DNA of 63,710 bases, the filler included, from Kipferlia bialata (lineage: Eukaryota), in the NCBI GenBank assembly GCA_003568945.1. It is 6 parts of 4 records of this genome, joined end to end, with 100 filler letters (N's around TTAATTAATTAA, not from the genome) between each part and the next. Parts side by side here need not be neighbours in the genome. Positions count along the whole stretch, not along the records: positions 1 to 17,534 come from BDIP01000013.1; positions 17,635 to 29,239 come from BDIP01000013.1; positions 29,340 to 50,202 come from BDIP01000015.1; 3 more parts are not named here. One strand, given 5' to 3'. The translations under genes were made by a program, and so were the position numbers. The first letter of the stretch is position 1. The number at the start of each line of letters is the position of its first letter. A model generated the notes under the pieces. The model did no database searches and was not told the origin of the DNA. It was given only the letters and a program-made list of their open reading frames with translations. This document shows positions 1 through 63,710 of the stretch, piece after piece.

Positions 1-38
<38 letters not shown>

Positions 39-787
39 ACCCCCCCCCCCTTACCAATCGATAACCCCACCAGGTCTAAATGGACTCATGGTTGACGATA
101 GCTGCATCAGAGCTGAGGTATGTGTCACGGCTCTATCAAATCTTCTCCTCATCACTGTGTGTATACCGATATACATGAGCTCTTACGTATATGGCTGTCT
201 GTGTGTATGTGCAGTGCACACTGATCACCCATCCCCCCCCCACTTTACCCATATATATATATATATATACCTTCATCTGCCAACACCAGGTATCCCGCAC
301 TGTGGGGGAGAGGACCATGAGACTAAAGAGGAGGTACAGCATGTATAGATACACACATAGATACCCCCCCCTAGCCCACACACACACATATACATATAAT
401 CATACACAGTATGAAGAGGACCATAAGACCCTTATACTGAAGAGAAAGCACGGCACACAGTGCCTATTGTATATATTGTCCGTGGACTTACACACTCGCT
501 CACAAAAATGACTCATGTCAGTACTCCTCGTCGTATACGGCATACCCTGAGAGGCAGGGGCACGGTGAGTAAGGATGATACGGGCAATTGTGTCTCTCTT
601 TATGAATACAATGATTACCAATACGCATCGTACATTGAGGAAGTGCGTGAGTGCGTCCGTGTGCTGTCCAGAGATATAGAGAGTCATGTCTCTGCCCAGG
701 CTGGGCGCCCTCCCTAGCTCTCACGTACATTTGTGAATACTATGTGTATTCTGCATAATACTTACACTTTGTCCCCCTCACCCCCAG

Positions 788-1347
788 ACCCAGTCCCCTC
801 CCTTTATCATCCAGGAAACCCTGCCCCATGGAATGCAGGTGGGGGCAATGTATATTACCATATATACTACAACTCCTGGAGTGAGGCATGGGATACATTG
901 CATGTGGCTGGTGGATATTTTGTGGGTTTCCTCTTTCCTAGGGTGCACATGTATGACCTGGCTACACTTGACCTCTCCCACACTGGGACTGAGTATCCAG
1001 ACATCTATGGCTGGTACCCCAAGGGGTCGTGTTCATACAAGGGGTACAAGAAGGGTGACAATGGGGGTAGAAGACGGGCTGCATACAGACGGGGGCCAAT
1101 CGTTGCACTGGATGGAAGGCTATTGGTGACAGACGGAGATTGTGAAGATTATAGTAATGGGTACGGTAGGGCAGCACACGCACACTCCTGTCTAGCCTGG
1201 ATGCTTGACCCATGCAGTGAGGAGTGGACAGCCCTACCCGACAGCCCTCAGTGCATGTACGGGTATCACTCTGGCGTGGTAGATGGTACAGCCCACTTCA
1301 TAAGGGGTACCAGCCACATAACATACAGGGAGGACAAGGGGTGGGAG
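788..1347 (+). CDS. Internal exon of a probable Kelch-type beta-propeller protein (more small exons at about 74-117, 290-333, 410-470, 1422-1545; gene limits unresolved)
   Basis: Bounded by CTCACCCCCAG and GTGAGT. Translation has Kelch-like segments LHVAGG..., IVALDGRLLVTDG, AWMLDPCSEEWTALPDSP, YHSGVVDGTAHFIRG. Confidence 0.45.
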
Positions 1348-2811
1348 GTGAGTGTCACTCTGCTGACACACATTACACCTGGGGGGTGTCAGTCTATGCA
1401 CAGTCCCCTTGATCCCCGTAGGATACACTATCAGCACCACCCCCAATACCTCTAGCACTGTATCCACCCTCAGACACCACATCAACAGGGTCACAGAGGC
1501 CTCGGGGGCAGAGGGGTCAACGGCTAGAGACTCAATCCACCTCATGGTCAGAGAAGGGGATCAGTGTATAATTTATCCATGCTCATACATCTAGCGAACA
1601 CATGTATATGGCCAGTCATCAGTGTGGTGAGACGGAAGCACATTATAGCCGATCCCTCACACACACACACACGGCTTGTATTTTAAATATATATATATAT
1701 GCAAACGCATACGCAAACACCATATGTATACGCTATCTGTATCCTGTATATATATGTATATATATGTATATACACTATCCTATATATAACACATATACAT
1801 ACCATATATATATACTGTGACTACATAATATGTATAACATATATACCTCGTGCAGACAGCCACCACCTGACAGACCACTATCACAGGCAGGACCTGGGGG
1901 GTGGGTATCAGGGTCAGAAGAACAATTGAATCTACTGGTAGTTCAACAGACAATACAGACATGTTGCTAGATGTACCCCATACCTTCAGTTTGTCCATGT
2001 GTCTATGTCCAGAGTGGCATGTCCCACTGATACACCCTCTCTGCTTGAGTCTCCTACTAGACACACCCCTCAGACACAGCATGGACACTAATATGACAGC
2101 CAGGTGTAGAGTCTGCAGTGCATACACTGACAGATAGGCACAGGTGACATCCCAGCCATGCTGAAACAGGGTGGCACTATCCACGTCTACCCCATTATGG
2201 ATGCACCATGTGTAGTCAAATGATGCTATGCACACGACAGAGAGAGCTGCCAAGGAGGATACGAGGAGTGATACATGATGCACATGATGGTAGGCACGGG
2301 GCGAGACAATGCCACGGAAGACCTGTGGTCAAGGGTCATACTGTACTGGGATGTCAATGCATATCATATATCCCCCCACCAGCATATAGTGATTGTAGAG
2401 GTGTATGGAATACACCACGCCAACACATCTTTACATATATAGAGGGAGTAGTTTTCAAATACCATCGCCTGTATGAACAGTAATCACAATGGTATTGAGC
2501 ACATCACCCGTACGTACCCAGGGGGCTGATAGTGTATTATATACATAGAGTGAAGCATCTATACACACACACATATATATATGCCAACCTGTATAAAGAG
2601 AATGCACAGGGGTATTGACCCCAGCACTATCCTGACTCCCAAGGTGCATAGAGACATGGTGGCCAGTCTGACAGGCACATTCCACTCATCAGGGGATGGT
2701 GCAGCCACGAGGAGGTAGAAGAGATGGACAGAGGTGGTGAAGAGACTGGAGTTAGGAAAGATGAGAAAAGGAATAGAGAGAGAGAGAAGGGGGAGGCGGG
2801 GAAGGGGGGGT

Positions 2812-2846
<35 letters not shown>

Positions 2847-3349
2847 ACTAACCTGTGAAGGTTGTGTGCGAATATCGTTGGTCGTGGCCCTACCGGTGTG
2901 CCTGGTAATGCTGGTGTGAGGGGGGAATACGATTTCCTAATAATAGTTGGGTCCAGTCAACAAAGCAGTGCATGGGTTCCAGGATGGTGCATGTATAGAT
3001 ACCACAGTGACACAGTATCTACAGAGCACTACCATCACACTATGAGGTATACTCAGTGTACACACAAGGCAATGGGGGTGGAATAGTACAGACACATACG
3101 TGAGTTGCTGGCCCGGTTTCTATCGGCCGCACGGTCCAGGCTCATCCTATCTGGGTGTGCCCAGCGCAGGAATACACCCTATCCCTGCTCTGTACGTGTG
3201 GTATGCTTACTAGGCACCCAGTAAAGTATTATGAAGAGAGTGTGAAGATTTCAGTGAGAGAGGTGACCTTACTCCAATGATTCTCACTTTATCTTCTCTG
3301 TCCCAAGTTGGGACTCCCAACCTCTTTCTCTCTTTCGTCACTGTTAAAC

Positions 3350-5174
3350 ATGTCTTTCCGTGAGGTTGAGTACTGCCCCCTGTGCGGCGTCCCCTTTGAG
3401 TACTGCGGCATCAACGGCAGCCGCAAGGCCGCCGAGGCCTGCAAGGCGTGGCTCCAGGTCAGTATATATATAGATATACATTTAGATATACTGGTACTGA
3501 TACCAGGCCAACCGCCCCGAGCTCTTCACCCTCATCCACAACGAGGAGGCAGACGCAGCCGTCAACCCCCTGCCCACCACAGAGACCGCACCCCAGAAGG
3601 CCAAGCAGCTCGCGGTGAGTGGTGTATACATTGATAGCAACTAACGTTGTGTCGACACAGATATGCCCTATTCTATATGTATGTTCTACTACAGAAGGCC
3701 AAGCAGCTCGCGGTGAGTGTTGGATGGGTGTATACTGATGGCAGTATATATGCTCACATACGTTGTGTCGATACAGATATGGCCATCTAATCAGTTCTCC
3801 TGTTCATCTTGTCCTCACCCAGGTCCCCCCCTTCGGATGCCCCAGGAACCCCGCCAAGCACTACGACGCATGTGTCCAGGTATTGTATATTACAGTATAT
3901 ACTATGGTATTCCATGGTATCATCACATCTCTATGTCTCGCTATTATGTATACAGCCCCCCTCACGCCAGGTCAGGATCGCCCAGGGATGCGGCCGCAAG
4001 CAGTTCACCCAGATCGACGGATACGACCTCTTCCCCCAGATTGAGGTGAGGGGACACCTTGTACCATGATACACATCTCTCGGACTGTGTATCTATATGT
4101 GTGTGTTGTGTCTCTCTCTCATACCAAGAAGCTAGTCAAGCAGTTCAGGCACCGTGTCCCATCTCTCTCACTATATATATATATATATGTATATGTATTC
4201 GTGTCTCTTATATCTGATACTGATACTCCAGGCCAAGAAGCTTGTCAAGCAGTTCAGGCACCAGTGATATTGTCTGTCAATCTATATGTCCCATATCCCT
4301 CTCACCATATCTCTGTATATATGAATATGTATACATATATATGTTTCTCTCTCACCCCCAGGCCAAGAAGCTTGTCAAGCAGTTCAGGCACCGTGTCCCA
4401 TCTCTCTCTCACTATATATATGTATATATATATATATATATGTATGTGTGTGAGTGTGTCTCTCTCTCATCCCCAGGCCAAGAAGCTTGTCAAGCAGTTC
4501 AGGCACCGCTTTGCCTGTGGTGTGGCCGAGACTGAGCTGTACTCCGGCGGCATGGTCATTGAGATGCAGGGGTGAGTGGGTATACTCTAGTGATTGATAT
4601 ATACTCTAGTGATTGAGATGCAGGGGTGAGTGCTTACCTACTCTCTCTCTCTCTGTACACACTACCAGTATATTATACTCCATCTCTCTGTAAATGTACA
4701 TACTCTGGCGGCATGGTCATTGAGATGCAGGGGTGAGTGGATGGTGTGTGTATCCTTTGGTATAGTCTCTTGTGTTGTGAGGTTATGCTGTTGGAGCAGT
4801 TACCTCTCCCTCCCCTCCCTCCCCTCCCTCCCCTTTCCCAGTGCCACGGTAAATCAATGAGTTCAAGACAGTCACACTACTATCCCTCTCTCTCTCTCTC
4901 TCGCTCTATCAATATATACTAGTGTATCCCTTACGCCCCAGTGCGTATGTCAACGAGTGCAAGGCCATCATGCTGGAGCTAGGCATCCCCAAGGAGCTGG
5001 TGCTGGACGCTGCACCGGTATGTGTACTGTCTCCCTCTCTCTCTCTTGCTCTCTCTTACCCTCAATGGCAAGTGAATATATATGGAGATAGATAGATACT
5101 CACCCCAGGGCAAGAAGGGCGGCAGGAAGAAGGGCCCCAAGCGCATTGAGAAGAGGGTCATCGGGGTCAAGTAG
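3350..5174 (+). CDS. DENR: Density-regulated protein / Tma22 (Zn-binding N-terminus + SUI1 domain), 7 exons
   Basis: Spliced translation MSFREVEYCPLCGVPFEYCG...CKAWLQ...VRIAQGCGRKQFTQIDGYDLF...AKKLVKQFRHRFACGVA...VIEMQG. Exons about 3350-3457, 3507-3614, 3823-3879, 3971-4045, 4477-4571, 4942-5017, 5109-5174 (TAG). Confidence 0.85.
4120..4740 (+). repeat. Intronic direct repeats of DENR exon 5 ends (exon echoes)
   Basis: CCAAGAAGCTWGTCAAGCAGTTCAGGCACC at about 4124, 4233, 4363 and in the real exon 4477. ATTGAGATGCAGGGGTGAGTG at about 4558 (real), 4612, 4719. Confidence 0.9.
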
Positions 5175-5365
5175 ATGAAGAGTCAATAGACACCCGTCAG
5201 TGTATGTTTGTACAGTATACACACGCACACTTTATTATCTTACACTTCAACCGAATGACGAAGGACACTGGGTAGATCCAGATAGATGGATACACTCCCT
5301 TCTCTCTCTCTCTCTCTCTCTCTTACTGCCTCCTCTCCCTTGCCTCCTCCGCCACGGGTGACACA

Positions 5366-5398
<33 letters not shown>

Positions 5399-5399
<1 letters not shown>

Positions 5400-7030
5400 T
5401 ACTGCCTCCTCTCCCTTGCCTCCTCTGCCACGGGTGACACAGGCACAGGGGTATCCAAGGGGGAGAGAGAGGCAGAGGCAGAGGCAGAGGGACTGGACTT
5501 GATGGGAGTGGTCTCAAGGGCCACGATGGGCACACATCTACACAGTGAGAGGAGAATATACTATAGTCAAATTACAATATACTCCAGAACCCCACCTTGT
5601 GTGCTGCCACGAGAGCGGGTCTGACCCGTCCTTCCCAGCCACTATACACCCCACCCTGGTCAGGAACCAGTCAGCGGTGAACCTGATGGATGAGGCTATA
5701 CATAATGAATGAATATATGAATACAGTGAAAACGCATATACCAACCCATCTGTACTCTATGGTGTCCCAGACACACAGACTGTATAGTATATAGTGTATC
5801 TCATAAATACTGAGTATACTAGTAATTATATTTGAGGGTTAGTTACTCCCACCTGTACTCTATGGTGTCGAGACAGACTGACAGTATAGTATTTGATATA
5901 ACTACATATATACCACACAGAGCGCATCCTACCAACCATCTATGAAGAATGAAAGCATAATATACCTGTACTCTATGGTGTCGAGACAGACTGACAGCAC
6001 CAGCCATGCACCCAGGGTTAGGACAGCCCTGAGTACAATGGCCAGAGAGTCACGGCTGTTCATCCAGCCTGACTGTGAGTGGTCTGTATATAAATACCAC
6101 TCTATATACCACTCTATACATATATGTGTACTACATACCAATGATGTATCTCATCCATGAACCGTAGTGGGTATATACATATATATACATACAGATATAT
6201 AGATATACATGTGTACACAAACATGTACATACACATCCATACCTATGATGTTCTCATCCATGAACCGTAGTGGGTATGAGACCGGTCCATCCACACAGAA
6301 CTCAAGGGCAAAGACAGACAGGGACATGGTGCTGAACCTTTATATAAGGTATATGTATATAGAATGGGTGGTCGGTCATCAGTATACTGATACATATATA
6401 TAGATATAGATATAGACTCAAGGGCAAACACAGACAGGGACATGGTGCTGAACCTACGGGTAAGACCATACCTACATATAAATATAGAAACACATGCCTA
6501 CAGGAGTAGACGAATGCCTGGGTGTGGTATACATGGTTTACATATATATACATATACATTATATCTTATATATATACATACACAGACTCCAGAGGTCACC
6601 CCACCTCCTGACCCAGAGCGTTGCTCTTGTCCTGTTGACCGCTGTCTGTCTGTCTGTCCTCTCAAAGAGGTATATGAACCAGGTCAGCATCAGGGTCTCC
6701 AGGCTAGACAGCAGGTAGTACTGGGGGACGCTCATGAAGTTGAAGGCAAGGTCCACAGGGACCTATCAGAGTTAGACGACATATACAAGAATGATGACAA
6801 ATCTATATATACTTCTTAATAAGGGAATCTATCCAATATATACATAGTATATAGATATGAGGACGCTCATGAAGTTGAAGGCAAGGTCAACAGGAACCTA
6901 GTATTGGAAGGTGATTGTAGGAAACGTGAATAACAGCAATGCGCACGTCACATATGTAGAGATAGATACTCATGTGCACCTCCTGGTCTACCACATGTAT
7001 ATGCATAATGTATATACATAATGTGCATCA

Positions 7031-7076
<46 letters not shown>

Positions 7077-10000
7077 TAGAGACTCATGCGCACCTCCTGG
7101 TCTGCCACGTCTGGAGATGTGTAACACTGAATATAAATCCATATGTATATAAATACATATATATGCGCATGTGCGCACCTCCTGGTCTGCCACGTCTGGT
7201 GATGTGACCAGCATGTCCAGTCCATAGTAGACAGTGGTGATGACAGCCATGACGGCATAGGGTATGGCACTCCACCACAATAGAGATAGGACACGGGCAC
7301 TGGAGGGGGACTCGAGGGGGGGGGAGGCAGACTGAGGGGTAAGGGTATATATATACATATATATATATGAGAGTGTCTATACATATAAGCATGTTATACA
7401 TATCACTGGAGGGAGACTCGAGGGGGGGGGGGAGGCAGACTGATGATGAGTGTATAGTTAAATGTATACATGTGTGTGTGAATAGGAAAGTGGTATCCCC
7501 ACCTCCACGTTGTCCCCATCCACAGGCACAGCACCAGAGGCAGGGGTAGCTGCCACTGCTGTCTCCCCTCGTGTGTCTGCACAGTGTCTAAGTACAACAC
7601 CCACAGCAACACCCTACAGTCAGTACTACATGCATCAATACAGTATCAGTATCATCAGCATCAGTGTCTATAGTAGATGTATATGACACGATAGCATACC
7701 ATACCTGGAGGATGCTGCCGAAGAAGGGGAAGACACCAACTAGCCAGCCACTGGAGTCAGCATATGAAGGAAATATCCACAACCATTGATAGACACAGAG
7801 ACGTATGTTCATGGCAACCACCCCTGATCATTCAAGCAATACAGTATCAGATCAAGCATATATCCTATCCCCTGTACCTGAGTGCGTGTGGCCACAGGAG
7901 TGAGTAGTACCCCATCCTAGTAGTGTCTATGGATGTGTCCCTAGTTGTTGCATACTCGTATCTAGTCCACCCCCTGTATCTCCTGACCCACTCTCTGACA
8001 GGCTCAGTGAACAAGGGTATCACTAGGGACAGGGTGTAGAAGGCACCGGCTAGCACCAGTGATGTCCTGAGTGCTGAGACACCCTTGGGCGCCACCCTCC
8101 TTATGACAGAGAGGCAGAGGGGGACAACCAAGGCTAGGACTAGCACTAACAGGGGGAAGGCAATGGCGAAGAAGGAGAGGGGGTTGGACTCAACCTGGCC
8201 CATCTGGTACCACCTGGGGGGAAGTGAGGGGATACAAAATATAACATATTGTGAGTGTATATAGAGCAAGTAGACATAGAGAGAGAGACAGAGTATGTAC
8301 CTGTAGAGCCAGAACACCTCGTTGTCTGGTATGCACTGGTACCACACACCCCTCAGCCACTGCTGCACAGCTGGGGGTGAGACATATGTCATACAGAGAG
8401 AGTAATACAATACAAGAGATCTCACTATGACGATAGATAACATTAATGACATAGATCAATGTAGCCCCGCAGCCACTGCTGCACAGCTGGGGGTGGGGTG
8501 AGACAAAGGTATGCATGTCGTTGCACAATATGAATGCAAGAGACTTTGATACTGTTAACTATCATTCAAGTATCCTACCTACGAGTCCCAACATGATGAC
8601 CATGCTGGTCACATATATGCGAGTGTATACACGCTGTTGCCCTATAAGTATATGTCAGAGATATAAGTAATGCATACTACCACTTCATTACCTACCAGTC
8701 CAAAGAGGATGACCATGCTGGACACATTGTAAGCAGTATATATTGGAGTCCAACATAGTGTGTACTAATACCTATAGCAGCCTGCCCTACCTACCAGTCC
8801 AAAGAGGATGACCATGCTGGACACGTATCTGGCAAAGAGGGAGATACAGTATGCCCTGTATCTAGCAGCCCCCTTGCTGAGTTGCTTGACTGCATTGGCG
8901 ACCTGCACATAGCCGAAGACAGTACCAGAGACCTGGATGTTAGCTTAGATGGTATGTATACTGAGGGTATATACACTATTGATGAGGGACATCGCCAAAC
9001 TCTGTGCAGAGACCTAGAGTCAGTATAAGATAGGTGTATACATTTGTGATGAGATAGAGAGAGGCTATATACAATGGACAGAGCCAAACACAGTGCCAGA
9101 GACCTAGATGTGAGAAGGTATTGACATATATGAATATACTGAGGCAACTGCTTCACAATGAAGAATAGAAACACGGACAAAGGTAGTTCCAGAGATCTTG
9201 TGATGAAATGAGTTATCTCTCTCTCATATGCAGAGGCATACACTCATGTGACCCACCTGGATGAAGAACCCCCTCCACCCACTGAATATGACTGTGGGAA
9301 TGAAGAGAAGGATGGTCAACTTCTTGGCCAGGGTGTCCATCTCCTGGGGTGTGAGAGGGGAGGAGACACGTATTGTATATATACGAATTAGTGTATGTAG
9401 AGACACGTATATGTATACTACTGGACAAATGTTCATCTCAGGCGGAATGAGCATTGAAGAGAACGTGAGAGAGGCATGGTGATATTATTATTCAGATGCA
9501 CCCACCAGGTACCAGTGTGTGTCTGCCGACCCCCCCGTGGTATGGGCAAAGAGCATGCCCAGGATGGCCAGACCACGGGCAAAGTCCCTAGGATGAGTAA
9601 ACATATAGATATAGAGGGTACATACTTTAAGCAAGTTCAGAACTTGCCCAGAGCTCTGTATATGAATATATATCTTTGTATCTAGTCAATCAGATCATCG
9701 CCATACACACATTGACTAACCGTTGAGAATACAGTATAATATAGTGTCACTTCCGCCTCACATCGAGACCAGCCTCTTGTATCAGTAGTGGTATCAGTAT
9801 CTAATACTATACCCCATAATCACATCGAGACTTGGACCATAGCCGTACAGGTATAGGTATAGAGCAATCAAACATTATAGATACAGTGTCACATCGACCT
9901 ATTGATATGGTTATAGTTATATATGGTTACAACTATATTGCTGCACATCCGACTCACATCGAGACCTCTCTGTATCAGTAGTGGCATGAGTATCTAATAC

Positions 10001-10232
10001 ACTATATACTCACATCGAGACCAGCCTCTTGGGCCCATGTGCCTGGGGGGGAGGGAACACTAGGGCATGGATGTCATGCAGCACCTTGCCCAGGGGGGAA
10101 GCACTGCGTAAGGGTGAATCCAAATTATGCATAGAGAGAGATGGCGGGGGGGGGGGGGGGGGAAAGGGGGGGGGGGGGGGGGGGAGGGGGGGGGGGATAT
10201 TGAGTAGGAGAGACAGAGGATACTCACATCAT
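5399..10232 (-). CDS. Multi-pass membrane acyltransferase, HGSNAT catalytic-domain / DUF1624-like, many exons
   Basis: ATG at 10232. Micro-exons (10228-10232, 10085-10103, 10014-10042) splice to MIASPLGKAHGPKRLVSMDFARGLAILGMLFAH, the RLxSxDxxRGxAIxxM motif, followed by many hydrophobic TM exons. Ends ...EEARERRQ TAA at 5399. Confidence 0.7.
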
Positions 10233-10628
10233 GGCTATGGCAGGTGAGGCCTAGAGGGGCTCTGTGTCCGACGCAGGCTCTGGTTGACAGATAAAGGTCT
10301 CTCAGGTAGGTGGTCAGTCAGTGATACACAATGGGTCACTCTAGTACAGGACTCTCTCGATCCGACAAGGAACTACTAAACTACACTCTAGGTACTGAAT
10401 ACACACTCCTCTGATCCCAGGAGTGACCACACACCCAGTGACACTGTACCAGAAGAAGAGTGTGGGGGTTGTGGTAAAGTATGAACCCTACACCCTTTTC
10501 TCTCTTTTGTATCCTTGATTAATGGATTGGCAGGTGGACGAAACTTGCCCTCTCTCTCACAGTGGGCATTATAGCAGGGCGTTCAGCGATACGAACAGTG
10601 GGGACAGCCCACTCAGGTCACCTATCTG

Positions 10629-13600
10629 ATGGGCGACTACGCCGCTGTCCTGTATGCCGATCTGCTGGAGGGGATAGAGGCCCCGCCCTTCTACAATGTG
10701 ACAGGGACATACCCTGGCCTGAGTGTAGCTGAAGGTATTTCAAACACATATACCATCTCTTGATACGTATCCATGTGTATGGCGGTTAGTGGGACCCCCC
10801 TGGTGTATGTGAGAGTTGGTATGTGGTGCAATGCATGAGTTAACCCAGAAGTTGAGTCAACTTCGTTGACACAGCAGATGAGACGCTGACCACCTGCTGT
10901 ATAGTATTGTAAAGTGTTGTATATATAGCATAGCGTATGACTCTATATTCTCCCTGTTCTATGTATTATTATGGCACACTATCATGTATGTACCTCTTTG
11001 GTATGTGTCCGTGTGTATAGCATACCTAGTGAATAGTACAGTACTCCCTATAGTCCCCCACCCCAGGCGAGACCCTCCCCACCCTGTTGAAGTGTGAGTG
11101 CTGCGGCCGTGTCTCCCTACAGTCCATTGTGTGCTACCCCTGTGGATGCACCCTGTGCAGGATGTGCCTGGAGGATGCAGCCCAGACAGAGACACCAGGC
11201 CCCCCCAACTCATACCCCCCCTGCCCCTTGTGCAAGGAGCCCATAGAGAGGATAGGGGTGGACCAGCAGCTCAGCAACCAGGTAGGGAGTGTATCTATCT
11301 TTGTATAGATGTATATACATATGGAGAGAGAGAGGATAGGGGTGGACCAGCAGCTCATTAACCAGGTATAGTATACTTTTCTACATGTAGACAGATAGAT
11401 ATATATGCATATACATATGGAGGGAGCATGGAGGGAGAATGGGAATGGGAATGGAGCAGCAGCTCAGTAACCAGGTAGGGAGTGTGTATATATGTGTATA
11501 CGATGGTAGAGAGAGAGAGAGACCAGCTCAGTAGCTTGGCAGGGGACTGTATGTATCATAGGGACCTATATACAATGCCTTTCGTTGTCTCAGCTTTCAC
11601 TCTCTCTCTCTCTCATCCCCAGGTTCAGCGCATAGTGTTCAGATGCCCCCACAACACACCCTCTCGTCCAGATGCATGTGACTGGAGGTAGGGGAATATG
11701 TGTATTGAGTTTGTCACTTTTAGGTGGTAGGGCTAGTCTATTGTATCCATTGTGTGGACACATATATGCATATGTATCTGCTGTGTATCAAGTGCTGTGT
11801 AGTATGCCCCCAGGGGCTATGCCGCGGAATTGAATAGTAATCAGTTATGTATATTATATATTCATGTATATATACATTTATAATATTAATTTTATATCAC
11901 AGTCCATGTAACTGTCTACCCCCTCACCGCCAGGGGCTATGCCGAGTAAGTGACTCAGTAATACTGTATATATGTGTGTCTATACGTCTACCCCCCCACC
12001 CCCAGGGGCTATGCCGAGGGTGTGACTCAGTAATACTGTATATATGTGTGTCTATATGTGTATACCCCCTCACCGCCAGGGGCTATGCCGAGGGTGTCAC
12101 AGCCCATGCCAAGCACTGCCCATACGCCATGAGCACAAACCCATTCCAGGTATGTATATACACTGTTATGCCTGGTCTGTATATTTGTCTGCTTACACAC
12201 AGGGTCTCAAGAGGTCTCTCTCTCTCTGTATGTGAATCTCTCTACACCCGTACTCATTGCCAGGGTCTCAAGCGGTCTCTAGTCAGTGCCGTCTCCCGCT
12301 CCTCCCTTGTCTCCAAGTCCCCTTCCCTAGTCAGTGTACAGAAGCCAGCACCGGCTCTACCAGCCCCGAGGAGCACTAGGTATAGTACATAGATACGTGT
12401 ATTCCTTAGCTATGTACCTCGTATGTATCTGACCCCAGGACCTCCCCCTCTGTCTCCATAGGGCGTCGGCCCCCACCCCCCATACCCCCCTCCAGGAGTG
12501 TCAGGCCATCGGTCAGACCCAGTCCCACCCCTGCTACTAGGCACACACCTGCACCTGTGCATGCACAGCCAGGAGAGACTGTGGGTCAGACACGGTGAGT
12601 GGATGTGCATGTGGATAATAGAATACATGATGTATTTGCATACATATATACATATCCCCTCACCCCCAGCGTGCAGTGCCCCCACTGTCAGGGTATGTAC
12701 CCTGTGCTGTCACTGTCGGCACACGCGTCAACATGTAAAGGTACCGCATGGGTTATATATTTCATAGTCCTTGGATCTGTACTGACACCTAGGTGCCCAG
12801 CACTCCTGCTCCGTCCTATCAACACCTTACCCCTATATATTGTTTTCTGTATATAGGTACACAGTCCTAACCCTAACAGGTGCTCAGCACTCCTGCCCCG
12901 TGCCGGGTTGTGTAAATAGAGTGGGAGGGGGCGAGGCAGCGTGGCTGTCCCACCTCACCGACAGGGGGCATGATGGACATGACTCACCCCTGGCACAGCA
13001 CATGGCGGCATTGATGGTGCAGGTATGTATATGTAGATGTAATATTACATACCCTTCCACTGTTAGTAGGGATTGGTTCTCGACATTACCACCACAGACA
13101 CCCATTGCTAACTGCAGGTCGAGGGCATTGGCCGGGATGGAGTGGACCTTGGGGATGAGAGAGGCCTGGTGCGAAGGGTGGCATACCTAGAGGGGGAGAG
13201 AGAGAGGATGGAGAGAGAGACCAGTGCACTCAGAGAGGAGGTACAAACTCTACTGTACATGCATGTATTCTTTAGTATACTGTATATACATATATATAGG
13301 TGTCTGACCCTCCCAGGTAGCTTCTCTGCGTGAGACTGTGTCCCAGCTGTCTGCCTTAGTGTCAGTATCATGTGACACACCCTCTACCATGAGGAGGGGG
13401 TCATCGTCATCGGGGATAGGGATAGGGGAGAGGGAGAGAGAGGGGAGGAGAGGGTCATCGGGTAGATCTAGGAGGGGATCGACAGACGGTAGGGGGGAGA
13501 GGGAGAGTGGCCGTGTTGGGAGAGAGAGGGCCATGAGTCGGGGAGAGGGCTCTGGAGACCTACCCCACCCGCGTACCCTGAGCACGTCTCTCTCGAAGAG

Positions 13601-15454
13601 AAGTCTCGGACATGGGAGGGAGAGAGAGAGGGAGAGAGAGAGGGAGAGGGAGAGAGACATGCTGGGAGAGAGTAGCACCCCCGGCCCCCCTGACCACTCT
13701 CTGTCGTCTCTCTCCCCCTCCCCCTCCCTCTCTGCCCTTCGGTCTCAGGCATCGACAGCCCATGGGGGTAGCAGCAAGATGACCCCCCTGAGGAGAAGGG
13801 GCTCTCTGCAGTCTGTGCTGAGTGCGTTCTCCAACCTACAGAACAAGGGGAAGGGCAAGCACCACAACAACTACCTGGCCCAGGGCATATCAGACAGTGA
13901 CAGTGAGGACAGTGGGGGAGAGGACTATGTGTCATCAATGCTCAGGCATGGGCCCCTGCGGCACTCAAAGAGGTATGGGGCATGTGTGTGGACATGTTGA
14001 TACCTACTCTTACTATTCTATGAGTATATATGATATATACACTCTTCTGTGGTTGTGTCTATCGACTGAGGCACTCAAAGATGTTCCTTGTGCTTTACAC
14101 ATTGGTCTTCTCCAGTATATGTAGTAATTGCACTATTAGTGCTATTAGTAGTATTCTTTCCAACCGTAGGTCTGTGACAGTCAGTGTGTCCCCTCCCACT
14201 GGGGAGAGGGGTCTGAGACCCGAGGACCAGGCAGAGAGGCTGAGGCAGCACATGAAGGAGCAGACGCAGAAGCAGGTGTGTATGAAGACTGATCTAGAGA
14301 GGGACAGTGAAGATAGAGTCGTCCTTACCCCCCAGGTCGATGTTCTGTTCCCCGGCATTGTCAAGACCGTGCCCTCTGTCAACAGTGCCCTGTGCCACTC
14401 GGTGTTTGTATTGCATGACGGCAGGTAAGTATTCACTGATATATATATTAATGTGATGCTTACATATATATATATATAGTGCCCTGTGCCACTCGGTGTT
14501 TGTGCTGTATGACGGGAGGTATGTGTATACATACACATTGTATATTTAGACATGATTACATATAGAAGTATGTATATGTATGTATGTGTTTGTGACGCAT
14601 GACGGGGGGGAGGTACATAGATATGTGATAGTAACTGCGTAAGTCACCGCCAGACCCATGTCTATATATCTCTATATGAGTGTATGATACCCACCGCAGG
14701 TCCCATATCTCCAGCCCACATCCATATCTATATATGCTCTTTCACTTGAACCCACCCCCAGGTCCCGTGTCTCTAGACAGGCTGTTGTTAAGGGCTGGAG
14801 GGGCTGCTATGGGAAGAGACCCTGGGTCACAGGCTCATACTACTTCGAGGTGGGGGAGTATTGGTGCCTGTCTCTCTACATGTGTATTCACTGACCACAG
14901 GGTCCTCTCTCTTCCTGTCTCTCTTGTATATATTCACATATTCACCCCCTCACCCCCAGGTCCTTGTTGAGGAGATGTCCTCCCCCTCCGTGGCCATTGG
15001 CGTGGCTAACCCAGACAAGGTATGGGCATACAAGTTTTATAGTAGATTCACAAAGCACACACACATAGGTATATATGTACAAGTATTGAAATGCACACCA
15101 ACCCCCAGGCCGACCCGACCGACCCCCTGGCAGGCAGAGACGCATGGCTCTTCACTGCAGCACCTCCCTGTAGGTATGATGTGTGACTCATGTATATACT
15201 TTTAATGCTCCCTCCCCCCCCCTCCTGACCCCAGGGTGAATGGTGGTAGGTGGCTGGACTATGGGCACAAGTGGGAGCAAGGTGACCACATCGGAGTGGC
15301 GGTGGATGTGTCAGAGGGGAGGCTGGAGTTCTACCTCAACGGCCAGCCCCAGGGTGTGGCCTTCACCTCGTGCTGCCCCCCCCTTGTCCCTGTCATAGCC
15401 ACTGGGTACGGCACATACACACTCCAGTTCCTGCCATCCAGCGAGATGAAGTGA
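10629..15454 (+). CDS. RING finger + TRAF-type zinc fingers + low-complexity linker + C-terminal SPRY/B30.2 domain (probable E3 ligase)
   Basis: CECCGRVSLQSIVCYPCGCTLCRMCL...CPLCK (RING), FRCPHN...CDWRG...HAKHCPY (TRAF-type Zn finger), YGHKWEQGDHIGVAVDVSEGRLEFYLNGQPQGVAF (SPRY). TGA at 15454. Confidence 0.75.
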
Positions 15455-15798
15455 GGGAGGGTGTGTGTGTGTGTGTGTCTGTGACGCCCTGGTACACCCT
15501 TTGGACCTATGGGACCCAGACCCTTTAGTCTGTCTAGTCCTTGCCTCCTTTATGTGTGGCATTCAGTGTCCTGTCCAGTGTGTCTGTGTCATCCAGTAGT
15601 CTGTATCTGTAGTAGTGTGTGTGTGTAGTTGTGTGTGTCTGTGTATTGAGCCATTCGAGTAACTGTAATAGAGAGAGAGAGAGAGACGGTATGATAAGGT
15701 CATGTTCTCAGTGAAACGGCAAGAATGAACCGTTCTTGACTCAGTTCCCCATTTCCTCTCACTTCCCCTCCTCTACCCTCGAGTACCTCCTGTCTGAT

Positions 15799-17400
15799 AT
15801 GCCCTGCACCCACTTTGCAGTCCATGTCCCATGCTCGGGGGCAGCTGTCGAGTTCCTGCACAGGTATACATATGTGTATGTATAAACATGTTCTAGTGAT
15901 ACCAGTACCGGTACCGATATGTGTTGATTGAGATACTGATGTGGGGAGGGGGTTATATACGTGGGTATAGGGGTGTCTGGGTTTCGATAGACCATATCTT
16001 TGGATACATGGACAGCTGGAACATGTGCATGCATAAGAGTACAGTGTACTAGTATTGGTACCGATGAATATATCGTTGGTACTACTCTCATATGTCATAC
16101 CGAGTGATGATATAGGGGATGTAGAGTTAACATATGGCATATACGTACATGTGGGTGCATTTCTCTGATTATTATACACTCTCTCTATGTATTTGTGATG
16201 TACTCGTCCACTCTGTACACTAATTGCACCAATTGATATATCTTACACACTATACCCTCACCCCAGGTACTGTGGCACTGAGATTGTGTGCTCACGGCCA
16301 TCGGGCAGGGTATGTTTGCGATGTGTATCAGAATATATATACTCTCTTCTCAACACGTACATATGTATACTCTTGTGTGCAAACACAGTGTCTCTCTCTC
16401 TCTGCTCCCATGGATATCGACACTTCCTATTTATCATTATAATCACCCCAGCCCAACCAGCGTGTGTACTGTGCCTATCTCTTGTGACACTATGTATCCG
16501 TGTCTTCAATCACATGTGTCTCGTCCCTATCCTCACCCCAGACCGACCAGCGTGTGTACTGGTGCTCCGAGCCTGGCAAGGAGACAGACTTCATATACGT
16601 GGTATTGCCAGACAGAAAGGAGGGTGCGTACATACATTTATTCATTCATCAATTTTCCACACATACATAGTGACACAGGGATGATTATTCCAATAAATAT
16701 ATATATATACACGTGGTGCTGCCAGACAGGAAGGAGGGTGCGGGGTGGCTGTCTATCACTAAGCTGTCTGTCTATCACTAGTGTACAGTGTATTGTATGC
16801 GTCTCCTTCTTGACCCCAGACATCCCCCAGCAGCAGTGGCGCCGGGACCTGTCCCACATGGGCATGAGCTGTGACAGCAGGGAGGAGGTATATAGATGTA
16901 TATATATATATATTGATTAATTTATATATGCATATATATATCATACATAATATTCATCATATCTCTCCGTCCCACATGGACACTAGCTGTGACAGCAGGG
17001 ACGAGGTGGGTATTGAGTGACCATATATGTATGAATGCATTTGGAGTGATACTGACACTGTGACATATTGCCACACCCATCCAATGCCATAGGATAGTTT
17101 TGAGCACTCTCCCTCACCCCCAGGTTGAGGCGTATGCCGCCAAGGCATATGTCTATATATATACATATCTATATATATTAATGTATATGATCATGTCATG
17201 ATATCAGGTCGAGGCCTATGCCGCCAAGGCCGAGGAAGATGGCATCCTGTCCCTGCCACCCATGGACCTCCCATTCCCAACAGGGTATGTACACACACAT
17301 AATTATTGTTAGACCATTCATCCCCCAACCCCTAGCTATGTGTGCCTGGTCCATGCCCCCTGGGGAGGCCTGGTCGAGTTCTCATACGGACAGCCCCTAG
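15799..17400 (+). CDS. VOC-superfamily glyoxalase/bleomycin-resistance protein of bacterial type, at least 6 exons, 3' end at contig edge
   Basis: Spliced: MPCTHFAVHVPCSGAAVEFLHRYCGTEIVCSRPSGRTDQRVYWCSEPGKETDFIYVVLPDRKEDIPQQQWRRDLSHMGMSCDSREEVEAYAAKAEEDGILSLPPMDLPFPTGYVCLVHAPWGGLVEFSYGQPLG. Has the VOC His/His/Glu pattern and a VEFSYGQPLG tail. Confidence 0.8.
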
Positions 17401-17478
17401 GTACCATGGATTGTTGTAGATAGAAACTCCCTTCGCATATCCTGGAAGATCCATGTCTCTATCTTACTCACTGTGCAT

Positions 17479-17525
<47 letters not shown>

Positions 17526-17534
17526 CAGCCACCC

Positions 17535-17634
17535 NNNNNNNNNNNNNNNNNNNNNNNNNNNNNNNNNNNNNNNNNNNNTTAATTAATTAANNNNNNNNNN
17601 NNNNNNNNNNNNNNNNNNNNNNNNNNNNNNNNNN
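17535..17634. other. Artificial contig linker N44-TTAATTAATTAA-N44
   Basis: 100-nt spacer with stops in all six frames, identical at five places. Confidence 0.97.
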
Positions 17635-17950
17635 TTTCTCCCCCCCTCTAAAAAACCCCCCCCCCCCCCCCCACTCCTCGTCAGTGGCACTATATGTACA
17701 CACACCACTCACTCACACTCCTCTCCTCTCCTCTCAGCACAGGTGTATTTCGGTCATAATTCACTTCTAGTATCCATGTTTCCTATTCATCTCATGGTAT
17801 TCCCTCTCTTATGTTACAATGACCTCGATTAGTGTAGGATTAGAGTGTATCAAGGTATACTCCCTCTCCCTGTAACGTACGGCCCAGTATCCTCCTTATA
17901 TCCCTCACTGAGTGTATTCACACCCTCTCCCATGACTCCTCTCATCCCAG

Positions 17951-20471
17951 GTGGATGGTATGTACCATGAGTTGCTATGGGCTATGGATGACGATGACAG
18001 GGAGACAGTCATCAGCTTCTGCCTCGGGGTGGCCAGGCATCTGATAATCGATGAAGAGGTGGGTAGGGACTGGATATATTGCATATACTTATAAGTGAAC
18101 TAACAGTATGATCTATTGTGTGGTGAGGACTCTGAAAGGTATCTTAGTTGGGGGGGGGGGGTTGGGGGGGGCACAAGCCTGTAGTATAATGAGTAAATAT
18201 ACTACTACTGGAGAGTGCACCCCACTATACAATTATTCCTGTGGGATTAGTCTAAATTGTGTGTCTCACTGTAGGACCCAGAGTTTGCCCTTTCTGTCGC
18301 CAATGATACCAAGCTGCTGCCTACTATCATATCATACCTCTCGGAGGGGTATCCTGCTGAGTCATTTGAGGCTGGGTGAGTGGTACTATTACCTACATCA
18401 TTAGAAGAGTATCGGACCGTGTGCATGTTATCTGGTAGTGCACTGTATCCCCTGTGTTCAATGTACCACCGTCTCACCCACAAGTTCCCTGATCGCTCTT
18501 GTTTCTGGTCTGGCACCCAGTGGGTATTACGGCCACCCGATATACTCATGGCCTGTGCAGCGTATGGTGGAGGAGGGTGTGCTAGCTGTGATGGCCCCCT
18601 ACGTCCACAGGGGTACTCTAGGTATGGCAACTGTTTTATGATAGCCTTTCACACTGTATTAGTACATACACGTAAGTATTGGTAAAGGATATCTCACCAA
18701 TCACAGTGTCTGACACTGCTGTGAAGGCCCTCAACAACATCATGCACCACTCCGTCCTGGCAAGGGATACGGTGCTGCAGAACCACACGTTGTTGGACGA
18801 ACTGCTAGCATACGCAAGGCATACATTGTGGCATATGCCAGTCGCTGGAGTCTCTTCAACCTTGAACCCCCTCTCATACTGCGCATCACTTCCCTCTCTG
18901 TGTATTGCTATGTGACTCTCCCGGTCTAACACTCCAGACACGCAGAGACAGACACTGAGGTCGACAATGCCATCGACACACTCCACAGACTCACCCTGTA
19001 CGTTCACCAATAAGTGTATGTCATCCATCTCTCTTCGAAAGTCATATCGGGTCTCTCATTATGTATGCTTGTTGCTAGGTTCTAACCCCAGTGGATTGCC
19101 CATGCCTCTCTTCTCAGACATCAAGGAGGTATGGTCATGTCTAGCATATATCCACAGCGCAGTAATACTGAGAAGAGAATTCAATTCTTTCAATGTCCCT
19201 GTGTCGTGTTCCTGAGCCCAGGTACTACCCATTGCAGCCGAGTACATCAAGACCAGACAGGAGGAGTGGGACCTGGAGAGGCTCATAGCCTGTATCCACA
19301 TCTACACCATCATTGGAAGAAGGTACGCCTCATCCTACGCATTGTGTAGCTAATTCAGTATCATCTTCTCTTTGAGGTGCATTGCTCTGACATGTTCTTA
19401 CACTCAGTGCCGACGATCCCACCGAAGCACTCATGGACGTAGTGGGGGAGGACCTAATCCCTAGGTAATCACAGCTAGTAGTAGTAAGACCATTTGTGAC
19501 GTAGATAGCAGACTATATTGCTAATATTCCTCTTAGTCATTCACAATAGTCAGTCATGCTTCTGTTGGGGCACTCTCTTACTTCCCTTACACAGACTGAT
19601 GGAGCTGAGTCTACATGCCGAGCCGATTGTATGGAGAAGTGCCGTAGACATCCTACACACAATATCCCAAGACATATCCCCAAGCCTCCTAGGGCACGGG
19701 GTCATGCAATACCTCCAGGTACATGTATATAGTCCCATTTGGTCCTTGACTGATATACAATCTCTGGAATATGAGATTAGATGTGTCTCCACCTGACACT
19801 TCCAGACGCTGATGCTACGCTTCGAGGCAGAGGGTGAGGATGAAGAGATGAGGTGGCTGGTCTGCAAGATGGCCAATGCCGCTGCCTTCGGGGAGACGCC
19901 AGAGTCTGAAACCAATGTTGAGATGGCAGTGAGTTCAGGTACCAGCAGATATCCCTCTCGATACTCAATGACACTTCCCTTACTCAAGGCTACGTAGACA
20001 GTGCTGTGAGGCAGCTCAGTATCTGTGGTAACCCCTCTAGACGGTCTGAGTGTTACGGTCACTCCTCGTTCCTGCTCAACCTCCTATCCACTTGGAACCC
20101 CCTCGCCCTAGGTAGTCCTAACCACACATATATAGTGCCACTCGAACTAGGGTATGCATGTACTGATGAGGTGTGATTCCCCGATATGCATTGGTTACTG
20201 ACCCACCAGGCCAGCTGGAGGAGGACAAGAACTTCAAAGCCATGGTCCAAGCATTCGAGACACTGGAAGAGACTGCGCCTGAGTCCCCTGACAGGTGTGT
20301 GTAGTGCAGTGTAGTGTATGTAATGACAGGTCTCTCACCACCAGTGCCTCCTACCTCGCAGACACTGTGTGGTTCCTGCAGTATGTTCTATATGAGGTGT
20401 CAAGCTACCACCACGACCACTCCCACGGCCAAGACCACCACATGTACTGGGTCCAAGAGTTCCAGGCCTAG
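17951..20471 (+). CDS. Divergent ARM-repeat (importin-alpha-like) protein, 5' incomplete
   Basis: Exons such as VSDTAVKALNNIMHHSVLARDTVL and LHRLMELSLHAEPIVWRSAVDILHTIS resemble ARM helices (compare importin-alpha EQAVWALGNIAGD..RD.VL). Ends ...WVQEFQA TAG. Confidence 0.45.
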
Positions 20472-20903
20472 CTGATAGTATCAGTGATAGCCTATCAGTA
20501 CCAGTATCAGTATAGGTGTGATACGTATCCAGATTTGTGGATCGCTGTACTTGTTGAAATATATGGAAGACTATTGTATGCGACATAGACTTTTTCTCTC
20601 TGAATGACATCGTGGTGTCAAAGTCCCCTCATCGGTGTATCTGTGACGCTAATAGAGACAATCACTACTTGTTCCTCTTGAGTATCCTCTTCGGGGAGAG
20701 TATAGGATATTTCACTATTGGCTGTCCCAGACACACCTCTGTACATATTCCTGAAGTGGCGATAAATCCAGCCTTGCTGGTCGCATGGTATAGAGTAAGA
20801 GGAGAGACAAGGCGCCATTTCAATAAGGGTCCCTTATTAAGGGTCCGCTGTATTTGTTGTGAACCGTTCGTCAGCCAACTAGGTTGAACGGCTCTCCACG
20901 CCG

Positions 20904-21575
20904 ATGACAATCCACAACGTCTGTCGCCGCACTGCGAGCGCACTGTGGGTTCTTGCTGCGATAAGACTCTTTCTGCCTGTTCTGCTCTATGGCCTGTTCT
21001 GGGAGGACCTGAGTGAGGCCGAGAGAGAGGAGGGTGATGAGATATTCAGGTGGGAAATAGTGGTTCCATTGAAACTCCCTTGTGTTATGCTACTTCAGTA
21101 ACCCCCCCCCCCCAAAACCTACGTCAGCGTGGCACAGCTGATTTATATTGATGCCTTGATCATGGGCACAATTGGCGTTGTCGGCCTCAAGTACTGTACA
21201 ATAGGTAATTCCAGTGACATATATACCTCTAGTAAATTCGCCGTTGCTAACTACACATGTATCTTCCTACCCATTACCGGTCTATATCGTTACTCGCAGG
21301 CGCCATCCTCTCCATGCTCTACCCTATGTGGCTGCTACACATGTTCTACCTGCAAGACTGTGTCTTTCGTGTGCTATGGGCCATGTTCAGGTGGAGTGTT
21401 ACACACATGAATACTGTATACTATGTAGAACATATACACTATGTATACTGCACTGAGGGGGGGGGGGGCTATTCATGTGGTTGTATTTGAGTCTGTTTCC
21501 GTGTAGCAACCATTTACCATCAGGGCTGCTCTCTTCGGTGTAGCACATTACACAGCCCCACCCAAGACCAATTAG
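20904..21575 (+). CDS. Small hypothetical membrane protein (4 exons)
   Basis: ATG 20904. Exons join in frame through GT-AG introns with hydrophobic segments. Ends ...HYTAPPKTN TAG. Confidence 0.5.
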
Positions 21576-22116
21576 TTCCTCCCAGTTAATACTGATACTG
21601 AACGATGTACGTGTGGGGAGTCCAGAGAACGTGATATACCATCCGTTATTTGTACTCAGCATTCGAAAACTCTCAACAGTGTAGTATTGGCAAGCAGCGT
21701 GTCAACCTACACGGATACGATAGACAGTGACTGGACGTTGCAAGCTCCCCAATTGCTTAGTAAGCTTAGCCAGGATCAGTATCTAGTCGCCCCCTGACTC
21801 GGGGGGTCATTTTCTCTCTCTACGATTCCTGAGAATATTCTGGTTGTTGCCTTAGTACTATTTATGATCCTCAATCGATGGTGACACAAGATGACTTGCA
21901 CTTTGTACCGCAGTGTGACTGTATCACCATCAGTGTCTATATCGGCTGCTTCTTGGCTCTAGCACTCCTCAATACTAGCTAGACTCGTGCTGCAGTATAT
22001 GTCCAACTGTGAAGGGTATGCAACTACCCAAGAGTACTACCGTCTTCCCTCCCTAGAACCTAGTGTAGATACTATCTAGAAAACATGTGATTAATTATCC
22101 CTTGTTCATTCACTGT

Positions 22117-24005
22117 CTAGTATCTAATCCTGTGCTGCAGTGTCTGTGCCACTGTGACCGTGTCTCTGGGCTGGGCATCCCCCTGGGTCAGGGTGCACTT
22201 GACCTGGGCGTGAGGGATAGCAGGATATATAACTGTATATAACTGTATATATACTAAATGAACCATTCTGAGTCACGATGCACTTGACCTGAGGGAGATT
22301 GTTGTGATTGACACATATTAATGACACCAACCTTCCCAGATGTCCCAAATGCCGACACCACCACCGCCTGTCCCCTCTCTGTCCCATCACTGGTGAGTAT
22401 GGTGCATGCTAGACCCCCCTTGGCAGAGGATATGGCGGTGGAGGCTGCAGTGTTGTCACTGAACAGACCGGACACAACAAGGCCAGGGCCACCGTCCTGG
22501 GGTTGGGGGGCGTATGAATGTGTATACACATACACACGTACTGGCCACTATACGTGAAACACAGAAGGACGAGATATGCCAGTGTCACTGCAAAGCATGT
22601 GTACTCATACCTTGTCCCTCCTGAGCACATGGCCAGACAGGGTGGAGGTGCATAGCCTGGGGGTGGGGATGGACAGAGCTAGTAGGCACAATAGTACATA
22701 GTACACTAGGTAATAGTTGTCAGCATCTAGTAAATACACACAGGTATACACGCCTTATGCACGGCAAGTCGTGTTCAAATATCTCATGTTCAGTAAGGAG
22801 AGGAGTAATTATATGGATAGATAGATACACACGACCCCACCTTCTGTACGGCAGGTCGTACAGAAACGGCTAACAATAATTTACATGTATTATCATGAGA
22901 ATGATACTGTGAATGATAATGTGTATCACTGCTAACCTTCTGTACGGCAGGTCGTGCAGGTCTGCCGGTGTCTCTATGGGTGTGAGTGTGAATGCCAATC
23001 TACACTGTCCGGCCTGGGGGGGGAGCTCTAGACGGGCACCTAGGTGTTAGTATCAGTAGATATCTATATACATACACAGATATGTATATATCTACGTGGG
23101 TGGTCGGGGAGCACAGGGCGGGTACCTGGGGTAAGGGGATATGGCTAACTACCTACTGTATAGGACTCATTGTCACTATCAGTATATATACTTACACTCT
23201 CCCCACCTAGCAATGGGTGGATATATATATATACATGAATGCAAAAACATATATACAATACATTATATGTATAGTCTCTCTCTCTCCCCACCTAGCAGTG
23301 GGTACTGACCCAGAGGCAGTGGAAGGAGGAGGGGGGCCTTCAACTGGAGGACAGCAAGCATCCTGAGGGTAAGTGCACACACACTGACCTAATGAACAAA
23401 CCTACAACACACTGTACCCAGAACACGTGTATATGCAAACACACCTATCCCCCCTAGGTGCCTCCTTCCCCTCTGCCATGTGTCTGGTGAGGGTATATAC
23501 AATATATGTATATATATATATGCTATACACACCTATCCCCCTTAGGCATTGTCTTCCCCTCTGCCATGTGTCTGGTGAGGGTGTCCTTGAGGGTAGACAC
23601 CTGGGTGTTGACATCCTGGGGTGAGGGGTAGAGAAATGCTACTGAACACTGCTTGTTGAGTCACCGGCACATGGACAGGTCCTGAGCTATATATACTATA
23701 CAATACATATCCCCCCACCTGTCTGGACTGTGTGAAGACTGGGCCCTCACTCTCATAGCCAAGCAGGGTCAGAGTGCCTGGGGTGGGGGTATGGGGTATC
23801 AGGCATTATACGAGAATATGTATATATATATCAATGCATATATATGTCAATGAATGTACCCACCTTGCACCGTATCATGCCCTGCTGTCACACTGAATGT
23901 CTGCCCTGAGTACATGTCGTATGTGAAGGAGGGGATGGGGTCCAGGTACCCAAGCACTCTGTCACACACAGTGGTCATGCCTCTAGGGGTCAGATGCAGT
24001 GTAAG

Positions 24006-24040
<35 letters not shown>

Positions 24041-27000
24041 ATATATATTGCATTGGTACATTATATATGATGTGTCACACACAGTGGTCATGCCTCTAGT
24101 GGTCAGACAGTGTCATAAGCCAGTCCGATAGCATATATGACAATTGAATATACATACGTGTATCAGTATAGTACTGATCCATGTGCCACAGACACTGGCC
24201 ACGCCTCTAGCGTGAGTCAGTTCATAACAGTCTCACACAGGTGTCAATATACACCACCCCACCTCTCTCCCTCTGTTGTCTCCCGAGGTGCAGCCAGTAT
24301 CAGTATCAGTATCAGTATATACACTTCTACACAGAACCACTAGATATATATACACTCACACTCCATACCTCTCTCCCTCTGTTGTCTCCCTGGGTGCTGT
24401 CAGGAACCCTCTCTCACTCATGGCAGAGAGGTCAGGGCCCTGGGGGTTAACATTGCTGATAGAGAATATATATAAATATGCCATACCAACCCACCTTCAG
24501 CAGCACCCCTACTCTCTCCCCCACCGATGCCTTGGTGACAGAGGCACCAAAGGCCTGGATGGACTGGACCTGGGGGTGGGGGTTATATGATATATATGTT
24601 CATATATATAGGATATAGGATATAGGAATATTACACTAATAGAAGAGTATGTGCCATCCGTGAATCTAGTTTGTTGGCAACGTAAGTACACTGTGCTACC
24701 AATGTGCCCATACCTTGGAGGGTGTGGAGGCCGAGGTGTCACCTGGGGGTGAGACAAGTATGACAGAGGAGGGCCCAGGAGAGAATAGTACAAAGAAGGA
24801 TACACTATCAATTAGACACACCTTGCAGAGCAGGCACCACCACTGCATTCCCCACTGCCATGGAGCCAGACATANNNNNNNNNNNNNNNNNNNNNNNNNN
24901 NNNNNNNNNNNNNNNNNNNNNNNNNNNNNNNNNNNNNNNNNNNNNNNNNNNNNNNNNNNNNNNNNNNATATATATATAATATACATATATATGCATATAC
25001 CTTGCAGAGCAGGCACCACCACCGTGTCCCCAACTGCCATGGAGCCAGACATACTCTCTCTCTCTCTCTCTATATATATATACATATATACATATGTATA
25101 TACCTTGCAGAGCAGGCACCACCACTGCATCACCCACTGCCATGGAGCCAGAGAGGATGGTGCCAGTCACAACTCGGCCACGGCCTAGGGATTAGGGACA
25201 GAGACATAATGGCCATAGCAGAACACGCATAAAATATACATATACATAGATATATATACATCTATATATATGTATATATGTATGACAGGATGGTGCCAAT
25301 CACAACTCGGCCACGGCTAGGGGGTGAGTGATGGGTACTGTTAACTCTCTTCCTCCTATACTTTACAATGCTACCTAACTATATGGAAAGTATCGGGTAG
25401 AGATTGTCCATGCTGGATTTGACAAGACTCAGAGACACTACCCCATCATGAATGAGTGATCCTGTCAGTATCAGCATATATAGTACATTCACACTCTATA
25501 TCTCACCCTTGATGTTGAATGAGTGGTCATACAGCATGGCCAGTATCAGTATCAGTATATGTCTATACAGTACTCTATATAGTATACTACCAGCCTATAC
25601 TCTAAACTATACCACACTACCCCACCCTTTATGCTGAATGAGTGGTCGTATAGCATGGCCAGCCCCTCCTGTCCCATCTCTGCTCTCCTGGACACTATGC
25701 CAGACATCTCCCTAAGCACCATGGTTCTGGGAAGTTAGAGTGTATATATAGACAGATATATACATATGTATGTATATAGAGTATACACATATATATACTA
25801 TATGCCAGACATCTCCCTAAGCACCGTGGTCCTGGGGGGTTGGGTATCATACACCAATATATATACTGTATATACCTGTGTATATATATCAATATATGTA
25901 TTCATATACTACCTCCCTCACAACCATGGTACTGGGGGGTGAGATCCCTAGGAGACAGACACACGTGATATACCAAAAAACCATATATTAATGACTACAG
26001 ACTAAACTCAGACACATAATGATGAGGAAAGTCCACAACTGCGTCTCTAATACACCTTAGGTCTCTACCAACACGTGTCGAGTCTACAATCTGGGCTAGC
26101 AACATCTATATCCATACCTCAGGTGCTGTGTGAGAGCACTATCATGTATATATATATATATATATACTGTTCATTTCTGATATACATACTGTATCACTAT
26201 GTCAAAGTATACCTCAGGTGCTGTGTGAGTGCTGAGACTGGGGCTCTCTCCAACTCGGGTACAGCAGCTGGGGTAAGAGGGGGATAGATAGCAGACAAAG
26301 GAGAGAGAGGGGGGAAATAGGTGCAGGTGTGGGCGAGAGACAGAAAGAGAGAGAGAAAAGAAACACCCACCTGCCATGGGCACTATGGGTGCATCCCTCA
26401 GTAGCTTAGAAGGAACATATATATACATGAAGAGAGAGAGCATGTATATGTATATATATCTATATACCCCACCTGCCATGGGCACTATGGGTGCATCCCT
26501 CAGGAAGGTCTTCCTGAGTCTCTTCCTCAGACCGGCCACGACCTAGGGGGTAAGTGATATGCACTGAACACATATATACATACATATGCTCTCTCCTGCT
26601 CAGACCTGTTGAGGCCTAGGGGATTGGAGGACACCCTAACTACATCATGTCATACACATTCATATATATACATACGTATATATACGTATACATACCTTGT
26701 CCACCGCCACCTTGGCTGGCACCCTGTCCACCTTGTTCAGAATGACCAGGCAGCGCTCTCTGGGGGTAAGGGACATTGGTGCATGCATATACATAGAGAG
26801 ACAATACACATACACGTTGAATACTCCCCCACCTCGGCATCAGGACAGTGCCCTACCCCTCCACTTAACGAATACTCAATATGCACTCATGTGCTGTATA
26901 TCCCATGTACCAACACACCTGTATATACATATGACCTATGCAATACATATATCTATATATATGTTCTGCCTACCTTGGCACCAGTGCGTGCATCAGGGCC

Positions 27001-27586
27001 ATGCACTCCACGGTCTGGGCCTCAATGCCCCTAAGGAGTTAGACAGAGACAGCTATATGGATACAAACAATACATTTATGGCCAAATAGTTAAGGCATAT
27101 AGATAGGACTGTGCACTCCGCGGTCTGAGCCTCAATACCCCTTAGGAGTTAGACAGAGACAGTTATATAGATATATGAGGACTGGATTAGTAGAAGTATT
27201 GGCTTGGAGATACTCTCTCCACGGTCTGGGCCTCAATGCCCCTGGGATCAGTAGATCGCTATATAATGCATATTGAATCTTTAGTATATGCCATATAGAA
27301 GCATATAATCGTGTAAAGCGATAGGTCACCCTCTAAAAATACCTGTGTACCTTGTTCCTTCCACCAGTATGGCCACAAAGAATAGAATAATGTATATGTA
27401 TCCGAGTACATATATGAACACCCGATACACTCTCAGACTATGACACATAGTCCCGTCCACCATCCGCCCATACACACATATGTATACTCTTGTATCTCTA
27501 TCTTAGTAGACTGTATATGATACCTTGTCCCGTCCACCACCAGTATGGCCAGGTCCATGATACGGGCACCACCTAGAGTTGGATGA

Positions 27587-27619
<33 letters not shown>

Positions 27620-28284
27620 TCTACAGGAGGTGAGGGGGGTTGAGCCTCCATCCGTGTCTGCATATGTCTGAGACACGCCTCCAACCCACCCATGCCCTCA
27701 GACTCCCAAGTATATAGATAAGTACATAGAATACAGTGCAGATACATACCTAGCACTGTCCTCAATAGTGATGCATGACCTGGACAGTCCACCAGAGTAT
27801 GTATATATATATATATATATATGTCCAGTCCATATATACACTATATACATATCCACATGTTTACACCTAGCACAGTCCTGAGTAGGGATGCATGGCCTGG
27901 ACAGTCCACCAGGGTGATTGAGACAGAGTGGTCAGGCTGGGATGAGACGAATACCACGTATATACATATATATATACACATATACACATATACATAAGTA
28001 GTTTACATTATAGAGAGTATGTCACCCGGGTGAAGGACACAGCGTGGTCAGGCTATGTGTCAGGGGATAGTATTATGTCTCAGAGTATATATATTACTAT
28101 CCATATACACACCTCATCACTCAATGGCAGTGTAAATGTGCTGAACCTAAGAAAGGTGCTGATACACATTCATTAACACTATATATGCAGAAGCAATATA
28201 CTATTCATCCTCACCTCCTCACTCAGTGGCAGTGTGAATGTACTGAACCCTAGGTCTATGGTGATGCATTTTTCATATACATAC

Positions 28285-28317
<33 letters not shown>

Positions 28318-29062
28318 TATATACTCTATGCATATACTATACCTCCTCACTCAGTGGCAGTGTGAATGTGCTGAACCCCAGGTCTATGGTGATGCCCCTT
28401 CTCTTGGACTCGGGGTGCTTGTCAAAGCCTAAGGTTAAGGGTACACATAATATATACAGGTTACAACACATATACATAGAAAGGGAGGATAGCCATTTTG
28501 GACTCGGGGTGCTTGTCAAAGCCTGGGGTTAGACATCAAGATACACATAGGACAGTTAGAGAGACATAGAGAGAGAGAGAGAGAGAGAGAGAGTCCATAT
28601 GCTTGGACTCGGGATGCTTGTCAAAGCCTAAGGGGTAAAAGAGAGGTATATGTAAGAATATGCATAGTCATAGGGGGTGGGGGAGACTGTGTGTAGGACC
28701 CTGGGTGTTATTGACAGGCTAAGTGGGTGGAAGAATCTAGACAGAGAGAGGGGAGGTAGGGCTGTAAGGGAGGAGAGAAACTATGGAAAAGAAAGGAAAG
28801 GGAGAGATAGGAAGAGGGGAAAGGGGGTGGGGTATATAGAGACGGAGAGGGAGGGCGAGAGAGAGAGAGGACACATACACACATCTACCTGCCGTTGAGC
28901 AGTGGACATGGCCCTGGCAGAGAGAGAGAGAGAGAAGAGAGAGTCTAGTATAGTATATAGTCTAGTATATAGAGTATATATATATATGTAGTGTATATCA
29001 TAGCATAGTACCTGCCGTTGAGCAGTGTGTGGACATGGCCCTGGCAGTGGAGGTCTTGCCAC
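22117..29062 (-). CDS. EEFSEC: Selenocysteine-specific elongation factor eEFSec (SelB), many small exons, 5' end cut by contig edge
   Basis: GKTSTARAMSTHCSTAGFDKHPESKRRGITIDLGFS, ITLVDCPGHASLLRTVLGGARIMDLAILVVDGT, GIEAQTVEC and C-terminal SAFGTSGKVKC match eukaryotic eEFSec signatures. TAG at 22117. Confidence 0.88.
27740..28635 (-). repeat. Intronic direct repeats of eEFSec exon ends (exon echoes)
   Basis: Partial copies at about 27750-27795, 28113-28147, 28215-28267, 28497-28522, 28603-28628 around real exons 27867-27935 and 28343-28428. Confidence 0.9.
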
Positions 29063-29239
29063 TGGGGGTGAGAGAGGTGAGGGTATATCATAGAGAGGAA
29101 CAACCAATAGTATCAGTATAGTCAGAGGAGGACAACATACTCTGTTCAGTGGAGGTCTTGCCACTGGGGGTGGGGGGGGGAGAGAGAGAGAGAGAGAGAA
29201 GAGAGATTGAAAGGGAGATGGAGAGGGGGGGGGGGGGGG

Positions 29240-29339
29240 NNNNNNNNNNNNNNNNNNNNNNNNNNNNNNNNNNNNNNNNNNNNTTAATTAATTAANNNNN
29301 NNNNNNNNNNNNNNNNNNNNNNNNNNNNNNNNNNNNNNN
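29240..29339. other. Artificial contig linker
   Basis: N-TTAATTAATTAA-N. Confidence 0.97.
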
Positions 29340-29393
<54 letters not shown>

Positions 29394-29402
29394 TACCCCC
29401 AG

Positions 29403-32400
29403 GTGGGTGTGGACGGTGCCCCAGCAGCCTTCACCTCCTTCCTCGAGGACTTCCTGCCCCTGATATCACCCGATGCCGTGCTGGTGTCAGGGGACCTCAC
29501 AGACGGGGCAGATGACATGACTACGAGGTATATGTATATGTACAAATCTTATATAGTATTGTGTATTCTGGCAAGACAACCAGTATATGAGTCCATATAT
29601 TGAGTATCAGTATAAGATGTCATAGAGATTTACATGGCATGGTAACCAGCTATCGAACCTGGGTAGTAGTTACGATGTTATGTGCTTCATTTTTGGTCTG
29701 GTGTAGAGTCTCTACTAGAGAGACTTACCCCCAGGTACTACAGTGCGATACTGAGTAAGGAGTCCCAGTACACTCTAGATGGAGACACACCCAAGTCAGA
29801 TGACGAGAGTGTGACTGTCCCTGCTGGTTGGAGTGAGTACCGGTCAGAGCTGCTGTCCCATGGGCTGCTCTCCCCCTCCTACACATTGGACGTGAGGGGG
29901 GCACTGGATAGCACCAGACTGACAGGAGTGGACAGTGACTGCAACTACTACTGCGCGTACTCAGCGTCATCCATCAGAGCATCGCACTGCCGCACATACA
30001 GTGGGGAGGACACGGAGGACGAGGAGTCAGTGATAGACACCGCTGGGGACTGGGGGTCACACCCACTGGCATCTGTCTCCTATCCCTCTCCCACAGAGTA
30101 CCAGGCCCTGATAGCATCTGCAGACACATCCCTGGACACAGACGAGTGAGTGGGGTGCATCATCTCTCACTCTCCTATACTCTATGGCTCACACCCCTAT
30201 CCCCTCACTCTCAGGTACGACTCTCTGTTTGCCCACTCTCTGACCCGTCTTGACCACCGTGCTCTAGAGATGGAGGGGGGATGGGTGGGGAGTGAGGCGT
30301 CGGATCGCCTCCTGCCCCTGTTTCTGGAGGTGCCGTACTCAGGCACAGGGATAGGGGCTGAGGGGATAGATACCATCAGGTATGCAGTGCTGGATCAGTG
30401 CTGAGTGGATGTCTTAGTATCGCATATATGAGCCGTGTCTTCCTCACCCCCTAGGTACCAGATCCTGGGTGTAGACAACTCGCCCTACCCTGGTATGGCC
30501 CCTGGGCTCAGCACCATGCCTGTGATGGCCCCTGTATTACTGGAGTCCACACACGATGTCCTGTCACACATGGGGGATGGAACAGGGGTACCCTCCTCCA
30601 CCCTGGCCATACCCCCTGTCACAGTCAGTCCACATGGGATAGGGGCCCTGGCCAACCCCTCAGACCTCGCAGACATCCTCCACACACACAAGGTTCCACT
30701 CCACCTATCAGCCGCCACAGTCCTGGGCCAGGTCAGCAGGTGGGTGCAGAGTGTATGTGAGAGTGTGTCTCTTGGTAATTGTATTGGTATACACTGCTTC
30801 TGACCCTGTAGGTGGGGTCCCTGTCTCTCTGTGGCCACTGTCTCTGCCAGCTCATCATCCTTTGCCAGGACCACTCTAGTGGCCTTTGACGGTCCATTAC
30901 TAGGTGTCACCTCTATTAGGCTGGACGAGGACACCCTTAGTAAGCCCATTGTGACAGTGATCAGCCCCATGGAGGCATCTGTGGTGTCGTTCGACTACCA
31001 GCGCAGAGCACAGTTTGAGTTGGTACCCTACACCCCCGATGAGGGTGAGGGGGAGGGTGTTGATGAGGATAACCCCTCCTTCGTGACTGCCCTCCATATC
31101 AGAGTGTTGGTGCACAGCAGTGACCACATATCCAGTGTGGAGTACGGACTGGACGGGGGTCTCTTTGGCGATGTGACCTACACCCCTTTGGACTACGCAG
31201 GGGACAGGGCGCAGAGGACACTCACTGCCCCAGAAGTGGCCGAGGACCCCCCTGGGGTAGGCCCCTCCAGTGACACTGGGTCATATCTCTACCAGGGCAT
31301 GTGGGCTGACTACCCGGCCTCTGATGGGACCCACACCTTAGTGCTCAGGGTCAATGTCACGTCTGTAGTGCCGGACACTGAGTCTGCCACATGCCTCACA
31401 GAGGGAGAGGGAGAGGGTACTGGGGAGTGCAGCAAGTCTGTTGTTGTCTCCCACGAGTACTCCCATGACTTCACCACTCTCTCCAACACCCCCTCCCCCG
31501 TCAACTCCCTGGATACCACCTGGTTCGGCATGGTGTCAGGCTCCATACACCCTGGCCAGACATACAGACTCATCTACTTTGTGTGTGTGGGGTTCTCCTT
31601 GGTCACCATAGTCATTCCAAGGCTGCTCTGGGTGCCGTATCTACGGTCATCGGCTGAGATATCGGCGGTGTACGCCACATCCCTCGACACAAACGCCCAG
31701 GTAACTACTGTCACAAATACGTATTGACTCTCTTCCCCCTCTCACACTGGTTTCTTACCCCTCAGGAGGTGCGATACTCTCTGGCAGACACAGAGAAGGG
31801 GTTCAGAGCGTACCACCTAGCCCGGTATCGGTATCAGTATGCCAAGATGTACGTGCTGTGTGCAGAGCACCTGCATCGGACGATGCTGACCAAGGGCGAC
31901 CAGCTGACCTTTGCTCTGCTTGAGAGGGGCAGGATAGAGAAGAGGAAGAAGAAGAGGCGGAGGCAGCGCAAGCAGACGAGGGAGAGAGAGAGAGAGCTGG
32001 AGGCTGCCTCCAAGACCCTGCCCAGGACCCTCTCCCGCACCCGGTCTGCCTCTGAGATCAGTCTGGGCCTAGACAAGGGGGACATCGATAGCATAGACCT
32101 CGCTCCCTCCACAAACATGTCAAGGTGTGTGTAGTAGTGTGTTCCCCAACTATGCACTGTATGTATGGATACTTCAGCTCCATCCCCCTCACCCCAGGTT
32201 CTTCCTGTCCAGTGAGTCCACTGGGGCTGAGCCGCAGTGCCTCCACACATTCTCGGTCAGTGCTGCCCAGCAGCCTCTGAGGTAACACCTCTAGCAGTGT
32301 CTCAGTATATACTCTCCCTTCCTCACGTCTTACCCCCCAGGCAGCGTCTGAAATGCTTCACCGACCCAGACTACAACCCCTATGGCAGTGAGCCCTCCTT

Positions 32401-33394
32401 AAGGCATGTCCTGTGGGACCTGCCCCCTGTGCGGTGGCTGGAGGACAAGGCGGTGCTCTTCATGTGCAGGAGAATGGGGACCCCGATGCCTTTGGTACGC
32501 AGATGTATATGTATTTGTGAATATACGTTGTCTGATAAGAGTATCACCCACCCCTGACCACCCAGGTGTTTGTGTGCCTGGTCCTGCCCTTCTGCCCCCA
32601 CCTGATAGGCAGTGTGGCAGCTGGGAGTGGGTGGGCCAAGCCGGGCATAGCGGCACTGGGTGATGCCGAGTATGCACCCCTGGGCGTGACATACTTCCTG
32701 GGGTGTCTGGTGTACATGCTGGCCATCTTCCCTATCGACTCATACTCCCTAATCAGTGGCAGGTTCCTTCTAGCCACTCCCCCTGACCTCTGGCTGTCAT
32801 CCAGGGCAGAGCAGGTGAGTAGTGTATGTATACATATGTAGTCTAGTATACTAGTAGAGACTGGCTCTGACCCCCCAGGTGTCTGACATTCTGTTCCCAA
32901 GGGGAAGGTTCACATCCACCTTCCCAGAGGCTATGGATCGAGAGAGGAGGAGGGAGAGACCCAGGCCCATCGACGTCAGGCAACACATATCAGCAGAGCC
33001 AGAGAGAGAGAGGAAGACGCACAGCCGCAAGGGCTCCTCCGTGGCCACCTCCTTTGACAGGAGTGACGCTGCGTCAGAGACGGACGGGGCATCGGCCAAT
33101 GCACTGCTCAGACCCACCCGGACAGAGGACGAGCTCATGGTGACACCCAACCCCACCCTGGCATCGGTCAAGAGCCAGTGGGTGAGGTATCGCAAGCTGT
33201 CTCCGTCCAGGATTTCTAGGGAGTTTATCGGGGTGGTGCACATATTCATTGCCCTCCTGGGGTGTGTCATGCTGTGTGTGGAGTCAGAGAGCAGTGCTGG
33301 CACACAGGGGCTCCTCATATCCCCTATTGCGCTACCCCTCACCCTCCTCCTCGCCCTATCAGTTGTGGGTAGGGTCAGGTCGGGCAGGCAGTGA
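29403..33394 (+). CDS. TMEM62: TMEM62-like protein (metallophosphoesterase-fold domain + Ig-like region + C-terminal TM helices), 5' incomplete
   Basis: FLPLISPDAVLVSGDLTDG, WSEY...LDVRGALD, ILGVDNSPYPG, LHIRVLVHSSDHISSVEYGLDG follow the TMEM62 motif order. Multiple C-terminal TM segments. TGA 33394. Confidence 0.7.
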
Positions 33395-33721
33395 GTGCAG
33401 ATCACTGTTGGTATCAGATGCGTTCTGTTTTTGGAACCATTCTTCGTTTTCGCGCATCCTCGTTAATGGGTGCGTGTCATCTCAGTTTGGACTGAGTCTT
33501 TTCGTACATGCTTCGTGGTTGGGCGTATGTGTAAACGTCTTACTTACGCGGTTCAAGGTTTATAGATTTGTGAGTTGAAATAAGGGTTTAGGTATAGAGA
33601 GACGCAAAAATTCAGCGTTCAGTGAAGCTGACTAAAATCACCATCGCTCTCACATTCAACTGCCTTGGGAAGAGAGAGGGGTGAGTATTGGTGCTTCTTG
33701 GAGCACTACTAAGAAGGAAGG

Positions 33722-35373
33722 ATGCAGTATGGCGATCCAGACCAGTACGCTGAGTCTGTACAAGGGCATCCTGACCTGGCGTTGAGCCAGACCCAGTTTG
33801 AGGACGTAGAGGAGCCCGTAGAGGAGCCCAGTGCTGTCACAGGGGATGTTGTGCTTTCAGGTCCATGTGAGAAGCTCACCAAGGGGCTTATCAGCAAGTG
33901 GAGGCCCAAGTGGCTGATTCTGACTGCCGATGCTCTGTTTGTGTGCCCCCTGCTGGAGAACTGCCCAGAGCTCAAGCCCAACGAGGCCCTGGCCAAGGCA
34001 ATTGCTCTCTCTCCTGAGCACACAGCCACTGAGGTTGTTGCCGCTGGGCACAAGCTGACCAAGCAGCGCACACACATTATGCAGCTGTCTGTGGAGGGTA
34101 CCAAGACCTGGTTCAGCTTTGCCACTGCCATTGAGGTGCAGGACTGGACAGACGCAGTGGTCAGGAGACACGAGAGTGTGGTGGTGAGGCCCCCAGGATC
34201 TGCAATGGCCCTGTCTAAGCTCTCACAGCTGGCAGAATACGGAGCAGGTATGTATCAGTGTGTATTGTTTGTACTGGCTTGTGATTGTGTGTTGCTTCTT
34301 AGCACCTGTAAGAGATATTGCAGTTAGAACACGTCCTCTTTACGCCAACGTGGGAGAATGCTGTGTATTACCCCCCCCCCCCCCTTTCTCTCTTACCCCC
34401 CTAACATGCAGGCCGTGCCCCGAGTGACGGCGTGATGGTGATGAGACCATACGGGCTGAACGAGGAGGGCAACCCAGTGGAGAACGAGACCCCCATCAGA
34501 GATCCCGAGGCAGAGGGTGCTATATCCGAAGGGGGGGAGACCGCCTATGACTTCAACGAGCAGTACCAGGCCTATGTGGATGAGTGGGCCGCCCTGCCCC
34601 CCAACCTGTCTGATCAGGAGCTGGCACAGCGCACCATGGAGCTCAGCACAGGTGGGGTGGTACTTGTATGGGTATTGATACTCCTACGGTGTATGATTAT
34701 TTCCATACTGTATGGAACCACTTGTACATGTTTCTGATAGTCACTGGGGGCTTGGTATACTCATCCGCCCTTGTGGACTTTGCTGGTCTCTCTCTCTCTC
34801 TCTCTCTCTCTCCCCTTCTCCCCCCTCTACATATCTAGCCTCACTCCCAGGCATGGCCCGTGTGATGCGTCAGTTTGCGGCCTTCTGCACCCTGCGTGCC
34901 CGGCTGATAGTGGACGAGATGTCTCTGAGGCCGGACGAGGCCTCCACCCCGGCTGTTGTGCCTGAGGGGGAGGAGCCCGGCCCCACATACTGGCCCGACA
35001 CCTGGGCCTGCGATGGAGTGCTGTACAGAGTGGCCCAGGGGGATGTCAACACCACCCTGGCTGCCCACCCCCTTGACCCATATGCTCAGCAGCAGGGGAT
35101 GGGGATGGGGATGGACCCCAACATGGGAGGCATGGGAGGGATGGGAGGGATGCCTGGTGGGGGGTACGATCCCTTCAACCAGGGCTTCAACAACCCCTTC
35201 CCCGGCATGGGTGATGGGGCAGAGGACCCCGACGCTGTGGACGGGGCTGCCCAGGCTGAGAAGGACACGGTGCCCATGCAGATTGCCATGCACGAGCTGG
35301 GGGGAGTGAGTGCATACCTCTCTGCCCATGTGGAGGGCCTGCACCCACCCCTCATGTGTCTGGTGGACCACAG
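33722..35373 (+). CDS. PH domain + Clu domain protein, 3' part missing
   Basis: SGPCEKLTKGLISKWRPKWLILT...EVQDWTDAV (PH). DFNEQYQ...F...ARLIVDE...DGVLYRVA...IAMHELGGVSAY...LHPPLMCLVDHR (Clu-type motifs). Confidence 0.65.
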
Positions 35374-35442
35374 GTATTGGTTGTACATGATACATGCATA
35401 TATAAGCAGTCACTTGTGTGTATATCAGGATGATATCATCCC

Positions 35443-35489
<47 letters not shown>

Positions 35490-35630
35490 ATTCCCAACCT
35501 CCTTTTGCCTATAGGGTATCATTTCATCCTACCCCAGTCCTCCAAGTACAAGACCATGCACATACACTTACAGTATAAGTATTCATATATACGGTCATGA
35601 ATATGTATATATCTGTCTATCTCACCCCAG

Positions 35631-38600
35631 TCCTCCAAGTACAAGACCATGTACGACAGGCGTCTCAGGAGTCTCCAGTTCTCAGACAGGTAAGCGTGTC
35701 ATATATATTGTTTATAATGGAATTTCATATGTATATATTGTGTGTGTATTGAACTATTCTTATTGGTGTTAGTTTGGAACCTGCTCAGGTATATAATACA
35801 TTAGTGATGTATAGTATGTACCTTACCCCAGGCTGACCAGGCTCCTTGGGTCAGGGTATGTGCAATACATTTATAGTATGCATATACATATGTATATATA
35901 CACATATGCAAATGGGTATATACTCACCCCAGGCTGACCAGGCTCCTTGGGTCAGGGTATATATATATGTGTATTTGTAAGTACACAACTAGATGATATT
36001 CAATTTCTATCGTCCCCACCACCAGGCTGACTAGGCTCCTGGGGTCAGGGTATGTGGAGTACATGGGGGAGGACACACGGTGGGGGGGGAAGCAGCTCAT
36101 CACAAGGGGGAGGTACAGACAGTGATACACACTCGTATATATATATGTGTGTATGTATGTATATATATATATATATATATATATAGGGGAAGCAGCTCAT
36201 CACAATGGGGAGGTACAGATGCTGATACACACTCGTATATGTATATATGTATGTATATATTTATATATACACATAGGAGAAGCAGCTCATCACACGGGGG
36301 AGGTGGGGCCGATATGTAGTGAGTCACACTGCTCAGATTATGGGTGTATAATCCTTTTGTCTATCCCTCTCACCCTAGTGAGGACTTTGGCCCTGTCAAG
36401 CACTGTGGGGAGAAGATACTTGCAGAGAGGTGAGCTGTAGTGAATCAATAGTATTCAACTTCCTGTCTCTCTCTCCTTCAATCTAAGTCACCCCACCCTG
36501 ATCCGTTCTCTGCAGTACATGCACTTTGATACATCTACTTGTACCTTAGATATGTACACATACACTCCTTGACCCCAGTCTGATCCAGTCTCTGGAGTGC
36601 ATGGTCTTACATATGTGTTAATTACTATAACTATTGCATCTGTATATTTGTATATATATACTGACCCCAGCCTCATCCAGTCCCTGGAGTGCATGCAGGA
36701 TGCAGACATGGGCACAGAGGACGCAAAGGGTATGAATAGTTTTAATAGTGTTTTATATGTATATTTATAGTACTAATCACATATATATGGTTGTTATTGT
36801 AATATATATGAGTGGCACAGAAGACGCATAGGGTTTGTTTGTATAGTGACAATATATATAGTACTCATTTGTTACGGTATGTATTCATTCACAGTGGTAC
36901 CCTCAGCCCTCACACTCATTATTGCAGGCTGCTCTGACCATTGTTACTATGTGTGTGTTTGTATGTGTATATATTCATACTTACCCCCCAGACTCCTTCC
37001 ATGCCAGGAGGGATGCCCTAGCTAAGTGGGCCAGGGGGAGGTTCCAGACAGAGAAGGCAGAGGTATATATGAATATATATATTCATATATATACACATAG
37101 ATATGTACATTTACTTGGTAATAGTATATATATGGGGGAGGTTCCAGACAGAGAAGGCAGAGGTACACTTACATAGTATATACTATGTAACGCAGATAAT
37201 AGGTACATGCACTACTGCACATACCTCACCCAGGTTCAGGCTGACAATAATGCTGATATGTATACATATATCAAGGGTGTATTCTGTATGCAATATCCCC
37301 ATGCTCATGACCCAGGTTGAGGCCGACGAGCACATCGCTGCTGCCATGGCCTCTGACACCCATACCCTGTGCATCAGCAACGACACAGACATGATACTCG
37401 GGAAGGTATGTGTCTGTCTCTCTAACACGATTCATATTGGGACCATATATATCTCTCTACACGTCAACCCATGGTGTCTTCACTACCATACCTCCCACAA
37501 TATATGTTACAATGTATATAATAATATACTTTATATATGATATATACTATACATGGTTCTCCTCACATCCAGAACTCCCGTGTGTGCCGTGTGGACGATG
37601 TCATCAAGGCCTTTGCATGTGGCACAGAGATACCCGTGTACACATCCAAGTACCTGTCACAGAGGGTGCTGGGGTGCAGGGAGGTACGGTAGTAATAGGA
37701 CATATTGCATCAATCACTATAGTGGACCTCCTCTCTTTACTTTCGTCATTCACCCTAGGACATGCTCCCCATTGTGTCCTGGGCATGCTTCAACGACACA
37801 ACCTCGGTACGGTGTATGGATACTACATACATATATGCACATCAGAGAGAGACCTTCCCCCTACCACTATCCTTCCAATGACACGTGTACATTATACATG
37901 AGTCCAGAGAGTACTTGTCCCCCCTCCCACCACAGCACATGCGCCCCCTTCTCTCTGCCTTCTGGACTGAGTACGACACGGTGTCAGCCACCCACCCAAT
38001 TGAGGGTGTGAGAGAGAGGGGACCCGACCAGCGTAGGGTGACTGCTCGCACCGGGCCCAACAGGGGAAGTGCAGGGTGGGGTGCCAACAGGGGTACTGGG
38101 CAGACACATGCCAGGCAGAGAGGGGGAGCCAACGATAGGAGAGGCGGGTACGGGGGTGGGATGAACAGGCAGCAGCAGCAGCCAAACAACCACTTCAGGT
38201 ACAGTACAGTATGTGGTATATGGTATGGTACAATGTGATTCATATCCGTGGTGTGTCTCACACTCTCACTGTAGGTCCACCCCCACCCTCACTGGAGGGA
38301 GGATGCTGCTGGCCAGTCTATACCCAGCTGGGGATCAGGTATGCATGGACATGTACAGGCACATATATCAACACGATTCATGAGTACTGCCTATCGATAT
38401 TGAGCGAATGAAAGGAGTATGTGTGTCTACTTTAGTGAATGTACCCTCTATTCCCATGCCCCTGCTCTACTCACCCCTAGGTCGGCAGGGACCACAGGGT
38501 GGGAGAGCGCCACATGGCAGTCGGGAAGTACGTACCACATTTAGAGCGTTCTATATCCTATACCCTTTCATGAATATATTGTTGGGGATAATTCCTCTAT

Positions 38601-39821
38601 AGTCTCCCTGTCACCTCTCTACCGCTTACATATGTATTATTGCTCTGTATGTAGTGTGCAGTCTCAACACCACATGCACCACATGCACCGCATATACATC
38701 TGATTATGTATACATATTATATGTATTGAATTTTTTTTGTTATATATGTATTACTCCATATACATTGTCACTCACCCCCCCAGGTGGTGCAGCCTCAACA
38801 CCACATGCACCCAGGCCAACCACCCCTTTGTGAGGGTGCTCGCAGAGGACAGGTTCAGGAGGTACTTGGCCTGCTATCACGTGTGTCACACACAAAACCA
38901 TACCTTGTTTCTCTCTCCGATATTTAGTGTATTGGTATTACTTCTCAGAGGACAGGTTCAGAAGGCATTGATATCCACACACCTCCTTCTTGCAGCTGTA
39001 GACAATTCGGAAGGGTGTAAAGTGAGGTGTATCTATTTCTCTCATTCCAACCCCAGCCTTGCCGTTGCCCTTGTCTGCACATACAGAGACCTGCAGTACC
39101 CTTTGCCAGAGACACTAGTGCAGTACCTGCCAGCAGATGAGGTGGCCCCTACAGTACCCACTCCCTCTGTGGAGGAGGAGAGAGAGGACGGTGGGACCCT
39201 GTCCCTTCTGCCACCCACAGCTGACACGGCACAGGAACACGAGGTATACAACTCCTAACACATGCTGATATATGCAGTCTAAGGACCGTTGCTATTGGAT
39301 ACTTCTCACCTTAGGCTGCCTGCTTGGCCTTTGGTGTCAGTGCTGCAGCTAAGGGAGAGACACACGTCCCAGACGTCAGCATGGCACACAAGGAACAGGT
39401 ATATATATATCTATCATGACTTACAAGAGTCGTGTATGTAATTTTATGTATTTAACAATATGGCACACAAGGAACAGGTATAGTCGCAGTAATCCCCATA
39501 TATATCCAAATGTAACTAACTTTCGCTTTTCACCTTGCCCCTCACCCCAGCACACCCTGCTGGCACAAGCCCTGGCTGACTGTGAGTGCGGCATAGCATC
39601 CACCATGGACACGAGGTATGTATGCATACATATATATATGTGTATATTGGAGATGGTATCCATATTGTAGGTGATATGTATATGAGTACATAGAGTTTAG
39701 GTCATAGCTCACCCCAGGGGCTTCAGGTCCAAGTATGTATATAAGTGATAAGTATATGCATTGGTTCAACTAACCCCAGGGGCTTCATGTCCAAGTATAT
39801 GATATATGATAGGTGATATAC

Positions 39822-39852
<31 letters not shown>

Positions 39853-42612
39853 ACTCACACCCCAGGGGCTTCATGTCCCGGTTCATCCAGACGGTGTATC
39901 ACAAGCCAGAGGGATACGGAGGGAGGTATGTGGGATCACCTGTGATGGAGGAGTCTTCTCAGTCTACTAATACTCTGCCAACTTGCTCTCCCCCCAGACC
40001 CGTACCCCAGTTCAACATCGGCACATCTCTGCTCAGTGCAGTAACAAGGTGGGGTGCTGTAACTATATATACTACCAGAGTAGTAGTAATAGGTAGTTAG
40101 TTCTTCTGAGTACCGCAACTAGGTAGGATGTCTGTTACCTACATATTGAAAGAGAGTATTGGTTTCTCTTTAAGTAGTCTCAGCCAATGAGTCTCCATCT
40201 CACACCAGGTCTCTGCTCTCCCCTGAGGGTGGTGCTGGATACATCACGGGTCTACTTCCTGTACCTACAGCAGAGGCACAATCACTCATAGGAGACAGGG
40301 TATGTGAGGATTAGGATGCTTCATAGGTTGTCTCACACTCAGTTGAACCAATCAGACTCTCAGTCTCCCTAACCCCAGGTCGTTGTCCCCTTCTCCCTCC
40401 TCAAGTGGAGGGACATGGACCTCAGCCAGACCAGGGAGGCCCAAAGTGCGTGTAGCATATATGAGTGGTATATAGACATATGGGACAGTTACATGTATGG
40501 CTACATGCTCCTTACCCCCAGCCTTCTCTGCCCTTGGGTACAAGACCATGGACGTCCCATTCAGACTCAAGTATGTGTCATATGGCATGTATCATATATA
40601 GTTTGTAGGGTCTCTGCCTTATTTGCCCTCCTGTGCCTCTGATGCCCATGCATCCATATGTTAAATAGACTGTACAGTATCATGCACTACATATAATACT
40701 TCCTTCCAACCAATTATATATATGTAGTTCCTCTCTTCCTCACTGAGGAATCCTCACCCCCAGTGTGTCTGCTGCCCATGCTGCCATGAGTACAATTCAT
40801 TCATATACTGATACATATCAATGTATATGTATATCAATGTAGTATTATGTACAAGTATTGATTCTCTTCCTTACCCCAAGTGTGTCAGCTGCCCATGCTG
40901 CAGTATATATACCTCTATTACACCATTCACTATCTCTCATATATATAATGACTCACCCCAGTGTCTCAGCTGCCCATACCGCCATGCAGAGTGGGGCACA
41001 GGAGGAGGAGATACTGGCTGCACTCTTTGCAGGTACCACTGACACACTAGAACACCCATACATATACATATGTACACATTAATGTATATAGTACCGTCCT
41101 TAGAGGAGGAGATACTGGCAGCACTCTTTGCAGGTAACATTTACATGTATAAACATTACTAGTATACAATGGATATATGGATATATATGAATGGTACCAT
41201 CCTTAGAGGAGGAGATTCTGGCAGCAATCTTCGCAGGTATATATATGTGTGTGTATACCAGTCACTCCTCATATCTCATACACTATATGTGTATGTGTAG
41301 AACCAACCTTCTGTTTAACCCAGGCGTGCCAGGCTACCCCGAGTCCACCCTCACCACCTATGGTGGGAGTGCACCTACAGCAGACGTGGTAGAGGCTGTA
41401 GCACCACGCACCACTGGCAGGTACATACCCCCTTCCCAGAGGCGTCCCCCTGCCAGGGTGAGGGCACCAGTCCCTGAGCCTGTCATAGAGTATAGAGACA
41501 GTGTGGAACTGACAATGTCCTGGTTCCAGTTGGTGCTGCACCCATTCAGAGAGAGCATTGACACAGGTACTAGTGTATTCTGGGCTTTGTTTCATCCATA
41601 TAGTAGTGTATATGTGTGTCAATTGTGGTCTATACTGCTCTCACCCCCCAGACACCATCCGCCGTGTAGTATGTGCCTGCATGCCCTGGGTATCCGAGGA
41701 TAGGGCACCCACCTACAGCGAGGTCCAAGTGTCCCTGGTCACCAGGACAGCCCTGCTGACATATGCATACATTGCCCACCTGCTCAATGCCATGGGTACG
41801 GACACCTGATATGAGGTCACTATTAGATGTTTAGAATGCATCTTCCTGTATCTCACTGTTAGGCATGCCCCTCTCTGAGCTTGACCTGTCTCTCCTCGGC
41901 CTACTCCTGGACAGACACCTATCATCAGACCAGACAGCATACCAGAGAGGGGAAGGTACTCTCAATGCCACTTCTCAACAATACCCCATATAGAAGTCTT
42001 CTCAGCTATCAACATGCATTGATGCATATTTCCCTCTCACCCCAGTAGCCTCCACCTCTGCCCCTACCCCTGCCCTGGGAGATGGATGGGCCACCACAGG
42101 CCAGAGGGGTACCCCAGGTAGCACCGGTGGCATTGCCTCCTCCACCTTCATGTGGGCCAGTGTGCTTAGGGAGGGCAGTCCCGCCCCACCCAAGCCCCCC
42201 TCTGTATACACCCACCCCTGTGAGGGCACCGGCCCTGCCTGCCTGTACGGGTACATCAAGGAGGTGGCAGATAGGGTCGGGGTGGCCCACGAGTGCTGTG
42301 GGATGAGACCAGGTATAATACTAGTGTATATACACACACTATTTGTGTTATACTCTTTGGTTCTAACTAATCTCAGGCACCCCCACCTAATGTCTGATGG
42401 ACAATACACTATACACAACTATACATAGAGAATGCATTGTACATAATACATGTAGCTAATGTGTAGGTACCCCCACGTGGTGTCTGATGGACGGCGAGAT
42501 GTTCCTTCACACCGTGGCACAGGCCAGGAGGGGGGAGACACCCTCCTCCAAGGTACGGGGTCTGATGGAGGTGTTCCCTAAGGCAGGGGACAGGGGGAGT
42601 GTGTTCCTGTAG
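35631..42612 (+). CDS. FAM120/asteroid-like protein with FEN/XPG-type PIN domain and RGG-rich insert, 5' incomplete
   Basis: VEADEHIAAAMASDTHTLCISNDTDMIL (EAD...SxDxD PIN motif), RGG/NRG-rich exon about 37908-38197, C-terminal ECCG..P..PTWCLMDGEMFLH as in FAM120. TAG 42612. Confidence 0.6.
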
Positions 42613-42921
42613 AGTGGACTGTCCACTTGGAGTGGGACTCAGTATCAGTATCAGTGTCGGTATATGGTGTACAGTATACTCTATACTACTGCATAGACAG
42701 ACCGAGTCTCATTGCACGTAGAGGTATCCATGTTTTCGGGAGGTGGTTGTTGATATATAGAGAGAGTGATAGAGAGGAGTGATGAGAGAGGGGAAATAGA
42801 TAAGTGTTCTGACAAGTTTGCCTTGGTTCCAATACTTAGTGAAAAACACTATGTGATTACTGGCCTAGTAGTACTAGGCCTAGTATTTGAAAATGTATGA
42901 TTAGCAGTAAACCCTCCATGT

Positions 42922-43410
42922 CTATTTGAGGCCCTCTCTAAGGGATATCTCTTCATATGCCTCCAGTAGCTCAGTCTTGATACCACTGTACAACTTGCCG
43001 GCTATCCTAATGTACTCCTCCCCACTGCACGGAGGAGTACCTCCAAACTCATCTGAGGCCTCAGTGTACTTATACCACACATCCTGGGGGTGAGATAGTG
43101 TCAATCGAGGTCTAGTATACATCGCCGATGTAGAATCCATCGGGGAAAACAAACAATATTACATCACTCTCCGCACCTGATGTCAACACTCATTAGGGCA
43201 TGTACACTGACACACACAAACATTCATATATATATACATACATACAGAGTCAATAATTGGTCGAATTGAAAGAAAATGAAGGTTATATAGACAAAAGAGA
43301 GCAACACTTGTCCATGAGAGTGCCTGAAGCCCAAGAGGAGCAGTCCCACCCTACCTCTGTGAATAGGCCTGCTGCCATGGTCTGGCGACAGAGGGCACTT
43401 CTCTCCTCCC
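42922..43410 (-). CDS. 3' exons of a hypothetical protein
   Basis: Exons with CCCAG acceptors. Last exon DVWYKYTEASDEFGG...SLREGLK TAG. Confidence 0.45.
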
Positions 43411-43505
43411 TGGGATAAGGTGGAAGGGTATGTATTCAAGAAGACAGTAATACAAGAGAATAATTGGTATAGAGGGGCAGATATGAGGGGGTCGTTTAGG
43501 TGGGG

Positions 43506-43537
<32 letters not shown>

Positions 43538-43852
43538 AAAAANNNNNNNNNNNNNNNNNNNNNNNNNNNNNNNNNNNNNNNNNNNNNNNNNNNNNNNNNN
43601 NNNNNNNNNNNNNNNNNNNNNNNNNNNNNNNNNNNNNNNNNNNNNNNNNNNNNNNNNNNNNNNNNNNNNNNNNNNNNNNNNNNNNNNNNNNNNNNNNNNN
43701 NNNNNNNNNNNNNNNNNNNNNNNNNNNNNNNNNNNNNNNNNNNNNNNGTGTTCGAGGATCCTTTTTCCCCCCCCCCCCCCCCCTCTCCCTCCCCTCACTC
43801 ATGGACATGTCTCTCGCTCTCTCGCTCTCTCTCTCTCTCTCTCTTACATCAG

Positions 43853-44502
43853 GATGGCGTTGGCTGTGATGCCTATGACCATGTCATCACCCTGGAGCTT
43901 CCCCTCTTCGGACTCACAGGGTATGTCTTATATATATATTTATATATATAGAGAGAGAGAGAGGGATAGGGAGAGAGGGCTAGGTGGGTGACTGTCGGTC
44001 TATTTCATACCCCCTTCTCCTACCTTCTCTCACTCTAGCAAGCTGCCCAATGAGATTGGCTGCCTGCCCTACCTGGAGTCCCTCATCCTCGAGAACAACT
44101 CCATGGTATGTCATATGTATACATGTGCATATATACATATGTATACCATGTATAGTGTATATACCTACCTCGAGTCCCTCATCCTCGAGAACAACTCCAT
44201 GGTGAGTATATATATCTCTCTCTCTCTCTTTCTCTCTGTGTGTGTATGTGTTTCTTACACCCAGGTCACCCTCCTCCCCGCCAACATCTCTCTCTCTCTC
44301 TCTCTCTCTCTTACCACTAGGTCACCCTCCTCCCCGCCAACATCTGCTCCCTCGACAACCTGTCCAACCTCATCCTCAACAGGGCATTCATCGTGGGACC
44401 CCTCCCAGGTATATATGTATATATAGTGTATAGTGTATAGAGAGAGAGAGAGAAATAGACACTCATCCTCAACAGGGCATTCATCGTGGGACCCCTCCCA
44501 GG

Positions 44503-44538
<36 letters not shown>

Positions 44539-45292
44539 GATATGTGCACATCTCCCCCCTCCCTCCCCCCTCAAGTCCCTCACCCCCAGACTGCATAGTC
44601 GATCCTCTCTCTCTCTCTCTCTCACACACACCCCAGATATCAGACTGCATCTGCGACATGCCCTCTCTCTCTCTCCCTCTCTCTATATATTCATATGTAT
44701 CTAACCTCCAGACTGCATCTGCGACATGCCTTCCCTGGCCCAGTTCCACATGTCCGGCAACTTCATGAACTCCCCCCTCCCCGAGTGCATGGGCAACAAC
44801 TCAGGTACCAGATACCCCACCCCAACTGCTATACCCTAGTGCCCGAGTTCGACTCCCTATGTATCCACTCTTCTCACCCCTCAGCTCTCGACTCCTTCCG
44901 TGCTGACTGCTCCTACCTCCAGGGCGAGGTCCCCACCGCCATGTACGCCTCTGGCCACCTTGAGGAGCTCTACGTACGTCTCTCTCTCTCTCTCTCTCTC
45001 TCCATCTCTCTCTATATATGTCCCTCACCCCCAGGTCCGTTGCAACTTCGACCTCACCTGCCCCCCCGAGAACGAGTGGAGTCCCAACACCATGGTGCTC
45101 TGTGGGACTGAGGTGAGTAGGGTTAGTATAGTGTGGGGTATATATACAATGAGTGCAGTGTGGGATGTGGAGAGTGTTGACAGTGATATGTATACATGCT
45201 ACTCTATACCTAACCCTTTCAGGACTGTGACGAGGAGTGCTCTGACGTCGACCCCATCGGATGCTCCCCCGTCATCGACATCGCTGGATGCG
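43853..45292 (+). CDS. Extracellular-type leucine-rich repeat protein (LRRNT_2 cap, LxGxLP repeats), fragment; paralog of 56822 gene
   Basis: GVGCDAYDHVITLELPLFGLTGKLPNEIGCLPYLESLILENNSM...LLPANICSLDNLSNLILNRAFIVGPLPDCICDMPSLAQFHMSGNFMNSPLPEC. Confidence 0.75.
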
Positions 45293-45368
45293 GTACGTAT
45301 ATATATCTCTCTCTCTCTCCCCCTCCCCCCCCCTCTTTCCCCCCCCCCCCCCTTCTCTCCTACCCCAG

Positions 45369-47416
45369 TACATCCCCGTCCACCCCGAGGCCTCTGAGGT
45401 CGTACTGTGCCTGGAGGCATCCAGGTAAGGTGTATGTCTCTCTTCAATGGTTCAGCGACCCCTTACGCCTACCGCCTTCACCTCTCACCCCATGTTCCAC
45501 CACTCATGCGCACCCAATGTGTGCCGGACATACAACCAGAACACAGGAGAGGAGGTGTGTGGGTTCCCTCTTCCTATATTCATTTGTATATATCCTTACA
45601 GATAGACAGACCAGGATGTTTTCATTGAATACTCTCTCTATATATATTACACTCAACATGTCCACACAACCCCTCATCCTTAGGTTGTGCATGCTGCCCG
45701 TCCTATATCTGCCGGGGATGAGCTGTGTGTGACATACATAGACCACACCCTGCCCACCAAGGATAGACAGGTACGGGGCTGTCACTATCTGACTCATTGA
45801 GAGTCACTGCTGCTACTGGTTGTTCCATTTCCGTGACTTAATCATTCTATTGTCACTTACCCCCAGGCCCTTCTCCAGAAGGAGTACCACCTCACATGCA
45901 AATGCCCAGCCTGTACCATGGACACACAGGTGGGTGGATGTATGTATATAATACAGTATTAGTATGTATAAGACTATGATTATGGAGCCGGAGGTGTGTG
46001 GGTATACAATAACTTCTGTCCACTCTGGTGTTTGTATGCAACTATATTCAAGCCCTCTTTGCACTATATATACCCCTCACCCCCAGGCCATGTCTGCCAG
46101 GGACATCGAGTGCACACACTACCAGGTGGGGGGATGGTGGATAGATGGTGTCATGGGTTATGGATGGAGATAGACTCACCGCAGGAGGGCCGTGTGTCCC
46201 TGGTAGACTGTGTGTCCCAGAAGTACAACGAGATGGCTCTGCACCACGCCCTGGAGGTATGGGTGCCATGTCTCACAGTCTGTATGTGTGTTATCAATGA
46301 CCCTCACATTGACTGTCCCTCTGACCCCCAGTGTCTGTCCCTTGTGGAGGGTGTCTTCCAGGCCGACCCCTTGCTGATGTGTGCAGCACTCACAGACGCC
46401 ATCCAGGTGGGAGAGAGAGAGGGGTATATATACGACAATGACAATATGTAGAGGGGATCATGTATCTGTTATATATATACATATACATACACGTCCCTTC
46501 CCCCAGGCCGCCGCCCTTGTGCAGAATGGCCCTCTGGTGATGTATCTGATGCAGCTGGCCTACCAGAACTGTGTACATGGATACGGGCAGGACTCGGAGG
46601 TCACAGAGTACGGGGCATGTGTACTGTACTCTCCTCTTTGCATATCAGGTTCAGTGTATGTGTCCATATATACTCTACCCCCAGGTATGCCATGGAGAGT
46701 ATCCAGGACCCACACAGCAACCCAGAGATCAAGGTGCGTTTGTGGTGACTGTATTATACCATAGAGATGTTGGCTGCCATACCATATGTAGATATATGTA
46801 TAAATGTACCCTACCCCCAGGCCCTGGCTGGCATGGCTGGCCCCTGTCTGGGTCTAGCCCCCTCTACCCCTTCCATGGCACCTGTGGGGGAGAGGCCCCC
46901 CCTGACCCTGCCAGACACCCTGAGACCAGAGTGGACCATGGGGGGCATGGGGGAGGGGAAGGCGAAGAAGAAGGGGAAGAGAATGACAAGGTGGGGGCAG
47001 TGTCACATGCACTAGATAGATATGTGGGTATATATACATGTATATGATATGTATGTGTATATGCCCTGACAACCAGACCCAACCGTCTCCCCCAGAAGGC
47101 CGACGAGAGAGAGAGGCTGAGGCAGCAGGAGGTGGCTGCCAAGAGAGCTGTGCAGGAGGCAAAGAGAGTGGCAGCGGAGGGCAGGAGGAACAACGAAGAG
47201 GCTAGGTATGATATTGGACCAGATATCCCATCCTTCTAACCATACTTTGGTCTGTATATATATATATATTCAGGCCTCTGACCCCCTAGGCTGGCAGCTG
47301 CTGAGGCCAAGCGTGTGTCTGAGGCCAAGGGCAAGGCATCGGCCAAGGCCAGGCTGGCAGCCAAGAGGGCGAGGAGAGAGGCAAAGGAGAGGAAGAAGAC
47401 AGCCGGGAAGGCATAG
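45369..47416 (+). CDS. SMYD-type SET domain protein with basic coiled-coil tail, 5' incomplete
   Basis: EASRFHHSCAPN...VVHAARPISAGDELCVTYID...RQALLQKEYHLTCKCPAC (SET + post-SET). Ends ...KKTAGKA TAG. Confidence 0.75.
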
Positions 47417-47586
47417 GGTGGGGGTCGAAATGAGTGAGGTGTTGTAGGACAGTCATATCATCTTGTGTCAATCAACTCGAATAGACAATCACACGACTAG
47501 GTCTATTACTACACTGTTGATACACTCTTGATTCACGGTCTAAGGGGGACAGCCAAGGGGATACCCCCCTCTACACTCATATGCCC

Positions 47587-48554
47587 CTACACAAGGTGGT
47601 GGATATAGGATGCAATGATCCCACCCTCAATGGCCTCCTAGGGGTTAAACACTCAATAGAGAGGCATGGTGAGTGATGATGTCACATCATTGATGTGTGT
47701 GCAAAACTCAAATACCAGGATAGTATATGCATATTGGCGTGAATATACCTCGCACTCGTCGTGGCATTCCTCTATGCACTTGAGGGTGTCGTAGCAGTGA
47801 AGTAGGTACAGACACTGGAACGACACGGCAGCCCAGTACACCCACCCCTGGGTGTATGCTGTCTCTCCCATGCAGTAGTACACTATGATGTACACCAGGT
47901 GCAGGGCCAGGACCAGGTGCCACTGGCTAGATAGGGTGGGGAGGGTCCAGGTGCGGAGGTCACGGAAGGACTTCTAGGGGTGAGGGACAGACACACAAGC
48001 ATAAACAGCATGGTATACAGAGGCACTGAATTCCCCCCCCCCCCCGTTGAATATCATACCAAAGTATAACTGCTATACCGCACAGCATAAGTCCTACACG
48101 CAATCACTACACGCATATCCAACTCGTACCTCCTTCTTTGCCACTGCCCCCTTCCACATAGACATGACCACAGCCTCTCCCCCCATGTACAGCAGGACAG
48201 ACATGGCCATATAGAATGCATCGACGGGTGTGACATAGCCTCTGAAGTAGTTGAGCACACAGAGGAACAGCCCCAGACCAAGCAGGCCGAGGAAGCCGGT
48301 CAGCCACGCCTTCATGTCGTTCAGATGGCCACGCTCTGTCTTCAACAGCTTCTTGTTCGCAGGGGAGAGAGGGTCACACTGAGTGAGGGTATTGAGGAGA
48401 CACTTGAATGGAGGGGGGGGGAAACGGTGTATTGTGCTCAATTCCAGTCTAAACTCACCTTCCCCGGCTCCTTCTCCTCCCTCTTCCCCTTTCCCTCCTG
48501 GGCCTTCCTCTCCTCCTCTCTCCGCTTCTGCTCTCCAAAGAAGTCAATGTCCAT
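47587..48554 (-). CDS. Hypothetical multi-pass membrane protein (4 exons)
   Basis: ATG 48554 MDIDFFGEQK..., about four hydrophobic segments, in-frame GT-AG joins. TAG at 47587. Confidence 0.55.
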
Positions 48555-48837
48555 CCTAACTTAGGATTCCTAAGAGGGGAAGAGGGGAGTCATTCATTCA
48601 GCCACGCGTCTACCCGATGATGAAAATACTGAAACGACTCAGACGAGTAACAAAAGGGAAGAAGCAAAAACCAATTTCATTGCCAAGGACTCCACAGTAA
48701 CCATATACATGCACGGAGCCGAAGAGTAATGGAGTGCACCTATCAACTTACTGTACCTGTGTTCACTCATAAGCTCTTATCTATTATGCAGAGACAAAGT
48801 GAGCAAGATAGATAGAGACCGTTACTATCCAGACCAT

Positions 48838-49870
48838 CTAGAGACCTGAGCACATCTGCCCGTCCTTCAGCCTGAACCCGTCGACCTCTGTGTCCAGCAC
48901 ATAGGCCATGCCCTCAGCCACCTGCTCTGCATACCCCCTGTCCTCGGCGTAGGTGTCCTCCAGTATGGCCAGCAGAATGGACCTGGCATCCCACTTGGTG
49001 CCACTCTGACCCTGGATGAGCCTCAGGGCCTTCTGGAAGGGGACCCGACCTGGGTACTTGGGTTTTGATGCAGGAGTGACACCAATGGGCATACTTTTGA
49101 AGTAGTCGTACATCATGCTGGCCATCAGATTGAGTATATATACCAAGAGACACAATATAGATGACGATATCACATGCAACACACACAGCCCCACCTGTAC
49201 CACGGGTACTGGGGCTCCTGTCCCTCCAGTGATACTGATACTGCCTCATCCAGAGGGGGGGCGCCCCCTCTCCCCCCCTCACTACCAAGGGCCACACTCT
49301 CCTGCTTGACGACCACTACAGCAGGAGGGAGCTCAGCCCTCTTCCTTAGACTAGGGAACCCATCTCTCCCTCGAACCCCTTCCTCTAGCTTGACCAATAC
49401 GCCACTGGGTAGTTCACTCTGTTCTGTCTTCCGTACAGTCTCTGTGGCATTACGGTTCCGTCGTCTCCTTCCCCTTCTCTCCACCTTGACAGGAAGGTCT
49501 AGGGGTATGTCAGCCCTCTCCAACAGGCATGGGAATCCCTCCCCCTCCGTCTTCACCTGAACCGATGCCTTTCCAGAGACACCTCCTCCAGTTACCATGT
49601 CAGCAGGCTCTCTCTTGACGATAGGGGGGGCAGTAGCCAATCTCTCTGCGAGCTCCCTCTCTCTCTTCCTCCCACGCTGTCTCTTCAACACAAGCCTGGC
49701 AGCAGCCCTCTCGAAAGAAAGTATCTCATGTCTCTTATACGGAACTCTTTTCCTCCTCCTGTTGCTGGTGTGCATAGTCCTATTCGGACGTTTATACCCC
49801 TCCCTGATGTTGCAGTGCATAGTCCATGCCATTGGCAGTACCACTTGAGAACTCAGTACCACTTGAGTAC
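48838..49870 (-). CDS. Hypothetical basic protein with repeated VKxE motifs, 5' end uncertain
   Basis: Long exon about 49196-49870 (NLS-like RRRKR; VKRE, VKTE, VKVE, VKLE, VKQE) spliced to last exon ending at TAG 48838. Confidence 0.5.
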
Positions 49871-50202
49871 CTGGGTGAGCCAGATGGAGAATACATAGGG
49901 AGGAGACACGCAGAGAGAATAAGAGATACAGATAGAACTACACTAAAACTGAGCTGTCATCTATAAGAGCAGACAGAGAGTTCGAAGGGGGGGTATACGG
50001 ACCATCATCCATGTACTTCACCCTGGCGCAGCAGTGCATAGTCCGTGCCATTGAGTACCTATGTGAGTCAGATGGAGACTAGAAACACACACATAAGACA
50101 CACAGGGATATACTCAGAGTGAGCAGCCTTCATTTGAGTAATGGTGTCAGGCAGAGAGTTATAGGGGGGGGGGGGGGGGGAAAAGAGGGGGGGGGACGGG
50201 AA

Positions 50203-50302
50203 NNNNNNNNNNNNNNNNNNNNNNNNNNNNNNNNNNNNNNNNNNNNTTAATTAATTAANNNNNNNNNNNNNNNNNNNNNNNNNNNNNNNNNNNNNNNNNN
50301 NN
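50203..50302. other. Artificial contig linker
   Basis: N-TTAATTAATTAA-N. Confidence 0.97.
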
Positions 50303-50366
50303 GGTACTATAGTATAGTGTACACTGTACATCCCTAACCCCCCCCCCCCCCCTTCCCTTACCCCAG

Positions 50367-51065
50367 GGTTGTGACTCTGAGCAGTATCGCCCACAAGAAG
50401 GGCCGGATAGAGTTCAGAAACATGCTGTTCCGCAAGGGGGTCGGATACACACCCATGAAGGTAAGACACTCTACTCGTTGGGTCACATGTCGCTACTCAG
50501 TTGTGGTATCATGGCTACATACAGTTGGATACCTCTCCTGACACTGTACATTCTCTTTGTACCGTATACACTATCCACATATGTTTCTGTTCCCACCCCC
50601 AGGCGTACGGCAGGAGCAAGCTTGCCAACCTCCTCTTCACCTTTGAGCTGCAGAGACACCTCGAGAGGCACAACATCGACTGCATGTCCGTTGCTGCCCA
50701 CCCAGGTGTGTCCGGTACTAGCCTGGGCAGGTACATGGAGGGCAAGTGGTATGTCAGGCTGCTGATGCCCCTGATCAAGAGGTTCATACAGACACCCGCC
50801 ATGGGGGCCCTGCCTGAGATGAGGGCAGCCTCAGACCCAGGTACATCAGCATGTACTCATAGCCTATTGCCTCCTCAAGCTTCATCTATACCCACTTACC
50901 CCAGCTGTGTTGGGCGGTCAGTACTACGGCCCCGACGGCAAGCGGGAGATGAAGGGGTACCCCGTGCTGTGTGAGGCTATGCTCCACGCACACTCCCTCA
51001 CAGACGCAGCATCCCTCTGGGAGGAGAGTGAGAGGCTCACAGGGGTGCGGTACCGCTTCGAGTAA
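50367..51065 (+). CDS. Short-chain dehydrogenase/reductase (retinol-DH/WWOX-like class), 3 C-terminal exons
   Basis: RVVTLSSIAH...AYGRSKLANLLFTFELQR...SVAAHPG...GALP...GGQYYGPDG...LWEESERLTGV with YxxSK catalytic motif. TAA 51065. Confidence 0.9.
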
Positions 51066-51285
51066 CGTGTTTAACATATCACCTGATTCCGCCCCAAATA
51101 TGCCTTCGCTGATACCACTAGTGTCTGGTTGCGGTAGAGATACTCGCTCTGATTGCGAATAACCACCATAGTCATACATACACATAAACGTAACAAATGC
51201 TGTCTATAATGAGAAGTTGTGGAGTCAACCCAAAGGGAAGTGGGAGACCATCCACCTATGAAATACACTAGCCACCCTACCCTTC

Positions 51286-53627
51286 CTACCACTGCCACGC
51301 CACCACAGACACCTTGGCCTTAGGCAGGGCATGGGCCACTATCACAAGCTCTCCCTCCTCGTAGTCGTTGGCCAGCACCCTGACAGTAGGGCCCTCCCAC
51401 ACCACCTGGGCCTCAGCTGTGCTAGAGACAGTCTTGGCAAAGGGAGCCACACACACCTGGCATCTCTCTCCCTTGCCCACCCTCCTTGCCCACTGCAGCA
51501 GCACCTCTGCATCGTCGTAGGGGTCGGAGGGTGCTATGAAGTCAGACACCATGTGGCCCTCGAGCAGGGCACAGGAGGTACGGGAGAAGGACCCTGACTC
51601 CCCAGCCAGCACCAGAGTGCCTATGACAGCCAGGTCTCCCACAGTGGCATAGAGGGAGTAGACGGAGGGGGCACCTGACATCCGGCCAGTAGGCCCTAGG
51701 GGACTGCGTGCCGTACCCATATCGGGTACAGAGGGGACAAGGGTGAAGTCCGAGAGGGGCTTCTCGCACACATCCACGGAGTATGAGAGAGAGAGAGAGT
51801 GGTACTTGCCCCTCTTGACACCGACAGTGAGCACCACGGCCTGACCCTCACCAGTGCCACCCACCAGTCTGATGTCTGCCCCCTTCTCTCTCTCCCTCCC
51901 TGCCTCTGGGAGGAGTCTGAATGCAACAAGGTGTGAAGGTACTCTGATGGAGGCCACCCTCTCTATGCTGGGTCTCCGGGCATACAGCTGGATGCGCCAG
52001 AGACACACCTCCCCATCAAACCCGGCAGACAGGAAGTATGTGTATGCCTTCCTCCCACCCTTGCCCTCACCCAGTGGGTTAGGTAGAGGGGCAGAGAGAG
52101 ATGACACCCCCCCTTCCTCATGGGGGTTAGACTTGGCCAGGGGCTGCTGGATCTGGGGGTCCGTACCCTCCCCCACCCTTAGTACTGCCAGCACCCCGTC
52201 CCAGGTACCCACCAGGGCATGCTGGTCATCCAGACAGCACACCTCGGAGACAGGCTCAGCTGCAACCTCGTACAGAGTGCGGTGCTTGGAGGTGAAGCTG
52301 TCAGCCGCAGTGTCAGCCTGGATAATGGCCTCACCAGACATGGTGCCGAAGCACAGGTACTCGCCTCCCCTCACACCTGCCGCAGAGACCGACACAGGCC
52401 GAGAGAACACGGTGGCAGTTCCTGAGATGTGTATGTGGCGCTTGTGGCGCTGCTTGCTGTCCCTCCAGAACTGACCAGGGGACGTCACAGAAGAAGGAGT
52501 GTCTGACACAGCAGGGCGTAAGGGGGTGGAGGGGGGAGGGGAAAGAGACCGAGGGGGTCTGGATGGGGTCTCAGACGGAGGTGCAGGGGTGGAAGGCTGA
52601 GCAGTAGCAGCAACAGATGCGATAGATGGGGTGTTGTCAGCGTCTGACATAGGGTCAGAGTCTGAGAGAGAGTCTTCCATATCAAGGGAGTCAGAAATGC
52701 TGTCTCCATATTCAGGCAGGACTGCCTCTCTTCCTCTCTCCCTCTGGTTACTGTCATGCCCCCTAGCCTCTCTCTCTATCTGCACCTCCATCTCTGTCTG
52801 CCTCATCATCCTCTGCACATCATCACTGTCCACCCCTGCCATCCCCCCTAGCCACTCCATGCCACCCCCGTCACTCACACTGAGGTCCTCCTCGCTGTAG
52901 TCATCCGCCATGGCTATGCCCAGACCCCTCAGCCTTGACCGGGATATAGCGTCTCCACTGCGGTGGGGGGAGAGGTCAGAGTCCTCCCCATACCCAGTAG
53001 AGTTCTCTCTCTCTCTCTCTCTCTCCCTCTCTCGTGTGGGTGCATGGGAGGGGGGTGGGGACAGAGGCCGCACATGGGCCTCCCCATCATCACCCCTTAT
53101 CATCAGAGACCCCCTCCTCGGGTGACACTCTGAGAACAGCTGGTGTGGGGTCTGTCCGAACTCTGCTATCTGTGTTCTGTACCCCACCCTAGTGACTGGG
53201 TCAGTGAGCGTGCGGAGGTCCATGTTACCCTCATAGGTCAAGGGATGGAACACGTTGCGTGCTGCCTCTGCAGCAGGACCCCTCTGCTTAGACCCGAACA
53301 CTATGTCGACCCAGGCATGGAGCTGCCCACTGACAATGTCTGACTCCAGTGCCGCCCTGTTAGTAGACACAAACACAGAGGGGTCACCGTGGCACCAGGG
53401 GGGGAGGGTCACGTCTGACACAAAGGTGCCCCCCTGCCTCTCTCCAAAGCTGGCACTCCGGGTGTTCCTCAACCATGCACCTGTGCCGGTATAGAAGGCA
53501 GGGATAAGCTCCTGGGGTGGGTCGGGAAGACAGGGTAGTTGATGTGTGTGTTGGTGTATATATACCTTGAAGTCCGTTCTGTTTGTCAGGACACTCCTCC
53601 AGGAGTGGGCGATTGAGAAGAACATCC
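51286..53627 (-). CDS. BEACH-domain protein with C-terminal WD40-like repeats, 5' incomplete
   Basis: DFK|ELIPAFY...DVTLPPWC...FVSTNRAALESDIVSGQLHAWVDIVFGSKQRGPAAEAARNVFHPLTYEG...IAEFGQTPHQLF..HP.R, then GTWDG and SAGFDGEVCLW. Confidence 0.9.
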
Positions 53628-53733
53628 TATCAGCCCTGTCAAAGTGACCGTCCTGTAGCTTCAGGGCATGTGCTAGAGTCAGAGGTCGGGGGGGGGGGGG
53701 CAGGGAGAGACATACTAGGCCTAGTGGTTGGGG

Positions 53734-53833
53734 NNNNNNNNNNNNNNNNNNNNNNNNNNNNNNNNNNNNNNNNNNNNTTAATTAATTAANNNNNNNNNNN
53801 NNNNNNNNNNNNNNNNNNNNNNNNNNNNNNNNN
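53734..53833. other. Artificial contig linker
   Basis: N-TTAATTAATTAA-N. Confidence 0.97.
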
Positions 53834-53882
<49 letters not shown>

Positions 53883-53961
53883 CTACACAGGCAGAGTATA
53901 TAAATATACCATACATGTCACAGAGTATATATACAATGCATGTCACTGCGTGTGTGTGCGT

Positions 53962-55034
53962 ACCGCCCCGTATCCCACTGCCAGGTGGGACTGCATCATG
54001 TATCCCTCGGTCTCAGAGATGGGGGTGTTGGCATTCTCAATGTGCTGGGTCCTGGGTGAGGGGGCAGATGGATGTATACACCACTTAGTATATACACCCC
54101 ACCTCATGACATACATACATGTATATATCTACACACACACACATATATATATATATATACCTCATGACGTATGGGGACATGCGCTTGGTCACCTCCTTGG
54201 GGATCTTGCCTGGGGGGAGGGTTCAATAGGGGGGATATCATACCATATAGGGGCATTCATCAATATGTGCATATATTGACAAAGATGACACATACATACG
54301 CGCTTATGCCCACCCACCTGTGTTGAATGTGACTGCCTCCCCTCCCTGCATGCCGTGGATGGACACACAGTCATCCTGCGGGTGAGGGGGATATATACCA
54401 ATATGTATACAAATATAGAAAGACATGACACTTGGGTGCATGTACTGCTATCAACATGCCCCTCTAGTGTCATGATACCTCGGGCTCTGTCCACACCACA
54501 CCAAACATACATATACATATACATACACACACACACATATATATATATATACACACATACCTCGGGCTCTGTCCACACCACACCACTGGCCAGGGTCCAG
54601 TCGAAGCCTGGGGTCAGGGCAGGGGTCACAATGCAATCAGGGTATGCCTATGTATATGATATATATATATATACATGTGATACCTGTGTCGTGGGGCTGG
54701 GGGCGGGGCACCCTGACAAAGTCATGCCTGGGGTGGGTGGGTGGGTGGGTGGGGAGAGAAATCCAATTGGTCAAAGTGAATATGTATATAGTAAGCATAC
54801 TCTATTTATATCTAAACGTATATGCACACACCTCAGCTGGTACTCGGTCTCTGCCTGCAGTCCCACCACAGTCATGTATGTGGCCTGGCCCGGGGTGATC
54901 TCGTTGCATGTGGCTGTGTGCCAGGTATCGGGGAGGTCGCCGGCCTACAGTGAGTAGTGTTATTCATATATATATGTAGGTAATATCGGGGAGGTCATTC
55001 ACACCACTTGGCACCCACCTCTGCCACTCTCATG

Positions 55035-55089
<55 letters not shown>

Positions 55090-56047
55090 ACACACAATAT
55101 TTATATACATACATAAGCACTCTCTTGTAGTGTACCCTCAGACAATATATACATAAGAATACATATTTACATAGAGAGAGAGAGAGAGAGATGTCTATAT
55201 GTGAATGCCCCACCTCTGCCACCCTCTTGTAGTGCACCCTCATGCAGAAGTCGTCGGTGTCCTCACCCGAGGCAGCCAGGTACAGGGCAGAGAGGGCAGG
55301 GACGTCGATGGGGGGGAGGGCGTATCTGGGGTGAGGGGATATATATATATGTGGATGGAGCCCCAAAACACTGGCCTACAGGCTCTCAGGGTGATGAAGG
55401 ATGTATAGGAGCTACTCATATATATATACTTGCTCTGCCATGTGAACACTAGTATTCGCTTGATAATATATATTCCGCGTCCCCATACTCATTTGACACC
55501 CATCGAACCACACCCACCTGACACCCAGGTTCATGAAGTCCAGGGCCCTGAGGGTAGGGGAGGCAGTGAGGGGGGGCATGACGGTGGTGCCTATAGTGAG
55601 GGAGGGAGGGAGATAGAGAGATATAGGGTGATTAGTATATCGGGTGATTAGTATATATTGGTATAAACCAGTATATATTGGGGCATGACGGTGGTGCCTA
55701 CAGTGAGAGCATTCGCAACGAGTATGACAATTAACTAATTACAAAAGCTCACACCTCAGTGCAAGTCTACCCACACAAGTGTAACACCACATACCCACGA
55801 TTCCGCTGGCCGTTGCCGACACTGTGGTCTGCTCCACACCCAGGGTCACTGAGTACGGGGCCCAGGAGTGATCAACCTCGGGGTCATAGTACTTCCTGAT
55901 AGGTAGAGAGAGAGAGGAGGAGACAGAGCGACTGATACCACTCCATACACCCTCACCTGTATCCTGTCTCGACTGTCACGGTGTATGTGCCGGACACATC
56001 GGGTCTGAACAGCATGTTGGCACCGGAGTCCCAGTACCTCACAACCT
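53962..56047 (-). CDS. Internal fragment of a protein with Ig/FN3-like domains, possibly arylsulfotransferase N-terminal-like
   Basis: Spliced exons VVRYWDSGANMLFRPDVSGTYTVTVETG, YALPP...MRVHYKRV, YMTVVGLQAETEYQL (FN3-like GL..xTEY), EAVTFNT. Family call is tentative. Confidence 0.4.
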
Positions 56048-56102
56048 AGGGGGTCGGGGGGGGGGGGGGGGGAAAAAGGGGGGGGCCCCCCATTCCCCCC
56101 CA

Positions 56103-56202
56103 NNNNNNNNNNNNNNNNNNNNNNNNNNNNNNNNNNNNNNNNNNNNTTAATTAATTAANNNNNNNNNNNNNNNNNNNNNNNNNNNNNNNNNNNNNNNNNN
56201 NN
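56103..56202. other. Artificial contig linker
   Basis: N-TTAATTAATTAA-N. Confidence 0.97.
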
Positions 56203-56821
56203 AAAACGTCTTCGAGAGGGGGGGGGGGGGGGGGGGGGGGGGGGGAGAGAGAGAGAGAGAGAGAGAAACTCCCATTGCAGCTGCCCCCCACCTGGTATGT
56301 CTATGAATGTGGAGTACAAGGCAGGCTCAGCCACCTCTGGGCCTCTAGTCACTCTAGGGTACCAGAGGTACTTGGAGTAGGCAGTAGCCATCCCCGAGAG
56401 CACTCACACGAGGTATTAAGGGGGGAGATGGGGATATGGGTGCAGGAACTTCTCTCTGTGATGATGTCTTTAGAAGGTTCTGTGGTCAAGGTGTGTTGTG
56501 TGGGGTGGCCTTGGGTGAAGAGAGTCGTGTATTGACGAACGCTATGGTTTTTGCGGCTGCTTGCACCCTTTGTCGATACCAAGCGTGTAGGGCTCTCTCA
56601 TGGCTTGATTGTACGCATGGTAGTCACACAGTGACATTCTTGCGGGGTACAGTAATGATATTTATGCAAGTTGTGACTGTTTGAGACTCCGCAACTGACT
56701 AAGTCTGAGTCTCACCCTACTGTTGACAGGAGAGACTTGTCACTGTAGAGGGTATCTCAGACACACATTGCTCCACAAAGCTTTGTGTGGGGGTTCCCTC
56801 TTCTTATGAGGAAGGAAGGCC

Positions 56822-59800
56822 ATGCGACTGGTGTTTGTCGCTCTCTGTCTTGTCTCTGCGGTCCTATCCCAGTGCACCACACAGGAGCAGGCACTCATTG
56901 ACCTATACAACGGGACCAACGGACCCAGCTGGACGCAGGCCAACAACTGGTTATCGGCAGACCCGTACTGTACTTGGACTGGTGTGACATGCAGTGGCAA
57001 CAACAGCAATGTCCGCGACATCAACCTGAATGGGTTCGGACTCACGGGGCAGCTGCCAGACACTATAGGCTGCTTCCCCTTCCTACAGGTAACCATACAC
57101 TGCATACCCTTGGTCTCTCTGATTCACTCTCTCTCTTCCAACACCGCTGTCCGCTTACCCCAGTTCCTAACCTTGGCCAACAACAACATGTCCAGCACCA
57201 TCCCCCTCACCATCGGAGACCTTCCCAACATCAAGGTGGGATGGGATGGTACACTGTAGAGGCATGCTCCATCAACAGTTCCTCATGACAACTACAGTCT
57301 ATGTATATGGTTTCACTACTTCCACTGTATACATTTACGACTGATTCTGCATTGAGTGTCTCATAACACATATTTGGCCTGTAGGGCCCACGTGATACCC
57401 CACCCTCACCCCAAGTCCATCAACATGAACGCTGCTGGCCTAGTGGGTCCTATCCCAGATACCATCTGCAACCTGGACTTCATACAGTCTATCCTGATGG
57501 GGAACAACATGCTGACAGGTACCCTAGCAGTACGTCTCCCACTTCTTCTGTTTCAGCTCTACACACACAACCCACACCAGGCCCCATCCCCTCCTGCGTC
57601 GACCAGAACACCTTCCTGCAGGAGTGGTCTACCCCCAACAACATACTGACAGGTGCCGTGCCCACAGAGTTTGACGACCTGGACTTCCTGCAGCGCCTGG
57701 TGGTACAGTGCAACCCGTCTCTAGTGTGCACACCTCTCTCTGGTGAGTCATATCGTGACTATATTGACGGTCTGTCCCAGTAGTATTGTAACCTAGAGTC
57801 TCTCACCCAGGTACCTTCCAGTACATGTGCGGCAACGACTTCCCGTCCTGCCCTGACGTCCCCCCCGAGTGCACTGAGTGTCTGATGATGGAGAACTATG
57901 CCTGGTGCGTTGACGAGAGTGGAGAGGGCACATGCGCACTCGCTGATTCCATCCAACCCGGTGACTGTGCCTCTGTCGTCACAGAACTGGCTGGATGTGC
58001 TGAGACGTGCCTAGAATGCCTGGACAACGGGTACTTCTGGTGCCTGCGGGGACCTGCTGGGCAGCCAGACGAGTGCATCCCCACGAATGGCCAACCCGGG
58101 TGCCCCTTTGTCATCAGTGACCCTGCCTTCTGTCAGCCCATCCCAGACGTCACCTGCCCCATCTGCCTAGTGTACGACGGGTATGTGTGGTGCCTGGACG
58201 AGGAGGGTGAGGGCTCCTGTGTTCTGGAGACAGAGTCTGACACCTGTGCATATGTGGTGGATGCCACCCCAGAGTGTCAACTGGACCCTGTCAATGTATG
58301 TGAGGNNNNNNNNNNNNNNNNNNNNNNNNNNNNNNNNNNNNNNNNNNNNNNNNNNNNNNNNNNNNNNNNNNNNNNNNNNNNNNNNNNNNNNNNNNNNNNN
58401 NNNNNNNNNNNNNNNNNNNNNNNNNNNNNNNNNNNNNNNNNNNNNNNNNNNNNNNNNNNNNNNNNNNNNNNNNNNNNNNNNNNNNNNNNNNNNNNNNNNN
58501 NNNNNNNNNNNNNNNNNNNNNNNNNNNNNNNNNNNNNNNNNNNNNNNNNNNNNNNNNNNNNNNNNNNNNNNNNNNNNNNNNNNNNNNNNNNNNNNNNNNN
58601 NNNNNNNNNNNNNNNNNNNNNNNNNNNNNNNNNNNNNNNNNNNNNNNNNNNNNNNNNNNNNNNNNNNNNNNNNNNNNNNNNNNNNNNNNNNNNNNNNNNN
58701 NNNNNNNNNNNNNNNNNNNNNNNNNNNNNNNNNNNNNNNNNNNNNNNNNNNNNNNNNNNNNNNNNNNNNNNNNNNNNNNNNNNNNNNNNNNNNNNNNNNN
58801 NNNNNNNNNNNNNNNNNNNNNNNNNNNNNNNNNNNNNNNNNNNNNNNNNNNNNNNNNNNNNNNNNNNNNNNNNNNNNNNNNNNNNNNNNNNNNNNNNNNN
58901 NNNNNNNNNNNNNNNNNNNNNNNNNNNNNNNNNNNNNNNNNNNNNNNNNNNNNNNNNNNNNNNNNNNNNNNNNNNNNNNNNNNNNNNNNNNNNNNNNNNN
59001 NNNNNNNNNNNNNNNNNNNNNNNNNNNNNNNNNNNNNNNNNNNNNNNNNNNNNNNNNNNNNNNNNNNNNNNNNNNNNNNNNNNNNNNNNNNNNNNNNNNN
59101 NNNNNNNNNNNNNNNNNNNNNNNNNNNNNNNNAGAGACTGAGTCTGACACCTGTGCGTATGTGGTGGATGCCACCCCAGAGTGTCAATTGGACCCTGTCA
59201 ATGTGTGCGAGGACTGTATTGATCTGGACGGTGCCTGGTGCTACAGTCTCTTTGGCCAGAGTGAGTGCATACCCTCTGGGGCCCTTCCCCCCTCTGGCTG
59301 CAACGACATCATCACCGACAAGGGCGGGTGCGACCCCATCCCTCCGACAGACTGCGAGGAGTGCCTGGCCTTCGAGGACACTGTGTGGTGTGTCCTGCCT
59401 GACTCAGACGACGCCTGCTACCCTGACGCCACCCCATGCAGAGAGGATGGGGGTGTCCCATACATCGACTGCATCCCCCCCGACTGCTGTCCCCTCTGTA
59501 CAGGGTGGGACGGGTATGCGTGGTGTGTGGTGGAGGACATCGGTACATGCCTAGAGAACCCTCAGCCAGGGGACTGTGACTATATCGTAGAGACACCCGA
59601 CGACTGCGACTCCCCTAACACCTGTCCCAACTGACTGTCCCAGGACGGCACCTGGTGCCACAACCTCTTCGGCCAGAGTGTCTGCTACCCCTCAGGAGAG
59701 TGCCCCCCTCTGGACTGTAACAGTATAGTGGAGGCAGGGGAGGACTGTTCTCAGGGTCCCATTGACACATGCCCCGAGTGCCTATCGTACTACAACACCG

Positions 59801-59907
59801 TGTGGTGCATCATCCCTGGAGAGACTGACTCCTGTTACCCAGATGCTGAAACATGCAGGATCGACGGAGGCGTCCCCTACATCGACTGTGTCCCCCCTGA
59901 CTGCTGA
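56822..59907 (+). CDS. Secreted LRR protein with C-terminal tandem Cys-rich (CxxC...WC, PSI-like) repeats; in-frame TGA at 59632-59634; spans an N gap
   Basis: Signal peptide MRLVFVALCLVSAVLS, LRRNT_2 (ALIDLYNGTNGPSW...CTWTGVTC), LTGxLP repeats, then CxxC-x6-8-WC repeats. Frame continues 90 codons past the TGA to TGA 59905-59907. Confidence 0.8.
57857..59904 (+). repeat. Coding tandem Cys-rich repeat array, partly unresolved in assembly
   Basis: 58226-58305 recurs nearly identically just after the gap (59134-59211). A two-unit block ending GGVPYIDC.PPDC occurs twice. Confidence 0.8.
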
Positions 59908-60072
59908 GCGATGGCGAAGGGCATCTGCAGCCTATGAACTGATCGCACAGGGAGTTGAGGACTGCCACAGAGGCACGTGGCCAGGCAGATGGACACAGAA
60001 ATAGATATGACACATTGAGTGACATGATGAATCAAATAGTCTATAGTACACCGGTGCCCCCTATAATAGTCA

Positions 60073-62505
60073 TTACAGACCCGGATATGATAACCATGGG
60101 AAATCAATGGAGTCCAGCCGTGCCTCACAGCTCTGGGGTGAGTGTATCAACATTGGTATACTAACAACATCGTACCTTACTCAGTGTGCCACTGTCTCTG
60201 CTGCGTCTCTGCCTCTTCGCCCAGTGATACAGAGACACATGGGTGGAGCTCCTTGGGTACTCAGTGTGGGTCTTCATGTATGCACACCACTCTGCAAACC
60301 TCCTGTCCCACAGGGCCTGCTTGGAGTCCCATGCAAACGCGATGGCATCCAGTCTCGCTATCCTGTCCTGCGACATCTTGCCATGCTTCCTACTCTGCCT
60401 GCAATCTGACATGTAGTTGGACAAGTGGTTGTCTTCCTTGAGGGTGGGGAATCTGGAGTGTGTCTCATAGTACGCTTTCAGAGAGGCATAGTTGAGGTCC
60501 CACGGATTGTCCCGGACCCACACGATGCCAACAGAGTCCAGTCGGTCAATCTGATCCTGAGAGTCAGATACATGGAAGAGTAATGACGTGCCATACATCA
60601 TCACGTAGTATAAGGACTGATACACTCTGTGATACCTGCTTCAGCTTGCCAAGGCTTCGCTTCTTGCGCTGGGCAGCTACCCAACTCCCTATACTACTAT
60701 GGGCCGGGGGCCAGGTGGGTTGGGAGGAGAGGAGCTCTCGCAATGCCTCAAAGGACTCGTCCCATGTGGGAATGGGGTCACGTAGAACCCATGGAAAACC
60801 ATTGCACATGGCGTCCAAGCGGTCGATTCTCTCCTGTGAGAGATCACCCCTCTTGCGATACCTCCTCTGCGTCTCCATCCACCTGCCAAGGGCCCTTATG
60901 CGCTGGTCCTTGTCTGTTCTCAGGGGCCACTTGTTATTCTCTGTCCAGTACCGCTCAAGGGCAGTGAAGGACTCATCCCAAGTGAGGAGGGGCGCGTATA
61001 TGCGCCAGGGGAAATTGATGCTATCAAGGAGGTCGATCCTATCCCGCTTCAGGTGACCAGTTCTCTTATCGGTCCTCTGAGTGTGCACCCAACTCCCTAT
61101 GGGGCTGCCGTTATACGTCTCAGACCGCAGCGGCAGCCTCCCGTGTACGCCCATGAAAGACTTGAGGAGAGAGAAGTTGCCCTTCCATGTCCTGTCATCT
61201 CTCCTCTGCTTCCTCCTCCCCTTCTCACCCCTTATCCTGGTGCAAGGGATGGGTGCTTCAGAGGACTCCTCTTCTTCCTCTGAGCCAGACCCGGCCTCTA
61301 TTTCAGACTGAGGCTCAACCCCAAACACTGAGTCTCCACTGTCCACATCAGAACCAGAGACAGGGTCAGAGCCAGGCTGAGGATTGGTGTCATGGAATGA
61401 GGACTCAGAGTCGGACTGGTGGGTGGTTGCCTGGGCAGTCCGGCTCGCTGGAACAGTATCAGATGCAACGTCCTGGTATTCAGGGACATTAGAAGACTCT
61501 GAGGCAAGGTATGAGAGCTCTGAGTCTGAGTGAGTGGTATCCAGGACCTGCCCGGTGCTCGATGCCTCCCGTTCAGTCTCTTGCAGAAGGACAGACTGCC
61601 TGACACCATGTCGGTTGATGACCTCACTGTCACTGTCACTCTCGCTCTCGTCGTTGGCGTCACTCCCGTATGTGCTGTCGTCCGAGTCCCCTCCTCTCCC
61701 CTTCGGACCCCTCTCACTCTCACCGTATGTGGTTCCCCCATCTTCTGGATACACCATGTCCTCGTGCGCTATGTGCACCACCCTGTCCCTCGCACAGGAG
61801 CGCTTGGGTCTCTCCCTCACCCATCCCCTGCCCAGTCCATCCCTGCTCATCTTCTCCACCCAGTGCACATAGCCGTCGGGACCTCTCTCATCACTCTCCC
61901 CTGGAGGATAGAAGTAATGCAGAATATATACAACTCAACAACATGAGTGTATGTTAATCAATACCTGATGCGTTCTGCCTCCTCTTGCTCATAGGGTGTG
62001 GGGGAACATCCTAGAGTCAGAGGAAGGATATGAATTACATGGAAGGAGTATGCCGCAGACATTCACGAAACATTACATAAATAGTACAAGCATGCCAACA
62101 CATATGGCATAGAAACAAGAGAGACTGGATACAAGGGGGGGGGTTATGGGTCTATCAATCACAAATGACGTATCCCATACAACCCGGCGGGAGCTATTTA
62201 CAAGTATACGTACATAATAGTGGAAACGGAATGGAACATGAGTGTATTGTATCAATACCATCTGTCCATACCTGACTGTGTTGGATCCCCCTCACCCCCT
62301 CCACCTTGATCCTCTCAAGCAAGACCGGCTCCTGACTAGCACCCTCTTCTTTGACAGGCTCTGCCTTGACGGTATGTGGGAGAGTGAATGACTCTGCCCT
62401 CTCGAAGAGAGCAGGCTCATCCTTCACAGAGATGCCTCTCACTCTGGATCTCTCCCTCCTCCTCTTCCCCCTAGTCCTCACACCGCCCACTCCACCACTC
62501 ATACC
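60073..62505 (-). CDS. Helicase-associated (HA) domain protein, five HA repeats behind an acidic Ser-rich linker; no helicase core seen
   Basis: Five units W...F..L..Y...H...P....LG.W...QR......L...RI..LD.I.F.W. Exons about 62272-62505, 61965-62010, 60636-61901, 60176-60557 and last exon SCEARLDSIDFPWLSYPGL TAA at 60073. Confidence 0.85.
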
Positions 62506-62569
62506 CTACCCCAACGTTAGGGACACACTGAATCCTCAAATATCTATAGATAATATAGCAGGCCAATGA

Positions 62570-63480
62570 TGCAACCACAAAAACACCATAAGGGTCCAAC
62601 AACTGTTTTTGCCACCCTTTTCTCAGAAAGGGTCCAGAACCAAATCGAAGAACGCAGACGAATCGCGCTGGTGGCACAGAGATCTGTTGGTCCTCTCTTC
62701 TTGATGCTGATGGGAATATTGCCACTCCTAGCCCTGTTACTGGCATCCCTGAGCCTTCTGGATCAGGTACACACTGGTTGGCATGTACTTATGGGTTGTA
62801 TCGGCTGCGTATCCATATAGATTTGGTTCAGTTCTTGAACTGAATCTGAAGATTCTAGTATCCACCTCTTGCACTAGTATCTGTTTCCGCGTAGGTGGTG
62901 GATATACATACGTCTGTGACTTACAGATTTGTATATATGCGTCAATGCATTCAATTTGTTGATCGACTCCGCAGCGTTTGGATTTGAGTATTAGTCCAAT
63001 GACATGTCATAATAATACTGTATTGTACTAGAGTATGATATGACACAACCAACCTCTCCACTACATATGATGGATATGCAAGGTCTCTGGAAACGGGCAG
63101 TCTCCCTCACCTCTAGGGCGTCTGTGCTGTTGATCCGGCCAATGTACTGGATGTCAAGGCCCTCATGCAGCCGGGGACTGGTGAGTGTTATGTGGGTTAC
63201 GAACATATTCACTGTTTGTGGTGCTACAATGAGTCTATTGCTCTGTATGCGCAATTATTCACTACATGATATATACATCGTTATGGTTTGAGAGTCCTTC
63301 CCCTCCTACTCAGGCTATAGGGTCGTATATCTCTCTCTGTCCCCCAGCCGTGGTCTTACCCCCTTTCCCCTGTACTGTCCTTCTCTCTCTATATATACCC
63401 TAACCTCAGCTGCTGAGTCAGCCTTTGGCCAGGCCATAGACGTCGACGGAAGGTATTCCCTCCCTTCTCCCTCTCCTTCC
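62570..63480 (-). CDS. Probable further upstream exons of the HA-domain gene (or a separate hypothetical gene)
   Basis: Exon-like blocks with CAG acceptors, e.g. PRLHEGLDIQYIGRINSTDALEVRETARFQRPC at about 63053-63177. Phase joins not fully resolved. Confidence 0.35.
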
Positions 63481-63655
63481 CTCCCTATCCTATATGGTGT
63501 GGCGTACCATGTGGTGCCTATATACATATATACATGTGTCTGTTGTCTGGATTGAGTTAATTAATTGCGTATTCCACCCTTCACGACCCCTTGATCATTA
63601 TGTATTGTATATGGATGTCTATATTGTGTGGAGGTGGATGGCCATCGATTCATTC

Positions 63656-63698
<43 letters not shown>

Positions 63699-63710
63699 TG
63701 TACCTGCTTT

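Follow-up and report, generated by a model that had tools for sequence, protein, structure and literature searches.

Genes and exon echoes in the window

The window, the whole ~64 kb stretch of joined Kipferlia bialata contigs from which all of our counts were taken, carries 14 hand-curated gene models with 151 exons and 137 introns. We aligned introns to their adjacent exon ends and called an echo wherever the alignment scored at least 26. The features are as follows.

3350..5174, plus strand: DENR/SUI1-domain gene, 7 exons (gene model; weak SUI1 match)
3692-3712, 4609-4625, 4701-4732, plus strand: DENR donor echoes
4124-4154, 4232-4262, 4362-4393, plus strand: DENR acceptor echoes
4046..4476, plus strand: DENR intron with three acceptor echoes that all end at one exon position
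5301..5444, minus strand: stop-codon echo of the acyltransferase-like CDS
5398..10103, minus strand: HGSNAT-like membrane protein gene, KIPB_000129 (annotation, RNA and DNA contigs); 8/13 introns with echoes, 13 echoes in total
5750-5780, 5853-5884, 6141-6174, 6416-6453, 6861-6897, 6980-6994, 7094-7121, minus strand: HGSNAT-like echoes
7404-7439, 8465-8486, 8579-8619, 8692-8725, 9075-9103, 9762-9779, minus strand: remaining HGSNAT-like echoes
10629..15454, plus strand: RING-SPRY gene; 6/15 introns, 9 echoes
11329-11365, 11452-11474, 11934-11946, 12006-12026, 14478-14518, plus strand: examples of RING-SPRY echoes
15799..17400, plus strand: putative VOC-like gene (label from the original prediction); 3/5 introns, 4 echoes
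16453-16471, 16707-16737, 16969-17005, 17124-17146, plus strand: VOC-like echoes
17951..20472, plus strand: gene that we take to be armadillo-like, internal control; 0/12 introns
21975..22000, minus strand: degenerate echo (score 32) of the eEFSec-like CDS end, ~105 nt beyond the stop codon
22117..29061, minus strand: eEFSec-like translational GTPase gene (sequence motifs and the original prediction); 12/21 introns, 23 echoes
28113-28147, 28215-28267, 28498-28522, 28602-28627, 24822-24870, 25001-25049, minus strand: examples of eEFSec-like echoes
29402..33394, plus strand: presumably TMEM62-like gene, internal control; 0/9 introns
35631..42552, plus strand: putative FAM120/PIN-like gene (label also carried over); 12/25 introns, 17 echoes
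35832-35870, 35933-35960, 36186-36212, 36276-36302, 40764-40788, 41103-41133, 41206-41236, plus strand: examples of FAM120/PIN-like echoes
43853..45292, plus strand: LRR gene fragment; 2/6 introns, 4 echoes
44164-44201, 44265-44296, 44462-44501, 44644-44668, plus strand: LRR fragment echoes
53966..55898, minus strand: gene originally placed at 54-55.7 kb; 3/8 introns, 5 echoes
54479-54503, 54984-54996, 55019-55036, 55118-55140, 55680-55697, minus strand: echoes of this gene

Near-copies of the adjoining exon end were found in 49 of the 137 introns (about one in three), giving 81 echoes, 45 donor-type and 36 acceptor-type, of 13-53 nt. Of 83 matches, 81 ended within 6 nt of the junction and 69 exactly at it; the 2 farther away were excluded. 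Among control pairings, 0.09% of 37,082 exon-end/intron pairs across different genes exceeded the threshold, as did 2 of 3,628 non-adjacent pairs within one gene; reverse-complement tests (0 of 274) and far exon ends (0 of 123) gave none. These results confirm that the echoes are real: the copies lie where the original prediction had seen them, and the comparison with non-adjacent controls that it proposed gave 49/137 introns against ~0.1%. It gave 1-4 copies of 15-55 nt; at a score of at least 26 we counted 1-3 copies per intron side (42 single, 18 double and 1 triple, or 61 arrays). Its description of the echoes as pervasive applies to 8 of the 14 models; the other 6 contained none (heterogeneity P=0.002), namely the armadillo-like (0/12 introns), TMEM62-like (0/9), SET-like (0/9), second LRR (0/4), PH-CLU (0/2) and SDR (0/2) models.

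In all 12 mixed introns the donor echoes came before the acceptor echoes, the consistent polarity that had been described; as a clue to mechanism it fails, since any local duplication leaving one whole exon would give the same polarity. Introns with echoes have a median length of 269 nt compared with 87 nt for the others, the echo units make up 35% of intron bases, and echoes are spaced about 100 nt apart. Within these 64 kb, the lengths and the share of intron bases bear out the idea that introns grow by a recurring process of duplication or recombination across the junction. GC content is 0.41 in introns and 0.60 in exons; GC3 is high whether or not a gene carries echoes. No echo covers more than 72% of its exon.

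Echoes also occur at 2 of 11 CDS ends, where there is no splice site; none were found at 5 start codons. In the acyltransferase-like case, the final 46 nt of the CDS including TAA are repeated in the 3′ flank, altered by a single synonymous substitution. The stop-codon echoes show that the echoes are anchored at the coding boundary and not by splicing.

Read evidence covers positions 3300-10140 and one sample, and RNA confirms 2 of the 14 gene models. The RNA contigs come from a record that is not labelled RNA and were treated as such because 14 GT-AG introns were joined in them. The DNA contigs are a separate assembly of a public run that was possibly the source of the genome assembly, so the sample is not independent. 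The HGSNAT-like model matches part of the annotated P0121 letter for letter and has a weak Pfam match; a Pfam search of one exon of the FAM120/PIN-like gene gave no match.

Splice sites within the echoes

Splice dinucleotides are present in most echoes (GT in 40/45 donors and AG in 31/36 acceptors), and a branch motif occurs in 27 of 36 acceptor echoes versus 25% at random. The view that the copies include a splice site holds for most intronic echoes but not for the two echoed stop codons. Echo splice sites match working sites in score and greatly exceed random intronic GT/AG, yet only 8 of 45 donor echoes share the first 6 donor nt with the working donor. Wherever an echo intron had RNA cover, the outermost sites were used and the echoes skipped (9/9, at contig level, which is blind to rare use), one of the two outcomes that had been anticipated for these good sites; for instance, the DENR RNA joints 3614>3823 and 4571>4942 pass over donor echoes. 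Working acceptors at echo junctions scored slightly below the rest (P=0.04-0.07), and some of them could therefore be newly made.

Several roles for the echoes in splicing were considered and rejected. Recursive splicing relies on internal sites in which a donor directly follows an acceptor, but echoed exons neither ended in AG (26/33 vs 83/104) nor began with GT (9/28 vs 34/109) more often than others (both P=1). Tandem exon duplication, including that behind mutually exclusive exons, copies an entire exon with both splice sites, whereas echo coverage stops at 72% and a second site is no commoner than under the null. The outer echo ends carry splice sites in 5/45 and 3/36 cases, compared with 10.6% and 6.8% in random chimeric junctions, so that neither micro-exons or relics of former intron positions nor the suggested seeding of new introns and exons is borne out.

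Sequence divergence and the origin of the echoes

Comparison of echoes with their exons revealed a strong excess of silent differences: 58 of 338 fourfold sites and 45 of 1313 zerofold sites differed, a ratio of 5.0 (P=3e-6 against 2). The nearest echoes alone gave 41/258 vs 31/995 and the two RNA-checked genes 14/79 vs 4/331, while the bias was weaker in the eEFSec-like (18/124 vs 21/431) and VOC-like (3/12 vs 5/65) genes. Simulated self-copying with neutral decay gave a mean ratio of 1.9 and a maximum of 3.3 (180 runs). All 11 changes that separate an exon from all of its echoes are synonymous, and the echo-versus-echo ratio of 2.6 (11/67 vs 17/265) is above 1 and indistinguishable from 2. 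Base-composition bias was rejected as the cause, as fourfold exceeded zerofold differences with each of the four reference bases. The echoes contain 5 frameshifting indels in 2,276 nt, one of which, at the edge of an alignment, is doubtful; stops account for 2 of their 49 amino-acid changes.

The intron flanks of the echoes are homologous to the working flank in 9 of 80 cases, with an identity of 0.32 where self-copying predicts 0.85-0.94; 11 of 12 zero-difference echoes of at least 20 nt lack flank homology. The claim that spacers are usually unalignable therefore stands; these 9 units, whose intron flanks do align, are plain tandem duplicates. Within introns, 7 of 113 spacer pairs are homologous, and 4 of 61 arrays are detected as tandem repeats by TRF; RING-SPRY 11913-12097 is a true tandem repeat of 72-nt units, and the DENR echoes at 4046-4476 are at least partly echo-of-echo tandem copies. 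Of 17 untied arrays, 14 had the nearest echo as the more similar one (P=0.013). The length of an echo does not correlate with that of its spacer (rho -0.01), which rejects a fixed repair-tract length and leaves the 100-nt period unexplained by a fixed synthesis tract. Synonymous bias, intact but different splice sites, nearest-echo similarity and stop-codon echoes had not figured in the original prediction.

Both the silent bias and splice sites that are intact yet differ in sequence argue against plain self-copying. We see an even chance that each echo is the previous allele's exon end, displaced by an exon end plus ~70 nt of intron copied in from a divergent allele through homologous repair that is aborted and then closed by end joining. 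A break would fall in the exon within ~55 nt of its end, and the broken end could invade the homologue in coding sequence alone, the introns of the two alleles being too divergent for this. Synthesis would copy the exon end of the donor allele, its splice site and part of its intron; rather than annealing, the new strand would then be ligated to the other side of the break, pushing the old half-exon, splice site and intron inward. Such a product would survive only if the spliceosome ignores half-exons, by exon definition or by choice of the first donor and last acceptor, and would then decay neutrally; the frameshifts and stops in the echoes count for such decay. Repeated events would stack echoes with the newest adjoining the working exon, and a sister chromatid or similar allele as template would yield an ordinary tandem duplicate (~1 in 9). 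Metamonads are reported to lack Ku/NHEJ and fornicates Rad51A, which leaves homologous repair and alternative end joining as the dominant routes (PMC8516963); k-mer peaks suggest that K. bialata is diploid (PMC5874029).

On the other side, displacement by divergent alleles would have to involve unalignable allelic introns at only ~0.10-0.14 silent divergence, and our searches for a second allele were negative. The DNA contigs for 3300-10140 contained no alternative letters, an unbroken 1,163-nt contig spans a 336-nt exon at normal depth, proteins of at least 196 aa gave only 1 protein in a cluster of 1, and two metagenome scans (one with several search patterns that spanned introns) returned no other strains or relatives.

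Ordinary self tandem duplicates of ~100 nt, like those of chicken exon stuttering or human F7, with microsatellite-rich flanks scrambled by slippage and silent changes reaching the exon by allelic gene conversion, are a less likely but serious alternative. The homologous minority of flanks and spacer pairs, the four TRF arrays, the TA-richer plain introns of echo genes (P=1e-4) and the age gradient all agree with it. However, scrambling to 0.32 flank identity should destroy unselected sites, and GT/AG is kept in 71 of 81 echoes, at sites that score like working ones yet differ in sequence; indels are as rare as noted above, and internal repeats scoring above 24 occur in 0 of 32 plain introns of at least 100 nt. 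We consider it improbable that echoes are standby exon ends under selection, put into service when single-strand annealing repairs breaks in the TA-rich spacers, with damaged echoes weeded out. Selection of this kind would account for both the silent bias and the intact sites with no need of a second allele, suits the reported absence of NHEJ in metamonads (PMC8516963) and fits a conservative lean of amino-acid changes (BLOSUM -0.22 vs -0.58, P=0.065), but the damage looks near-neutral (5 indels to 45 zerofold changes, 2/49 stops, 10/81 sites lost), the benefit would be second-order and tiny, and no pop-out joint was seen among the DNA contigs, by a method that skips repeats.

Still less probable is a spacer taken from the start or end of another gene's intron, or made de novo, by template switching or reverse splicing, the exon end being a target-site copy. 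Homology ending exactly at the junction in 69/81, the slightly weak working acceptors and Daphnia alleles with non-homologous introns at one site (PMC4202315) are in its favor, whereas a copy identical at birth needs a second process for the 5:1 silent bias, and the stop-codon echoes lack a splice site, which rules out reverse splicing as sole cause. Introner-type and other target-site-duplicating insertions consist of segments from a repeated family; our comparison of spacer pairs stayed within the 64 kb and served as a null. Least likely is an assembly artefact, in which two haplotypes of a diploid stitched in tandem would mimic the silent bias, foreign flanks and good sites, the outcome that the original prediction had itself set against its reading. 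The assembly is a short-read draft described as possibly diploid, the ~100 nt period is near a typical short-read length, and short-read DNA contigs do not bridge the three DENR copies at 4046-4476. Against this, separately assembled contigs span 11 of 19 tested echoes with at least 31 letters on each side, 0 other letters and 0 gaps, at a depth of 417-498 like that of echo-free sequence, and the up to 4 versions per junction, with frameshifts and stops, are unlike a live haplotype.

Related systems and consequences

The claim that the pattern was undescribed did not survive, as the layout is already published for chicken and human F7. In exon stuttering on chicken dot chromosomes, an exon edge with its donor or acceptor is copied into the adjacent intron, with a median of 36 bp and more than 90% lying at most 1 base from the border, and inaccurate strand invasion is among the suggested mechanisms (Hron et al. 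2026, PMC12954441). Kipferlia likewise has proximal partial copies above controls, drawn from the exon border with the splice site in the adjacent intron and the coding exon intact. The chicken arrays differ in being imperfect, mostly TRF-detectable tandems of 1-44 related copies (median 1,751 bp, GC-rich) in 190/5,572 dot-chromosome introns (3.4%, by a stricter threshold than ours) (PMC12954441), whereas in Kipferlia 49/137 introns hold 1-3 copies at ~100 nt spacing with mostly unrelated flanks (homology in 9/80), 4/61 TRF-detectable arrays, a 5:1 silent bias and no GC-rich association (intron GC 0.41, echo genes TA-richer). Exon stuttering is also marked by extensive within-species polymorphism of intron length; the Kipferlia data come from one sample. 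The words synonymous, protist and unicellular are absent from the main text of that paper.

In human F7 IVS7, a 37-bp minisatellite crosses the exon 7 border; its pseudo-donors further downstream can function but stay silent, and splicing uses the first donor (Borensztajn et al. 2006, PMC1557585). Kipferlia pseudo-sites are similarly silent in the 9/9 RNA-covered introns, but F7 is a single locus with sequence-identical copies of donors only (PMC1557585), while in Kipferlia the sites differ (8/45), acceptors are also skipped in favor of the last AG, and near-identical head-to-tail units occur only in a few arrays such as 11913-12097. Local duplication with splice signals alters intron structure in one step here as in intron gain by tandem or segmental duplication, where duplicated coding sequence yields a new intron (Hellsten et al. 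2011, PMC3265369); in Kipferlia existing introns lengthen, and new intron positions were not found. Daphnia pulex neointrons also contain exon-derived direct repeats, of 4-12 bp, left by break repair (Li et al. 2014, PMC4202315), in contrast to the 13-53 nt half-exons with splice sites in established Kipferlia introns. Templated insertions and repair-born duplications are reviewed in PMC7407515. We found no published description of echoes in Kipferlia or any protist within the literature outside subscription papers, and the stem 'duplicat' does not occur in the K. bialata genome paper (PMC5874029).

Aborted synthesis-dependent strand annealing closed by alternative end joining is familiar from Drosophila work on induced breaks. 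The resulting templated insertion and duplication at the break have the geometry that we propose for Kipferlia, where the process would act between divergent alleles at exon ends. Slightly short of an even chance, in our judgment, is the full picture of Kipferlia introns as a layered archive of displaced alleles, in which junctions are repeatedly overwritten from divergent alleles, intron sequence is replaced wholesale while positions stay fixed, a single genome preserves a record of earlier allelic diversity and of cryptic sex, and the reduced fornicate spliceosome rejects thousands of full-strength decoys in 100-400 nt introns by whole-exon recognition. To our knowledge, no sex has been described in the Kipferlia lineage, and the echoes would record its allelic exchange. 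They would also explain how introns grow and how their sequence turns over while their positions are conserved, and would make Kipferlia a tractable microbial counterpart of chicken exon stuttering.

The genome has 124,912 introns (PMC5874029); should the window be representative, a sizeable fraction of them would hold decoy splice sites as strong as real ones. For Kipferlia, 87/174 spliceosomal proteins and no snRNA candidates were reported (PMC6679479); the decoys would be a natural test, on the scale of a genome, of how a reduced spliceosome chooses splice sites in a unicellular eukaryote with short introns. In the gene with 23 echoes, even 5% mis-use of each would leave ~30% correct message, and discrimination must therefore be sharp. 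Echoes can also mislead gene predictors: our own simple predictor mistook several of them for micro-exons.

Frequency and layout of exon echoes

Echoes, the near-copies of an exon end in the adjoining intron, are real and frequent in this window, and are more informative than the first reading. The 64-kb window consists of several contigs with N linkers between them. Across it we built 14 gene models (151 exons, 137 introns) with a small predictor and hand curation, and used exon sequence alone as the query. At an alignment score of at least 26, an adjacent exon end was matched in 49 of the 137 introns. The original prediction had proposed such alignment of exons to their flanking introns with controls; here the controls gave matches in 0.09% of the 37,082 pairs whose exon end and intron came from different genes, in 2/3,628 pairs that were not adjacent within a gene, in 0/274 reverse-complement pairs and at 0/123 far exon ends. 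Within 6 nt of a junction lay 81 of the 83 matches, which we retained as 45 donor echoes (exon end plus GT) and 36 acceptor echoes (AG plus exon start), 13-53 nt in length. Their polarity was consistent, as first described, because one whole exon is kept. Junction-to-junction spacing had a median of 102 nt (quartiles 90-113), and the repeat unit comprised an echo of 28 ± 9 nt and a spacer of 71 ± 16 nt whose lengths were uncorrelated (78 units <140 nt). Introns with echoes had a median length of 269 nt versus 87 nt for plain introns, those without. Echoes were absent from 6 of the 14 models (P=0.002), and genes with echoes had shorter exons and TA-richer plain introns.

Stop codons were also echoed (2/11), which argues that the anchor is the coding boundary and not the spliceosome. 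The following are copies of a coding-sequence end in the 3' flank, without a splice site and including or near the stop codon:

5301-5444 (-), copy of coding-sequence end
about 21975-22000 (-), copy of coding-sequence end

Several further short, decayed exon-end copies at 9588-10013 (-) (around 9820, 9889 and 9953) fell under the score threshold, so our copy numbers are underestimates. One more acceptor-type echo, together with short internal coding repeats, was seen at 49812-50078 (-) in a gene outside the 14 models. A six-base repeat, branch-point-like on one strand, recurs at 20477-20515, 24293-24328, 25539-25574 and 42640-42660, and, for several donor echoes, lies ahead of their outer end.

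Echoes in DNA and RNA

Contigs assembled from X1, a public DNA run from which the assembly itself may have been made, bridged 11 of the 19 echoes in 3300-10140 with at least 31 letters on each side and 0 other letters, at a depth (417-498) equal to that of echo-free sequence. The triple echo of the DENR gene (4046-4476) was unbridged in these contigs. Given the bridging at normal depth, it is very improbable that the echoes are an assembly artefact.

For splicing, we used contigs of X2, a run treated as RNA since its contigs join 14 GT-AG introns. In 9/9 covered echo introns the outermost donor was joined to the outermost acceptor (8 listed joints and 1 from contiguous record positions), a result that covers the main forms, as contigs lose rare ones and 5 joints at repeats were excluded. 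Moreover, 9 of the 15 echoes in these introns scored at least as high as the splice site actually used, in line with the skipping of good sites, which the original prediction gave as one of two options. The choice of the last of several good acceptors would fit recognition across the exon, and echo sites are presumably ignored because they belong to half-exons without a partner site: partner sites on half-exons showed no excess over the null, and recursive AG/GT sites, an acceptor directly followed by a donor, were not enriched. Echoes with acceptor-like and donor-like bounds were likewise no commoner than the null; three with such bounds are candidate in-frame micro-exons:

23445-23483 (-), candidate micro-exon, 39 nt
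35933-35956 (+), candidate micro-exon, 24 nt
39780-39794 (+), candidate micro-exon, 15 nt

Divergence and origin of echoes

A freely decaying self-copy, set against an exon that accepts silent changes only, should differ at fourfold sites at most twice as often as at zerofold sites. Instead, exon-echo differences numbered 58/338 at fourfold and 45/1313 at zerofold sites, a ratio of 5.0, and the nearest echo alone in each of 61 arrays (the echoes of one exon end) gave 41/258 versus 31/995 (P=6e-5). Simulated self-copies put through the same pipeline reached a mean ratio of 1.9 and a maximum of 3.3 (180 runs). With each change counted once, 76/128 were synonymous; at sites under at least two echoes, exon-private changes were synonymous in 11/11 cases and echo-private changes in 20/41. 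The bias peaked in the RNA-checked genes, DENR and acyltransferase-like (14/79 versus 4/331), and was weaker in the eEFSec-like gene (ratio 3.0); echo-versus-echo comparison gave 2.6. Echoes are not neutral self-copies.

Splice sites of echoes were largely preserved, with GT intact in 40/45 donor echoes, AG in 31/36 acceptor echoes, and a branch motif in 27/36 acceptor echoes, compared with 119/137 at real acceptors and 25% at positions picked at random. Intact echo sites scored like working sites, far over random intronic GT or AG, and yet the first six bases were common to echo and working donor in 8/45. That one junction should have two sites, different in sequence and both of full strength, implies that each was once under separate selection. 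Flanks, the intron sequence beside echoes, had an identity of 0.32 against a background of about 0.28 and a self-copy expectation of 0.85-0.94 without indels; gapped flank homology was found in 9/80 (2 expected) and, among zero-difference echoes, in 1/12. Little time has passed since echoes ceased to work (about 0.03-0.04 changes per site), and decay since then looks neutral, its marks being 5 frameshifting indels, 2 stops among 49 amino-acid changes and 10/81 sites lost. The echo nearest the working exon was the more similar in 14/17 untied arrays, and new material therefore likely comes in beside the exon.

We infer that these facts fit a process in which strand invasion of a divergent allele would copy an exon end with about 70 nt of intron, the copied strand then being joined to the old exon end. 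If allelic introns are unrelated, invasion would be limited to exons and intron-only repeats would therefore be scarce; internal repeats above score 24 occurred in 0/32 plain introns. The regular 70-nt spacer is similar in length to the shorter plain introns, the shortest of which has 49 nt, and its regularity may be a product of selection. One paper describes metamonads without Ku-dependent end joining and fornicates with Dmc1 paralogues and no Rad51A (PMC8516963), and the genome paper infers diploidy of K. bialata from k-mers (PMC5874029). The proposed process requires a second allele, of which the DNA contigs and the protein collection showed no trace at the one gene tested, and two metagenome scans yielded no further strain. 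Self-duplication followed by fast scrambling and later conversion is an unlikely but credible alternative to copying from an allele; standby exon ends maintained by pop-out repair are distinctly less probable, and capture or new formation of intron ends is more doubtful still.

The layout is already known from chicken exon stuttering (PMC12954441), and the silent pseudo-donors are like those of human F7 IVS7 (PMC1557585). However, the tandem repeats that there define both systems are absent from most Kipferlia arrays (TRF finds 4/61). The main-text literature searched held no report of echoes in a protist. Three features seem to be new: how densely echoes occur in a unicellular eukaryote, their flanks of foreign sequence next to intact sites, and the bias toward silent change.

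Gene models and neighboring features

Two window exons were 100% identical to K. bialata proteins, one each to KIPB_000226 and KIPB_000129. The acyltransferase-like model is letter-for-letter part of the annotated 567-aa protein, and 14 introns of this gene and DENR were spliced out in X2 contigs; the remaining 12 models are based on open frames and splice signals. Pfam matches, several under the curated cut-off, were to SUI1, SPRY, RING, BEACH, PH, CLU and HGSNAT. The labels VOC, FAM120, eEFSec, ARM, TMEM62 and SET are provisional, some of them taken from the original prediction.

A probable GC-AG intron at 18819-18937 (+) is required for the reading frame of the armadillo-like gene, and a GC start also occurs in two donor echoes. 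PH and CLU exons (33722-35373) point to the FAM120/PIN-like exons (35631-42552, +) over a poly-C tract (35440-35487), as one gene, two genes or with a missing piece. Long poly-C/poly-G runs lie at most contig ends (e.g. 17480-17523, 29340-29391 and 53834-53882), often beside 3' splice-site-like sequence, and are the likely cause of the fragmented assembly. The intron-bearing short-chain dehydrogenase at 50367-51065 (+) has next-best matches of 57-68% identity, mostly unnamed metagenome proteins with the named ones prokaryotic, and is a possible lateral transfer. Two paralogous surface-type proteins, each LRR plus cysteine-rich, differed in that echoes were present in 2/6 introns at 43853-45292 (+) versus 0/4 at 56822-59910 (+).

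What the first reader, a model, noticed from the sequence alone, without database searches (positions are those of the whole stretch)
27750..28630. Echo copies diverge almost only at synonymous sites (eEFSec GTPase exons)
Real exon: ...cca GGC cat gca TCC cta CTC agg ACT gtg cta g|GT. Echo (27750-27795): ...cca GGT cat gca TCA cta TTG agg ACA gtg cta g|GT. That is 5 substitutions in 4 codons, all silent (PGHASLLRTVL kept), although the echo has no evident acceptor and lacks the 5' part of the exon. Around the neighbouring upstream exon: CTG>CTA and AGC>AGT (28215-28267); TTC>TTT, CTG>TTG, GAG>GAT (28113-28147); AAG>AAA (about 28500); CAC>CAT (about 28613). Dead intronic DNA should not respect the reading frame. 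Possible explanations (inference): echoes are pieces of diverged functional alleles captured by unequal crossover; or echoes are repeatedly recombined or converted back into the exon so selection sees them; or they are used in mRNA by unusual splicing or template switching.
Basis: partly seen in the sequence, partly recalled or inferred. Interest (0 to 1): 0.88.

Follow-up and report, generated by a model that had tools for sequence, protein, structure and literature searches.

The report
Fossil allele fragments inside protist introns
In a free-living relative of Giardia, about a third of the introns examined carry an unspliced half-copy of the neighbouring exon that differs from the working exon mostly at silent positions and keeps its own good splice site, which likely makes these copies captured pieces of other working alleles and would let one genome reveal past recombination between diverged strains.

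Summary
The echoes are real DNA in the eEFSec gene of Kipferlia bialata. DNA contigs cover echoes and exons at the same depth, and the one RNA contig uses only the real exons. 'Almost only synonymous' is overstated: one listed change is E>D, one lies at a junction, and nearby echoes carry missense changes and a frameshift. The bias still holds when pooled. Over 81 echoes, 54 of 367 four-fold sites differ against 36 of 1427 zero-fold sites (ratio 0.17). A dead copy beside a selected exon gives about 0.5; 0 of 400 simulations reached 0.17. Echoes also keep consensus splice sites that differ from the exon's own, and identity collapses right at GT/AG. Best reading (inferred): each echo is a dead piece of a diverged working allele, left by out-of-register recombination. 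Donor alleles were not seen (one isolate only). The scan noted a similar silent bias in a sea urchin gene, where exon-only selection sufficed; here it does not. I found no description in print.

The parts
22117..29061 (-). eEFSec gene, 21 exons modelled, 530 codons open to the stop; the 5'-most exon lies beyond the contig end at 29239
   Evidence: open frame, GT-AG; RNA contig positions match the model within 0-3 nt; 100% identical in the tested exon to K. bialata KIPB_004854; Pfam euk_SelB_III 30.8 bits, cut-off 27
28343..28428 (-). real exon (G2 motif region, RGITIDLGF), used in mRNA
   Evidence: RNA piece 28343-28430, 0 other letters
27867..27936 (-). real exon (DCPGH motif), used in mRNA
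   Evidence: RNA piece 27864-27936, 0 other letters
27937..28342 (-). 406-nt intron holding two donor-type echoes and one acceptor-type echo; absent from the mRNA, one joint from first donor to last acceptor
   Evidence: joint 27936-28343, CT..AC, depth 307.5
27750..27795 (-). donor-type echo of exon 27936-27867: last 46 nt plus its own donor GTATGT; 5 changes, all silent
   Evidence: DNA contig 27628-27791 at depth 765; no RNA cover
27796..27866 (-). TA-rich spacer: used donor, no acceptor, joined to the echo start
   Evidence: its TA run (27792-27831) is skipped by the laying tool, so no listed contig bridges it
28215..28267 (-). donor-type echo of exon 28428-28343 (53 nt, 2 silent changes)
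   Evidence: inside DNA contig 28001-28268, depth 789
28113..28147 (-). second donor-type echo of the same exon (35 nt, 2 silent, 1 E>D)
28498..28522 (-). acceptor-type echo of exon 28428-28343 (25 nt, identical), own acceptor
   Evidence: same DNA contig as the real exon, 28333-28553, depth 795
28602..28627 (-). acceptor-type echo of the same exon (26 nt, 1 silent change)
   Evidence: DNA contig depth 724
28889..28920 (-). donor-type echo of exon 29061-29012 with a 4-nt frameshifting deletion
29012..29061 (-). real exon (end of the P-loop); an identical 17-nt acceptor-type echo lies at 29147-29163
   Evidence: RNA loose ends

Best explanation
The echoes are unspliced partial copies of one exon end plus one splice site, and each is likely a dead piece of a diverged working allele, predicted to be left when two alleles recombine about 100 bases out of register, one breakpoint in an intron and the other inside the exon. 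SHOWN: the copies exist at full DNA depth. The main eEFSec mRNA skips them. They differ from the exon about six times more often at four-fold than at zero-fold sites. They keep consensus splice sites unlike the exon's own, and similarity ends at the GT or AG. INFERRED: silent differences and the different intron end were already present at birth, because both parents were functional. After birth the echo decays neutrally (missense, stops and frameshifts grow with divergence). Only half-exon products survive, since an echo with both splice sites would enter the mRNA. Surviving products have an intron-sized, AT-rich spacer, which likely lets the spliceosome keep the splice-site pair nearest across the exon. 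The join is likely made by homologous invasion at a neighbouring exon with overshoot, then alternative end joining or a template switch.
For: Silent excess: 54/367 four-fold vs 36/1427 zero-fold, ratio 0.17, CI 0.11-0.26 over 47 exons. 0 of 400 dead-copy simulations reach the observed ratio in each of 6 settings, medians 0.54-0.58. Genes outside eEFSec give 35/229 vs 19/958, P=1e-6, or 2e-4 with shared changes counted once. The effect holds for all four bases, and 9 of 54 four-fold changes involve CpG. Wrong-frame controls give 4.4 and 5.6. Silent share falls as echoes diverge: 22/27, 34/49, 20/44. At silent differences the exon has the commoner codon 31 times and the echo 31 times. GT kept in 38 of 41 (one more GC), AG in 31 of 33. 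Echo site scores equal real sites (donor 1.87 vs 2.08, decoys -1.09; acceptor 6.45 vs 7.2, decoys -8.85), yet differ from the partner site at 2.9 of 6 and 6.0 of 12 positions; 0 of 2000 neutral-decay simulations match. Identity falls from about 0.93 in the exon to 0.5-0.7 just past GT and about 0.3 beyond. 66 of 76 flanks are no more alike than random introns, 26 of these beside echoes without a substitution. No echo exceeds 0.66 of its exon or has both sites. DNA depth 724-795 on echoes and exons alike; RNA only on exons. Metamonads lack Ku/DNA-PKcs and fornicates lack Rad51A but keep two Dmc1 (PMC8516963 section 8).
Against: No donor allele was seen: only 2 runs of one sample hold the stretch, and a metagenome scan gave 2 unrelated eEFSec genes. 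The model needs alleles whose introns are unalignable while four-fold sites differ by only about 15%. Spacers are not ordinary introns: AT 0.72 vs 0.62 at matched positions (P=1e-5), and used splice sites beside echoes are weaker than average (donor 1.27 vs 2.28, P=0.025; acceptor 3.2 vs 8.0, P=0.003). This needs an extra filter or fragility assumption. Spacer lengths are tight (medians 71 and 74 nt), not uniform. Looser end-trimming raises the pooled ratio to 0.28-0.36. The plain silent share (61-66 of 110) is not significant under the most extreme mutation spectra tried (P up to 0.27). 17 of 75 neighbouring intron pieces do align. Gene models other than eEFSec are my predictions, unchecked by RNA.
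Confidence: 0.55

Rival explanations
1. Same-chromosome tandem duplication of the exon-intron border, then short allelic gene conversion replaces the live exon with other alleles while the echo stays frozen, and the intron halves turn over fast by microsatellite slippage. It also needs diverged alleles and recombination, but after the duplication, not in it.
For: Explains silent bias and codon symmetry equally well. 17 of 75 neighbouring intron pieces still align. Changes shared by two echoes are 10 of 10 silent, as expected for changes in the exon. The farther echo is the more diverged in 10 families, the nearer in 4, 4 ties.
Against: 26 echoes without a substitution have unrelated flanks. 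With only 2.5% zero-fold divergence, introns would have to turn over more than ten times faster than point mutation, up to the base after GT, while an unused splice site stays at consensus.
Confidence: 0.15
2. The live exon end plus its TA-rich spacer is a newly made piece (error-prone copying with de novo filler during break repair). The echo is the retired original end. Selection removes new pieces with missense errors, so silent ones remain; no second allele is needed.
For: Spacers are AT/TA-rich and the inner core is ordinary (0.72 vs 0.63 paired, P=4e-4). Used sites are weak, while innermost echo donors score like ordinary donors (2.22 vs 2.28).
Against: It needs about 10% errors per base, far above known polymerases (own knowledge), and of all kinds (25 of 45 four-fold changes are transversions). 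Copying would have to stop within a few bases of GT or AG nearly every time. Codon preference is symmetric.
Confidence: 0.1
3. Echoes are in current use: spliced into minor or condition-specific mRNAs, used as recursive splice points, or looped out at DNA level in some cells, so that selection keeps frame and splice site.
For: The conservation profile looks like that of a selected exon end. Missense changes are slightly conservative (P=0.06). Contigs drop rare variants, so minor forms are not excluded.
Against: The RNA contig shows exon letters at 40 of 40 diagnostic sites from 12 echoes and has the exact exon-sum length. 4 of 81 echoes are frameshifted, 2 have stops, 28 carry a missense change or indel. 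No enrichment of AG-ending (25/32 vs 76/98) or GT-starting exons (7/25 vs 35/105). Each echo has one splice site only.
Confidence: 0.07
4. Ordinary dead tandem duplicates; the silent bias comes only from purifying selection on the live exon, plus a lucky choice of region.
For: Accounts for part of the bias (38-52% silent expected). An earlier unchecked scan note reached this verdict for a sea urchin gene.
Against: Expected ratio 0.54, never below 0.29 in 400 runs at the trimming used, against 0.17 observed. Other genes give P=1e-6. It does not explain unrelated flanks or different consensus splice sites.
Confidence: 0.07
5. Assembly artefact: two alleles joined through microsatellites.
For: The unit length clusters near 100 nt. 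The flagship echo and its exon are separated by a TA run that no listed contig bridges. The DNA run may be the window's own source.
Against: Single contigs hold exon plus echo (28333-28553), three echoes (28001-28268), or four exons with their echoes (26474-27575), with 0 other letters and depth 724-928 throughout. At 92% likeness no DNA contig runs on into unlike sequence, so no second intron leaves the exons.
Confidence: 0.03

Closest known systems
Internal gene duplication and tandem exon duplication (Letunic 2002; Gao and Lynch 2009; seen only as cited in passages of PMC3342872; Gao and Lynch not held)
   Same: Short tandem copies of exon sequence inside the same gene.
   Different: There, whole exons in 7-17% of metazoan genes, generally linked to mutually exclusive splicing. 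Here half exons with one splice site, in 45 of 129 gap-free introns, skipped by the main mRNA, with a two-functional-parents signature.
Intron gain by tandem genomic duplication around AGGT (PMC3443670, passages)
   Same: Local duplication that leaves exon-like sequence in an intron.
   Different: There an exonic segment is duplicated and its two AGGT copies become a new donor and acceptor. Here the copy straddles an existing splice site and no new intron is seen in the eEFSec mRNA.
Staggered (unequal) homologous recombination, e.g. Dscam exon arrays (Lee et al. 2010; title seen in a reference list only; not held)
   Same: Out-of-register exchange at exons between homologous sequences.
   Different: There between paralogous whole exons, making used chimeric exons (recalled). 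Here inferred between alleles, one end in non-homologous intron, making unused half exons.
One-sided invasion / coupled homologous and end-joining repair of double-strand breaks (recalled; search gave one unrelated review, listing only)
   Same: One end copies a homologous template and the other is joined without homology, leaving a partial duplication.
   Different: Known from reporter assays in plant and mammalian cells (recalled), which have Ku. Not known to me as a routine source of intron structure; metamonads lack Ku (PMC8516963).

Membership tests
eEFSec (eukaryotic SelB) gene | Translational GTPase motifs plus EF-Tu domain 2 and eukaryotic SelB domain 3 | tested here: met
   Motifs read in the spliced model. 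P0002 hits euk_SelB_III at 30.8 bits (cut-off 27); GTP_EFTU_D2 is below its cut-off.
eEFSec (eukaryotic SelB) gene | Delivers Sec-tRNA with SECIS/SBP2 | not testable with these tools
   Function not assayed.
Tandem exon duplication with mutually exclusive splicing | Whole exon copied with both splice sites | tested here: not met
   Longest echo is 0.66 of its exon; 76 of 81 have exactly one site, 5 none, none both.
Tandem exon duplication with mutually exclusive splicing | Copy appears in mRNA | tested here: not met
   Main eEFSec RNA contig only: exon letters at 40 of 40 diagnostic sites. Rare isoforms are not visible in contigs.
Intron gain by tandem genomic duplication | Donor in the first copy spliced to an acceptor in the second copy | tested here: not met
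   No echo letters in the 9 RNA pieces listed; not tested in the other genes.
Dead same-chromosome duplicate (pseudo-exon relic) | Zero-fold/four-fold difference ratio of 0.5 or more | tested here: not met
0.17 (0.11-0.26); 0 of 400 simulations.
Dead same-chromosome duplicate (pseudo-exon relic) | Duplicated intron flank as similar as the exon part; unused splice site decays | tested here: not met
   66 of 76 flanks unrelated; 58 of 75 with whole pieces; echo sites at consensus.
Unequal recombination product between functional alleles | Both copies bear the marks of past function (silent bias, consensus splice sites, equal codon preference) | tested here: met
Unequal recombination product between functional alleles | Donor alleles exist in the population with echo variants in their exons | not testable with these tools
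   One sample only; no relative in the metagenome scan.
Unequal recombination product between functional alleles | Spacer and core both look like ordinary introns | tested here: not met
   Core ordinary, spacer AT-rich; needs a survival filter or fragile-allele bias.
Unequal recombination product between functional alleles | Junction microhomology or templated insertion | not tested
   Junction contexts were printed but not scored; microhomology merges into the alignment.
Recursive splicing (AG|GT ratchet points) | Echo ends enriched for regenerable AG|GT sites | tested here: not met
   25/32 vs 76/98 AG-ending; 7/25 vs 35/105 GT-starting. Splicing intermediates not testable.

The most novel reading that the evidence does not exclude
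Kipferlia runs a routine exon-end swapping cycle. Recombination between diverged alleles, which can pair only at exons, keeps installing a new exon end with a new TA-rich intron end and retires the old one into the intron. Introns are thereby rebuilt from their ends, and a single genome archives several past alleles of each exon: genomic evidence of outcrossing in a free-living fornicate, and of exon-definition splicing in a short-intron protist.
Probability: 0.3. Interest if true: 0.82.

Novelty: new variant of a known kind. Interest (0 to 1): 0.62.

Why it matters
No sexual or parasexual process has been observed directly in Metamonada (PMC8516963, passage). If echoes are captured alleles, the roughly 125,000 introns of this species (PMC5874029) hold a large dated sample of past alleles. 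From it silent diversity (about 10% at four-fold sites, inferred) and recombination could be measured in one isolate. The echoes also act as natural minigenes: the mRNA skips consensus-strength decoy donors and acceptors lying about 100 nt from weaker used ones, which makes splice-site choice testable in an intron-rich fornicate. They may also explain how its introns grow and turn over. Practically, echoes mislead gene prediction: the public protein P0002 begins in an echo.

Tried and rejected
No whole genome is held for the window, so the count stops at 14 gene models in this window. No RNA holder on record was listed; run X2 is RNA by the tool's guess, and it shows spliced joints. No loop-out joint and no other letters were listed; contigs drop rare forms, so this is weak. 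The joint table was crowded by microsatellite noise (15 of 75 rows shown). A metagenome pattern scan found 2 eEFSec genes of unrelated eukaryotes, no Kipferlia relative. A search with P0002 found only itself. Changes private to one echo (21 of 41 silent) were rejected as a clean test, because an exon change between two echo births also looks private. CpG hypermutation (9 of 54) and base composition were rejected as causes. A cDNA template was considered and dropped, since echoes keep intronic splice motifs. Alignments under score 32 were left out: 94 echoes at score 26, with false positives 2 of 380 at score 30. Free ends were trimmed to a 6-base match. Five echoes without a splice-site end were left out of the flank test and seven out of the splice-site test. 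The first simulation timed out and was rerun lighter. No structure or complex prediction was run; it is not relevant.

Full report
1. What the locus is. The interval lies on the minus strand of a gene whose 21 modelled exons (29061 to 22117) give an open frame of 530 codons with GT-AG introns. One exon matches at 100% a public protein labelled Kipferlia bialata KIPB_004854. That protein passes the Pfam cut-off for eukaryotic SelB domain 3, so the gene is eEFSec of a free-living fornicate. A 1904-nt contig of run X2 (RNA by the tool's guess) lies on the exons at positions that match the model within 0-3 nt. Nine exons are listed directly as pieces with 0 other letters; the rest are checked by summed length only.

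2. The observation. The flagship echo (27795-27750) has the five silent changes reported, and five more listed silent changes are there. GAG>GAT is missense, and AAG>AAA falls at the end of a copy. In the interval 12 of 15 differences are silent; in the rest of the gene 13 of 32. The region was a favourable sample.

3. Real DNA, not in the main mRNA. Over 27500-28720, DNA contigs lie at depth 765 on the flagship echo, 787 on its exon, 789 on a contig holding three echoes, and 795 on one holding exon plus echo, all with 0 other letters. Longer contigs run through four or five exons unbroken at 910-928, so no second allele with other introns shows. Caveats: the DNA run may be the window's own source; the TA run between the flagship echo and its exon is skipped by the tool; contigs drop rare variants. 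The RNA contig joins 28343 to 27936 across three echoes and carries exon letters at 40 of 40 echo-diagnostic sites from 12 echoes.

4. The pooled test. I built 14 gene models with a small gene finder and curated them by hand; only eEFSec is RNA-checked. They give 81 echoes at 47 exons, in 45 of 129 gap-free introns, unevenly: 24 in eEFSec, none in five models. Of 120 differences, 24, 16 and 80 fall at codon positions 1, 2 and 3. The right null is not an even spread. A dead echo changes everywhere and the live exon adds silent changes, so zero-fold sites should differ at half the four-fold rate. Observed are 54 of 367 four-fold and 36 of 1427 zero-fold sites, ratio 0.17, bootstrap 0.11-0.26. 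Simulated dead echoes put through a like alignment and trimming give 0.54-0.58, and 0 of 400 reach the observed value in each of 6 settings. Against this, eEFSec outside the interval gives 0.35 (P=0.23), and looser trimming gives 0.28-0.36. The plain silent share loses significance under extreme mutation spectra. The silent share falls with divergence (22/27, 34/49, 20/44). 4 echoes are frameshifted, 2 have stops, 30 are identical, 23 differ only silently and 28 carry a missense change or indel.

5. Anatomy. Each echo is one end of the exon with one splice site: 41 donor-type downstream, 35 acceptor-type upstream, 5 without a site, none longer than 0.66 of the exon. Between copies lies a spacer of median 71 or 74 nt. 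Identity between copies is about 0.93 in the exon part, 0.5-0.7 in the four bases after GT and about 0.3 beyond. 66 of 76 flanks are no more alike than random introns, 26 of them beside echoes without a substitution; with whole pieces, 17 of 75 align. Echo splice sites score like real ones and far above decoys, yet differ from the partner site almost as much as two random real sites. Neutral decay never gave this in 2000 trials. At silent differences neither copy has the poorer codon (31:31). This is the profile of two exon ends that both worked until recently.

6. Mechanism (inferred). Two alleles that align at exons but not in their microsatellite-rich introns recombine out of register. One supplies the whole exon and most of its intron; the other supplies half the exon, its splice site and its intron. 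Whole-exon duplicates and exon deletions would be purged. Repeats of the event add new echoes next to the exon; the farther echo is the more diverged in 10 families against 4. Metamonads lack Ku and DNA-PKcs, and fornicates lack Rad51A but keep two Dmc1 (PMC8516963 section 8), so invasion plus alternative end joining or a template switch is the likely route. Echo-exon conversion or loop-out alone leaves the ratio at 0.5 (my reasoning). Unexplained: spacers are AT-rich (0.72 vs 0.62), tight in length, and the used sites beside echoes are weak. A survival filter (AU-rich sequence marking intron, as recalled from plants) or fragile TA-rich alleles could account for it. So could newly made filler, which I keep as a rival.

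7. Known or new. Closest are internal and tandem exon duplications and intron gain by tandem duplication (PMC3342872 and PMC3443670, passages); the echoes fail their defining tests. In the species' genome paper (PMC5874029: abstract, passages, sections 5 and 12), 'duplicat', 'heterozyg' and 'ploid' do not occur in the main text; its supplements were not read. PMC8516963 was seen as passages and section 8. Ten literature searches (listings and abstract starts only) showed no description; subscription journals are largely outside the library. Gao and Lynch 2009 and Lee 2010 were not held. An earlier unchecked scan note on a sea urchin gene explained a 40% silent share by exon-only selection; I had applied that null before seeing it, and it fails here.

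8. Verdict. Observation partly confirmed; allele capture the best reading (0.55); a new variant of internal duplication by unequal recombination; interest 0.62.

Noticed in passing
window 24820-24870 and protein P0002: The public protein model begins inside an echo (it has N where the real exon has D), just after the scaffold gap; echoes corrupt gene annotation.
   Followed up: partly
window 33722-42612 (+): Long gene or two genes (PH-like and CLU-like exons, both below Pfam cut-offs) with 18 echoes. The frame does not join across the poly-C run near 35440-35490, a likely assembly gap.
   Followed up: partly
window 6453 vs 6337 (-), 17124 vs 17208 (+), 6897 vs 6762 (-): The echo's acceptor scores far better than the acceptor of the full exon; good cases for an RNA test of which site is used.
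   Followed up: no
window 35832-35862, 35933-35960 (+); 39718-39794 (+): Acceptor-type echoes that also contain an exon-internal GT and could form in-frame micro-exons of 24 or 15 nt; my gene finder included them.
   Followed up: no
all introns of the window: The branch-point-like motif (CTHAC type) sits directly before a C-rich 3' splice site, and 101 of 130 exons end in AG.
   Followed up: partly
window 29425-33394, 45684-47416, 17951-19322, 56822-58256: Four gene models with 28 introns have no echo at all, while eEFSec has 24 in 20 introns; echoes cluster by gene or region.
   Followed up: no
L001, L002 vs window 27500-29061: Two unrelated eukaryotic eEFSec genes read straight through the first three Kipferlia intron positions (by eye), hinting at lineage-specific intron gain.
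   Followed up: no
window 17535-17634, 29240-29339, 50203-50302, 53734-53833, 56103-56202: N44-TTAATTAATTAA-N44 linkers join separate contigs, so neighbouring genes across them are not true neighbours; breaks fall at poly-G/C runs.
   Followed up: no
window 3350-5174 (+) and 10617-15454 (+): SUI1-domain (DENR-like) gene and RING-SPRY gene, with 6 and 9 echoes; several keep alignable flanks and look like echo-of-echo duplications.
   Followed up: partly
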